In this document: positions 1-64,000 of the stretch, piece by piece
Layout: each line of letters starts with the position of its first letter
Numbering within the stretch: position 1 is the stretch's first letter
Assembly (NCBI GenBank): GCA_905178155.1
Contig: CAJINV010000005.1
Span: 4,319,556-4,383,555, forward strand
Direction of reading: 5' to 3'
DNA length: 64,000 nucleotides
DNA from: Amoebophrya sp. A120
Lineage: Eukaryota; Protista; Dinoflagellata
The notes under the pieces: generated by a model
Seen by the model: the letters and a program-made list of their open reading frames with translations, nothing else
Database searches by the model: none
Told to the model about the DNA's origin: nothing
Program-made: the position numbers and the translations under genes

Positions 1-713
1 GGGGTTGTTCGCTCCTTCTTGCTCCGTACCTGGATTGTTGAAATATCTCCTGTCGACGCGAGGGACGGGTTAGTACTTACATACAACTTAATGCACACGG
101 CGACAGAGCACCTGCCTCTCAGGTGATGTACAGAAAAAGACACACTTTAGCAAAGAACATCACGAAACCGGTTCACTAAACCGCGGCTCCAAACTGGCAG
201 ATGCGAACTCATGGACTCTAACCTTAACTTTCAGAAGCAGATCTGATTGTTTACGCTAAAGTTGTGAAAATGACACTTTTGGTGCATTCGTGACGTCCAA
301 CAGTGAACACTACGTAATTTCCCTACAGTGCACTGCGACTTTTCCGCGTTGCAGAGGCTCGTCCAGCGAATATCTGATTCTCGAAGTGTCTCAGTCTCTT
401 AATCATAATCAAGAAAATCAATCTGTCAGCACGTGTTCTATAGCCGCGTCCGCCGGACCCAGACATAGAACATCATAATTCCTCGGTTACTTGTTCCATG
501 GAACAGAAATAAAGCAGTGTGACAGTTCTGTCATCTTCGGATTCTCGGAATTTATCTTTTCATCACGTGGCTCCTTCACCGAAAGCCCGGGACTCATGGG
601 AACAAGTCCAGTTTGATTCGGCGGCGGAGAGGGTAATGCTCCGAACACGAGCACCACGTCCACGTAGTAAGTTCGTTATAATTCGGTTGTTCCTGCACGA
701 CGTGCCCAATTAC

Positions 714-2364
714 TTACTTCTTCTTGGCCTCGAAGACCTTCGCCTCCACGGAAACCACCTTTCCCAACATGACCACACCGTTGCCATCCATAAACGCGAC
801 GCGGGACAGACCCTCGCAGTTCTTGAAGGAGTCGGCAACCAGCGGCTGCTGCGGCTCGAAGGTGACCTGTGCCATTTCGTTGGACTTCAGGGAGTGCGGC
901 TCCTCCATCTTCTTACCACCGGTCTCCTTGCCCATCTTCCACTTCAAAGCGGAGATACGGCAGGCGGCGCGACCGCAGCGGACGAAACCGATAGGGGAGT
1001 AGCCGACCTTGATCTCATTCGGGATGTCCAACACCTGTTATTCAAATTTGTTTATACTCGTCTGTAATCTCATTGACGTGGATGCTTTTAATCAAAATAT
1101 ATCATCATCAAGACAGGGTTCCCCATATGTACAAATGAAGCATATGAGACAAACGTTTCCAGCAGCACCTGGATCTGAGCGTCGAAGGCCTTGACGGCGG
1201 AGAGAGTGGTGTCCTTCTTGTAGATCATGACATCACCACCACGCGGCATGTTCTGCTTGTCCAAGTTCTTCACGTTCATACCAACGTTGTCACCCGGCTT
1301 GGCCTCCGGCACAGCCTTGTGGTGCATCTCGATCTGGAACACCTTTCCGGCGCACGCGTTGGCGGCGGTGTGGGTCGGCAAGAAGATGACTTCCTCGTTC
1401 GGCTTGACGATACCCTGCTCCACGCGTCCCGCGAGCACATCACCGACACCCTTAATCTTGTAGATACCGGAGATCGGAAGGCGCATCGGAGCATCGATCG
1501 GACGTTCCGGGACGCGGCACATGTTGTTCAAGCAGTCGTACAAGGTGTCGACGTGAATGGTTTCAGATCCGACCTTGACGTCGGCACCCTTCCACCAGGC
1601 CATGTTGGTGGTCTTCTTCACCAAGTTGTCACCACACCAACCGGAGATCGGCATGAACGGAACGCCGCTCTCGACGAAGTCCTTCTTCCAACCGACCTTG
1701 CCCAACATGTTACGCATTTCGTTGGCAATTTCGTCATAGCGGGCCTGCTTGTAACCAGCGGTGTCGCAGTCCATCTTGTTGATACCAATGATGATCTGCT
1801 TGACGCCCAACAAGTTGATCAAACGGGAGTGCTGACGGGTCTGGCCCTGAATCTCACCAGCCTTGTGGTTACCACGCTGGATAGCGGTGGTGAAGTTACC
1901 TGTTGAACCATGTGCGTTGACGATGAATTTGTTCCCATGCGAAACTCAAGGAGATATTTGTTTTCTTCTGCCTGAGAAATGTGCGCGAAACATCAAACAT
2001 ACATACCATCAGCCGGAACCATGATCATAGCGACATCGGCCTGGGAGGCGCCGGTAATCATGTTCTTGATGAAATCGCGGTGACCCGGGGCGTCGATGAT
2101 GGTGTAGTGCCACTTTTCCGTGAAGAATTCCTTGGTGGTGACGGAGATGGTGACACCACGCTCGCGCTCTTCCTTCTGGCGGTCCATGTAGAAAGCGAAA
2201 GCAAAGGAAGACTTTCCCAAACGGTCAGCCTCGGCTTTCAGCTTCTCCAATTCACGCTCCGGAATACCACCCAACTCGAAGAGCAAGTGACCAGTGGTGG
2301 TCGACTTACCGGAATCGACGTGACCGCAGATCACGATGGACAAATGCTCCTTTCCGTCGGTCAT
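714..2364 (-). CDS. EFL: Elongation factor-like GTPase (EFL), 3 exons (2364-2007, 1899-1169, 1034-714)
   Basis: [27 protein letters not shown] and NKMD GTPase motifs, plus EFL-type segments [12 protein letters not shown] and [19 protein letters not shown] introns 1900-2006 and 1035-1168 join the ORFs in frame. Confidence 0.95.
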
Positions 2365-2701
2365 TTTGCTGGTCGTGGGTTAAAACCAAACTCGAGGAAA
2401 AATGTCGAAGATGCTTGTGCTAGACAAATGATGTTTTTGAGACGAGAATCTTATAGCTCCCTGAAAGAACAATAGGAAAGAAATGTAGTGGATAGAATTC
2501 ACAATATCTTCGAGCGCAGTGTCAGAGAAAGCTTTCATATTTCTGCTGAAAGCACACCAGATCTCGCCGAGGATCTTTGGACCTTTTCAAAGTACAGCAC
2601 ATTTTGCAAGACAGAAACTTTCCTGGCGCCATCCAGTTTCACGGATCTTTTTTCAGCTCTGGATCGTGGAAATACCTCCACGACGTGTTGATCTCAAGTA
2701 C

Positions 2702-3631
2702 TCAATTTTGTGCCGCATTCAAGGCTGGCATGCATTTCCTGATCTCATTATGAACCAGTCGCGCTTCTGTCGGCGGAAGGGCGGAGTGTAAGCGTTGCCG
2801 ATCTACTAGCGAAGTATGTGCGACAGGAAAAGTTTTCTCTTCAAACGCCTTCGTGCCTAAAAGCGCCCCAATAGTAAAACTTACCGGCACATCAATTCTC
2901 GCCGCCGGCGCCTGGCCACGCGTAGTACCTTCTTCGGCAGGTGGGGCAAGACAAGCCTGGCACGGCCCAACCCTACTGGTCCACGTTTCCAGGTGTTGAA
3001 AGGTCCCGCGCCCGAAAGAGTGAAACCTAGTCTTGGCCTTTAAAGAAGCTGCCGCTTCTTTAGCAAGGCCGCCGTGCTTGCCGCCAGCAATGCTGCTGTG
3101 GTCCTTGGGGAGCTGATGTTCTTGCACACAGACAAACCCAAACTCCACCGCACGTAGATCAGCTGCCGCCGCACATCTCGTCTCGATGCCGCATGTACCA
3201 GTCCCATCGTCCCGCGTAATCGAGACGCAATTGCCAGGCCCGAATGCGGAGGCACTGCTTCGGAGACGTTGCTGTCCGGCCTCGGCGGGGGCAGGAGCAG
3301 TTCCAGTGTTCTTGGAGGATGCTGCTCTACTCCGACCGAGGGGTTCGCTACTATTGTGCTTCGACGACAACAGTGCTTTCCGGAGGCTGACAGCTAAAAC
3401 ACCGCCCGGACCATGACAGTGAGAAAACAGTAAATCAGGACCAAGAAGCTGACCAAGAGAGGTCAGGTGGAAAAGCCGCAGCTTTTCCCGACGCGGCGGT
3501 GTCATTCTCGCATTCAGACAGTTTTTGGTTGCGCTTCTATAATTTGTCTGTGCGCACCAGCAAGCAGTGAGAGTGACCGAGGAAAACTGAAGAAATTGAA
3601 GCCGTCGAGACACCTCTAGTGGCGGACACAC
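2702..3631 (-). CDS. Hypothetical protein with a small Cys-rich domain
   Basis: 309-aa ORF with GPGNCVSI..GTCGIETRC..FGFVC..HSFGRGTF..CQAC. True start uncertain (ATG at 3505 possible). Confidence 0.5.
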   Translation of the reverse strand: MCPPLEVSRRLQFLQFSSVTLTACWCAQTNYRSATKNCLNARMTPPRREKLRLFHLTSLGQLLGPDLLFSHCHGPGGVLAVSLRKALLSSKHNSSEPLGRSRAASSKNTGTAPAPAEAGQQRLRSSASAFGPGNCVSITRDDGTGTCGIETRCAAAADLRAVEFGFVCVQEHQLPKDHSSIAGGKHGGLAKEAAASLKAKTRFHSFGRGTFQHLETWTSRVGPCQACLAPPAEEGTTRGQAPAARIDVPVSFTIGALLGTKAFEEKTFPVAHTSLVDRQRLHSALPPTEARLVHNEIRKCMPALNAAQN

Positions 3632-5147
3632 TAGAAAAACGTGTCACGCCTTACAATCTTCAATTAGCACAGAGACCCAGCGTCACGCTGATTTTCACCA
3701 GCTCCATCATGAATTTATGTTCACGAACATCATGTAGTACAAAATGCCGATCAACGCAGAGGGGCGAACCAGGGACCGAAGCACTTTCTGTCTTTGGTTT
3801 ACGCTTATCCTGCTCCTCGTTTTTCCCTTTGGTTCAGCTTTAATACGGTTGTTCTTGCACAAATACACACGAAGACGTGCCCGGCAAACAAAACCGCGTC
3901 GATTGCAAAGCTCTATTGCTACTGCAGTTGTGAGATTCTTGTTCGTGTGTGGAGCGACGAATCATAATAATTGGCCATCAAGCTGCAGTTCTGTGGACCT
4001 CATCGTCAGAATTTCTTCCCGTGGTTTTCGCTTTTGCAGTAGAAGAGAAAAGCGAAGCAGGACAAGAGTCCCTCTTCGCGGGCCGGCTATCCAAAACTCA
4101 ACTCGTACAGGCCCTAGGTGAAGTACTTCCTCCCCATCCACGTAAGCTCTTTGGTGTCCAGTTCTACTAGACCACTAGCTACAGGGGTGATATCTACGAG
4201 TAAGTACTTACGCTTGTCATCATTCATGTTTATGTTTTCGCGGTATTTACTACTTTTTCCACGGCAAAATTCGCTTTCAGTTCATCTGAACGCCCACTCT
4301 AAATGGGTCTTCAACTAAGGTAAAACCTTTCTTCACACGTCGAGCTGCAACATCCTGACACAAGAAACCGCCACGCTTGTGCAGCACATAGCAACGCACG
4401 CGAGTTGTTGGTATACTATTTTGATTTTCGCATTCGACCTCAAACATAAAAATGCTTTCACCTGCAATGATTACGTCTCCGCTGCAGCAAAAGTACCTCT
4501 GCTGCAAAAGCTTCCACCTAGGCTTCATTTTCTAAAATCCCCAGGAACTTCTCAATGTGGTCCGCGATATCATTTCCCAGCATTGGCCGCAAAGCTTGAT
4601 GCAGTGCCTTCTGAACCCACAGATCCACCCTTCGGCTGGGCTGGTCCTCGAAAGGATTGACCAAGCGCGGATCCGGATCCGCCGTCAATAGGTCGACCCG
4701 CAACTGGTCACACGAGAAGCATCGACCCACCGTGATGTGCTGCACCACCATCACCGATTCCGCGCCGAAGTTCACGTCGTCCCAGGCGTGTTTTTATGAA
4801 TTGAAAAAGCACCAGGACCGCAAACACAGACGCACAACATCTCCATCCACGACAAAGATAGCGACAGTCTGCTATTAACTGCACATAACTTATTTCGATA
4901 ATACTGTTCCGGCACTCGATGATTATGAATACGGTACCAGTGCCAGCCGCTGAGTGGTCTTGTCATGTAAAATCACAATAGGACGAGCCCTAAACTATTC
5001 ATCTAAACCCTATTCTAAACCGGTCTTGTCATGTAAAATCAACGAGGAAAAAATCGCGGCTTCATTATTTCAACTTTGCTCGTATGCAAGTACTACTATT
5101 CAACGTGCAATCGGTGCGAGGAGCAAACTTCTACTTCTTTACCCCTT

Positions 5148-6972
5148 TCATAGCTGCGTGGCAAAGAACATGCGGTTCAACACCGCCCCTCCCAGCGGGC
5201 CCCCGGGGACCTGGTGGTGGTCCAGAAACACGCCAATCCAGTCTTTCGGAAAGCTGCCGTCGATCTGGTCAGAGCCCAAAGTCATCTGGTCAGAGCCCGT
5301 CGATCTTCTGGTCAGAGCTCGTTGGAAAGCTGTCCGACCATTAGTGCACACTGCTTCGACGTCATCAACCAAGTCCTGCTCTACTTGCTGGTCATTGTCA
5401 GGACCTCCTTCGGATGAGGGGTCCTCCTCCGCCCGCTGCGAAGAGCTCCGCGTAGCTGGTACGCCTTCCGAAGTCGCGTAAATGAATTCCCCTTGTTCAT
5501 CATCCGGAACAGGCACCGGAGTGCTGACGGGAATCAGTCGGGGGTGCCGAAAGTAGTCCACGGGGTTGAGAATATTCGAGATGATCGCATTCCCGAGCCA
5601 GGTACCACCCCCGGTTCCCCGCCTCGGACGCCCCGGACCGGCAGCTTCATCCCGCTCAGCCTCGTCGCGATCTGCGATCTCGCCCTTGATTTTTTTCGTA
5701 AAGTCGGTAAGGGGCCGCACGATTTCGCGCACAATCAGCTGCTTGCAGCTCTCGCCCTCCTCCGGGCCATTCCCCGGCAGAAACTGCCGCACCCGGAGCC
5801 CCTCGGCGCGAAGCTTTCCTGTGCCGTGATTCATCTTTTCGTCTACTTGTTTCACCACGAAACAGATGCGGTTGGTTTGAGGAAAGCGCTGCGGACTGCG
5901 CTACAAGAAGACCGACAAAAAATATAGCACGAAGAATATGAATCCATCACATGAAAAAGTGCAGTAATTCTCCACTTACCTTCTGCGAACTCATCGAAGC
6001 CGTCTTCGTCGCGCCCATGCAACAGAACATGGTGGTCGAGTCCCGCAACAATGCCACGATCTGTCCAGTAGCTGTATCCATTGCAAAGGGTTCTGTCTCG
6101 CAGGTCGCACGTAAACAATACACGAGCCTGCACACCCACACCACCTTGCCACGTAGTAATTACTTGCGCTGTGGTCTGCAAAAAGGCTGGATCGGCGGCG
6201 GGGCACCGAATGAGGAGCAGCCCACTGTCTGTCCACTTCCACATGTTCGTCTATTTTGATTAGATAACAATAGATAGTGTTACAACTGCAATATTATCAA
6301 CAGTGTTGCACATCAACTTGCGATCATCGAAGACGTGTTTTGCATAGGATAATCTTCGTCTACGAGCAGCAAGCGCTGCCGACCGGGTGGGAAATACAGG
6401 CTTGCCTCTGCCTCGTTGGCGGCCGTGGACTTGGAGGACGCGGACACGCCCCGCTGAAACAAGTTGCGTTCGTGTCTCTGACCACCAGGAGTTTCCCCCG
6501 CCGCCCCTCGCTGGTCTGCTGCCGGCGCAACTTGATCTTCCGGACCGCCCAAGTTGTTCCCTTGTTGTTCCCCTCGTGGTTCGGCGATGGCTGCTGCGGG
6601 CTGGTCGTGGTCCACATTGCGCGGCCCGAGAAATCCCGCTTGCGCCTCGGCTGGTGAAGTTGCTGGCTCGTGGTCGTCCTGTGCATCCCCGACGAAAGGT
6701 AAATTCTGGTACGCCAACAGCATCGGCTGCTGGAGGTGTCCCGGCGGTGCAATGTCAAACCCAGGCAGGGGCGTAGCCCAAGCGTTACTTTGAGCAGCGC
6801 CGGGGCCAGATCGGCCAAAAACCTCGGTGGAAACATGCGCGAGCGACTGTAATGCCACAAGAACGAGAACCCCGGATCGGAGGGCCCGGGCGTGTTGAGT
6901 GCAGCAGCAGCTCCGCATATAGCATACACTCCTGGAGCTTTTGTCCGTTCTTGTTGTCCCGTGGAAGATCAT
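5148..6972 (-). CDS. Hypothetical protein, probably multi-exon, possible signal peptide
   Basis: Consecutive minus-strand ORFs 6313-6972 (hydrophobic VLVLVALQSLA), 5852-6244 and 5148-5858. Junctions not resolved. Confidence 0.35.
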
Positions 6973-7830
6973 TTTCGACCCAGTCGAAGAAAGGAGAAGA
7001 GACCTCGGTGGTGTAGTCGATTATAGATACGGCCCGGAAAAAAGTCTTGGCCGGTCAGTGGCTTGATCAATCAAGCGGGTCGTGCTCGTAATTGTCGTTT
7101 GTAAGTAAAATTAACTCGAAAAATAAATGCTCGGCTTCGCATGCAAATGCAATACGGCGTACTAGAGTTTCTCCTGTTTCACCGGGAAAAACACCTTCGT
7201 TCAATTTCACGGCTCAGCAGCAATGCCGTCCAAACAATAGGAGCAGGAGCGTTAATAACTTTCCGCCTCCGGTGAATGTATGTTGGATGAAATAACTTTC
7301 GAAAACGCTATCGTTCCGAACAGAGGACTTCACAAAGAAAAGAGGTGAAGCAACCTACCTACGCTACTCACTTGGAAAAGCGCATACCCCGTAAAAGGAA
7401 CAGACGTGTATAGTACTCATGGATCAGCAGAAAGCCTGCAGATGGCGAAAAAAACACATCTGCAAATCGTGATCTTGCTAGCTGGCCGTACCTACGATAA
7501 TCTCCTAGCGTCGGGAAGCTCCTGAGAGTGGCATCATAAACAAGCGCCTAAGCAACTTCTTCCCCTATAGTTGTACTTGAGACGAAGATCTCAGGCAGTG
7601 CTGGAAAGTTTTGTTCTAACTCGTTTTCACAATTATGAACTCAATCGCTGCAACCGCTGCTGCTTACGCTGGTGCGATAGAAATCGTTACTTGAAGTTCA
7701 AGCTGGTGAGTTGTTCAGCACGAGAACAAGAAACTCCGTTTGGTCTGTTTTCTGATTTCAGTTGTTTGTGATTTCAGTCGTTTCTCATTTCAGTTGTACA
7801 TTGATCTCAGTTCACGTTCAGAGCAGGCGG

Positions 7831-10800
7831 CTACTTGCGCGCCTTCTGTTCCACCTTGGCCATGATGTTTTTTTGCTTGTCAGAATGATACGACTTTTGC
7901 AGGTTGTCGGTGTAGAAATTGTACTCCCAGTCGTTTATTTTCTTGGCTTGATACGCCGCCTGCACTTCCTCCTGGGTCAACATCCCGCCGCCACCACCAC
8001 CGGGCGCAGCGGCTCTTTGCTGCTGCCCCTGCCGGTTCGCAAAATACTGCTGACCAAAGCCGCCGGCTGCAGGACCCCCGTTACCTGGTAGAACAAGTAC
8101 AGAAGATGAGCATCAGAAATCAAACAGAATCCAGTACTGAATTCGTGGACTATTAACGACTTCAGTATCTGACGCCCGTCCTTCTAGAAAAGGCCGCCGC
8201 GTCTTCACACGATCTACATGCATTTCCGAGTGTCACCTGGATGCGAACTACCTTCTTCCTTACTTGAACCACCTAAGGAGGGCGTCGAAGAAGATCTACG
8301 AAAAAATATATCGAAATCGACGTGTGCAGCTACTAGACTGACATGATAGTTAGTGATACAAGCACGAACAAGAGCGATGGATCATCTTCTATTGGTACTT
8401 GATCTGCCGCCCTGACCGCCGCCCTGCAGCTTTCCTTGTATTCGGTCCACAATTGTCTGCTGCTTTTCAGAAAAGCTGTTCCGATCAAAATTGCTTTTCA
8501 TGAAGTTGAATTCCCAGTCATTGATTCGGCCACCGTCACGGGCTTGCACCATCTGCTCCTCCGTCATACCCCAAGCTGGTGACACACCGCCACCCCCCAT
8601 GGCAGCTGCTGTTATTTTTGTGGTTTATATACAACCTTTTCAACATCACGCGCCAACCGTGACTCGAGGAAACATCATCCGATGGAAGAGGTATCACGGA
8701 GAAACAACTCATGTCAACACATGGTGCTGACCTTGATTCATCATGCTGACTTTGTTCCCTTATCCTGTCTGGGAGAACTCATCTATTCTGATGTACTAAA
8801 ATCATTCCAATTGGCATACCTCCCGGTCCCGCGTCCCCTGGGGCGGGGGCCTCTATGGATGTGTCAGAGTTGAAATCGACAAAGTTGAAATAATTTGTCA
8901 TGCATAAAGAACTGGATGCCAGTTAGAAACCAGTTTCTAAGTGGCGCAAGACAAATTTCGGTGGTCCCTAAATCCAGTTTGTCATGCTTTTTAGGCAAAG
9001 AAGAGCGATTTTCTCATGCTACTTTAGCAGCTCGAGCTGTAACCCCAAACAGGCTTACAATCGGCCTCACCTGCCTGCTCTGCAACACATGTGCCTCGGG
9101 TCATGCATTTTATGCATTACAAATTCTTTCAACTTTGACAATTTCAAACCTCACGCTTCCATAGCCTCGCCATTGAGCTTGTTCTTGATTTTCTCCACGA
9201 CGGGGGCTTGCTTCTCCGTGACGTCCGTTGGGGCGCGCGCAAAGTTATTCAAAATGAAGTTGTAGTCCCACTCTACAATCTTCTGCTCCTTCAACGCGTC
9301 ATCAATCTCGCTCTTATGGTGAGGAAAGGTCCCAACCATTGTCCCCATACTCAAACGAGAAGTCTGCGATGCTGACTTGTGGCCGCAAGTCGCCTCCGCC
9401 TTGCATGGCAGCAATTGTCCCCGAGGCATCCGGCGAGGCGAGCGCTGGTGACGCCAGTCAGTCTACAAGACAGCTGTCTGCCGTACCAAGACAGCTGTCT
9501 GCCATACCAAACAGGGAGCCGCAGCGGATTCTCGCTGCAGCAGCCGCTCACTGCAAGACAGAATTGACTTGCGTGCCCAAAGAACCCAGCATCAGACAGA
9601 CTTCGTTTTGAACATGAGGAGGCGGGTTTTGTTTTTGATAGGTTTTGTGGAGTCCCCACAGCTCCGAATACTCGTCATCTGCAGATGGAGGATCAAACAC
9701 ATCGCAAAAAAAACAAGCTGAAGAGAGCTAGAACTTCGACCATTTACCACGGTAAACCCGTGCTGGCGAACCGGGGCGGGTTCGTTACATTTACGGAACG
9801 CAATTACTTTGAAACAGTGCAGAAGCAGAAGTACATGGAATAGGAATATTTGAATTAAGGGCATACCGCCAATCTCCGTCGTTTTCCCGCCTCGCACTTT
9901 TTCCTCGATCTCGGTTCGTCGCGCGACCTGCTTGTCCGTAAAGTGGGCATCCGGATCCGCGGCCAGTTTTTCCAGTTGATCCGAATAGAACTTGACTTCC
10001 CAATCACTGATCTTGTTTTCCTGCTTTGCCTGCGTGATCTGCTCCATGTTCAAGAACCCCGCGGGCACCGCCCCCGGCTGCGCCACACCGACTCCGCCGC
10101 CCATGTAGTTGAACCCACCTCCGTGCTGGGGCGGCGCAAAGTTAGTTGCTCCGAAACCGCCCGGCTGCTGCATCCCGAAATTATGCGGTTGTTGCTGTGG
10201 CTGCCCGAACGACCCCGGTTGTCCAAATTGACCAAACGTCTGTGCTTGCCCGATTTGCCCAAACTGCCCGAACCCCTGCTGTTGCATGGCGGGGGCAGCA
10301 CTGAAACCGCTCATGGGTGGCGCAGCAAACGCGGAAGCCGCCCCAGAGGAGGAAGAGGCCATTCCAGATCCACCGAGCTTCGCGTCAATCTTGGCTTTCT
10401 GAGCCTGCTGCTTCTCGCTGAGCTTCTCCGGGTCCCGGGCCAAATTACTCACAGAGAAATCGTACTCCCATTGCGTTATAATTCCGCTGGTCTGATGTGA
10501 TAGTGGAAAGGAGCGCCTAAGTCAAGCTTTGCAACGGCAAAAAAACCGCTATCAACAGTGGACACAGTGCCTACTTAGCATGATTGCGGTATTTGATTTC
10601 AGAAGTGGTCAAGGGAGCGGACACAGGACTTGCTTTCGATGTCCTGGCCGTTACATTTTCAATAAAAAAGAAAAAGGCACAACTTCAGGTCTACTTCCGA
10701 AAGCAAAACAAACCAAGAAGCCAAAAAACCTTTGCCTCATCCAGCCGGCCCTTGTTAGCGAAACACTCCGCAACCTTTTTCTCGATCTGGTCCTTGATGC

Positions 10801-10999
10801 TTGTCTGTTTCTCCGAGAGGGACTCTTTGGTCATGTTCTCGGTATAGAAGTTTTTTTCCCAGTCATTGATCCACTTGTTTTGGTGCGCAAAGTCGACGTC
10901 CTGGGGACCTAGTGTAGAGGCGGACGCTGTCATTTTCCGCCGCTTGCTTCCCGGCGATTCGTCGCCATCGCCCACATAGAAGCCTCCGTTGTCCGCCAT
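7831..10999 (-). CDS. Multi-exon protein with six copies of a ~45-aa helical 'IxDWExNF...SEKQ...KI' domain and Gly/Gln-rich linkers
   Basis: Repeats read in exons near 10760-10900, 10370-10490, 9890-10050, 9170-9310, 8420-8570 and 7831-7985. ATG at 10999, TAG at 7831-7833, basic PGSKRRK near the N-terminus. Some junctions unresolved. Confidence 0.75.
8854..9163. mobile_element. Introner-like TIR element, family D (310 bp)
   Basis: TATGGATGTGTCAG...CACGCTTCCATA, TSD GCCTC both sides. Removal gives NGEA|PAPRGRG in frame. Confidence 0.9.
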
Positions 11000-11577
11000 G
11001 ACGTGAGTGTGTGATTGGTTCAAAACTGTGCCAGGATCAACGCGAGCACGACCTCTAATTTCAAAAGTAGTTAAACTTACGACTGTTTTTGCGTAGGGCC
11101 TACAACTTTCTCGTCAAACCATAGAGAATCCGCGTGCCTGGGAGGTTCTTATAGTGGAAACGCTAGCAGGAAAATCGGAATTATATCACAACGATGGGAC
11201 CTCTAGACAACCTTCTCACTTGTTGGACGCGGGATGAAAACTAACGGGATCTTCGAACGTCAAAAGGTACAGCAGCGAAGCCTGCGCTTGAAGGAGAAGC
11301 CACTATAGATCAATAAGAAGCTCCTCTGCAGCTTCAAGTGGATCTCCGCATCAGACACTTTGTTTGCACCTTTTTGATTTGCTATGTTGAAAAACCTAAA
11401 AAAAGCCAATCAGCAAGTGCTGTGCATCGAAGTCTCTATTCATTGTTTGACGTGCCGCGCTCGAAGAACTTACTTTCTCGGCACACCACTGTGCCTCGTA
11501 CGCTGCAAAACAGCCGTTTGTGCACTTTGTCCAGAAACATCAAGTCTCCGTCCCGAGAAACAACGACCCACTCAGCG

Positions 11578-12659
11578 TCAAGGTTTCCAGAAACCCTCCA
11601 GGACTACGCGCCGAGTCTCTGAACCGACAGTACCACTAGCACGCTTTTCTGTCTCCGCATCGCGCGTTTCTTGGCTGCCCGCGAATTCACCGAACAATGC
11701 GTCTGGCGCTTCCGGGTGAAAAGCAGGTGGCGGCGGCAGGCCAGCTGCTTGCGTTCTGGATGTTCGCTCTGCAGCATCTTCCCAGGTGGTGGAACCTGCC
11801 GCCTTTCCTTCATGACTTATTTCCTGTGGTCGCGACAATGGCAAGTCGTGCTCCTCCGCGAACTGCACTACAAACCGAAAAAAACGCTCCGTAGGAAGAA
11901 CGTTGTGTTGGCAGATATAGTGCTCCGCATACCCCTGCGGCCAGACCATGACGAGTATAGAAGGAGGGTGGCAGCCTTGAAAAAACGCATGCATCGACAC
12001 AATTCTTCACATGCTGTTGTTCATCTCCCATAAAAATCTATTACATACATGCCTATCGGTACTATCAATCTGTGCCTTATTTGTTCAGCACCCTACTATT
12101 CACGATAAAATGCGTGGAGGATTCACGTCCCAGATCATCCAGAACCTCCTTCACAACTACCAGCACCAGTGACTTGATCAATCCGGGCCGCTGCATTCGG
12201 AGATCATAGGCAACGATGTCGCCCTAGCCGGTTACATACACATCCAACCAAAGAAATTCGGTCGATGACACCCTCTCTACTCCTTTAAGGTACACAGCAT
12301 TGGATAGTTCTCCGCTCGTGTTCAACAGTATCGAAATATTCCGCTTGGTATTCGCCACTACCAACGATTTCCCCCGGTGCAACCCTCGAGAACGCCAGGC
12401 CGCGATACTGCCGAAACTGCAAATAAACCTTCGAGGAGTGGTGCTGCCGTCGTCCGTCCTCCAGGTCGTGCCCGCTCGCCGCACGGATTAGAGTCTCTGC
12501 CTTTTCCACCAGGAAGCAAAACTTCCTTTTGGATTCGCCACCCCAGGCAAGAAACGCCTGCGGATTCGGAATGGGGCGATAATGTTCGATCCCTTTGGTG
12601 GAGGCAAAATATGCGAAAAGGTCGTTGCCTTCCTCAATTATTCCGTGGATGATGTCCAC
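11578..12659 (-). CDS. Hypothetical protein fragments (possibly spliced or decayed)
   Basis: ORFs 12285-12659 and 11578-12000 with protein-like composition. No recognisable motif. Confidence 0.25.
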
Positions 12660-12912
12660 AATCTCCCAAATGTGGTGCCAAAACGATGAACCCGAGCGTG
12701 CTAGCGTAGTCTGCTGACAATAAAACCTACATTAGTAACTTACACATCATGCAGACAGAAGAGGCCCCGTGACTCACTGCATAGCCTGTGTTCTTGTCAT
12801 CCGAGTTTTATTTTTGCGGTAAATAATAAAATTGTGCATTGTCTTTAGGCGGAGGCGATGGATGCAAGATCACTACAATTCAACGTGGTAGCGGTTCGAG
12901 TTCGCCTACAAA

Positions 12913-13218
12913 TATGGATGTGTCAGAATCGAAATTGACAAAATCGAAAAATTTGCGATGCACAAGATCGATGCCAGTTGGAGACTCAGTTTCCAAGTGG
13001 CGCATGACAAATTTCGCGAGCACCCAAATCCAGTCTGTCATGCTGTTTGGGCAAAGAAGACTGCTCCTGTCATGCTACTCCGGCAGCACATTGCACACCC
13101 GTGAACAGGCTTACAATCGGTCTCATTTGCCTGCTCCCCAATACAGGCTTTCAGTGCCCTGCGTTTTATGCATTACAAGTTTTTCGATTTTGTCGATTTC
13201 GATCCTGACACATCCATA
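12913..13218. mobile_element. Introner-like TIR element, family D (306 bp), host gene unclear
   Basis: TATGGATGTGTCAGAATCGAAAT...GATTTCGATCCTGACACATCCATA, TSD ACAAA. Internally similar to 8854 and 31776. Confidence 0.9.
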
Positions 13219-14529
13219 ACAAAGTAAGATAAAGTAGTTCCCGGAGATAAACGAGGTGCATCACGGCGACTGAAACGAGTAGGCAGACGCATGCAGCGAG
13301 CGATCGAAAAAACCATGGCATGTCCAGAAAGATGAAATGCCAACGTTGCGTCCGAGACTCCGTCTTGCATCTATGACGATCGAGTCAGCTACGTGTTTGA
13401 TGATCCAGCACTTGGAGAAGGTTTATGATTTGCTCGACGACGTTTTTCATGAAGAAAGCACTCCTGTTTAGTGGTTATTCATTCCTATCAGTATACGATG
13501 AGATGCGAACGATCGAAACTGAACAGGCACAAGAACTTCCGCTTGAAGATAAGGGAACGAATAATTTTTCGTCCGTCGTTGTGTACAAATTGTGTGTAGT
13601 CCCACTGCTCCTCGAGGGCGTGGCCCTGCTTACACATATTATCTCGGCCACGACAGCACAAGCATAGAAGATGTACAAGAATGTGGATGTGCTATTCCAC
13701 CACTGGAATATAGAAATTTCGTTGTCGTCGATGTCGTCATCGTGATGATGTCCTCGGTCCCTTATAACCAAATTATGCTCTGTTCTGCTGCCGACCGGAA
13801 AAACGGAACAGCTTCCATACAACTACTCCCGAAATTCCATGGCTCTGATACACTTACCAGTATGTACAATTCAACAACCTTACACTTTTTTCCCTTCAAT
13901 TTCGCTTTACAGGCGTACGCAAAGAGCGAGTTCGAGCAAAATGAGCTACTTGGTTTGGTTGAATGCTAAGAGTAGAATCCGGCTCTGTAGTGCACTATGT
14001 CAACAACAACATCTGCCTCGCACTTGCAAAACATTTCCTTTTGCTGGTTCCTCTATTCTTAGGTGCTTCGAAACATTCTGTGACATTGCCAGTTCTAGCT
14101 GCGATCGATTCACTGTATTTTGAATCTGGTGCAGGAAGCTCGAGCGCGACAAAAGCTGCAGCCGAAAAGGTTAAAGTTGTGATAGTAAATCTAAATGTGG
14201 TCACATCGCATTAGGTCGTCTTTCCCTTCTCAACTGCCTGTTTCGTCGTCGTGTGAGAAAGTTTCCAACCCGACTTGTGACTGGCGCGACGAATTACTGA
14301 TCCCAAGAAGTAGATCTTGAATTCGCGAGACCATCTTCTACATCAGCTGAAAGCAGCAACAGCTACCATAGTATGTAAAAAAATATCAGAAGTATCTTTT
14401 TTGCATGTCGCTTGCTAGGAGAAAAGCACCAGCAGCAGCACAGACAGCCAGTGACGGTGCGCCGCCCAGGGACGAGATGATGACTCGACATGTTTTTTTT
14501 TCTTCATATGGTCGTGCATAAAAATACCA

Positions 14530-17500
14530 TCAAACGAGCTCCGGGGGGTGTAGTTCGTCGGCTGTACTATCGCACTGCTGCAGACCCGCCATGTAGAGCG
14601 CTGAATTGGCGTAGGCTTTCCCCTCCGCCATTCCCTTTGCCTGCGCGTGCTCCTCGTCCTCGCAGAGCAGGATGCCTTGGATGATGGGCTTGTCCTGCTG
14701 GAGCGCCAGTGACATCAGCCCTTGCACCAGCGCCGCTCTGTCGGTCTCCAGCGTGGAAAGGTTGGTTCGCTTCTCGTTCGGCACGAGCATGCCTAGGACG
14801 ATGACTGCGTCGACTACCCGGTGCTTCCGCGAGAGCAGTGCTTTGGTGCCCGTCACCAGGTCGAGGTGTCCCGCCGTGGGGTGGCACTCCACCCGGGCGC
14901 CGCAGGCTGCGAGGTACTCCCGCGCGGCGTCGACGATGGGGGCGAGCAGTTTTTCGTTCCACTTCGTCGACACGATGAGCACCGTCAGTGGCTCGGGCGG
15001 CACGGGCGAACGCACGACGTGCTGTTCTTGTGGCGGGGGGGCGCCGGTTCCAGCTCCCGCAGGAAGAACCTCCCGGGGGCCGGAAGTAAACGGCGCACCA
15101 TTTCTACTAGTACTTGACACTCTCGCGGCGACGTCCTCGTCCGGGGCGCCGTCGCTCCTCGGCGTAGGACCGCCGGGAAGTAGATCTTTGCTCTTCCCGC
15201 GCGAGGACTCCTCTGCCCTGGCGCTGGTCTGCGCTCGCGCGAGCTTCCCGCTGCGCTCCAGCGTGTCGCCTACTGCGCCCGAGTTTAGCTCCCGCTCCAG
15301 GTCCAGGTTGAAGGTCTGCATGATGGTCCGGTGCTGCAACTGGTTCTTTTTGGTCTCCAGGTAGCGAAAGTTGTCCCGGTTGGGGCTCGTGGGCAGGGAC
15401 CGGACCTGCACGTCGGGAATGGTTTCCGCCAGGACGCTATCAAATGTAAAAATGTCTGGGTCTGGAAACTTGTAATGCTAAAATGTGCATGATGGACACA
15501 CTTCCCAATGCAGACCAGCATGACAACTTTCCGGAGCACTTTCTCATAGGCAGCCCGCATGAGAAACTGCGTTTTTGCATGACAAACATGGCTGCGGCTT
15601 TTGTCGGTTATGCAATACAGATTTTCCAGAAATGTACCGCTAGCATTACAAGTTCCAACTTTCCAGACCCAGACACATTTGCAATCCATAGACACTCTCC
15701 TTCTCGGGATTATTGGTGTACAGCAAAATCTTCCGCAGATTCAGCTCCCGCAGCGCGTTCTATCAAATGCAAAAGTGTCTGGGTCTGGAAACTTGTGATG
15801 CTGAGTGGCGTAGCATGAAGAGGCCACAAGTGCTGGCTCAGCATGACAAACTTCTGAGCTTGTATGTCTTGCCTATTCTGCATGACTAATTGCGTCTCCG
15901 CATGACAGAAAAATGCGGCTCTTGGGCAACGTGCATGACAGATTTAATAGTCATGCCAGACAAGCATGACAAACATGCATTCTTCCAGACCCAGACATTT
16001 TTACATTTGATACGTTCACGGCGGCGTCGAAATTCCGGTAGTCGTTGTGGAACCCCAGACGGTGATTGGCCTGCACTGTGTCCACCTCCTCGCAGATCTG
16101 CAGGTCGTAAGCACGGATCTTGTTGTAGAGCCCAATGCCGCGACCCTCATGACCCTTGATGTAAACCAGCACCCCAAGCTTCTCCTCCTCCATCACCTTG
16201 ATGTTGTGGTAATTTTGTAACCAAATCAGTCGCAGCTTCTCATCGGGAACGACACAACAACTACAGCAGATGACTGAAGACGAAAGATGGAGATGAGGAA
16301 CAATACTGAATAAGCTTGGGCAAGCATTGCAAAGAGAGCCATGGACTTCAGGACAAGAACCACAACACCAGCTGGATGTATCTATGTATTTACCTTCATA
16401 AACATCTTCAACTGCGCCCCACAATCGCACAACCTGGACCCAAGCGTATCGCCTGTGAAGCACTCGGAGTGAATGCGGACAGGTACGCGTTTCACGCCGC
16501 TACTTAGCGCGTTTGCGTCGCCGGCGATCAGCAAAACAAGCTCGGATCCTCTCCTCCCCGGCTTCACCACCATCCTAGTCGGCAAACGCAAGTCATGGAA
16601 TCGCAGCGTTGCAGAAGCGTCGCCCTGGAAAAAAATTTGGTCCACAATGAAATCTGCAGCTTTCTTGTGTTTTCTGATTTTCATTTTTTCAACGTGCGAC
16701 GTTAAGTATTAAAACGGAGACCTAGAAAGATGATGCCAAAAATCGCAAAAACACATAGTATACCTGGTCTTTTTTCACGTCTGCGGGCACCGCCGTGAGC
16801 TGGTCGTCTTCCTCCTGTTCTAAGGGTGTGTGCTGCTCAAACAGGCGGGCCCAGCGCTTCATGGCGTCCGTGTGCCTCCGGTAGTGCACGATGTCACTCA
16901 CATACACCATGGGAATCCCGTGTTCGGTGGCGAAGGCGCGGGATTCACCCTCCCGGAACATCTCGCCATTGTCCGCCATCAGCTCCGCCAGGGCTCCGAC
17001 GTATCACGTCGAAAACAAGTGCCCCCACGACCCCAGAACTTGACACGATTTGTATAATTGCAAAGCTTCCTAAGCAGGGAAACACTCCCCACGTTCGTGC
17101 ATGTATCAATCAGCATCACAAATGTTAAACGGCAACATCACGATTCTTGCGAAAGACCCCAGCAACAGCTGTGCCTGTCATTTCTTAAAAGATGCCTTGC
17201 CCGGCTGGGTTCTGTGTCAGGGAGACTCAGAGCAGTCCTCCTTTCATGCATACGATGAAAAGCTCTTCATTTCAAAACCTCACGCATCAGACCGTTTTCT
17301 TGCAGCTTCCGGGGTCGTCCCTGATGTGGGAGCACTTTATTTCACGGGAATACGACGGGGTGCTTCACGTTGGGTGCCAGCCGACAGAAGTCAAAGGTCG
17401 CTTCCGTGTGTCCCTGCCTTACGTATTATGAACAGGAAAAATCCCCCGCCCCTTATCAAAAAGGAAATCTGTGATGCTGGATTTGCGTGAGGCGTGAGGC

Positions 17501-19191
17501 TGTGATGCTGGATTTGCGCACACAAATCAGATTTGTATGGCAGGAAGGCATTGCGACCAGATCCCCAGGCTAGGTAGGGGCGTACGGGTCTAGTTGTTCA
17601 GCATTGCAAACGGTTGACCTTTAGGCCCAACAGCATGACAAATCGCTTCCAGAATGGGGCGGAAGCTTCTGCCCTTGTCTTCTTGCAAGACAAATGCGAT
17701 TTGTGACCTCAAATCAGCAACACAAATTTTCGGAAAGATACCTTTTCGATATGGGGAGGGTGGATTTTTCCTCTCAATACGTAGACGCCGTCGTCCTTGG
17801 CGTATCAAATGTAAAAATGTCTGGGTCTGGAAGATTCTGAGATTTGTCATGCATGTTTTGCATGACCCAGGATGTCTGTAATGCACGACCGCGCATCACA
17901 GATCTTGAGAGGGCTCCCTGATGCCAACTCCGCATGACAAACGCCCTCCCCGCGTAGCACAAATTAGACTCCTCTTGCTGGTCATGCAATACAGATTTTT
18001 CTAAAGTCCAGAGTTAGCATCACAAGTTCTAATCTTCCAGACCCAGACATTTTTACAGTTGATATGGCGCACAGGGGAAACATGTGCCCCGGCTTGCCGA
18101 AGGCCTCCGGCCGGTTGCGGATGTCGCAGAAGCCCCGCAGCGTGGCCACGCGGTCGGCGGCGCTGACCCCGGTCGTGGTGCCCACGAGGTAGTCCGTGGA
18201 CACGTAAAAGTTGGTCCCGTTCGGGTCCGTGTTTTTGGTGGTGGCGGGGTGCAGGCCGAAGGCCTCGAGGCGTTCCTTCCCGGTGGTCACGCACACGATG
18301 CCGGTGGACTTGCGGATCATGAACGCCATCTGGGCGGGGGTGCAGTATGCATTGCAAATATCGATCTGGGTCTCAAAGCTTGTGATGCTGAATTGCGAAA
18401 GATTAAAGTGTTTGCAATGGCAGCCAAGCATGACAAGTCTGCGAGACGCCTCCTGATGCCCAACATGCATTACAAATTGCGTTTGTGCATGGCAAAGGAA
18501 GCGGCTTTTTAGCTGCTCAACACGCAACACAGATTCTCCAGGAATGGAAGACACGCATTACAACTTCCATTTTTCCAGACCCAGACATTTTTGCATTCGA
18601 TATGCAGTGCTCCGCGGCGATGATCAGATCGCATTCGTTCTCCCGCTCCGGTGCGTCCATGACTAGGACAAATATCAAATGCAAAAATGTCTGGGTCTGG
18701 AAGGTTACCAGGTTTGTCATGCATATTTTACATGACTCAGGATGTCTGTAATGCATGATCTGGCATCACATATTTTTAGAGGCCTTCCTGATGCCTATCC
18801 CGCATGACAAATGCCCTCCCCGCGTAGCGCAAACTGGGCTCTTATTGCTGGTCATGCAATACAGATTTTTTTAGAGTCCAAAGTTAGCGTCACAAGTTCC
18901 AACCTTCCAGACCCAGACACTTTTACATTTGATAACAAACTCGCCCTGCCCAAACGCCTCCAGCGCGGGCTCCATGCGCGCGATGGCTTCCCGGGCCTCC
19001 TTGGTGGGAACCGGCCGTGGCTCCTCGCGGGCCGCCGGCTCGGAAATCGACCTGGCCACTACGGCGCTGGTGGGAGGCGGCAGCGCGCTGAAACCGCTTT
19101 TCATCTTGTTGCCTCGGGGTTGTTTTTCCTCGGCACCTGTCGAGCCCCGGGGGTTGGGCCCCGGTGGAACCAGCTTCACTTTGGTCGCCAT
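14530..19191 (-). CDS. ribBA: Riboflavin biosynthesis fusion: DHBP synthase (RibB) + GTP cyclohydrolase II (RibA) + lumazine-synthase-like domain (RibH); 10 exons
   Basis: After removing 7 introners and 2 GT-AG introns (16197-16393, 16625-16763): Rib[38 protein letters not shown]; Rib[33 protein letters not shown]; C-terminal [22 protein letters not shown]. Confidence 0.92.
15438..15690. mobile_element. Introner-like TIR element, family A (253 bp)
   Basis: TATCAAATGTAAAAATGTCTGGGTCTGGAA...TTCCAGACCCAGACACATTTGCAATCCATA, TSD GACGC/GACAC. Join reads PEKESV|LAETIP. Confidence 0.92.
15761..16012. mobile_element. Introner-like TIR element, family A (252 bp)
   Basis: About 30-bp TIR, TSD CGTTC. 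Join reads FDAAVN|[17 protein letters not shown]. Confidence 0.93.
17002..17352. mobile_element. Introner-like element with degenerate TIR, family C (351 bp)
   Basis: TATCACGTCGAAAACAAGTGC...GCACTTTATTTCACGGGAATA, TSD CGACG. Join reads KHPV|[13 protein letters not shown]. Confidence 0.85.
17427..17779. mobile_element. Introner-like TIR element, family B (353 bp, with a 31-bp internal duplication)
   Basis: TATGAACAGGAAAAATCC...GGATTTTTCCTCTCAATA, TSD CGTAT/CGTAG. Join reads DGVY|VRQGHTEA. Closely similar to 55953. Confidence 0.9.
17803..18064. mobile_element. Introner-like TIR element, family A (262 bp)
   Basis: TIRs present, TSD TGGCG. Join reads FPLCA|KDDGV. Confidence 0.93.
18346..18602. 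mobile_element. Introner-like TIR element, family A (257 bp)
   Basis: Left TIR degenerate, TSD TGCAG. Join reads IAAEHC|[10 protein letters not shown]. Confidence 0.9.
18673..18934. mobile_element. Introner-like TIR element, family A (262 bp)
   Basis: TIRs present, TSD ACAAA. Join reads GEFV|[11 protein letters not shown]. Internally close to 17803. Confidence 0.93.
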
Positions 19192-20397
19192 AAGTATAGG
19201 TCGTGGGTGAGATTCGCTAGAAACTTCAATGCTGCTGCATGTTGTTGACTAAAACTCAAAGAAACACTATATTTATAGTTGTGCAAAAAAAGCTGTACAC
19301 GCAAAATATCTGCGACGGACTCAAGTACTCAGCGGGAATAAATACTCAAGATTGGGTGAAAAAAAAACGGCTTTCTGGGCCACTATCAATGCTGGACTCC
19401 AAAAATCTACTACTTCTTCAACCGAATACTATATCAGTTGGTCTCGGTGCGTGGAAAAAAACTCGTTGCCGCGACAAAAATAAAGCGGGCAACAAAGAAT
19501 ATTAGGATGCCGATTACTGCTCTAGCGTAGAGGCTCGGACCGAGCTCCAGAAGGGTCTGCGACTGCAAAACTGCACAAGTAGCAAAGCACGGGCTTCCAG
19601 AAAGGATGAAGGAAGATGACTTGCTATTTCGGACGGGGTCTTTGCAGAGGGGGCGAGAATGTTCTTGTTGGTGTTTGGCCGTGAGAGGCGCATAAAGGTA
19701 CTACAACCTATCGACTCTTTGGGGGTAGCAACTACTACTAGAATTACAGTCTGGAAAAATACTAGTGGTTTGGTAGACAATAGTGCAGGTGGGGGCGGAT
19801 CCTTCAACGGGGGTGAAAAGGGTACTGTCTCGGTCAATTGTCAAAAAGAAACGTCGGTCATGTGTGTCAGGTCACAAAGACGAGCAGTACCATGTCAGAT
19901 GTGCCTGCAAGTGCAACTAGAACTAACAACTTTTTCTTCTGATAATGTGGTTCATGTGGAACAGCGTTTTTTACAATCCATGTTTATTCATTCTGAACCG
20001 AGCTCTTGTTCACAGTGGCCGTTTTCCGAAATTTTTTAGCATCAAGTGCCACGCTCGGTAACCGACGCCTGCATAAAAAATCGAAATGCGCAACATTCTC
20101 AAGGTTTTGCGCAACCGACGTCGTCTTTTTGGTGCTTTTCGACCATTGTAGATGTACCGAAGATAAGTTCAGCGCACCGAAAAAAAGCTCGTGAAGAAGA
20201 CATTATGTTGAAACACGACATTTCTGCATAGACCAGGCTTGTCGCCGCGATTGCTCTTATTTGCGCTTCCCGGTAATCACATTAATCGCGATTCTGTTTT
20301 TCTGTCTGCTGCTGACAAAGAGCAAGCAGAAACGATAAGAGCAGTCTGTCTCCTATGGGAGAGTTGTTTTGTTTCGTCTGACAATAATTTACTCGAC

Positions 20398-20889
20398 TCA
20401 CGTCTTGGCTGGTTGTTTCGCAACTTTTGCAGCCGCGCCCTCAAAGGCACGGTCCGCGATACGGTCAATATTGACTTGCGTTTCGCGTCTCACCTTTGGT
20501 ATCTGTGGCAGGAGCATGCTTCCCCGCGGAACAGGAGCGGCCGGTCGCTTATTTGATGTCGCTTCTCCGACCGTGGGCCCTAGTACCGCGTCACTTCGAT
20601 GCGTGGTGTGGTCCTGGGTAGGCTCCCGCGGTCGCTTCAGACTGCCCGTCGTCGCACCACTCGTACCCGTCGCCAAAACCCCTGCATTAGACGCTTTTGA
20701 CACGGCAGCTCCCGGGGCGACTATCGTTTTTGCTATGCTGCTGCTCCCGCTACTTCCACCTTTCGTTTGAAACTGGGAGACGTTCAGTTTCCCGAGCGAA
20801 AGTTTCGGTTTCGCGACCGGCGGTTTTGGCGAAGCTGGGCTCTTGCCGGCGCCCGCATCACCCTCATCGGAGGAAGAGGAGTAATCCAT
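20398..20889 (-). CDS. Hypothetical low-complexity protein (163 aa)
   Basis: ATG-initiated ORF MDYSSSSDEG..., Ser/Ala/Lys-rich, with more AT-rich flanks. Confidence 0.55.
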   Translation of the reverse strand: MDYSSSSDEGDAGAGKSPASPKPPVAKPKLSLGKLNVSQFQTKGGSSGSSSIAKTIVAPGAAVSKASNAGVLATGTSGATTGSLKRPREPTQDHTTHRSDAVLGPTVGEATSNKRPAAPVPRGSMLLPQIPKVRRETQVNIDRIADRAFEGAAAKVAKQPAKT

Positions 20890-21581
20890 TTTGTAACTTA
20901 CTAATCATTCACTTTCGGTGCTGCAGCTACAATTTTCACGTCTCAGCATAGCGAAAAAAGAAAAGCAAAATACGTTTAATCCTACCCCTACGAACTTCAA
21001 CTTGCGAACATAACCACCGGCAAAAATAACCACCGGCCTTCCCCTTGTAGTTGGACGCGAAAGAAGTCTTCAAATGTGTCGCTGTAATTCGGGATGATGA
21101 GATGACCCAGCGGAAAAATATATCTGATCGACCTGCTTTTTTGAACAAAATCTGATCGGTTTTCGAACGAACCGCATTCCACGACTCAGCCCTGCAATCC
21201 TATGAAGACAAGCTGGCGTTCGGTAACACAAAGATAGATCACGCGCGAGAATGAACGCGGGCAGTAGTCTACTTTGCACTTATCGATTTGATCCTCGAAC
21301 AATATCTCGAACATACTACCCAGATATTGCAACTGGATGCTCGGCTGATCGGAAAGAACAAGAAATGCTGTTTTATATATTTCTTGTTCTCGTCTGCGTC
21401 GCTGAAAATAACATCATGAGAATCCCATCACTCCCATACGCGTAATTCTTTCAGCCAATCCTTCGGGGGTGGTGGGTAAATGAACTACAACACGCATTGA
21501 ATACATAGACCAGACACTAATGTGCTGGGCGGGTCGAGTCGTCCTATACGCGTAGCATCTACAACCACGAAAACGAAAACA

Positions 21582-22900
21582 CTAGTCGCTGTAGTCGATC
21601 TTTTTTTTCTCGATCTGGGAAAACTCTTTGCAGAGGAGCTTCACCAGCTCTTCTTTGCCGGGCTCGCCCTGAATCTCCACGGAATCTGGCTGGCCTGGGT
21701 TGCCCTTGACCGCAGCACTGCCGCAGGCGAATTTCTTCTTGAAGATTTTTGCTGCGGCCTCCAATTTCACGTCGTACGTGTCCAGGCCGATCACGGTCGT
21801 CGTCTTTTTACGCCCTTGCCTGCTCGCCACTTTGATGCTTATCTGTTAATTCGTGTAGCAATGCTAGTAACGTTGCGTGACTGGTGACACAAAGACCGTC
21901 ACCTTTCTTGAGGAAAAGGAACAAATGTGACATCGTGTCTGTAAGTAGCAGCACCAATTTGATTGTAGGGAGTGAACGTCAGCGCTCTGCTGGAGCATAA
22001 AACAAAAGTGAAAAGCTACCTTTGGACTTGCACTTCGTGTCTTCTTTCCCCCGGGTAGCTCTTTCGTTTTTGCTTTCTCTTCGGCCTCTGCCTTTTTCTG
22101 GTTCGCGGTCTCTTTCGCGTCAGCTAAAGACTCACCTGTTTTTCACAAATAGTTTGATTTCATGCAGTAGTCCTTCCTACTCGCGTGGTTCCTTGTGCTG
22201 CTTGGTACATCAACCTCCCTTCACGACTTCTACTACTGACTTGCTTGAAATAGGTGCGGTAATGCCAAATTATTCCCAAAGTAGAAATCCTTACCGGCCA
22301 ATTCAGGGTAGAGCTGCGGGAAGTTAGCCAACACCCACGGCTTCGCCAGGTCCCATTTCCCGCCGTATTGGCAGTATTCTGGAGGCATTCCGTCCTCGGG
22401 GCAATAGCTGTGGTGTCAGAACATTGTATGGTAGTTGAAAAGTTTTTGGAAATACAAATTTCCGCCTCAATCAGACATTTTCACGAAAATCATTTTCGAG
22501 GCGGTCAGCAAAGGCCTCCATAAAGACCTAGGAAGTGGACTGCACCGAGGAATGAACGAACCTGCTGCAAGAAGAACAAACTACGAGTAGTAAAAAATTC
22601 AGCTTACACGACTTTGACTGGCCCCGTCATTTCTGGCATTTCCGTGTGCGGGACGAAGGGTTTTATCACGGGCTGTGGGGCTGGTGCTGAGCTCGAGGCA
22701 GCTGCAGCGCCGGCGCTCGGCGTGTCTGCGCCCTTGTCGGCCGATGATGTTGTTGGCGTGGCTGAGGCGTCTTCATCCTGTGTCGTCTTGGCTTCCGTGG
22801 CTGGGCTAGCTTTATCTGCTGCCGTGGGACTGGCTTCACTGGCACTACCGCGCGGAGCGGGCGAAAATTCCCGGGTGACGGGTTCCTTTTCGTCCGACAT
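21582..22900 (-). CDS. DENR: Density-regulated protein / Tma22 (SUI1-domain translation reinitiation factor), multi-exon
   Basis: Internal exon YCPEDGMPPEYCQYG..W...NFPQLYP (~22295-22410). Last exon SRQGRKKTTTVIGL..KKKFACGSA..EIQG (SUI1 domain). Confidence 0.88.
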
Positions 22901-23878
22901 GTCTTTTCTTTTATCTTTCTTACCGTCGGTTCTAAATAAACTTCCCCTTGCGTCGAGTGATGAGGGGCTAGAAGTACTACGCGGAGGTTTAAGATCTCAT
23001 GTGGGTGGTAGTTGCTACAAAAGAGAAAGTAGTGGAGGGAGATACTAAATAACCTGGAAAGAAAGGAATGGATGGGATTGGGAATCAGAAACAAAAGATA
23101 GCAGAAAGACCACACCCGTTATCGGGATGATGAACAACGCATGAATTTGAAAATGAGTATGCTTACCACGATCTTCTGCTAGTATTCTCATTTACTGATC
23201 CATAACTGGGGCGGTGCCACAACTGGAGGAACTCCGGAAAGCCGCATTGTCTGCTTTTTATTGCGCGCGGTTTGGATCTGATTTATTTCTCGACACTTTA
23301 GTGTAGAAGGATAAAAACTGTGCCTGGATCCAAAGGTACTAGTACCTATTCCTCACTGCTGTCGCTTTGCCGACCTTCTTCGTATGAGCGTCGATTACAG
23401 TACTTTAATAGACAAGCGTAGCTTAGTGCAGCCACACAAGAGGAAGAGCGGCCGAGCCAAGAACTGAGTCATAGAAATTCCACGGAGAAAGGCTCCACTT
23501 TTCCACCTCCTTCCCGAAGCGCCACGCCGGTCACTAAGCGGCTACCGCGACGGCCTTGCGGCCTCTTCACATCCATGCTAGTTTTTCCCGCGCTTCTGGT
23601 GGGTACTGACGTGTAGAGTTCTCGAATACGTAGGTCAGATAGTTTGAGAACTTTTTCGTCAGCGTGGCCGTCGAGTTTTCGTCCAGCGTGCGGAGAGCGT
23701 ATGGAAAGAACTACAAAAAAACTACTTACCTGCCATTCATCTGTCACGTGCTACTCGTCTACACATCTTTCCACAAAGCAAGCAGAATTCTCACGATGCC
23801 GCCAACAAAAGAAAACAGTACGTACAAAAGTCCTTCGACAACATGGCGATGCATACAGAAAGCAGTTTTTTTTTTTTT

Positions 23879-26800
23879 CTAATTTCGTACGAAAGTTGGC
23901 AAACTGGTATCGTCTTCATGCACCGGAAGGAGAAAGTCTTTCCCAAACAGGAGGGGCCACACAGGCCCAAGACCTTGCGGAGCGCACAATTCGGATCCCA
24001 ACTTCATATCCTGAACGTGCGCGAGCGGTTCTTTCTTCACCACGAACAACTCCCCGCGGTACGTGGAGAGCAAGGGCTGCAAGAAAATTTCAAGTTTTCA
24101 TCCTTCGCAATTTTCCATGACGACCGGACATCGCGACGCGAATGTCGTTCCCATTCATATCATCTATTGTTCTTCACCAGGTTGCTCAAATAAACCAGAA
24201 TGTGGTTTAATAATATTCTGCTCAAGGTACTATAATCATACCGTTTTTCCCTGCTGACCCCGCATTTGCATGAGCTGTTGGACAATGCCCTGCTGACATT
24301 CTGTCAAGTCGTCGGCCACCGTGCGGAAGTTGCCCAAGTGCAAGAAGTCTGATAGCAGGAAAGTGTTGATCTCCATCGCACGAAAAACCAAGTCCAGGTA
24401 CCTGTGTTACAACTTTTCTCTCCATCATCATCTCCCGTCGGAGGTGTTCCTCTCTTGCGAGTGGTCCGGAGCGATTGTTCAGCAGGTACATCAATCATAG
24501 AAATTTAGAATATCAATATCACGCGAAAGATGAACGACGCGCTACCTACGAGAAGAACCTCAAGGTCAACATCACAAGCACCAGAAAAAGACACTGTACC
24601 TGCTATTCGCGTTCTGTGTGAGCTCGTGCTCTGGACGCCCCAGGAATATGGTGTATTCAGCAATGCGAAGATCGTCGGGAAGCACGGGGTATCAAATGTA
24701 AAAATGTCTCGGTCTGGCAGCGTCATGCTATTTCTACATGACACAGAAGGGCTGGCATGGAAGCTCTAGCATCACAGGTTTCGAGAAGCTTCCGCAATGC
24801 CGAATCCGCATGACAAACCCCCCACCTTGGTGACAGAAAGTGGGCAGCTTTTGCTACCTATGCATGAGAGATTTTTCTGTGTTCTGAAATGCGCATCACA
24901 AGTTTGTATTCTCCCAGACCCAGACACTTTTGCAGTTCATACGGGGGTACACGACCGGGAGGCAAGCGTCGTCAGTGTCATGTTCGCGAAGCTAGTCGGG
25001 TAGTACCTTGTTTTTCAATAGGGGAAAAAGATATTTACTATATCTTTGCGGTACTATCTTTCCCACATGTTCTTGCCATCGTCCTGGCGACCGCGTACTT
25101 CATCAGATGAAACTCTAATTTTCAAAGTGGACGCAGTTGTAGCACCATATCATCAAATCTGAGACCGCGACCGTAAAATCTGATTCTGAAGATAGGAAAA
25201 AAATGGAAAGTCAAAGTACTCGGTCGCCAACTTCAAGGCGGCGTCAAAATAGGGGGCCATATTGTTCTTTCCGGTTTCGGGAGACACGTCGCCGTCGGGG
25301 AATTTTCCACCATTTGCGTCGAACACCTGCGCCGCCAGCTCCATCGCGGTCTCGTCGAGACAGAGCTCCTGAACGTAGAGATGCGTCGCCTTCCGGTCGA
25401 TCAGCTTCAATCGGTCCTCCAGGATCTTCAAGCTCTCCGTCCCGCAGCATCAACTGCAAATATGTCGGCGGGGAGGAGGTCTGAGAAAATGCACAGGTTC
25501 ATCCCGCAGGTTTTGCAGTGCTCAGAAGCTTTGCAATGCGGGGCCTAGCAGCAAGAATGCTGATTATACTCTGCATGTTGACACGTAGGCCACTGCTTCT
25601 ACTTTTATATCAAAGTGGCCTAAAATGTACAGCTTCTGCCATGCATTGTATCTATGGCAGATGATTTTTCCGTGACTGACCGAGAGTATGTTGATCACAA
25701 GTTTGCGGCACCTTCCCAGACCACGACGACCCGGATCGATTGTACCTGCAATGCGTACACAGCGGCACACCACAACACTCAGCTCCAAATCGCGGTCTAC
25801 CTGATCCAACACCGCGGTGTGCATGCGCTGAAACGCTGCGAAAGCGGGGTTGATCGCCCACGAGTTCATCACCGTATATCCTGATTAAAAACGTCCCCAC
25901 ACCAGAGTCCAGACGGGAAACCTGCTAGACAAATCAGCCAGCCTTGGTTCTTGTCTGGCATGACAAGTTTGTCCTTGTGGTGTAATCCTGTTTAGCTAGT
26001 TCAGAAGCATCACAGATCTAGCATGGCATGCTGATCCTAGCGTCACAAATTCCAAAACACGAATAGAAAATGCTTCTCATAGGGCTCCGCATCATCATCA
26101 TCATGTAGTGGACACCCGCTCCCAGCGCCACAGGTCAAGGATCCCCTCCCCGGGGGGTGGGCGAGGAAGCACTTTCGGCGACCTCATCATACAAAAGCCG
26201 AGCGCTACCACGGCGAGTCGCCCCAAGAAAAGTGCCGACCAGTCGGGAACTACCCACCACACCTGATCAGCACAGCCCGGCCAGCTAGCCGAGCGCGACA
26301 GCCCAACATACAGAACGATCCAGGACCCGATCCATTTTACGCCATACGTTTTTGCTCTCACGGAAGAGACGACGCACCCCTTTGGGTTAAGGGGCGAGAC
26401 TCTCCCTTAAGCCGCAACCCCACCCGGACAGGGGAGGCTGGACCATTTGTGCCTTACCTGCGGCACGGGCGAACAAGGCGAGTGCACGGACCACAGTTGT
26501 CAAACCATAGACCAGTTGTCTGGCGCTGCTGACTGGCAACCCACCTGGGGCACAGCGACAACTTAAAGGCTTAGTTTGTGCGTGGCAGTCTTAGTGCAGC
26601 CCTGTTCTGCAATAGAAGCAAAGGGCGGGAGGGGGGACGGGGGTCTTACGCCAGAGTCGCGACGGAACTTACCTGGACGTAGGGTGCCCGCACGAGAAAC
26701 TTTTTTGGCATGCAGAATTGCATGACAACTCTGGGGTGGGGACGTTTTTACTCAGGATACCGTATCCTGGTACTTCATCGTGCGTGAAATCACCGCAGCG

Positions 26801-28333
26801 TCTCGGACGAACCCAACGGACAGATCGTTCCTACGAGTGTAGTTGCATTCTACTTTATTTTTTGCATTTCTGTTCTTGCCAAACGCGGCAAACTCGCAAG
26901 GCACATCAATCTACTGTCAAAGCGGTCATCTCTGCACGCCTTTGAAGTAAGGGTAAACACAAACACGGCATGTTGATAAAAAATTTCCCATCAATTTAAA
27001 TTTTGGCACAACTAGGAGTACACAAATAAGTACAGAAGATACTTGGGTCCGTGGAGGAACAGAGCCGCTTCTGCGATGACCACGTAGCTGAGAATCATGA
27101 TCGCCGGGCATTCTTCCATGGTGCGCGATTGGAAATTTTCCGGCATACCGATCAACCAGAAAGCCGCCTCAATCGGCGGCACCCCGTCAGCCAGCACGTA
27201 CTTGTCGGAAGACATTCGGCATCGTGAGGAAAGATCCCCCCTCCACATATTGATGAACAGGCATCCGTCTAAAAATTTGTGGCGCAGTTTGAGGAGGTCG
27301 CAGATCATTTCTGTCTTGCAAGAAGGCAAGCGCCGAGGTATGCGCCGCTTTGTGGAGGCGGATATTTCTCATGCTTTTCTTGGGCCTTCAGGGCAGGCGT
27401 TTCCCATTCCAAACAGCTAGATTTCTATTACGCTCCAAAACAGGCCGAGCATCTGGCTGCAGTTCCTTACAGCAAGGTATTTGTGTGCGCAAATCTAGCA
27501 TCAGCAGTTTTGTTTTTGCTATGGGGAGGTGGGATTTTCCACTTTGATATTTGGAAGTCCGCGCCCATGATCTTGTAGTCGGAGTGGCACTCGCCCTTTT
27601 TTATCGCCTCCGCAGCCTGCTCCTGACTTAGGGTCTGATCGCAGATGATGAAGTTCATACGGTAGGTGAAGTAGCACGTGTTTGCGAGCTCGTTTTCGCT
27701 GGGCAGCCTGACCCGGGTAATCTTCCCCGCTACCGGCAGTGGTATTTGCGACAGAGAATCTTCGAAGGCCGTTTGGAAAAGAACAAACACAAGGACGCCC
27801 AGGAACGCTGCCGTCAACGCGACCGCTGCGCGCCATAAGCGCGCCGTCCCAACATCATCCGGGCCTGCTTTCGCTTTTCTCGTTCTACTTTGGATGAAAA
27901 AGTCACAAAAATGTGTACGCAGTCGCCGCTGGAATGGACGCCGCAGGGCATGAATCTTCTCCGGTCGGGACGCACCGCTACATCCTCGGGGGAGAGTATT
28001 CCTATACAACCTAGCCAACTTCTCCGAGACTTCTCCAAGTAGCATCTGTCGCAGCATCTGTCCCGTTCTTACTCCCCTTTCGAAGTCCCGACTCGCTGCG
28101 GCAGAACGCTGTTGCAAGGGCTGCGAGGGATCGTCCTCCCGCGGCTGTCGGTGTCGATGAAATACTCCTTTGGCTTGGACAACTGCATTTGAATACGCAT
28201 ATTGCGGCGAGGGAGCAACCGGGTTTCCATTGGGGCTGCTCCAGTAGTCACACAAGAAGCTCCGGCTCGTGTCAACCGGGCTGCGCCTCCAGTTCCTACG
28301 CTCCGGGAGGGCTGCACAGAATCCCCCTGCCAT
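23879..28333 (-). CDS. Hypothetical type II membrane protein, multi-exon, with 3 introners (function unknown)
   Basis: TM segment AAVALTAAFLGVLVFVLF. Frames join across 27220-27549 (ADFQ|MSSDKY), 25877-26759 (YQDT|VMNSW) and 24690-24941 (SCTP|VLPDD). Ends ...PTFVRN*. Start uncertain. Confidence 0.6.
24690..24941. mobile_element. Introner-like TIR element, family A (252 bp)
   Basis: TATCAAATGTAAAAATGTCTCGG...CCAGACACTTTTGCAGTTCATA, TSD CGGGG. Confidence 0.9.
25877..26759. mobile_element. Introner-like TIR element, family E, expanded to 883 bp by a nested insertion
   Basis: TATCCTGATTAAAAACGTCCCCAC...GTGGGGACGTTTTTACTCAGGATA, TSD CCGTA. Siblings are 279-296 bp. Confidence 0.88.
26091..26692 (-). 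mobile_element. ~600-bp GC-rich insertion inside the introner, with an (ATG)n tail; candidate 5'-truncated non-LTR retroelement or SINE
   Basis: Family E sequence breaks after TCTCATAGGGCTCCGC and resumes at about CACGAGAAAC. (ATC)4 lies at 26091-26102. Boundaries approximate. Confidence 0.5.
27220..27549. mobile_element. Introner-like TIR element, family B, inverted and diverged (330 bp)
   Basis: CATCGTGAGGAAAGATCCCC...GGGATTTTCCACTTTGATA, TSD TTCGG/TTTGG. Interior resembles the reverse complement of 17427 and 55953. Confidence 0.8.
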
Positions 28334-29032
28334 CGAGGGCGAATTATTCCCGCGACCACGAGAACGCTCCCGAGCCGCCGACGTGGAACTCGAACTGCCT
28401 GAGGAATTTTCCGATATTGTAAACCACATATTGACTCGTGTTTTTTGGAGCTGAAGAAACACCGCACCAGTCTTGGAGATCGAAGATGTGAAAAGCTGCG
28501 TGTAGTGGCAGCTAAATCGAGCCAGCAGTTCACGTTCACAAACCGACGACTGGACCGAACAGAAAAATGTTATGGGAGCACAAATTTTGTGGAAAACATG
28601 CCACCAAAAATGTGCAACGAAATCCTTGTCTTCCCGAAGGTGGTGCGAGCCCTTTACAAGCTGCAACGACTGCGAACATTACTTATGACAAGACGAATGC
28701 AGTCGTATCATCCGCGTCACATCGCAGGAGATGCAGTTCACTTTCGCGACGACAATATTTCGCACGAGAGCCGAAAATCGAAATATACCCTGTTATGCAT
28801 TTGACCACCTTGGAGAAACAAAAAAGCTCAACAGACGCAGATCCAACTAGTTCTACTGAAGCTGCAAGGTGATCATCTCTTCTAAATTTCGTTATGTGTG
28901 CGGTGCAAAGTACAACCCGGTGCGTCGGCTATGACCCAGCAGCGCGCGTCTTCGCACTTCCGACGGTATTGAACAGCCCCGACTTGGTGCGGACGAGGCG
29001 TCTACTTCCCCTGATCAGCACACTGGCCCGAG

Positions 29033-30514
29033 TCAACCCGTGTGTTTCAGCAGCTGTCCGCTGCTAGAGCCTTCGGGGGTGCATTTTTCCGCACTTCTGC
29101 CCCACTGCCGTGTGTCGCTACTTTCGCATCTCCGTGTCGTTTCAAGGCGGCCATCGTGCTCCCCTCCTCCTCCTCGTCGCACCGCTGCGTCTATCCGCTC
29201 GACCGTTGCATCGATATTCGTGGCCTGGGGGTCTGGCTTCTTCGTGATGCGACCCGTCCGCGCGATTTCGGCGTAGGCATCCCGGTAGAAGAACCAGTTG
29301 CTGGTGCGAAACAGCCGGAAGTTCCGGATCGGCGGCGCGATCACGTGGAGCGCCAGCTGCTGGTACTCAGAGGGGTAGGAAAAACCGCAAATGAAGTTGC
29401 GTTCCACGTTGTACACCTCCCTCAAGTGCTTCACGCCCGTCTCAAACAGCTTTCGCAACAGCGGGAGGTCCTTTCGCTGGCACTGCAGCAGGTCTTCCAA
29501 CCGCGTTTTCGGAAACACCAGCAAATGAGCCCGGGCACACGGGTACCTGTGCTCCACCGCGAAAACGTCCCACTGCCGGGCCTATCAAATGCCAATTCGT
29601 CTGGGAGGTCTGGAAAGATGCAGACCGATTCGTCATGCAGGTGTTGCTTGCCCCGCGGTGTCTGGAATCATGCAGGGTCTAGCTGCATCGCAGCTTCAGA
29701 AAGGTCTATGCGATACCAATTTTTACACAAGAGGAAATACTTATTCATTATGTCATCTCAACCTGTCTCACACTGGATATCTTTCCTAATCGTGCAAGAT
29801 AGATTTTTGTGTGACGCCGGGCACAAGGTAGTTGCATCTTTCCAGACCCAAACGCACTATTGCAAGGCATAGGTCCAACACGGGGCGGCCGTGATAGCGG
29901 TGCGTCAGTACGGCCTCCACCAGGTCGCAGGGCTATCAAATGTAAAAATGTCTGGGTCTGGAAGATTAGAACTTGTCATGCTAAATCTAAATGATGCAAA
30001 AATCTGTGTTGCGTGAGTGCCAAATGCTGTCCGCTTTTGACCAAGTTGAGAGGGAGTTTCTCATGCAGGAGCGGCATGATAGAGACCTCAAAGAATCTGT
30101 CATGCTGGGTCTCGCATTCCAGACCCCATGGGTCATGGAAAACCTGCATCGCAAATCTTGGATTCTTCCAGACCCAGACATTTTTACATTTGATAAGGGC
30201 TTCGCGTCGGCAATAGAAACGTCGTCGGGCATTTCCGTGTTGCAGAAGTTACACCGCTCGAGCTGCAACAGGTTCGGCTTTCCGCACCTCGGACAGTGCT
30301 TCTGGTGCTTCCGCTGCGTGAAAAAGGTCTCGCGCGCGACGGACACATAGCTTCGCTTGCGGAAGGAGACTTGCCCTTGTTGCAATGAGACTGACGAGGG
30401 AAACGAAGAGGGAACGGAGGTTTGCCCTTGTTGCAATCGGATATTACGGACGAAATTTGGAGGTCTAGTACCCTGGCACCAGCGGCAAGCCAACGCCTTC
30501 TTCGCGTAGAGCAT
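29033..30514 (-). CDS. HIT-fold (HINT3/DcpS-C-like) protein with N-terminal zinc ribbon and degenerate histidine triad
   Basis: CPRCG..CNFC zinc ribbon. Spliced DAKP|CDLV..PVLD|RQWDVFAVEHRYPCARAHLLVFPK..GFSYPSEYQQLALHVIAPP. Confidence 0.72.
29583..29871. mobile_element. Introner-like TIR element, family A, diverged (289 bp)
   Basis: TATCAAATGCC...TTCCAGACCCAAACGCACTATTGCAAGGCATA, TSD GGGCC/GGTCC. Frame restored on removal. Confidence 0.82.
29934..30195. mobile_element. Introner-like TIR element, family A (262 bp)
   Basis: Perfect ~32-bp TIR, TSD AGGGC. Confidence 0.93.
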
Positions 30515-31100
30515 CTCATTGCAGTGCGTGCTGCTGCATCTACTTTTTCAGTTGCCACAAAGTCGTGGTAGGCTCTTAGATGTTGAAACTTCTATAGAAA
30601 CAAACAGGACCATCCCTCGTGGTCGAACGGAATGTCCAAGCTGTTTCAAAAAGAACACCTGAAAGCAAAAATGTCGTGCGCAAAGATCCTTCCCGCAACG
30701 ACGTGGTGATGTTGCACGAGGAGAAAGAACCACTGGAGCTACACGAGAGAAACGATGAAAATCATGATCTCCAGACGCGGACCTACAGCTGAAATAGATC
30801 TTCCGCGGTTGCGATGGATTCGGTAATAAAACCGATCGGCGAAAGAAAGAAAGAAAGTCCGTGCTGCATCCCACAAAAAGTGTTTCGCCAAACGGTCGTC
30901 ACAGCAAAATCTGACAGATCAATTTATTCTTCACAAGCAACGTCGACAGGCGCGCGACACAAATGAAAAATGAACACAAGCGTAGTAGTCCCAACAAATC
31001 TCCGCGTTTCTCCTCGTACAAATACGCGCTCCAATTTCATAAAGCAGGACACGATCTGTGGTCCTGTTTGTTCAGTAGTAAAGAATTAGTTGTTGTGCCG

Positions 31101-33213
31101 CTATTGCTTATTCCACGTGTTTTGGTGCAGCTGATTGGTCAAGTTAAGCATGGAAGGGTCGAACTGTGTGCCCTTGAAGGGGCTGCCGTCTGCATCCCAG
31201 GCGTCTTTCATGAGCTCCGCAGTTTTGATTTGGTCCGAGGTCGGCTTACCCTGGTGCTTCTGGTTCTGATCGAACACAATCTTACCTGAGAGATGAACGT
31301 GCGTTATTTATACCGAGATTAAAAAGATCGCTTTTTCATCGGTACATCATGGGTACAGTACCGAAATAATCCAGCTGCACCAACGTCGCAAACATTCTGC
31401 CCGTAGGCATGTTAAATTTGGATACTTAGCAACTACTTTCCAGAAATAAACCAAGAGCATTTACGAATGGCCCCCTGCGTCTCTCCGTCGTAGTCGTCGA
31501 TTCGCTTTGTCGATTCGATTTTGGTCGTGTCGATCTCCGGCCCGTCCTGAAAAACAGCTTTCCACCACGTCTTGCGAATCTTTGATTTTATTTGAGATGC
31601 GAAATTTTCGGTCGGAATAAATGATCCAAACAGAGGGCAACAACATCGCTTCCAAGTTAGAATGCTGACGACGAACAGACCAAGCCCGTAGTTGTAGTAC
31701 TTATACCTTGTCCAGGGTGAGGACCACCTTCTTGCTGTCCTCGAGGTTCCAGATGCAGTCCATAGGTTCCACCCGTATAGATGTGTCAGGATTGAAATCG
31801 ACAAAGTTGTAATGCATAAAATGGATGAAAGTTGTGGCCCAGTTTCCAAGTCAAATTTGGGCAGAACCGCAATCCAGTTTGTCATGCTGTTTTGGTAAGG
31901 AAGACGCCTTTTGTCATGCTACTTTAGCAGCTCAGTTTCTACCCCTCAACAGGCTTACAATCTGCCTCGCTTGCCTACTCTGCAAGACAGGCACTCCGCG
32001 GGCTGTATTTTATGCATGACAAACCATTTCAACTTTGACGATTTCAATCCTGACGCTTCCATAACCCGCTCCAACAGTTTATCTTCGAAAACGACCTTCT
32101 TCTGGTACGAAATCTTGACCGACTCGGATTTGATTTCCACAGAAACATCCTTGCTCTTCACCCCGCCATTCGGCTCCAGCAGGAATTCCACTGTCAGCTC
32201 CTCCAAGGTTTGGGACCATCGATACCTGAATGTTTTTTGACATAGATGCGGAAAGCAGAACAACAAAGTGCTAAAGACCACGGAGGAAAGGACAAAGCGA
32301 ATTCAAGACTTCCAACCAAAAGAATTCTTCGTCCAGGAGGAAAGTACTTATCGGTCACGGCTCCGTTCCACGTGGAATGCGACGTAAACTTGGCATCCAC
32401 GTTCACTGGCTTGTTCCTGCCGCCAGTTACGTCAGAAGTAGCGCTATCCGTGGGTGAGGACGCCGTTGTCGTGCTCCCTGCTTCATCCGTCCGACTCTGC
32501 AGATCCTGCTGCGCCGCGGCGACGACGGCGGCGGGCGGTGCCGTACTCGACGAGGACCCGCCCGAAGTGCAGTTGGCGCCGGCGCTCGGCGGCGCTGCCG
32601 GTCTACTCGAGGACGCACCGGCCGGTGCCGCCGTCGACGTTGTAGTACTAGCCACTCCGGTGGGCACGGATTGCATGGGGCGTCGCACCGCTTTGTCCAG
32701 GCCTTCGGGAATTCGGTTGCCCGTGCGTTTCTGATAAAAATCCTGGTACTTAGCGAACTGCGCATCTACCTGGAGGTTTTTTTTACACAGGTGCGGCACC
32801 ACATTTTTCTTCCTACAAAGTCGGATATTACATACTACTAGCCCGCAGTAGAAAATACATTGTTCTTCACTGGGCAGCAGTACCATACCAGACATAGTCA
32901 AATCTGTGGCTGGGAAGAACCTCTCGAAACAACACACCAAGCAGGCGAAGGGTCTCCGCGAATTATACACCCGCGACGATTCGCGCCAAATGAGAGACTC
33001 AAAAACTTTATGTCGACTTTTGTAGAAAAAAAAAACCATTTTCTTTGCGATTCCTGGTGGAAAGCCCACTCGATCATCCTTGCTCTGCATCACGTGGAAA
33101 AGGTCCGTGCGCCGCTCGAAGAAACCGAAAATACTCGCCAAAAAATCTTCCAGTCCCTGATGCTTGGCGGCGAGCCGCCCGAGCATCTCGTCCGTATGAG
33201 GGTCGTACGCCAT
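31101..33213 (-). CDS. NUDC: NudC-family co-chaperone (NudC N-domain + CS domain), multi-exon
   Basis: GLEDFLASIFGFFERRTDLF, NGAVTDKY|RWSQTLEEL, CIWNLED, WWKAVFQDGPEIDTTKI, MFDQNQK..GKPTSDQ, AWDADGSPFKG. Confidence 0.9.
31776..32063. mobile_element. Introner-like TIR element, family D (288 bp)
   Basis: TSD ACCCG. Join reads LLERV|EPMDCIWNLED. Confidence 0.92.
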
Positions 33214-33900
33214 TCTTAGTTTTCTACTGTACAGATAACGTAGTTAACGAGTTTTAGAAAGTTTCAGCGGTGCGCATGAGCGACATGAGGAACGACATAT
33301 AGGCGACTTGGTAAGTAACACGCGGAGCCGTTTATTTCGCAAGTGCGAAGGAACATACTGTTAATACAGGGATAATTCGGTAAAAGTGTATTTCTTGGGA
33401 GTCCTGCTGTCGGAAGATAAGTGAAAGATCTTTTTTCGCCACAATTGATCGCAAAGAAACCTTCCACGAGCACGCACGCACAAAAGCGTGACACTTTAGG
33501 AGCTGCCAAAAACGAAAACAATAGAGCACATACGTAGTTGTCCGCTGTTGATATATGGGTCAATCATCTGTCAACAGCTGTGTCCTATGGGTCAATTATC
33601 CGCGCCGCATAGGTTCTCTGATGCAGTTTCTTGCGTGCATTGCCTTCGCGTTGAATCTCTGAGCAGCAGGAGCAGCAGGGCTCCTCGTGTGTCGTGCAAC
33701 AAATTATTTTCTCCCATTGCAAAAGCATTCCATCTGGTTGAGCTCCTTCTGCTGGGAAAGATGACGTAGAGTCGTTCTATGAGTCAGTGCGCGGTGCAAC
33801 GGTAGAACGCACTACGACAACGCTGCAGCATCTAAAATCGACCACACATCAACATTCCTGATGCCTCGTGACTGAAAAACACGTTACCTTAATCCACACT

Positions 33901-36819
33901 CTAAGCCGAAGCATGCGACAAGCTCCAGGACTCTTGAATTCGGTGTGGACCCTCGATGAACCGCGCATGGGCTTCGCTTATGTTTTGCCTCGCTCCACCT
34001 CCGCCAGCAAGATTTGTCCTGAAACACTCTGCGAGTCGCGGGTGCTCCCAAAATTCGTTTTTGATGGAGCAAAACTCCTTGAGTCCAAAGCGCATGCACT
34101 CCAGGTCGGGCTTCCAGCGTTGTGGCCGGCGATACCCCCACCGTCGCAAAGTGGCTCGCATCTGCCTCTCTTGCTCTAGTCTCGTGGGCGACACCGAGCG
34201 AAGATCCGAGAACTCTATCACAAACAGACAAACGGACAGCGTCGCTTGCGCTTTTTCGGCAGTAATATTATCGCCAGGCTGCGCTAATGTCGTCTGCCGT
34301 CGCTTATTTCTCCTCGTACTAAAAAATGGCCCCCATCGCCGCGAAAAAGTAGAAAGCAAAGTACCGTGGTACGCTGACGTAGAATAATTGCTAGACCTCG
34401 TCCCACTCTTCTGAACAGTACCGGTCTGCTGCGCCTGCTGTGTTACGATCAACTCCATCTTTGGCTCCTGTTGTAAGTCATCAGAAAGTGCTCGACGCCC
34501 CGGTGCTTCTCCAGAGCTCAACGCTGCGCTCCTTTCTGGTGCCTTCTTGGAAGCCGGAGAAGGCGCGCCTATCGTCCTGGGCGTTGAAGATGCAATGGAC
34601 AGCAAGGGGTCGTGCTTTTTCAGAAAAGGCTCCAGGGATTGCAAGACATCGAGCTCCCCTCCCTCCACGTCCAGAAAAAAAACGGGCAGGGCGCCACCGA
34701 AGCGCGCTAGATGCTCGCCCAGAATCCAGCTGATCGGGCGGCAGGGTACCTGGACCTCGCCCTTAATCCACTGCTTTTTGTGCTCTTCCGACATAGCGGA
34801 CACGAGACCGCCCGTGCCGCTCACGCCAGGGAGAGCCGCGTCACCACCTGAAGGTACCTCCGCCCCGGATGCGAAAGACACCGTGCCGTTCCTTCGAAAA
34901 TATTCCGCCTCGGAACAGAGCGCCTTGCACTCAAAGCTTATACTGCGAAAACAAATCGCGCACACCTCTCGCATATAACATTTCGCCAGACGACATGCAG
35001 TAGATGAGGACACATTATCTTATGTATTTACAATTAGTTTGTGTCTTTTGCGGAGCCGCATCAATTTGAAGGACTTGGACAGCATCAAGAGCGGGTGTTC
35101 TTGATTTTCCTGCAGCATACTGCCGTTGCGTTCGCTCACTGGTGTGTCCGGGGGGAATGACCCTCGATTGGTCCTCAGTTGCTTGCAGTTTGCTGGAAAT
35201 GCTTCAATCAGCAGACCACGCCAATTTAACGCTTTCTCGAAAAAGTAGGAATTCGAAAACTCGATACCCGTAAAACCGCCCACCTCAAGGAACGCGTTGC
35301 TCCAAGGCACTTGCTCCTGAGTCGCCGCAGAGACTATGCCGGGCGTAGGTGGTGGCTGTGGCTCTTCTGCCAACTTTCGAGGTGGCGCCTTGCTTTCGTC
35401 ATGAGGGTGAGCACCACTTGCTGCATTCGCCGGAAGATTTCTCCTTTCCAGGTCGCGCAACGCGGGAGCCGCTGGTGGGATCATTCGCTGGCAGAAATAG
35501 TGGAGGTACACGATAATGTCTTCTAGGAATTGGGAGTGAAAGACATGCTTTGCGGCGGGGAGCCCGCAAACGGTCGACAAAAGGAACCGACGTTCCGCTT
35601 GTGCATATTGCGTTTGCAGATTGTACCGGTCGAGATTTCTCGTACTTTTGCTTTCCTCGTCAGAATTTCCAGCGACAACCCGCCGCGCTAGGCCCTGGAT
35701 TCTCGCCACCAACGCTTTCACTCGTGGGTCATTCGAACAGGCGGCGCTTCCTCGGCGCTGAAACCAGAGACCACCGATGATCCCCAGACTGGCTGCGACC
35801 TTCTCCGCAATGGCTTTGACATTATCGGCCTTCGAAAGTTTTTCCACCTTCGAATACTTTCCCTGTTGTGCGAGGAGTCTCCCGAGGTTCGCGTCAAGCG
35901 TCACCCACGCCGGAAGAGACAAGAGGCAAGGCTTTGCTACAGCGCGCTCTTGTCCGCGACTGCTCCCAAAAAAGTTTTGCAGCAGACGGAATTCCGCACC
36001 CTGCGTGTCCAGAGCGAGCACCAACGGTTGTCGTACGTTTATTTCCCCGCCCGCTTTCGCCGAAGCTGCGAGAGCCGCAGTTGTCCCTGCGTTTTGCCCT
36101 TGAGCCGGCACAGCACTAGATGCATCGCGTAGCAACTCGGGTATCGCTCGGCAGGGAAGCAGTGGATGCCGGTGCACATACGACCAGGCGCCCTCAGCGC
36201 CCAGCTGTTCCGGGTTTTTCCGCGGATCCCAGCTCGCCGTTACGTTCGTGTTGTAGAGCGTTGCTTCCACCTTGGGATCCGTGAGGTTTCCCGTTCGTGC
36301 CGGGTAGCACGCACCAATGGCTGGCACGGGGGTAGTCGCCTCCAGCGTGACCGCGGCGGGAGGAGCTTCCTTGGCCCCAGGAGATGCCGATGTCTTGGTG
36401 GAAATTTGTATCGTGTGGCGGAACGCCGCAAAGTTGCCATCCACTCCGCTGATTTCCAGCAGGGTCGCTTGGCCGGCTCCCTATCCATCTTTCGCCGCAT
36501 TTTTTCCAGAAGGGCCAGCGGTAGGAACGGCGGGCGTGGTGGGTTGTGGGGGACGAGCTGTCGGCGTTTTGGATGCTTCAGCGCTCTCTTTTCCCGCGTT
36601 CTCATCGCCGCTCGGCAGCGCTGGCGTTTTTGGCTCACCTCGACTCACCACTGCTGGCGCGGAAGCGACCACGTGCACCCGTGTGGGATTGTTCTCGTAG
36701 CTTCTTCTGGAAGTTGTAGTAGTGAATACAACCAGATGCTCGGGAAGCAGGTGAACCCAAAAGCGAATCGTCAAACTTGCAGTGAGCGCAACTGACAGAA
36801 TTACCTTGGACGCTAACAT
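33901..36819 (-). CDS. FkbM-family (Methyltransf_21) SAM methyltransferase, probably membrane-anchored, with a second degenerate domain
   Basis: FLEVGGFTGIEFSNSYFFEKALNWRGLLIEA and FFLDVEGGELDVL. Upstream LLEISGVDG and LALDTQGAEF. Exon joins unresolved, with an in-frame TAG at 36481. Confidence 0.75.
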
Positions 36820-37520
36820 TTTGGGTTGCGTCCATGAACGCGCCAGGCACGACAAGGATGGAGTGTACGTGTGACAAGGTAGATCAGATGTTGGAGGATA
36901 TTTTTACGAGTGTTTTTTATCGTTTACAAATTTGGCGCAGACAGACTTCGTCGGAAACTGCATGCATCCCCGGGCACAATTCCGATCATTTCAAGAACAG
37001 ACAGTTCAGCCAAATAGGCTATATTGCGTTTTTTTACTTTCATCGAACATAGGCGATTTTTACCAATGCATTGCACGGCAGGAGCATGCGCCAAACATGA
37101 CATGTCGGTTTGAGAAAAACTCAAAAACGGTTATTTTTGCATGTTGTTGCTGTAGGAAACCGTGAGTACTAGTGTCCAAAAAGTGTGCATTCTCGGGGAA
37201 AACAGGGTAATGGTGCGGGGGTACCGCAAACAATGGACGACCCCTTCAATAGTGTGGGAAACAAATCTAATGTATTTTGATGAGGTCGAAGGACTAGTTT
37301 CGTGCATTTGTGAACTCGATCGGAGCGTGCGTTTACTTGATGATGATGTTCAAAATTTATGTATTAATTATACAAAGCTTCAAAATAAACCGACCAAAAC
37401 GGAGCGTCGTCAGTGGTATGCTCTATGCATAATCTTATGAATGTGAAGCAGATACTTACTACGTCTCTAAAAATACTGACGAAGCAGGCAAGTGCGAAAG
37501 GAATATCTCGCTCCAAGCCT

Positions 37521-39844
37521 TTATTTCTTCTTCTTGCCTCCCTTCTTCCCCTTTTTGCCGCCCTTCTTTCCCTTTGTCGCCTCCTCGATGACGGCTTTTC
37601 GATCCTGATTGCACTTTCGATCGAGCCCGCTCAAATTGGAAAGCGGCCCGCTGCCACCGCCGCCGCCGGACTCTTCCTCTTCATCCTCCTCGTCGTCGTC
37701 TCCGCCGCCGCCCTCGGCCACCTGTTGATAGTGTGTGCAAGAAAGTGACGGCATCCCTCACCGTTTTCTCCGTTTTTTCATCGTGATACTATAACGTGCA
37801 TGTAACAGAGAAACCTACAGCAGTGTCAACAGCAAAAATAAATTCGGTGCTCTTGTTGAAAAAATTCTATAAAAATCCTTATGCAAGTTCCAAAAGATAA
37901 AAAGAAGTACCTCAGTGACGCCCTCGGTGCCGAGTTTGTTTCGGATGCGCGCGATGAGCGAGGTTTGGTCCTTCACGTACTCCAGTGGGTTCAGGAGCTT
38001 GAAGAGGTGGTGCATCTTGTAGGACCGGGCCACGTCGAAGGGGATCTGGTCCCGCTTGTTCAGCAAAGTGATCAGGTCGGTGGACTTCATCTTGATCAAG
38101 AGTTGGCAGATGACCAGTGACCCCTTCTATCAGAGTGAAAAAAGGCCCCACCCCATAGAAAAAAGGAAATTTCTGTTGCTGGATTTCTGTACACAAATCA
38201 CCGCTGTATTGCAGAAAGCGCTTGGCAGCACTTCCTGCGCCTGATTGGGTATGCAACAGGCTAGGAGTTAGGCATGGCAGACACCTTTGCAGTATGCATC
38301 ACCGCATCACAGATTGGCTGTGGAATGCGCCAAGCGGCTCCCATTTGCGGTATTTGCAAGCCAGAACGGATTTTTGGTAAACAAATCAGCATCACAAATT
38401 TCCTTCCCGATATGGGGAGAGAGGATTTTTCCTCGCAATACCTTCTCCGCGGCCTTGTGGAGCGGCGTGTCGCCGTCCTCGTCCTTCTGCGTGATCAGCA
38501 GCCCGATGTTATCCCACAGAAAAAAGCGGGCAGGTCACATTTGTAATGCAAAAATAAATACACAGAAAAATCCGCACTGCGTATCCTAAACAGCATGCTA
38601 CGAGGCCGCCCATGACGGATTTTTCTGTGTATTTATTTTTGCATTACAAATATGCCCTGCCAGCTTTTTTCTGTGGGATAGATGTCCTTCGGGTCCAGGG
38701 TGCGCAGGAGAAACACCAGCACGTCGGTGCCGTTCTGGCGCGCGCAGTGGTGGAACACGTTCCGCTTGCTGCCGTCCACGACCTTCGGGTCCGCGCCGAG
38801 GCCGAGCAGGTACTTGGCCAGGTCCTTGTCGTTCTGGTAGCAGGTGAACAAAAACAGCGTCATGTGGTTGCAGGTAGGGTTCTTCCAGTCCAAGACCGCC
38901 CCGTCCTTCAGGGCGGTGGAAATGCCCGGGACGTCGGTGCCCCCCTCCTTGAAGTACACGTCACCCGTGCTGGCCTGCCGCCACAAGGTTCGTGTCGCGA
39001 GAATCTGCTTGTCCGTCAGCTGCGCCGGGACTTTGCTGTTCTGCGCCAACTGCCCGCCGCGCTGTTGTGTTTTTTTTAACATCGATTTATTTATTCCTAG
39101 TGCAGTTGTGTGCTCGGTAATTCGTGCAGTGTGCGTGCTGGCGCGAATAAAATCACAAGAAACGAAAAAAGATCATTCGGCAAGGTAAGCATGCAGTAGA
39201 AGTAGGGATCCATTTCTCGTGACAATGAATGAGGCGGGTAGTACGGATGAAAAATAAAGGCTGCGAAAAGCCTACATGCAACGAACGCCGTCTTCTATAT
39301 TAAGTGCGATGCAGTGTTTTGCTAATATTTAACCCGCGAAGAACAACAATTCTTTCACTGAAGCAACTACATATACCTTCGTCTGCTTCTCGGGGGCCGT
39401 GAGGATTTCCTTTTCGCAGAAGTAGCCCGTGAACGGCGTTTTTCGCTCCACCACGCTGATGGTTTTCTTCACCATTGCGGCGGGCGGCGGCAGGTGCGGC
39501 AACCGGACCGCCTGGCGGGAAGACTTTACCGGCACTTTCTTCCCGGAAACGGGGTCGTTTTCCTGCAGTGCGTGCCAGTCGACGGTGTAGCTGGTGGGCA
39601 TCGGGTGCGGGTCGGTGTTTCGGTAGGAAAACTTGATGCAGCCACCGCGGTCCCACAGAAACTCCTCCTCGTACAGACCGTCGACCACGGGCATGTGCTT
39701 GCCGTTGCCCAGCACGGCCCGGTACCGTGGCACCGTAAAGTCACCCTCCCAGCGGAGCGGGTGCTTGTACTTCTTCTCGCCGTCCTCCCCTCCGGCCGCG
39801 AGCATGGTGCTCTGTGTGGCGAACGACCCAAAATGCTGCGACAT
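37521..39844 (-). CDS. Ankyrin-repeat protein with acidic then Lys/Gly-rich tail (paralogue 1), multi-exon
   Basis: YLLGLGADP, NVFHHCA, DGDTPLHKAAEKG after introner removal. C-terminal GGKKGKKGGKKKK. Confidence 0.8.
38128..38440. mobile_element. Introner-like TIR element, family B-related (313 bp)
   Basis: TATCAGAGTGAAAAAAGGCCCC...GGATTTTTCCTCGCAATA, TSD CCTTC. Join reads AAEK|GSLVIC. Can be read as GT-AG. Confidence 0.88.
38510..38680. mobile_element. Introner-like foldback element, family F (171 bp, 65-bp arms)
   Basis: Arms 38510-38574 and 38616-38680 have 3 mismatches, TSD GATGT. Join reads DPKDI|GLLITQKD. Confidence 0.92.
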
Positions 39845-40678
39845 GATCTGGTGGTGCGTGATGTAGTCGGCGGGAAGAGGAAACTGCTTTCAAGCTACAA
39901 AGAGCGGGGATCAACCGTTTTAGTCGATCAGTCGTTGCAACGTAAAAAAAAAACCGAAAAATCCCGCAAAGGAGGCAAATGGGTAAATAATTCAACGACC
40001 ACGGGGGCAAAAAGTGTTGTAAAAGTGAAGATCCAAAATGGTGTTTATTCTCAACGGGATGCGTTTCTGAACACGATGTTGGTATTTTCCTGTAATGGTG
40101 TGAAAGAATGTTTTTTCATCTGTTCTTTCAACACGATGATGTAAAGAGAGTCCGATGTTGACTGCTGCCCCAAGTGCATAATTCCGTTTCGTGAACGAGA
40201 CAAGAAATCTCCAAAGTAAGTGTACAGGTTGTGGACGATTGAAACGCAAATGTGAACGAAACCGCGTGGTATCATGAGGAAGAACGAACCGAACAAGAAA
40301 CCAAAAACGAAAACGACATGATCTGTGATGTGTTGCTTCAGTTATTTACCGGTGGTGCGTCACTAATTTCAATACTTACGGTGAACGTCAACGGGTGAGG
40401 TGTTGACGTGCAAAATATAACTCGAGGTGTACGACATACTTCCCTTTAAAACCGAGTAAAAGCTGTATTGCGCTGAATTATGAATTAGTTTCATCATCAT
40501 ACACAAAACGACTAAATAGTGACCGAAATCATGAAAGAGGTATTACGTATTGAAATTGGAATCTCACGTACTCTTACTGCATGCCGACTAACGATGACAC
40601 GACGAAATAAATTGTACAGTTTCTATGCCCTGAAACTTCGATACTGAAACCATCGATGATACACGACCTTACTCTCGT

Positions 40679-43633
40679 CTACTTCTTTTTCTTCTTTTTC
40701 CCGCCCTTCTTGCCGCCCTTCTTTTTGGCCGCTTTCAGCTCGGCCGCGCGGGTCTGGTTGCACTGCCGGTCGAGGGACAGAAGGTTCTTAAATTTGGTTT
40801 TCAGGGCGCCCCCGCCACCGCCTTCTTCGTCCTCGTCGTCGTCGTCGCCGCCGGCCGCGCCAGCGTCCTCTATCCTGTGTAAAAACGTCCCCACATCACC
40901 GAGTCAACATGGGAAATCTGCTAGACAAATCACACAACTGTGGTTGTTTGGCATGACAAATTTGGACGCGTAGTGTAGTGCTGTTGTCGTTGTGTTTGAG
41001 CTAGTTCAGCAGCATTACAGATCTAGTAGCTCGTGCTCATTGGAGCATGACAAATTTCAAACCCGCATTAGAAAATGCTTCTCGTGGGGCTGCGCATGAG
41101 AAACATTTTAAGCATGCAGAGTTGCATGACAACTATGGTGATGTGGGGACGTTGTTACACGGGATATCCTCCTCCTCCTCTTCGTCCTCCTCGTTGTCTC
41201 CGTCCTCCTCGTTGTTGCCGCTGTCCTGCTATCCAAATGAAAAGCCCATCCTTCACCCAGATCTGCTTGAGAGCGTCGGCATTGATTGTAGCAGAGTGGA
41301 TAAGTAGTACATTTGCCACGCTCTATGTAGCAACGTCAAAGATTTGTTTCGCTGCATGTAGCAGCATCAGAGTTTCGAATAAATGTGTGCTGCACACTAG
41401 CGCAGTTGCGGCAATGTGTGTCACGCTAGAGCTGCTGCACACCAACTCGACTGTCGCACTTCTCGTCCCTTTATGCAAGACAAGAAACAAATTTTAATTT
41501 TCCCCGGGAAACATCAAACTTTGCACGGCAAATACTTGGCATATCTGGAGGCGGGGCGCTTTTCACTTGCGTACCTTCTCGAGCCGCATGCGCATGCGGT
41601 TTGCGAGGGAATTCGGATCCTGCACGTAGGTGTTGGGGTCCACCAGCTGCCGCAGATGGTAGGCGTTATGGCGCGTCGCGGTGTCTTTGGGGTACTCTCC
41701 GCGCGCGTTCCGCAAAAAAAGCAACTCCTTGAAGCTGTGCGCCTTGAGGTACAGCTCCGCGACCACCTTGCTCCCCGAGGCGGCCGCTAGGTGCAGTGGC
41801 GTGTTGCCGTCTTCGTCGGGTGAGAGCAGCAAAAAGGGTAACACGGACTTGCTGCCCGGCTGCTCCAGCTTGCGCAGCAGGAAGGTGGCGGTTTCGTATG
41901 CGTTCGCCTCCGCGCAGTGGTGGAACAGGTTGCGGTCTTTGCGGTCAACAGTGAGAAGGTCCGGACCGTACCGGAGGTAGAGGTACTCCACCATCTTGCG
42001 TTCGTTCATCCAGCACTTCATCGCAAACAGGCTCTTGCCATCCGCGTCGGGATTCTTCCAATTTATCGATGCCCCCTCGCGCACCGAGGACGCCATACCT
42101 GAGTCGTTGTCAAGTTCATGTTGTGAGCTGCAAGAACTACAACACCACAGAAGCTCAATGTCAATTTTCGTGTGGTCCTCGAACAATAGGCATGCAAAGG
42201 CGGATCTTTTTTAGCAGCTAGTATAGTTTTAATATCTAATCTTTCAATCGAAAAGATGTGGAAAATTGTACCTGGAACTTCGTCGTTAAAGGGATCCCAC
42301 TTCTTTTTGTCTTTGTCTTTTTTCCCCGCCGGGGCCCAGTACATGTCCCCCGTGCTAGACTCGCGCCACAACCGCTGCGTCGCCTTGACCTGCTTCTCGC
42401 CCTCGAGTTGGGCCGGCGCGACGAAGCCTTTTTGGCTGACGGCCCGGCCCACTTTTGGGTTCATACTCACCGGGGCGACAAACGTGCTCTGCGTGGAAAA
42501 CCGCCCGTGGAAGGTCGTGTGCGGAAACATCGCCACACAGGATGCCGATTTTTGCAGCGTTTTCGGCACCACGTTGTGCAGAGTGGGAAGGCGGAGCGGC
42601 TTCTTATCTTCCCCGGCTTCCTCCGCCCCGAGCTCAAGCAACGTTGGAGGATCTGTTCATTGGAAAGAGTACTAAATTCGGTGCACTACACTGCATCATC
42701 TTGGGCGAAAAGGGATCCGCAACACATTCGGCGAAGATCACTATCTTCATGTTGACGATGATCTAGTGGCAATCTATTACATCAAACAGACCGCGCATCG
42801 AAAACGGCGTTTCTGTGCTGCAAACAAATTTGGAATTTTACTGTAGTAGATGCCCGCAAGACAGCACGACCGAACACAGCAGCTGCAACTGGGGCACTTC
42901 TCGTACGTACGACTTAATTATAAACTCAAATCTATTATCATAGAAAAGCGAAAAATAAAAATTTCGTCGCAGTTCTTGCGTGCAATACAGGCATTGACGG
43001 ACGTCCGGGGCGGCGGAATGTCGGACCTGCGGACGTGGTAGGGGCCCACCTTGCCCCCCCGGTCCCAGTCGAACCCGTCAAAGTACTGGTCGTGCCCCCC
43101 GAACGTTTTGTCCATGCCTGCGCTGCTGGTCGATTTCAGAAGATGGGAGGACATCAAGCTCGAGGTCGTGCGGAACCGGTTTTTGTTTTCTAGCACGTGC
43201 CGGTAGCGATCCAGAGAAAAGTCGCCGTGCAGCTTGGACCAGGGAACGTAGGTCATCGCCGCGCTGTATCCTGAGTAAAAACGTACCCACACCAGAGTCA
43301 GGATAGGGATTTTGCAACACAAACCTAGGAGCTTTGTGAGTCACGCATGACAAGTTGCGCTATGCAGTGTAGTGCAGGTTAGCAAGTGCAACCGCATCAC
43401 AGATTCATTTGCTCATCCTGTTCACAGCATCACAAATTCCAAAACACGATTGAGCATGGCTCTCATGGGGATGCGCATTACAAGTCTTCCTGTCTTTGCA
43501 AATCTGCATTACAACTCTGGTGTGGGTACGTTTTTACTCAGGATACGCTGGCCCGCTCCTCCGTGGCCAACGGCATGGCGTGGAGCGGCGAGTTGCCGCC
43601 CCCGCGGTCTTTAGACAGACCGCGATCGAGCAT
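40679..43633 (-). CDS. Ankyrin-repeat protein with acidic then Lys/Gly-rich tail (paralogue 2), multi-exon
   Basis: Shares GDF..RYR.VL.N, F.WDRGG, LWR..STGD.Y, FHHCA, DG.TPLH.AA, LDR.CNQ and the KKGGKK tail with paralogue 1. Confidence 0.8.
40871..41166. mobile_element. Introner-like TIR element, family E (296 bp)
   Basis: TATCCTGTGTAAAAACGTCCCCACATCACC...GGTGATGTGGGGACGTTGTTACACGGGATA, TSD TCCTC. Join reads EEEE|DAGAAG. Confidence 0.9.
43267..43545. mobile_element. Introner-like TIR element, family E (279 bp)
   Basis: Perfect 32-bp TIR TATCCTGAGTAAAAACGTACCCACACCAGAGT, TSD CGCTG. Join reads ERAS|AAMTYVPW. Confidence 0.93.
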
Positions 43634-44063
43634 TTACTAGTTCTTTGGTGCTTGCTACTTTGGTTATATTCTGAATACGACCGTGAGGGACTAGTAGTGG
43701 GCGTTAGAAATAAAATCGAGGCAGTGTTTCTGTAGCTTCAGAAAAAGTGGATGTGCATCAGCAACATTCAATCATCTGCGACAGAGAGCGCCGCTGATTG
43801 GGTCTGAAAAAAAAACAAATCATCGCCATTGAAGCACTGAAACGGCCAGACCAATGGAAAGGGATGCGACTCTCAAACGACAAAAAACATGCGAACATGA
43901 AAAAAAAACTCCGGCAAGAAACTGGAAAAAAAGACACCGAATCGAGTTCGAAAGGCAAACAGCGCCCTCAAAAAAGTGACTAGGCTTCTTTAGTAGAGAA
44001 GGTGCTGATGATTGTTTTCCAGCATTACAACACTCAGTGCTGTAGATTTATTTCCAGCATTGC

Positions 44064-46682
44064 TCAGTAGTCAGTACCTTGTGTAAAAACTTCCTTCGCA
44101 TTGGATCCGGGTTTGATCATCAGTGTGTGCTCGTACTGAGCCACATAGGCACCGAACTTTTCGACCAGTGGCGGATATGCGTCCACCAGTCCCGCTTCGC
44201 AGAGTAGTTCCAGGTGCGCCGCTAGTCCCTTCGCCGTGAAAACGGGCAGCTTCCAACCCGCGCAGCTTCCGGGACTACTCTTCTGCGATGCGCTCGCCAC
44301 ACTCTTCCTGGATCGCAGTGCCGTATTATTTTCCTCCGTCAACCTCAGCTTTTGCAGTGCACATGGCTGCAAACTGCCTCCTGCTACTTCGTCCAACGCG
44401 GCTTCGTCCATTGCATTTCCCCTGTAGACGGCGTCCGCGGCCATGGAGCCCCTTCTCGGTCTCGCCAAAATCCAGCGTGGACAGAAGGCCAGGGTTGAAA
44501 AGTCCGCGTAGAGCTGTTGGTACAGTACCGCGGCACTTTCAAACGCATCCCGCGCTCGCGGTTGCGCCGAAAGCGGCAGCGCGCGCCGAAGTTGCTGCTC
44601 TATCAGCATCGTGCGTGTAGTTGTGCGGGCTGCACCTTTTTGGCTCATCGGTGGCGCAGCGACGCGGAGGAAAGGCCCGTCTTTGGTTGCCGACGACCCT
44701 GTACTGCCCGTCTCCTTGCTCCTCGAGCAGTCCGAAGGTACCCGCCACACCTTGTCGAAGAACGTGCCGCGCCGGAGCATGTAGTGCGTGCAGGGGTGCA
44801 ACTGGTGGCTCATTAAGGCGGGGTCCATGTTGAAAACCCATCCCCATCCCTTGTACGAAGCGAACGTTTCGATGGCCCACTGTTCACCCGCGCGCATGCG
44901 CTGCCGCGACCCGACCAAAATCGGGGCCAGCATTTTACCGGCGTGGATTTTTCCCTGCTCCAGCGCATGCCCGTTCAGGTTGCGGATCGGCTGCACGGGA
45001 TACACCCGACCCTCCGTGGTTATTACCTCGCCCGCCTCCATTATCGCAAAAAAAAGTGTTTCACGGTAAGGATTTTGCAAGTTTTGCATCACAAGTTTTT
45101 TCTACATCACAGAGAAAATTTGCCATGCGAGATTTCTAAGAGAAAACACAGCTAAAAATCTAGTGTCTTGCATGTGCTGTAGCAAGATAAACACTTCTCA
45201 GATACAGTTTCTGCATTACAAGTTCACAGTAAAACAGTTTTTTCTTGTGATATCCATCACCTCCTGGATCGCACTAGACACCGTGGACAATTTCACGTCC
45301 ATCCCCGCCGCGCGGATGCCGGTGTACGTTGCCTCTTGCACGACTTCCAGAAGCTGTTCTTGCGGGGAAAGGGCGAAGGCCGCCTGTCCCCCTGAATTAA
45401 ACCCCCTAAGAGCGGACAGTGCGTCAACATCCGCTCCGCTCCAGGTGAAGGAGAACGCCGAGTCGACTATCCATCCGTCGTAGTGAATCCCAAAGTCCAC
45501 CGAAACAACGTGTTATGGAGGGAAAGCGAGGCGCAACAATCATGCCACGGGTTGTGATTCATTGTTTATTTTCAGCATATGCATGCACAGCCGAACCAGA
45601 CGAGACACCAAATGTTGAAGGCCGAGAATTTGCTTTCGAAGGTTGTCTGCTCTGCACAGTTTGCTAAGACCTTGCCGGGAGCGAGAGAATATCCTGTGTT
45701 CCGGGCGAGACAAGAAGAGCGAATGCAATGCAACGGGCGTTTGCAGTTCCACGACTTGTTCCCAATTTGGTAGATCCCCCTGTTGCAGGTATTGTGGGGC
45801 CGACGCCCCGGGCGTTCGGGAGTCGTGCGCCGCAACTTCGTTCACATTGACGCCGGTGGGAAAAGCGTGGCCGGCGCGAGCGCTCAGGTTCGGGTCTTTT
45901 TCCAGCTCGGAATAAAACGCTCGCTCGATCGCGCCCACCAGCTCCTCGCTCGTGGTTCCTACCGCTTGCCGGCTGCTCCGAGCATTATGTCGTTTGCTTC
46001 CTGCAGCCGCGTGGCGTCCGCACTCGGCGGCAAGGCGGTTGCGAAAGCTCGCCGCCAGGTGTTCGTACGCTTTCGCACGTACTGCGCGATGCAGCGCTCC
46101 GCCGCCGCGCAGGCCCTCCGCTTGTTCCTCGTTGACGGTGCCGTCGTCTTGCAGCCCGGCGCCGAGTCGCCCGTCGAGCTTCCGCGTCCCATAGCCAGCG
46201 CCGAAAATCCGGTGATGCACCTCCTCGGCGATCTCGGGGAGAATCGCGTCCAAGCACTGCGCGCGGGCCCGGAGTCTGCGGCAGATGCGGCGCACGAGGT
46301 TCGGGCGGTGCACCGAGGGCGTTTCGCGGCCTGCCGACGCGGATGGCGTCTCCAAGGAGTTGCTTGCGCACACGACTACGTCCGCGGGATCGGCGCTCGC
46401 GGTTGCCGGGCCCTCCGCAAACAACCGCACGCCGTGAAGACGGAGCGCTTTTCCCTCGGCTCCGTCGCGGCAGGACTGGGACACGGTCGCGTCTGCACTT
46501 TGGAAGCTCGTCTCGTCTGCGTACTGGTTCAGCCGAAGTCGGTTCGGGTCAAGCGAGTACCGCAGCTCCGCGAATATCATTCGCAGCAGGAAAAGCGCCG
46601 ATGCGTCAATCAAAACGCTGCAAATCGCCAACCCGAGGTACAGCCAGAAGAGGCCCGGAATTTCGCCGAGGAAGGACCACAT
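44064..46682 (-). CDS. METAP2: Methionine aminopeptidase type 2 with hydrophobic N-terminal extension, multi-exon
   Basis: FPTGVNVNEVAAH, DFGIHYDGWIVDSAF, PIRNLNGH, AIETF, YPPL, VAQYEHT (D, D, H, E, E metal ligands). Confidence 0.9.
45042..45252. mobile_element. Introner-like TIR element, family G (211 bp)
   Basis: TATCGCAAAAAAAAGTGTTT...AAACAGTTTTTTCTTGTGATA, TSD TCCAT. Join reads IQEVME|AGEV. Confidence 0.88.
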
Positions 46683-47270
46683 CGCTTTATCCCTTCGGCG
46701 CGCGTATATTCGTTGAAGGAAGGAGCGAGGATCGCGATCGCAGGGAGTCGCAAATGACGGAGTATGCTAGAAAAAAGTGCGAGGCTAGAGGCCCACCTGG
46801 GAGACGCAGTGCTTGCTGGAAGCACCGCGATGCCAACGCATCTACAAGGACAAGCACGAGTGCCCAGGAACACACAAGGCAACCGGTCGGGGGTTCCTAC
46901 TGCAGGGGAGACGACGAGCGGGCCCCGGACGGGGCACCGGACCACGACCGGGCCCGCACAGACCAGGACCAGGGCCGCACGGACGGCGAAGCGGCCTGCA
47001 AGGACGACTTGGGGCAAATCAGGGCCGCCAGATGTGGAATGCCTGGAACGAGAAAGGCCCTGCAAGTGAAGGAGCGGCTGCAGCCTCGGACTTTTATTAT
47101 GTCCGACGCGGCCGGTAGAATGGCACGCCGTCTGGTCCCGAAAAGAAGCAGCGCCCGGAGAGCGGGGCGAAGCGCAGTCGACCCTCGACTGAAGCGCGAG
47201 AACCCGAATAGCGGCACCAAAAGCCGCACGAGGGGGGGTTGGCAACAAAAACACCAGAAGACTAACGCAC

Positions 47271-47370
47271 NNNNNNNNNNNNNNNNNNNNNNNNNNNNNN
47301 NNNNNNNNNNNNNNNNNNNNNNNNNNNNNNNNNNNNNNNNNNNNNNNNNNNNNNNNNNNNNNNNNNNNNN
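47271..47370. other. Assembly gap (100 N)
   Basis: Run of n. Confidence 1.
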
Positions 47371-47404
47371 GCACCAGCGCGCTCCCATCTAGAATTTCAC
47401 TGAG

Positions 47405-47442
47405 AAGGCGTCCTCAGCTGGAAATCCAGCTGAGGACGCCTT
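47405..47442. repeat. Perfect inverted repeat (18-bp arms, 2-nt spacer)
   Basis: AAGGCGTCCTCAGCTGGA-AA-TCCAGCTGAGGACGCCTT. Confidence 0.9.
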
Positions 47443-48744
47443 GCCAGAGCACTTCTGGCCGCCTGCAGCAAATTTATTACCAGGATTGCTTCCTTCCCCG
47501 AAGGCCCGCAAGGGTGAGAAGGATTGCCGGAGAAATACGCGGGTGTTCCAGTGAGAACGCACTTGAGCAGCGCTAGTGAAGTAGCACATTACCCATTTTC
47601 ATATCAAAGCAACGTATTTTACTGTGTATTTATGCCCATTCTCGAGAAAATAATGCTTGATCTGCTCTACACGGGCCATATTTGTATTTTTTCAGCAAGT
47701 ATCCCCTTGCGGTGTTCGGCGCTTAGTATTTGAGACATCTTCTGAGGCACTTTTTGTACGGTACTTGCCCCATAGGAGTTATGCGTGCGTGTGCGTTGTC
47801 GTTACGGCTTTTTTAGGTTGTTTTAAGGTATTTGAGATCGCCAACTTCGTAGCTTTACATCCTTTTCAGTCCGTTTTTAAGCGTTGCAGCTCCGACAAAC
47901 GAGATCCGAGTGGTCGAGCGTTTCTACACTTTTTTCAGGCGTATTTAGTGCGTTTTCAGAGGCGTTGAGCTCCTACAGGCCACCAAGCAGGACCGTTTTA
48001 CACGGAAAAAGCGTGCGTGTTTGGGCTTCTTTTTGAGGCGAAGATCGAGGGCACTTCTTGTTGCGTCCGGTGCGGCATTCGTGAACCCACCTGCTTGACC
48101 TCATTGAAACAATAGAGACAGCCAAGCGCTCACTTTCTTGCACGGCGGTACCTACGTGGCCTCCGTTGCGACACACAAATACTTGATACGAACAAGATAC
48201 TCGCTTCCCCGCTCGTGTGCACCGTGGTCCGCGTAGTTGCACCTTGCGGCTTCGAGATCTTCCGAAGCGTTACGTGTTCCTTGAGGACACGACTACTTCA
48301 TCCCGGATCCCGCTTGCGCCTACTTTTTTTCGTCTTTACCTCTGTTGGCCGCACTTACTCCGTGCCGGCCGGATTTATAGCGCGCGCGGCACAAATCTGC
48401 GCTGCGCAGCGAAGATTTGTGCTGCGGAGGAAGCAGGCCACCAAGAGCGCAAAACTGCAGCCCAAGCGCAACCGTTGCACATGAGCTGCAATTTTGCGAG
48501 GTCTTCTGCGACAGAAGACCGGTTTTTTGGCACGCACTTTTTTCAAAAAAAAAAAACCGTCCAGGTTATCCGTTTCTGTTACCCGTTTCACCCTGGCCCG
48601 GGGCAAAGGTGCCTTTCCCTGCGGACCCACAGGCCTACCCAACACACCGGACGGCCGCAACCTTGGTCATGTCTGGACCAATCAAACTCCACACATTCGG
48701 CAGGCTTGCACAGCTGCACTCTGCGATCTGGTTGGGCTGCCAAG

Positions 48745-49375
48745 AGGCACGATCTTGCGTCCTTAAGTTGCCAGCGGGCTTGATTTTGCGTGGTTTGGCT
48801 GCCTGTTGGCCAGATTTTGCCTGGTTCGGCCGCCAACAAACACAATTCTGTGCAGTTGGGACGCCAATAGGTAACATTCTGTCGGGTTGGGCCCTCAGCT
48901 CAAGACATATTGTGTGGCTGTGCCGCCAACTTGGAACATTTTGCGTGCCTCGGCCGCAAGCTTCTGAGATTTTGCATGGCTATGCGACTAGGTTGCAATA
49001 TTTTGCATGGTTTTGCTGTCATCTCACAGGATTCTGCGTCGTTCGGGCACCAACTAGCAAGATTCTACGCGGCTGGGCAACCATGTTGCAAGATTTTGCG
49101 TGGTTTGGCCACCAGCTGCCAAGATTTTGCGTCGTTCAGCCACCAGCTGACAAAATTTTGCGTGGTTAAGCCACCACCTTGAAAGATTTCACCTGTCGGC
49201 TCGCAAGATTTTACGCGAGTGGGCAACAAACTTGCAAGATTTTGCGTGGTTAGGCCACCAGCCCGCAAGATCTTGCGTGGTTGGGCAACCAGCTCGGAAA
49301 ATGTTGCGTGGTTGGACTACCAGGTGGCTAGATTTTGCGTAGTGGGCCCCCAAACCCAGAATATTTTGCATGTTT
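48745..49375. repeat. Degenerate tandem array, 21 units with 31-bp period
   Basis: Core GATTTTGC-like 8-mer at 48751, 48782, 48813 ... 49185, then one 22-bp step to 49207, then ... 49362. Confidence 0.85.
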
Positions 49376-49396
49376 CGCCCCCGCCGGGCCCGTGCA

Positions 49397-49660
49397 GATG
49401 GATCGCGATCCGACTGGGGAGATGGATCGCGATCCGACTGGGCAGATTGCGATCAGACTGGGCAGGTCGCGATCAGACCCGGCCAGATGGATCGCGATCA
49501 GACTGGGCAGGCCGCCCTATGGATCGCGATCAGACTGGGCAGGTCGCCCTATAAGTCGCGATCAGACTGGGCAGGTCGCCCCATAAGTCGCGATCAGACG
49601 GAGCAGGTCGCCCTATAAGTCGCGATCAGACGGGGCAGGTCGCCCCATAAGTCGCGATCT
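49397..49660. repeat. Tandem array of TCGCGATCAGACTGGGCAGG units (periods 24, 20, 20, 25, then 5x32)
   Basis: Core starts at 49403, 49427, 49447, 49467, 49492, 49524, 49556, 49588, 49620 and 49652. Confidence 0.9.
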
Positions 49661-50746
49661 AGCTGCATTGGCCGCTCTATGAGTCGGGACCTCGCTACGC
49701 GCCCCACCGAATGACTCGCGAAACGCCCTACGGTCGCGATCTAGGACCGCGGAAACCCTACATCGTTTTCCTTCGGAAGGCGCATGTAACTGCAGCAGCC
49801 GGTGGGCCGAGATCGGAGACCGATTCTGGGAGTTTTCCCCGGTAGTGGAGCGGAAGGATCGCTAAGGTCATCCGGACGTGCGCACTCGCTAGGGTGGTGT
49901 TTGCTGCCGGGCTGTACGACCTCTCCTTGCAGTCCGGTGCCACGCCGCATTGTACGACTACGTCGCGACGAACGCGGTGCCTGGAATGAGAGCGACGAAG
50001 CTTGTCTTGGGCACACGAATAGAATCGGCACCGGTAGACCATGCAGTATATTGATTGCTCCATGTGTTTGATGTTTTAGGGCAATGCTAAAAGCACGAAT
50101 GAAGTTGGCCGCGGCTCGGCAACATCGCAATGGTGTTCAACTTAGAATGACGAGCGTAACATGAGCGCGATTTTTTTGTGTCAGGACGGAACTGCGTAGA
50201 GAGAATTCACCCTTAGAAGCGAAAGTAGTAATAATGTTCTACCACGCTAGACATTCGTTGAAATCCGCCGTGCGCATTCGTTCAATGTCAACCGAGCTAC
50301 GACGTACAGATTGGAAGTGCCGTTCTGAAAGTTTGACGCATAGGCTTTTGTGCTGGTGCAGGCAAACGTACAAAATAATGCAGAAATTTTTTTAGATGTG
50401 AAACGAAAACCAAAACCACCACAGGATTCCGAATCCGTGCCCCTTTGAAGTCCCCTTCCCGTAGAACCCCTCAGAATGCCCCAAGAGAACTGAGTACTCG
50501 TTTGTGCACGGACGTAGTTCACCCCCCAACCCCTTTTACCAGTGTGCCATATCTCGCACCGGTGCCCATGGTGGCACCACGAGAAGTACGCCAACCATCT
50601 GTGGTCCCCGCAGCACGCAGTTAGAGCTACGACGTGTAATAGTAGGAGAGTCTATCATGCTCCCGCAAAATATGAGTGTGCGCGGGCGGCGCCACGGCTA
50701 GGTGGCCCGCTGGTTTTTCGCCGGTGCTCGTTTGGCAGTTGCTACG

Positions 50747-53700
50747 ATGCGGCTTCCCGGAGTGTCCCGGAGCGGGCTGCTGGTGGCCCTGACGACATTG
50801 AGCTGCGGCGCGGCATGGTGGTCCGGGACGAGCGGATCCTGGCCCGAGGGGCTGTCCCGGCGGGCGCTGTTTGAGAGCTACCGGCGCTCGATGCACCACT
50901 GCAGCACTTCCTCGACCGGTTGCGACCCACCGACAGCCGAGCAAAAGCACACCTGGACGGAGTCGCTGCTCCACGAATCTGTGGCACACCTGCGGGTTTT
51001 GCAGAACGTCCTGCGGTCCAGTTTTGTCACCTTGACCATGACCGCGTCACTGGTAGCCGCGGGAATTAGTCTTGATCTTCCCCGCCGCAAGGTCGCCGTG
51101 CTATGCGTGACCCTCATTCTGGCTAGCGGCGCCGCGACCGCAGTGGCGGACTTCCTAACCGAGCAGGCGGACTACGAATTTCGAGTATTGCTTCCGTAGT
51201 GTTCTTGCTTTGTTTATTCCTAGTGCAAAAACTATGAAAATTACGTCTCCCGCTTCTACGGCAGTAAGCTTGCTTGAGTCTTTTTTTGCCATGTCAGTTT
51301 CTGCGCGCAGACACATGTGTCGTGTGTAGCGAATGTAGTACGGCAAGGAAAAAGAGTACTTCGCCGAATAAGTACTAGGAAGTGTTGCGCGGCGATGGAG
51401 TGCTAGTTTCTAGTAATCGGGTAGTTTGCAACACAACCAAAGAACATGACAAACAAAACAGCTTCGGGAGCAGGAGACTGAAGCCCGGGAAGTGCGAGAG
51501 AGCCCAGAAGAGGAGCAAATTGAGATGAGTTCGCTTTACCAGCGCCGGGGTATCTCCCTCGAGGATGCGGAGATGGTGACGAAGATTCTTTCTAAGTACC
51601 CAGACTATTGGGTGGGTCACATGATGGCGGAGGAGCTGCAGTTGCTTGCGCCCGAACCGAGCTCAAGTGCACGCGACTCCGAAGGAAGTGAAGTAGATAC
51701 CAGCTCGACGACAAGACGAACACTACTAGAGCGATGCCTCGTGACTGCGCTGCTACATTGCCTCCTCGGTTTGCTACCACTCTGTGCTTTGCTAGCAGAG
51801 CCTGCAGAAGTTGGGAGTAGTAGGAAAACAGTGGATTGCTCCAAAGAGCTCCGCCCAAACCAAAATGACAACGCAAATAACGACATCGGGGTACTAAAGA
51901 GAACACCCGCGGTCGCGATCTCATCTTCATCTGGTACGAGAAATTTGGCCCTTGCGAAGAACACTTCTACCGCGGCCCGGGGCAGACTAGCAGGAAAAGA
52001 CGCGGGAGGCATGACATCCCCCGCAGGATCGATAGTGCGATCAGGGCACAGATCGCATGGAGACGGTGCGCACGCGCCTGCCGAAGCAAGCAGCCAGGCA
52101 AATATTAACCCACTGCCAGCAATAAAAGCCCCGGTAGGAGGAGAAAGCAACCCCTCGCCGGCGAGCCCCATGCCGGTCTGCGTCCTGCTTCTCGTGTGCG
52201 TCCCCGGTTTCGTTCTTGTCGGAGTGAGCCTGGCGCAGGTGCTCGGCGTGGACGGACAGACGGACTTTGTAATTGCCGTCGCATCTGCAGGACTCGGCAT
52301 TGCGCTTTTCTGCATGGTGTTCGGAAAATTGGCTTCAGTCGGGACGACCGCACTTGCGAAAACGACAACCACCGGTCTTTCATCCCTGTACCGGATCCCC
52401 ACGTTCGTGCTCGCCACACTTCTCACGGTCTCTGCATTTCTCCTTTACTACTGGGCGGACGAATTTCTCCTGGAGAGAAGCGACGCGCAGCAAGGCGATC
52501 ATGCGGCGGATCTTGCTGCAGCGACGAGAAGTACTAGCACCGGCGCTAGCGCAATACTGAATGCCGGTCGCACGACGTCGTATTTTGCCGTTTTCGTCTC
52601 CAGCATTGCATGCTGTTTGTGCACGGGACTGGGCTGCATTCCGTTCTTCTTCTTCCCGGAAAGTGTGTCCTCCGGGAAGATCGCCGTCGCGAACCTCATG
52701 GCCGCCGGAATTATGGTCGCGGTCAGTTTTGAACTTTTGCAGGAGTCGCACGAGATCTTTTCGGACGCGACCGAAAACATGGGCATCACGAGGAGAATAG
52801 CAGCGTCTGTGCTCGCGTCCGATCTGCTTCCCCTTATCACGGAACTTGATTTATTTCCCCTATCGTGGAGCAGCACGTTGTCGTCTCACGAAGCTGCCTC
52901 CGCATCGGCAACCGCGAGTAGTTCTGTACCGCCTGCTCGTGATAGAATTGCCAGCTCCTTCGGCGCAGACGCTTTGACGGCCTTTGGTACTGATGCGGTT
53001 TCCTACGCGGATGTTTTGGTGGGCTTCGCAATCGGGATTTTTTTCATCTGCAATTTGGAGCACGTGGTCAGCACCGACCAGAGCCCGGCCGAGCTGCTCC
53101 GCAGTTTCGTTTCCTCACCGGTCACCTCACCACCACAGGCCGAACCCGCAGCAGTGATCGATACCACAAACAAAACGGCAACCTCGACGGCCCTGCCCGG
53201 GACCAACAACAACAAAACCGTTGGCGGCACAAAAATTACCAGCAGCCGAGGGCCCACGTCTAGGACCGACCCCATACTTTCTTCGCGCGTTGGACCGGGA
53301 ATAAAGACTGTGCCCGCCACGGCGACCCCTGTGCCCTCCGCGGAAGTAGATGCATCCGCACGCAAATTGGCGAACAAGCGCAGGCTGTTTCTCTTTCTCG
53401 CAATGTTTTTCCACTCGTTTGCGGAAGGGGTTGCCATTGGGGTCAGCTTCGCGGGCACGGAGCCGGCGCTCGGGTACTTTATCGTCCTCGCCCTGGCGCT
53501 GCACAACATCCCCGAGGGTTTGGTCATTGGTTTGACACTGTGCACCGCGACGTCAAGTAGTACCTCGTCCACGAGGACGAGCGAGAACGTAGCGGAGGCC
53601 ACGTCGTCCACGCCGGGCGAAGCGATGTTCTTCGCGATTCTGAGCTCCTTTCCCCAGCCCGTCATGGCGGTGTTCTCGCTCGCGGCCGTGCACGTCGCGC

Positions 53701-53885
53701 GCGTGCTGCTGCCCTACGGTCTCGCTTTCGCCGCCGGCGCCATGGTCTACGTAAGTTACGAGGAACTTTGGAAGGAGGCCCGGGCGGTGCTGTCGCTGCC
53801 CGCGAGTCTCGCGTGTCTCTGCTCCAGCTTCGCGGGCATGCTTTTGCTGCAGCAAACCTGGCTCTCACCAAGTCTGTTCCGGTAG
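50747..53885 (+). CDS. VIT1/CCC1-like domain fused to a ZIP (ZupT/ZIP11-like) metal transporter; 2 exons
   Basis: GT-AG intron 51185-51461 joins in frame. VIT1-like ADFLTEQADYEF..EAREVRESPEEEQIEMSSLYQRRGIS..MMAEELQL. ZIP motifs CTGLGCIPFF, AAGIMVAVSF, HSFAEGVAIG, LHNIPEG, FAAGAMVYV. Confidence 0.85.
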
Positions 53886-54763
53886 CACATGGTGCACCGC
53901 GCTTGGACGTGTCGTGATCGGCAAAGCTAGTGGGTGCGCGAAATTTTAATTTTTTTTGCCGAACATGCCTGTAAACGTCAACGTAATGCAACGATAAAGT
54001 ATAAAACAAAAACTCCACGACCTGTAATAGTTCAGCGTCCATTCGCTCTGTTTCTTTGATCCAAGAAGGCTATCGGATTTCATCACTATTTTGCAGCGAA
54101 ATAACGTAGGCGAAACACCTGTCTTGTAGCGCATTTAACAGCACTCAAATTTACTTGTTACAGCAGTTGGAGGTTCATTATCCAAGATGAAGTGAACTGT
54201 AGAGCAAGTCCATTAGGAATACTTACTAGTTGCATGCGTATCGCATGAAGAGACCTCGGGGTTTGCATGGACAAAACGCTACTTTGAGTCGTGACTCAAG
54301 GAGAGAAATGAATTGGGTGAAAGTCAATACACAGTACGACTCGCGAAAAACGTTTGTCCGCCCTTGGGCCCTTACTGAGGGTGCCATGCTGTTCGCGAAA
54401 CTTGTTGTCTTAAACCATGCGCGTTCATCCGCTCTAAGCGGCGGCATTGACCCATCGTCAGTGGGTCCTTTCACCCGAGGGCAAATATGTTACCGTTGTC
54501 TGAACGCACGGCACGCTTGTTGAGAGTTGAATTGCCACCTCCCGAGCATCGCAAGCAACTGAAGGATTTGCAACAACGCGACTCCGTATTTTACCAACGC
54601 TCGGTCACTCATTAGTTACGGTTGGGCCAGATGATCATCGCCATGTTAGTATACAACAATCTCAGCCACAGAAGTAGACTGAACTACGCAGCGACACAGG
54701 CAGTGGTTCCGGCCAGTGAGCTTTGCGAGCGATAGTTGGACAACTGTGTGCTCGTGAGAAAAA

Positions 54764-57045
54764 ATGGAGTTCGAGCAGAGCACGTGGCACCCCATTCGGC
54801 ACCCGATCCGGGACGTGGCGCTCATTCTGCCGAAAGTGAAGCCGAATGTGTACAAGGAGCACCCGAAGTTTTCTGAGGGGAAGCGCATGAACTACTACCT
54901 AACCGTTGGGTTGTCCGTCTTCCTGGTCACCCAGTTCTTTTTCATCTTTCGTCAGCAGTACCTGTTAGAGCTCCTCGTGATCGAATTTTCCGCCTGTGCC
55001 GCCTACCTCTACTACCTGGAAAACTACACAAAGGACGACGAAGACGTGTGTCCGCTCGGCTGCACGACGTTTTTCGCTGTCCTGTTCGGGGCCGTGTTCG
55101 GGGCGGTGGCTTGCCACGACCATTTTTTGCACTACGTCAGTTTCTACAAGGGCAACACGCTCACCCGCGTGCTGGCCAACGACCCGGCGTTCACGCTGCA
55201 AAACCGAGAGGCGAACCACATCGAATTCTTACACGCGCAGGTCGACACGCGCCGCCCGACCGCGTGGCAGGATGGCCAGGGCGCCACCTACTGTCTGGCC
55301 CCCATCCTGGAGCCCGCGGACCTACTTTCAGTGGGAAAGAGCGAGAAGGAGGAGGAAAATAAAAACAAGAAGACGCCCGTGCAGTACTACGCGATAGGAA
55401 AGGACTGCTGCTCCATGGTCCCAAAAGCGCCGGCAATCACGGACGCCGATAAGGGGACGACCATAGGCGTCGCGGACGAAAAGGCGTTGCCGAAGTTTCT
55501 GGCGCGACAGGCCGCGGCCCGCGAAAACGCAACCGCGTTCGCAAAGGCGCAGAACCTGACCGACTCGTTCACGTGCGGGGACGCGGGAAGGGCACGGAAA
55601 TCGGGCCCGGCCGGCCTATATGGATTGCAAAAATGTCTGGGTCTGGAAGAATGCAACTTGTGATGCTGCTTTTGGATTCCAACAAAAATCTGTATTGCAT
55701 GAGTAGCAAAAGGAGTATAATTTTTGCTACAAGGATAGGGAATTTGTCATGCGGAATAGGCATCAAGATGCCCTCAAAAAATATGTGATGCTAGGGCGTG
55801 CATCACAGACATCATGCCTCATGCAAGACGTGCATCACAAGTTTCAGAATCTTCCAGACCCAGACATTTTTACAGTTGATAGCCTACTCGACATCTTTTT
55901 GCACGGCAACTCCAGCGGTCACGGCATGGTGGACCCAACCCTGCAAGGGCTGTATCGAAAGGAAAAATCCCCTCTCCCCATATCGAAACGGAATTTCTGA
56001 TGCTGGATTTGTATACACAATTCAGCTGTGTATTGCAGGAAGGCATTGCGGCCAGATCCCCAACCTAGGTAGGGGCGTGTGGGTCTAGTTGTTCAGCATG
56101 GCAAACGGCTGCCCTCTAGGCCCAACAGCATGGCAAATCGCTTTCATAATGGGGCGGAAGCTTTTGCCCCTGTCTTCTTGCAAGACAAATGTTATTTGTG
56201 GCCTCAAATCAGCAACACAAATTTTCGGAAACCTTCCTTTTCAATATGGGGAGGGGGAGTTTTTTCTTTCAATAGGCTGCACAGCGACCTTCCCCTGACC
56301 AAGCTGCTCTCGTTGAAAGGCCTGCTGTCCTTCGACCCACTCACACAGCTCCTGTCCTTCGACACCTTTCTCCCCAGCAACTACGCAGAGAAGCGAAAGT
56401 ACGACCAGGCACGGAGGATGGCGGAGCAGCGCTATAATCTGACCACGGTCATGGAAGATCTGGAGAGAAACGCGTACCCGTCTATGGAACCTGAGGTAAG
56501 TAAGCCAGCGCGCGCTGTCTTTTTTGTTTTTCTGTCTGTGATGTCAAACAAACTTTTCCGCGAGGGGACTTTGCTCAGATTTTACGGATTCTTTGCATGA
56601 TCTCATTTGAGCACAGGGCACTTCTATATTTTTGGATAACTTTTTCGTGCTGGTTCAGATACGTTTTTTTACAATAATGGTAGAATAATTTCTAGTTGTA
56701 CCACGAGCACAACCATTACCTGAGGTTATCTACGTCCACTGGACGCTGGATCCGGTGCTGTATGCGCAGGGAAAACTGCGCGATAGTTTGTACTTCTTTT
56801 GCCTTTCCACCCTCTGCTTCTTCTTGCCCGTCATGTACCTCTTGAGCTACCAGTTGGCAAAGCTCGCCACACAGGATGCGTTCGAGGAACGGCAAGAGGA
56901 GATAGAGGCGGGCCGCGAGCGCGGCGGGGGCGGGAGCACGGCCGAGGAGGCGGAGGATAGCAATTACGTACTGGATTCGGACTCCTGGGCTAACGAAAGT
57001 CTCAACGAGGAAGCCGCGTCGCTATTAGACGACAACTCAATATGA
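54764..57045 (+). CDS. Hypothetical multi-pass membrane protein with a Cys-containing luminal domain, multi-exon
   Basis: Three N-terminal TM segments, YCLAPI..YYAIGKDCC, and a C-terminal TM. Frames join across two introners (PAGL|LDIF and LQGL|HSDL). Confidence 0.75.
55619..55881. mobile_element. Introner-like TIR element, family A (263 bp)
   Basis: TATGGATTGCAAAAATGTCTGGGTCTGGAAG...TACAGTTGATA, TSD GCCTA. Confidence 0.92.
55953..56274. mobile_element. Introner-like TIR element, family B (322 bp)
   Basis: TATCGAAAGGAAAAATCCCCTCTCCCCATAT...TTTTTCTTTCAATA, TSD GGCTG. Confidence 0.92.
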
Positions 57046-57584
57046 TAGGTTTTGGCTTGTTCTCCTGCCGAAAGGAGAAGTAGCGGCGCTGATAGTGCGT
57101 TTTATCTTTCTGTCATTTTTATCAGTAGGCGCCTACCTACTTCTTCGTAGAAGATATTTATCATCTCGAGAATACAGAAGCATGATCATGCAAAATTTGT
57201 AAAATCAACGAGAACAAAGACAGCTGTTTCGAAGTTTGACGTTTTCGCGAGGACATTTGAAGCAAGTATAAAGGATCTCGATAAAGAACAAACCGACTGA
57301 AGACACCGGGGGTTGCGCCTGGGCTTCCGTGCAGGCCGGAGCAACATGGAGAAAGAGGCGTTCGTCTTTGATCCGGCAGCGATCGAGGGCCTTTGTTGGA
57401 ATGAGCACCTTTTATTGGAATGCGATCGTTTTTGGACTCTGGGAGGTTGAAACATTGGTTACTAGCCTGCAGTTGCTTGAGAGACGACCGCGAGGGAAGA
57501 TCGAAAAACGTTTGTGTGAGAAGTACAACATGCATGCGAAGATGAAAATTATACTTAGGAAAACAACTCTTGGTCCGGCGAAAA

Positions 57585-58640
57585 ATGAGTTTAACGACCA
57601 AGCTGGAAGCGCTGCTGCGGCACGGCGGCAACCCGAACCTGTACTCGAACGAAGACCCCGGACAGCGGCGGCCGCTCCTTTGCTTGGCTATCGAGGAGGC
57701 GGCGCGGACCCAGAATTTCGACACGTGTCACCTGTTGCTGAACCAGCCCACGCTCGACCTGACGCTCCGCTGCGAGCCAGACTGTGTTTCGGAACCGTGC
57801 CGCAACAAGAACGCCCTCGAGCTCGCCATCTTGCACGATCTGCTAGGTCTCGCCAAGTTAATGCTGAAAAAGAACCCGCGTTTGGTCCACGACGAGGTGA
57901 AGAACGGTGCTGGCTCAAGTTCTACTTCTGACACAAGAACGACATTTTCTCGACGAGGACCCCAAAGCACCAGCAACAAGATGAAACGAGTGTACCCCCT
58001 GCACCTCGCTGCCTTTCTCGGACGACACGAGATGATCGCGCTGCTTCTCCTCTACAAGGCGGATGTCGACGTGGAGGACCGCTTTGGGCAGACGCCACTC
58101 TTTTTCGCGAAAGACGCGAAGACCGCAAAGCTTTTGTTGAAGCACGGCGCGAATCCGGCACACCGAAACGAAAGCAGCCAGACCTGTCTACACCTTCTGG
58201 CGTCAAGTGGGCATGCGCGCGCGCTGGAAACGGTGCTGGAAGAGATTTTTAGTGGCTCGCCTGCAATACAAGGCACGACTCTTGCCAACGATGTGATTGC
58301 AGCAGAGCGTCCGGGTTGTACGGTGCCGGATGAAAGAACCGAATACGAATGTGAAGTAGAAGAAAAAAACGCAGAGGATCATGCCGGTCGTGATGCGAGT
58401 AGTTGTGACGCCACCTTATTGCAGGACCAGTGTGGTAGCGGCCCGAGACTATTGATTGACTGGCAAGACAAACAAGGCTACACGGCACTCCACTTTGCCG
58501 CCGGAAAGGGGGAGGAAGCCTGCTTGGCGGTACTCTTGGACCACGGGGCCGACCTGCAGTTGCGTACGCGAAATTCGAAGAAAACGCCGATCCTCTTTGC
58601 GGAGGCCCACGGCAAGGACGAGGCGGCTTACTACCTGTAA
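57585..58640 (+). CDS. Ankyrin-repeat protein
   Basis: YPLHLAAFLG, DVEDRFGQTPLF, QTCLHLLA, DKQGYTALHFAAGKG. May continue in further exons (GTAAGT at the 3' end). Confidence 0.85.
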   Translation: MSLTTKLEALLRHGGNPNLYSNEDPGQRRPLLCLAIEEAARTQNFDTCHLLLNQPTLDLTLRCEPDCVSEPCRNKNALELAILHDLLGLAKLMLKKNPRLVHDEVKNGAGSSSTSDTRTTFSRRGPQSTSNKMKRVYPLHLAAFLGRHEMIALLLLYKADVDVEDRFGQTPLFFAKDAKTAKLLLKHGANPAHRNESSQTCLHLLASSGHARALETVLEEIFSGSPAIQGTTLANDVIAAERPGCTVPDERTEYECEVEEKNAEDHAGRDASSCDATLLQDQCGSGPRLLIDWQDKQGYTALHFAAGKGEEACLAVLLDHGADLQLRTRNSKKTPILFAEAHGKDEAAYYL

Positions 58641-59711
58641 GTGCTGTATGTCTAGACATACAAAACAAGACGCCATTAGTTTCTCAGGATATAATCTTCT
58701 GTGGTGCTCGCGGGGAGCTAGGTCGTGATTTAGATTCAGCAAAAAAAGATCAAACGCTATCTGAAGAAAGTTACGCGATTTTGTGAAGCAATACACATGA
58801 TAGTATATGCTGGCAGGACCACAACAGGTATACTCGATGGACGGGCTCCAGGCGAGCGCCGTGGCGTGAGCGCTTGGGGAACCCCCTGTTTCTCTTCGCA
58901 GTCGCTATTCTCGTTGTGGGCATGTACCTGCAGGGCTCTACGTTTTACGACTTTTTTCTGGATTTGTGGTCTGACGGCGTTGGCAATGTACCGGGAAGTA
59001 CGGAGCGCTTTGGCGGGGGTAAAGTGCGGCCGCGATTGCCAAGATACCCGGCGAGTAGCGTGTAGCAGGCGATTGGTTTTGCTAAGAGCGGTATCTAGGT
59101 ATCTGGAGGTTTATTTGAACAAGTAGGTAAGTGTTTTTTTTCAAGCATGTTGATAGTAGTGATCCGGCGCAATGATAGATATTGAAACACAAGGAGTTGT
59201 ACAGGGCCACACAGGTTCCATACCGGTCTCATGTTTTGCTGTGTCTGACCCGCCCGAATCTTGACACGGCCATAACTGCATTTTGGAACAAGTAGTACAG
59301 CATGATCGACGCATCAAGAAACGTCCATCCCATCATGAAGAGCTTTCAGCTTTGCAAGCTCACCCATCTGCCTGCAATGAAATGCTGAGCGGATAACTAC
59401 TGCGACCTGGTGTGTGAGGGGTGAGTATGGTGGCCTTCACGGAGTTCTTTCCTTATGTCTCCACTCTTTTTCTAGGTTCTGGGGGATCAATCATGAAGCG
59501 GAAACCAGCTTCGTGCAGATCTTTGTTTACGATTGCTCGACCCGACGGATCCAAATAGCGCAAGTTTTTGGTGGCCTCCTGACTCTGGTGCTGCGAGAAA
59601 AAGATCAGCGCAATTTCATTTTCTGGCTCGATTTGATTTGATGCCGGCATGATCGTGAAGATGACGATAAATAAGAGACCGAAATGCTGACACCGATGCT
59701 CGTAGATCCGT

Positions 59712-62284
59712 ATGTGGATTTCCGAGCTCTTCGCTTGCCTGTCATGCGTATCGCAACTGGCGGAAGTTTTGACACGGGGGCAGGGTCGACGGGTCTTGTT
59801 CGCATTCACCGTCTCTGCATTCTGGGGCGTGACGAATTATGTGGAATTCAGTCCTCCGACGAAGCTCCTTGCGCTGCGCTTCATTTCACCACCTCAGCGC
59901 CGAGACCGAGCGCCGGCGGGCGAAAAGACACCGCCCTCCACCGGACCAGCGCGAGAAGACGCCAGCCAGCTGCTCGTTCCGAGCAAAGGTGGAGCCCCCG
60001 CAGGCGCGTCACCCAAGAAACCTCCAGTGTACGGTCCCGAGACCCCACCTGCGTCCAAGCTGTTCTGCTTTACGTGGAGTCCGCTGCGCCAGCAGACGCA
60101 AGAGATGGCGCTGTGGCGGTTCGTGCGGGCGGAGCTGCGGAAGGTTTGCAACGCGCACCTTTTTTTCACGCACAAGAAAAGTCCTACTACTTCCGCCGTA
60201 GTTCTCCGGCGTCGCGCAGGAGCGTCCCCTTCTTCTCCGCAGCAGGGCGAAGGAGCAGGTCGTGCGCGACGAGCGGAGCAGGTGGTAGACCCGGGTCCGC
60301 AACAAGTGGCAGTGGCGGCTTTGGAAAGGATGTACGCCGCCGCGGTGATCGACACCAGTGCGGGAAGCCTCGAAATTTTGCGCAAAAAATACGGATCGCT
60401 GGAAGGGATGCAAAGGGAGATCCGCACGGGAAGGGATGAAGAAAGCTACCAAGACATCGTCGAACTGCCCCTGAACACGACGAAAATCGGTATTCTCGAG
60501 ACGAAACTATCCTGTGCAAAACTATCGTATTCGAATTGCAATCTTGCATATACAAATCCTGTTCTTAAGGTAGATCCGCATTACAAATTTTATTTCTCAT
60601 GCTGAAGGAATTTGTAATGCATTTATACGAGTGCGATACTTTTGCAATGCATAGAAACACCAAAACGGCAAAGGATTGTGGCCCGCCCTCCAGTTATGAA
60701 TTCGATCTGTTGACGTAGGAGCTCCTGTGGGGTTAGTGGTAGATGTGTAAAGGTTTTGGTATGCAGTGCTCCAGTAATAGATATCTTTATGCCTCGTAGT
60801 TGTTGCTTGGCTCAGACTCCTGGGAGCTTGATACCCGGCGCGGAATAACTTTGGTTCTACGACCTCTGTTTCGTCGTGTCTTCTCCGGTTAAGGATTTCA
60901 GTTCCCATTACTAGCTCCAGAACGCGGGAAATAAGATGCTCTCTTTCCATACCGTTGGATGTTCCAGCATTTCTACCTGTTCGACCGTTTTGGCTACTGG
61001 CTCCTGCCGGAATTGGATCACTTGCTGCTGAGTCGGGATCGTGTGTTTGCCGCCGTGCGCGACACCATTCGGGACTGGGTGCGGAAGTACATCGCGAGCC
61101 GGAAGAGCCTGGCCTCGACGAACGCGACCGTCCAGGGGGAGCACGCCTTGCTGGAGACGACTTTCCTCGAGCGGGACGTGAACCCCTTTGTGCAGCCGGT
61201 GCAGTTGTCCCTCGGCAACCTGTTCGTGTGGACACAGGCCGCGTTGGCCTGCATGAAGGACCACTGGAGCGACTGGGGGCAGTTGACGCAGGACCTGAAC
61301 AAGCCCATCTACCACGGGTGTCCGCGGATGTCGCGGGAGAGCGGCAGCTGGCCCAATTGCGCGCAGGACATCGTGTTCCAACTGCAAATGGGGCCCCGAA
61401 TGCTCAAACAGTGCAAGCGAAGAAGCAGTAGCGAGGTCGATAATTTCGAAAAGGAAGGGAAGTGGCCCGTCGCGGGAGATGGTGCAGGAAGTCCCTCCAA
61501 CTACACAACAAGTGGAACAACAACAGCATCGTTTTCCTTCACCATAGGCAGCAGAGAAAGAGAGCGCACTGAGATGATGACGATCCACCCCGCCAACACC
61601 GCCTGCGGAGGCAGCAAGTACTGTGCGCAGCTTCCGGAGCTAGATGGAATCTGTCTTGACTTCGCTGACAAATTCAGCAGTGCCGTGTATACAACTTCTA
61701 CACCCGACAAGAATAGTAAACGAGCGGAGAAGGCCACCACCACCAAAATTTTCCGAGAAAATACTAAAGAGCATCCGCTGGTTCGTCTGTCTGCAAGTAT
61801 CGTGAGCACCTGTGACGCGTTTCTGATGAAATTTGACGAGGTCGCGAAGAACGCGTTAGCCTACGGCGCCGATATGTGGGTGCTCCCACGAAGCAGTTCG
61901 AAGTACTGGCGTATGCGGAAGTTGTTTTACGTTGCGGCGAACCGCACCAGCACCGCCGCCGCGCGGATGTTCGGCCCGAACTGGTTGCAGAAAGCGCGTC
62001 TGCCCATGGAAAAACAGTCCAAGGAGCGGTTCATAATGACGGTGGGGAAGAACGTCGACCTCTCGCGCAAGAAACAAACCGCGAAGCGGTTCTACGCGGA
62101 GCTGTTCTCGCCGGAGCAGGGCTACAACATGTTTCCCATCACGGAGGACGACCTGTTCCAGACGTGGGGACAGATGTCCGCCGAAACTGCCGTGTTGCAC
62201 AACATGAAATGTCCGGAGTACCACGGGATCGGGGTGCTTGCGGTGCAGCCAATCCTGTTCGGCAAGTCGAATTTGGGCGGGTAG
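59712..62284 (+). CDS. Hypothetical protein, multi-exon
   Basis: ORFs 59712-60605 and 60959-62284 with GC3-biased codons. Introner at 60508 joins ETK|HQNG. The next junction is unresolved. Confidence 0.6.
60508..60653. mobile_element. Introner-like TIR element, family H (146 bp)
   Basis: TATCCTGTGCAAAACTATCG...CGATACTTTTGCAATGCATA, TSD GAAAC. Internal GCATTACAAAT and ATTTGTAATGC. Confidence 0.85.
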
Positions 62285-62505
62285 TACGAATTAATATATC
62301 CGGAAATTGTCTGGGGGAAGGTGGTGAACGCCACGCACTGTAACCTTTATTTTTTGACAACGTGATGAAGTAGCTCCCGGCATTTTCTACTCGTTGGCGT
62401 TGCGATTGTGTTTTCTTTCGAAAATAAGAAACGTTTGAGGGAAACTACTGTTGAACAAATACGAAACACCACGCACCGTACAGCTGGGTCATCTTCTGTA
62501 CACGG

Positions 62506-63914
62506 ATGATTTGGATGAAACTTTTGCACCAACATGATACGAAAAACTGGCAGCAGCCACGCGAACCCTGTGCGCAAATTTTACGGGAATGGGGCCAGTT
62601 TGACGTCCCAACCATTCCTAAAAAAGAAATCTGCGGCCCTGCCGCTTCATCTTTCGCGGGCTTTGGTTTGTTCCGAGAGGAAAATGAAAATAACATCAAC
62701 CAAAATATCAACATACTCCCTAATTTTCACTGGTACCGACCCACCGTGACCGTCGTCATCACTAGATATTTTCGTTTCTGCAAAGAAGTAGAACCGCCGT
62801 ACTTCACGCACTTCAATATGTGGATGAACACGGAGCCTTTGTGGGTGGAGTTGAACGAATTGGGCGCCGAGACCGGGGCGGCCGATCCGAATTCGTACCG
62901 CCGGCGGCAGCTGCTAACCTGGCGGTTGTCCAAGTCCTACGTGCTCTACTGCCTGCTCCTGCTCGTCGCCTCCACCTTTTTGCTCTTCTACAACCTGAAG
63001 CGGTGGGTGCAGTACGGCCACCTGCCCGAGTGGGACCGGCACGTCTGGGAGGAGTGGCTCGAGATTGGGATCACCGTGTGCCTCACCGCCGAAACCGCCA
63101 CGACGCTGTACCTGCTTGGCTTCCGGAAATTCATGCGGTCCTACTGGCTTCGGTTCGATCTAGCCGTTGTCGTCGTTCTCTGGGTGTGCGTCTTTCTCGT
63201 CGCGTATCCGCTGTGACAACCGTTGCGGCCTGATGTCGCATCATCAAGGTTTATCCCCATAGTGGTGTTCAGCTGTCTTGTACTCGAGAAAATAAAGACC
63301 TTTGTTGTGCAGTAGCGCACATCTTGTCAGTACTGTGATTGACCTAGATTTGCATTTTTGTTTCTATACTCTCTTGTTCCGTTGCTGCCGTTTCTTTAGG
63401 GGGGAGAAAATAAAGTTGTCACAAGTGATACCTCCGCGTCCAAGCTCGGGTGGGTATGGATTGCAAAAATGTCTGGGTCTGGAAACTTGTGATGCTAAAA
63501 TGTGGATGATGAAAACCGTTCCGAATGCAACACAGCATGACAACTTTCCAGAGCGCTCTCTCATAGGGAATCCGCATGAGAAACTGCGTTATTTCCGCGT
63601 GTACAAAAGATGCTGTGACTTTTGTTGGCTATGCCATACAGATTTCCTAGGTATGGAGAGCTAGCATTGTTACAAGTTGCAACCTTCCAGACCCAGACGT
63701 TTTTGCGTTTGATAGTGGGTGATGACCGACAAAAACGCCGAGACGAAGAAGCAAGAGGACAGCATGTTCGAGAATCTGGAGCTTCCATTTTTGATTCTCC
63801 GCTTCACGGTGCAACCCCTTCGTGTCGTGTCGCAGATCACGCAGCTGGTGCACCGCACGAGCACGAGTGCCGACGTGCCTACGACAATGCACAACTCCCC
63901 CTCCCCATCATTTG
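62506..63914 (+). CDS. Voltage-sensor-like (Ion_trans S1-S4-type) membrane protein, partial and running off the window
   Basis: WEEWLEIGITVCLTAE, FMRSYWLRFDLAVVV, and a later exon LGW|VMTDK..LPFLILRFTVQPLRVV. Start uncertain. Confidence 0.6.
63455..63714. mobile_element. Introner-like TIR element, family A (260 bp)
   Basis: TIRs present, TSD GTGGG. Interior close to 15438. Confidence 0.92.
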
Positions 63915-64000
63915 TATCATGGCATGAACAGCAATACGAGCGTCAACAAGAATGCATGTGTTGCATGACAAACTTGCACAGGAGTGTAGTGCTACTTGGA
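63915..64000. mobile_element. Probable left part of another introner-like element (truncated by the window edge)
   Basis: Starts with TAT. Contains GCATGACAAA..AGTGTAGTGCT similar to family E interiors. Predicted TSD ATTTG. Confidence 0.5.

Follow-up and report, generated by a model that had tools for sequence, protein, structure and literature searches.

Introner elements in the window

The window, by which we mean the whole 64-kb stretch of Amoebophrya sp. A120 DNA that was analysed, contains 24 elements with TAT...ATA ends, spanning positions 8854 to 63714. We scanned the window for TAT...ATA pairs that carry an exact 5-bp direct repeat (TSD) and lie 60-1200 nt apart. This gave 27 pairs, 20 of which have at least 11 of 20 matches between their inverted terminal repeats (TIRs), compared with a mean of 0.37 and a maximum of 2 in 30 block shuffles. 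Nineteen of these 20 high-TIR pairs are elements, and the addition of 38128-38440, which has 10 of 20 TIR matches and is homologous to 17427, brings the elements with exact TSDs to 20. Four further elements have a one-base TSD mismatch (15438, 17427, 27220 with its CAT end, and 29583). The pair at 24165-25149, whose ends are unlike any family, is likely a chance pair, and the exact scan match at 22271-22454 is a chance match within coding sequence. In the list below, the basis for the last nine elements is the sequence; joints and registers are taken up in the sections that follow.

8854..9163, minus strand (as is the host gene): introner; TSD GCCTC; joint 8848>9164 (315 = 310+5) in X6 and X3 contigs, absent from X1
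12913..13218, no strand call: introner outside recognisable coding frame; TSD ACAAA
13594..19202, minus: expressed host gene, fused DHBP synthase, GTP cyclohydrolase II and lumazine synthase (Pfam), here the riboflavin gene
15438..15690, minus: introner, riboflavin gene; joint 15432>15691, 257 raw X11 reads; registers 2-5
15761..16012, minus: introner, riboflavin gene; joint 15755>16013, 358 X11 reads
17002..17352, minus: introner, riboflavin gene; joint 16996>17353, 462 X11 reads
17427..17779, minus: introner; in plus-strand order, 23 nt of spacer separate it from the next element; joint 17425>18065 shared with the next element, 14 spacer letters between, 182 X11 reads
17803..18064, minus: introner, riboflavin gene; same X11 reads as 17427
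18346..18602, minus: introner, riboflavin gene; joint 18340>18603, 196 X11 reads
18673..18934, minus: introner, riboflavin gene; joint 18667>18935, 209 X11 reads
24690..24941, minus (predicted from frame): introner
25877..26759, minus (predicted): introner of 883 bp with a nested insertion
27220..27549, minus: introner, CAT variant at the 3' (RNA) end; X6 contig piece begins at 27549, its other 1493 letters placed elsewhere, joint inferred; registers 3-6
29583..29871, minus: introner, HIT/DcpS_C gene (Pfam); X6 contig piece stops at 29577, joint inferred; registers 3-5
29934..30195, minus (predicted): introner
31776..32063, minus (predicted): introner, NudC-like gene
38128..38440, minus: introner, ankyrin gene (Pfam)
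38510..38680, minus: introner, ankyrin gene (Pfam)
40871..41166, minus: introner
43267..43545, minus: introner
45042..45252, minus: introner, Peptidase_M24 gene (Pfam)
55619..55881, plus: introner, plus-strand gene
55953..56274, plus: introner, plus-strand gene
60508..60653, no strand call, plus likely from neighbouring genes: introner
63455..63714, plus: introner, Ion_trans gene (Pfam)

Beyond these 24 there are seven older elements, three of them confirmed by RNA and four of them candidates. The first lies outside the span of the earlier, sequence-only reading of this DNA (8854..63714).

6075..6351, minus: older element; 2 TSD mismatches; joint 6069>6352 (282 = 277+5), one X6 contig, depth 3.3; registers 4-5
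9315..9640, minus: older element; 2 TSD mismatches; joint 9309>9641 (331 = 326+5) in X6 and X3; registers 4-5
11956..12306, minus: older element; TSD identity gone; joint 11951>12308 (356 = 351+5), one X6 contig, 30-nt side; open frame across the joint; register 4 only
4795..5152, minus: candidate; 3 TSD mismatches; frame open after removal; no joint listed
25448..25753, minus: candidate; both ends CAT, the right one uncertain; no joint listed
41230..41573, minus: candidate; GT-AG at register 4
63205..63430, plus: candidate, Ion_trans gene; 3 TSD mismatches

The sequence-only reading had counted the same number of elements over the same span, and its elements, for which no list was given, presumably match ours one to one. 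Its estimate of about eight families is close to the four clusters and five singletons that we obtained by BLAST grouping. The 5-bp direct repeats that it ascribed to all 24 are exact in 20, the other four carrying the single mismatches given above. When an element is excised with one repeat, the frame stays open for 18 or more codons to either side in 23 of the 24 (the exception is 12913), as had been claimed, and the protein motifs that it named do sit at or adjoining the junctions. This frame test is weak on its own because many antisense frames are likewise open.

The class itself is already published: the elements match the introners of A120, and the sequence-only reading was right to point to those of Amoebophrya. 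Farhat et al. (2021; PMC7789003) described A120 introners of approximately 240 nt as RNA-supported non-canonical introns with border direct repeats of 3-5 nt and an inverted repeat consisting of TAT, 7 variable bases and then at least three A. The elements here are the same, with the TAT+7+AAA ends, a repeat within 3-5 nt and non-canonical removal. Two published features are absent from the sequence-only reading, namely this TAT+7+AAA end motif and a Ginger-like family annotated as '5-bp TSD, TA/TA termini'.

Removal of the elements from transcripts

The RNA comparison covered two stretches that hold 15 of the 24 elements, the nine from 38128 onward lying outside them. For eight of the 15, a joint of exactly the element length plus 5 nt is listed. 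Contig pieces stop where such a joint would fall for two more (27220 and 29583), and no joint is among those listed for the remaining five (12913, 24690, 25877, 29934 and 31776). With the older elements included, length+5 joints were found for 11 elements, seven of which have 182-462 raw reads in X11, and two more are inferred from contig ends; that X3 and X6 are RNA runs is only a guess. Transcripts lose the elements together with exactly one 5-bp repeat, and the precise, intron-like removal predicted earlier is thus borne out by reads and contigs that join at length+5.

The riboflavin gene contains seven introners and two GT-AG introns. After the RNA-listed joints are applied it has an ORF of 766 aa, versus a longest ORF of 315 aa with the elements kept, and poly(A)-derived ends lie near 13590. 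Unspliced sequence is also present in the RNA runs, in the form of contigs inside 11956-12306 (depth 3-4 versus 8 spliced), and approximately 200 X11 reads have an 85-nt element end fused to another locus.

A probable single splice register

The register was defined by junctions with diverged TSDs, 6075 and 9315 supplying the lower bound and 11956 the upper. The registers allowed at 13 junctions intersect solely at 4, which corresponds to an intron of the form N-TAT...ATA-NNNN. A second upper bound comes from a second assembly, which holds the same families as the window. There, with any of registers 1-4, the product of a 15-intron gene in L068 differs from P0003, an annotated A120 protein, at a single residue (356 of 357 identical), and registers 0 and 5 each add one mismatch; the upper bound stands on one low-depth contig (30-nt side) and one annotated protein. 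In an indirect test with 69 mismatched TSDs, TSD position 1 favoured the wrong copy by 21 to 7.

Every tested junction fits one fixed cut position, and that position is likely register 4. At the tested junctions one base lies between the 5' cut and TAT and four bases between ATA and the 3' cut, a placement that probably extends genome-wide. With cuts at these places, the mRNA retains four bases of the upstream TSD copy and one base of the downstream copy, and since the transcript lacks the element plus 5 nt, the protein is restored exactly. Farhat et al. reported repeats of 3-5 nt and variable splice sites for which the 'border position remains unknown' (PMC7789003), whereas we find a 5-bp TSD, one register and a common internal motif; the single register is new here. 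The place of the cut within the repeat is a point on which the sequence-only reading is silent.

The probable donor base and splicing machinery

How these elements are spliced was an open question in 2021 (PMC7789003) and was still open according to a 2024 review (PMC11282704). We counted terminal substitutions in 23 strand-called elements of the second assembly and found that the 5' terminal T (intron +2) is substituted 0 times and its inverted-repeat partner, the A at -5, 10 times (p = 0.002). The other terminal pairs gave 3 versus 2 (+3/-6) and 5 versus 3 (+4/-7), no asymmetry is seen at TIR positions 4-26 (smallest p 0.018 among 23 tests), and no TIR position in this comparison is better conserved at the 3' end. 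The asymmetry at the terminal base, which is new here, is as expected for a donor U at +2; an invariant, strand-specific U at this position is a property of U2 introns. The elements lack the GT-AG of U2 introns, which is present at register 4 in only 7 of 296 and at any register in at most 7. U2 introns also pass through a lariat and depend on snRNPs; for the elements, no lariat, branch point or pairing with an snRNA was seen. Their TSD bases are indistinguishable from codon-matched background. Canonical introns seen in RNA begin with GTA in six of seven cases, three of them with GTAT.

An N-U-A-U donor would be like the G-U-A donors of the canonical introns nearby, except that +1 is relaxed, and a relaxed spliceosome would read the element's first T as the donor +2 U. 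Since no AG is needed, the position of the 3' site is probably measured from a signal within the end of the element, and since TAT is present at both ends, a donor is supplied in either orientation. Removal is probably by the spliceosome. The reading that we favour, with a probability of roughly 0.6, is that these are non-autonomous TIR elements of the A120 introner kind, removed in a fixed register by a spliceosome that reads the +2 U and dispersed in trans by a single integrase-like transposase.

It is possible, though unlikely, that removal in this register is instead the work of a non-spliceosomal pathway recognising the complementary TAT/ATA triplets, or the end hairpin, at fixed spacers. 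The nonconventional introns of Euglena (PMC12501133) likewise lack GT-AG and carry a complementary triplet whose distances from the two cuts are fixed but unequal, and N1-TAT...ATA-N4 parallels the Euglena N3-CDG...CHG-N5-6. Such a route would accommodate the dispensable AG acceptor, the persistence of TAT and ATA in old elements, the strong end pairing of 11 of 13 spliced elements (z -3.3 to -13.7) and the reported failure to detect U1 snRNA in these Amoebophrya strains (PMC7789003). However, pairing predicts equal constraint at both terminal bases, which is at odds with the observed 0 versus 10, and the two elements that lack end pairing are removed at the same length (9315..9640, with decayed pairing, duplex z -1.5; 11956..12306, with pairing absent, duplex z -0.5). 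The signals differ as well, being CAG/CTG (CDG/CHG) with spacers of 3 and 5-6 in Euglena and TAT/ATA with spacers of 1 and 4 here. Euglena has a purine rule at the exon start, whereas none applies here (C or T at 8854, 11956 and 18673) and the constraint is one-sided, at +2.

Element ends, target site duplications and a putative transposase

From the second assembly we used 600 kb of loci that were fetched with the TIR of one family, which for this reason contributes a disproportionate 186 of 357 elements. Exact 5-bp TSDs flank 56 of 59 TIR-defined elements, with none at 6-10 bp, and 337 of 374 elements have a TSD with 0-1 mismatch. Among terminus-agnostic 5-bp matches, 231 of 240 have TAT..ATA. 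An inward-facing TGTVATGC motif is present in 345 of 357 elements spanning 45 sequence clusters. It has 1065 matches versus 8.5 in shuffles, 5 matches in the 54.5 kb of the window that lie between elements, and 0 in 7 old elements. The 5-bp TSD rule and a motif common to 45 clusters are new here.

The uniform rule for ends and TSDs noticed in the window thus holds in these 600 kb too, and the motif lends support to the single transposase type that had been deduced from it, although the enzyme itself is still putative. That it would be encoded outside the window agrees with our finding no transposase in the 24 window ORFs screened; none was found in 82 locus ORFs either, and no autonomous partner with the same ends in the 64 kb plus 600 kb. 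The transposase would bind TGTVATGC and the TAT ends and insert the element through a 5-bp staggered cut, in either orientation, at targets with no detectable base preference.

Farhat et al. found no transposase in A120 and ruled out general transposase mobilisation (PMC7789003). Gozashti et al. (2025; PMC12130899) annotated A120 family 38 as a TIR element with integrase-like ORF homology, assigned to Ginger with '5-bp TSD, TA/TA termini' and lacking Ginger termini; this is one of 58 families, and for the rest the automated calls give TSDs anywhere between 2 and 11, or none. Family 38 thus has integrase-like ORF homology, whereas we found no ORF-bearing element. IS3EU/GingerRoot transposons combine TA..TA termini and TIRs with an IS3/IS481-like DDE (integrase-like) enzyme, a short stagger and a 6-bp TSD (PMC10045372, PMC6839031). 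Their termini are like those found here, but 0 of 59 elements has a TSD of 6 bp. Ginger2 elements have TSDs of 4-5 bp, in agreement with the 5 bp here, but their termini are TG..CA and those of our elements TAT..ATA.

Splicing of the kind that we favour could instead act on several unrelated transposon types whose shared ends come from selection for splicing, which we regard as rather improbable. The 2025 survey derives A120 introners from LTR and non-LTR elements as well as from diverse TIR elements and includes one Mutator-like family with an 8-9 bp TSD (PMC12130899), and the interiors of the elements form 45 clusters. However, selection for splicing would not fix the TSD length at 5, nor would it keep an orientation-symmetric motif that is lost from old, still-spliced introns. 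Returning to the spliceosomal reading with one transposase, we put at slightly better than even the chance that A120 non-canonical introns share one code, with an N-U-A-U donor in which the +2 U alone is essential, no acceptor dinucleotide and a 3' cut 4 bases past the element, and that one transposon lineage with a 5-bp stagger and TGTVATGC suits this code whichever way round it inserts and whatever its target.

Relation to other excision systems

In Fritillaria borealis (reviewed in PMC11282704), TIR/TSD MITEs also become introns and are removed by a changed spliceosome, with AG donors and AC/AT acceptors, whereas here an N-T donor is combined with an unconstrained acceptor. Animal SOS splicing (PMC12779559), which depends on AKAP17A, CAAP1 and RTCB, strips TIR transposons from mRNA without GU-AG. 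A similar hairpin-triggered endonuclease with RTCB ligation, set off by pairing of long TIRs such as these, is a very unlikely explanation here: SOS splicing is pairing-dependent and imprecise, cutting at many sites and leaving indels, whereas removal here is exact even without end pairing, one exact joint is listed per element (raw reads, 5% threshold), and conserved domains are rebuilt exactly. Excision from DNA, as with the internal eliminated sequences of ciliates, also yields precise loss of the element with one repeat, and RNA would then mirror a rearranged template, but we give this very little credence, as the DNA-like run X1 continues at a flat depth of 44 over 3800-13600 into elements with no exon-exon joints (contigs can drop rare variants) and the strand-specific +2 constraint tracks the direction of transcription.

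For the spliceosomal reading, the fixed register puts a rule that can be tested in place of an undefined border. From it follow the 5' base of the lariat and a single base whose change should abolish splicing, and gene models can be mended at every element with unequal repeats, while the TGTVATGC motif offers a handle for finding the missing transposase. If the reading is true, the spliceosome here has abandoned both the AG acceptor and the G at +1, and a transposon can turn into a perfect intron with no splice site from its target. Such a one-lineage code would explain how exons were filled by tens of thousands of elements with residues unchanged.

In their TIRs, TSD of fixed length, short size, lack of an ORF and many copies, the elements of the window correspond to MITEs. 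X1 depth over element bins is 5,000-24,000 versus 44, where depth is not to be equated with copy number.

Introners in the window

The sequence-only reading had described a multi-family invasion of exons by elements with TAT...ATA ends and 5-bp direct repeats (TSDs). We find these elements to be real: a scan of the window yields 24, of 146-883 bp, between 8854 and 63714, all with TAT...ATA ends except for one CAT variant. The 5-bp direct repeat is exact in 20 of the 24 and carries one mismatch in the remaining 4. When terminal inverted repeats (TIRs) were sought at 11 or more matches in 20, 20 pairs were found versus 0.37 in shuffled sequence, and 19 of these pairs are elements. BLAST places the 24 elements in four clusters and five singletons, and a profile scan together with RNA added seven older elements with diverged repeats, three of them confirmed by RNA. 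The finding is real and its first interpretation holds. The candidates at 22271-22454 (an exact repeat match inside coding sequence) and 24165-25149 were rejected, the first as chance and the second as likely chance. The main TIR has no matches in viral_contigs, and Rfam has no match anywhere in the window.

Removal of introners from RNA

Sequencing runs were mapped to 12700-32300 (four runs) and 3800-13600 (four runs). The transcript features observed are the following.

13594-19202, minus strand: riboflavin gene, a 766-aa fusion of DHBP synthase, GTP cyclohydrolase II and lumazine synthase domains
17780-17802: 23-nt spacer between adjacent elements, kept as a micro-exon (174 reads)
7834-11000, minus strand: one transcript whose product repeats a short unit with a WEY/WDY-N-F core several times, unassigned to any family
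29934-30018: first 85 nt of its element family, present in about 200 reads of X11 flanked by another locus

It had been proposed that the elements must be removed precisely as introns, and the riboflavin gene bears this out. Raw RNA reads of X11 skip all seven of its elements by exactly their length plus 5 nt, each joint being covered by 182-462 reads; the same joints are present in contigs of X3 and X6. Removal of the elements rebuilds the 766-aa ORF; no open frame exceeds 315 aa if they are retained. Likewise, contigs from runs that we guess to be RNA skip the elements at 8854, 6075, 9315 and 11956. X1 behaves like a DNA run, with a flat depth of 44, and contains none of these four joints. 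Fifteen of the 24 elements lie within the mapped stretches and nine lie outside them; among the fifteen, eight have a listed joint, two an inferred joint and five none listed. X12 coverage is confined to the 3' part of a single gene, and no X13 reads aligned on 3800-13600. Two observations count against complete removal, namely unspliced contigs inside 11956-12306 and the roughly 200 X11 reads in which 85 nt from an element end are joined to sequence of another locus. Judging by these reads, one or more copies elsewhere are retained in an abundant RNA.

A probable single splice register

Where the two repeats are identical the cut can slide across six positions, and it is where they differ that the copy kept in mRNA is revealed. 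We let the register k count the TSD bases that the mRNA takes from the upstream copy. For 11 listed and 2 inferred junctions, the 13 sets of allowed k share only k = 4. The junctions at 6075 and 9315 require k = 4 or 5, and at 11956, where the flanks differ at all five positions, k = 4 alone is allowed. These junctions therefore give an intron of the form N-TAT...ATA-NNNN. A second upper bound on the register comes from a gene at a locus of a second assembly, which we compared with the annotated A120 protein P0003.

L068 3119-8273, plus strand: 357-aa UDP-GlcNAc dehydratase-like gene with 15 introns, every one an introner, and spans between elements down to 13 and 16 nt

For k = 1-4 the product is identical to P0003 at 356 of 357 residues, and one extra mismatch appears at k = 0 and at k = 5. 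The upper bound on the register thus stands on one low-depth contig (11956) and one annotation (P0003). Tests of register by exon-likeness and by GC/AT content, on 69 of 75 mismatched elements, gave no signal. Protein searches for more register-informative genes found none; in a representative search, the gene call begins after the junction and the homologues are uninformative for the register. At register 4, intron phases across the loci L001-L154 and the window are 146/66/84 of 296 (p = 2e-8), an excess of phase 0 that base bias in the TSD does not explain. These counts agree with a phase-0 excess, but target choice could also produce them, and so we do not count them as support for the register.

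What splicing probably reads

With k = 4, the first T of the element becomes intron position +2. Among 289 elements with exact TSDs, 24 have a terminal triplet changed at one base, and strand could be assigned for 23. In these 23, the +2 T is never substituted, while its partner at -5 is substituted 10 times (p = 0.002). Substitutions at the other terminal positions are balanced (3:2 for +3/-6 and 5:3 for +4/-7), and no asymmetry is significant across TIR positions 4-26 when 23 tests are allowed for. The CAT variant of the window is also located at its element's 3' end. A hairpin or a transposase should constrain both ends equally; a donor +2 U is expected to produce a one-sided constraint that follows transcription. 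The target makes no detectable contribution: TSD bases equal the codon-matched background, large families have both orientations present, and a GT-AG reading exists in only 7 of 296 elements. End pairing has been lost in two old elements that are spliced. The substitution evidence suggests that the +2 U alone is read one-sidedly, and the spliceosome appears to be the likeliest route of introner removal. Canonical introns seen in RNA begin with GTA in 6 of 7 cases and with GTAT in 3 of 7. One of these seven has introner geometry, which may reflect chance or an old introner.

8609-8819, minus strand: GT-AG intron with a G-TAT start and ATA four bases before its end

Published donors show N-T in 68-71% of cases in three large A120 families (summed from the tables of PMC12130899), and all nine top A120 motifs are N-T (PMC7789003). 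In the former tables about 68% of acceptors are A-N where register 4 predicts 28%, a sign of aligner preference; the published N-T donor counts are therefore only consistent with our register.

Target duplication and a shared internal motif

We sampled 154 loci (600 kb) of the second assembly, drawn from the matches listed for one TIR pattern and so over-representing the bait family. Among elements defined by TIR alone in these loci, 56 of 59 have an exact 5-bp TSD and 0 of 59 have one of 6-10 bp. Matches of 5 bp sought regardless of terminus have TAT..ATA ends in 231 of 240 cases. Equivalent matches at repeat lengths 3, 4, 6 and 7 number 165, 191, 23 and 16; judged by their end triplets, they resemble shifted readings in or beside the same TIRs. 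In 374 profile-defined elements, the TSD has no mismatch in 287, one in 50, two in 20 and three or more in 17.

Of 357 elements spanning 45 clusters, 345 carry an internal motif, TGTVATGC, which points inward from both ends at a distance of roughly 33-46 nt, with 1065 occurrences in total versus 8.5 in shuffles. The motif is missing from all seven old elements of the window. It unites the element families and is probably a transposase site, which decays when an element has become nothing but an intron. The TA..TA ends, with their short stagger, suggest an integrase-like DDE enzyme (PMC10045372). No transposase was found among the ORFs screened, 24 from the window and 82 from the loci (the 80 longest out of 126 filtered ORFs and 2 others), and the 238-aa ORF of a 1104-bp element has no Pfam match. 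Among the loci, long TAT..ATA spans proved to be nested, repeat-expanded or chance. In one further ORF a motif was noted by eye.

L047 1841-2974, minus strand: 378-aa ORF with a GIY-YIG-like motif and no Pfam match at E 0.1

Relation to published introners

The elements themselves are already known, as the sequence-only reading had said of their class: they match published A120 introners (PMC7789003), and we infer that the host of the window is A120 or closely related to it. Farhat et al. 2021 (PMC7789003) described introners with a TAT+7+AAA motif and 3-5 nt repeats, showing a 5-bp example; they stated the border to be unknown and rejected general mobilisation by a transposase. Gozashti et al. 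2025 (PMC12130899) assigned one A120 family among 58 to Ginger, with a 5-bp TSD and TA/TA termini. We also compared IS3EU/GingerRoot DNA transposons (PMC10045372, PMC6839031), nonconventional introns of Euglena (PMC12501133), MITE-derived introns of Fritillaria borealis (reviewed in PMC11282704) and SOS splicing (PMC12779559); a term search of PMC13326754 returned no mention of Amoebophrya. The fixed register, the one-sided +2 constraint and the shared motif are unreported in the literature searched, which holds few subscription journals and in which Fig. 3 and S19-S25 of Farhat et al. may bear on the matter. The single register, the evidence for a one-sided +2 U and the uniting motif are what the present analysis adds to published work, and they turn an open splicing question into a directly testable one. 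Our boldest reading, that one splice code and one transposon lineage lie behind the A120 introners, we hold at slightly better than even odds (about 0.55).

Other features of the window

Two further observations concern the window itself.

~26094-26720: nested insertion in the 883-bp element, terminated by a (CAT)n run
~47000-50500: gene strand switch, minus before and plus after

Part of the nested insertion also lies inside a related element of the second-assembly locus L027 (97% over 184 nt), and similar sequence from another locus is plentiful in X3 (depth 315); the insertion is possibly the tail of a non-LTR element. The strand-switch region contains a 100-N gap and tandem repeats.
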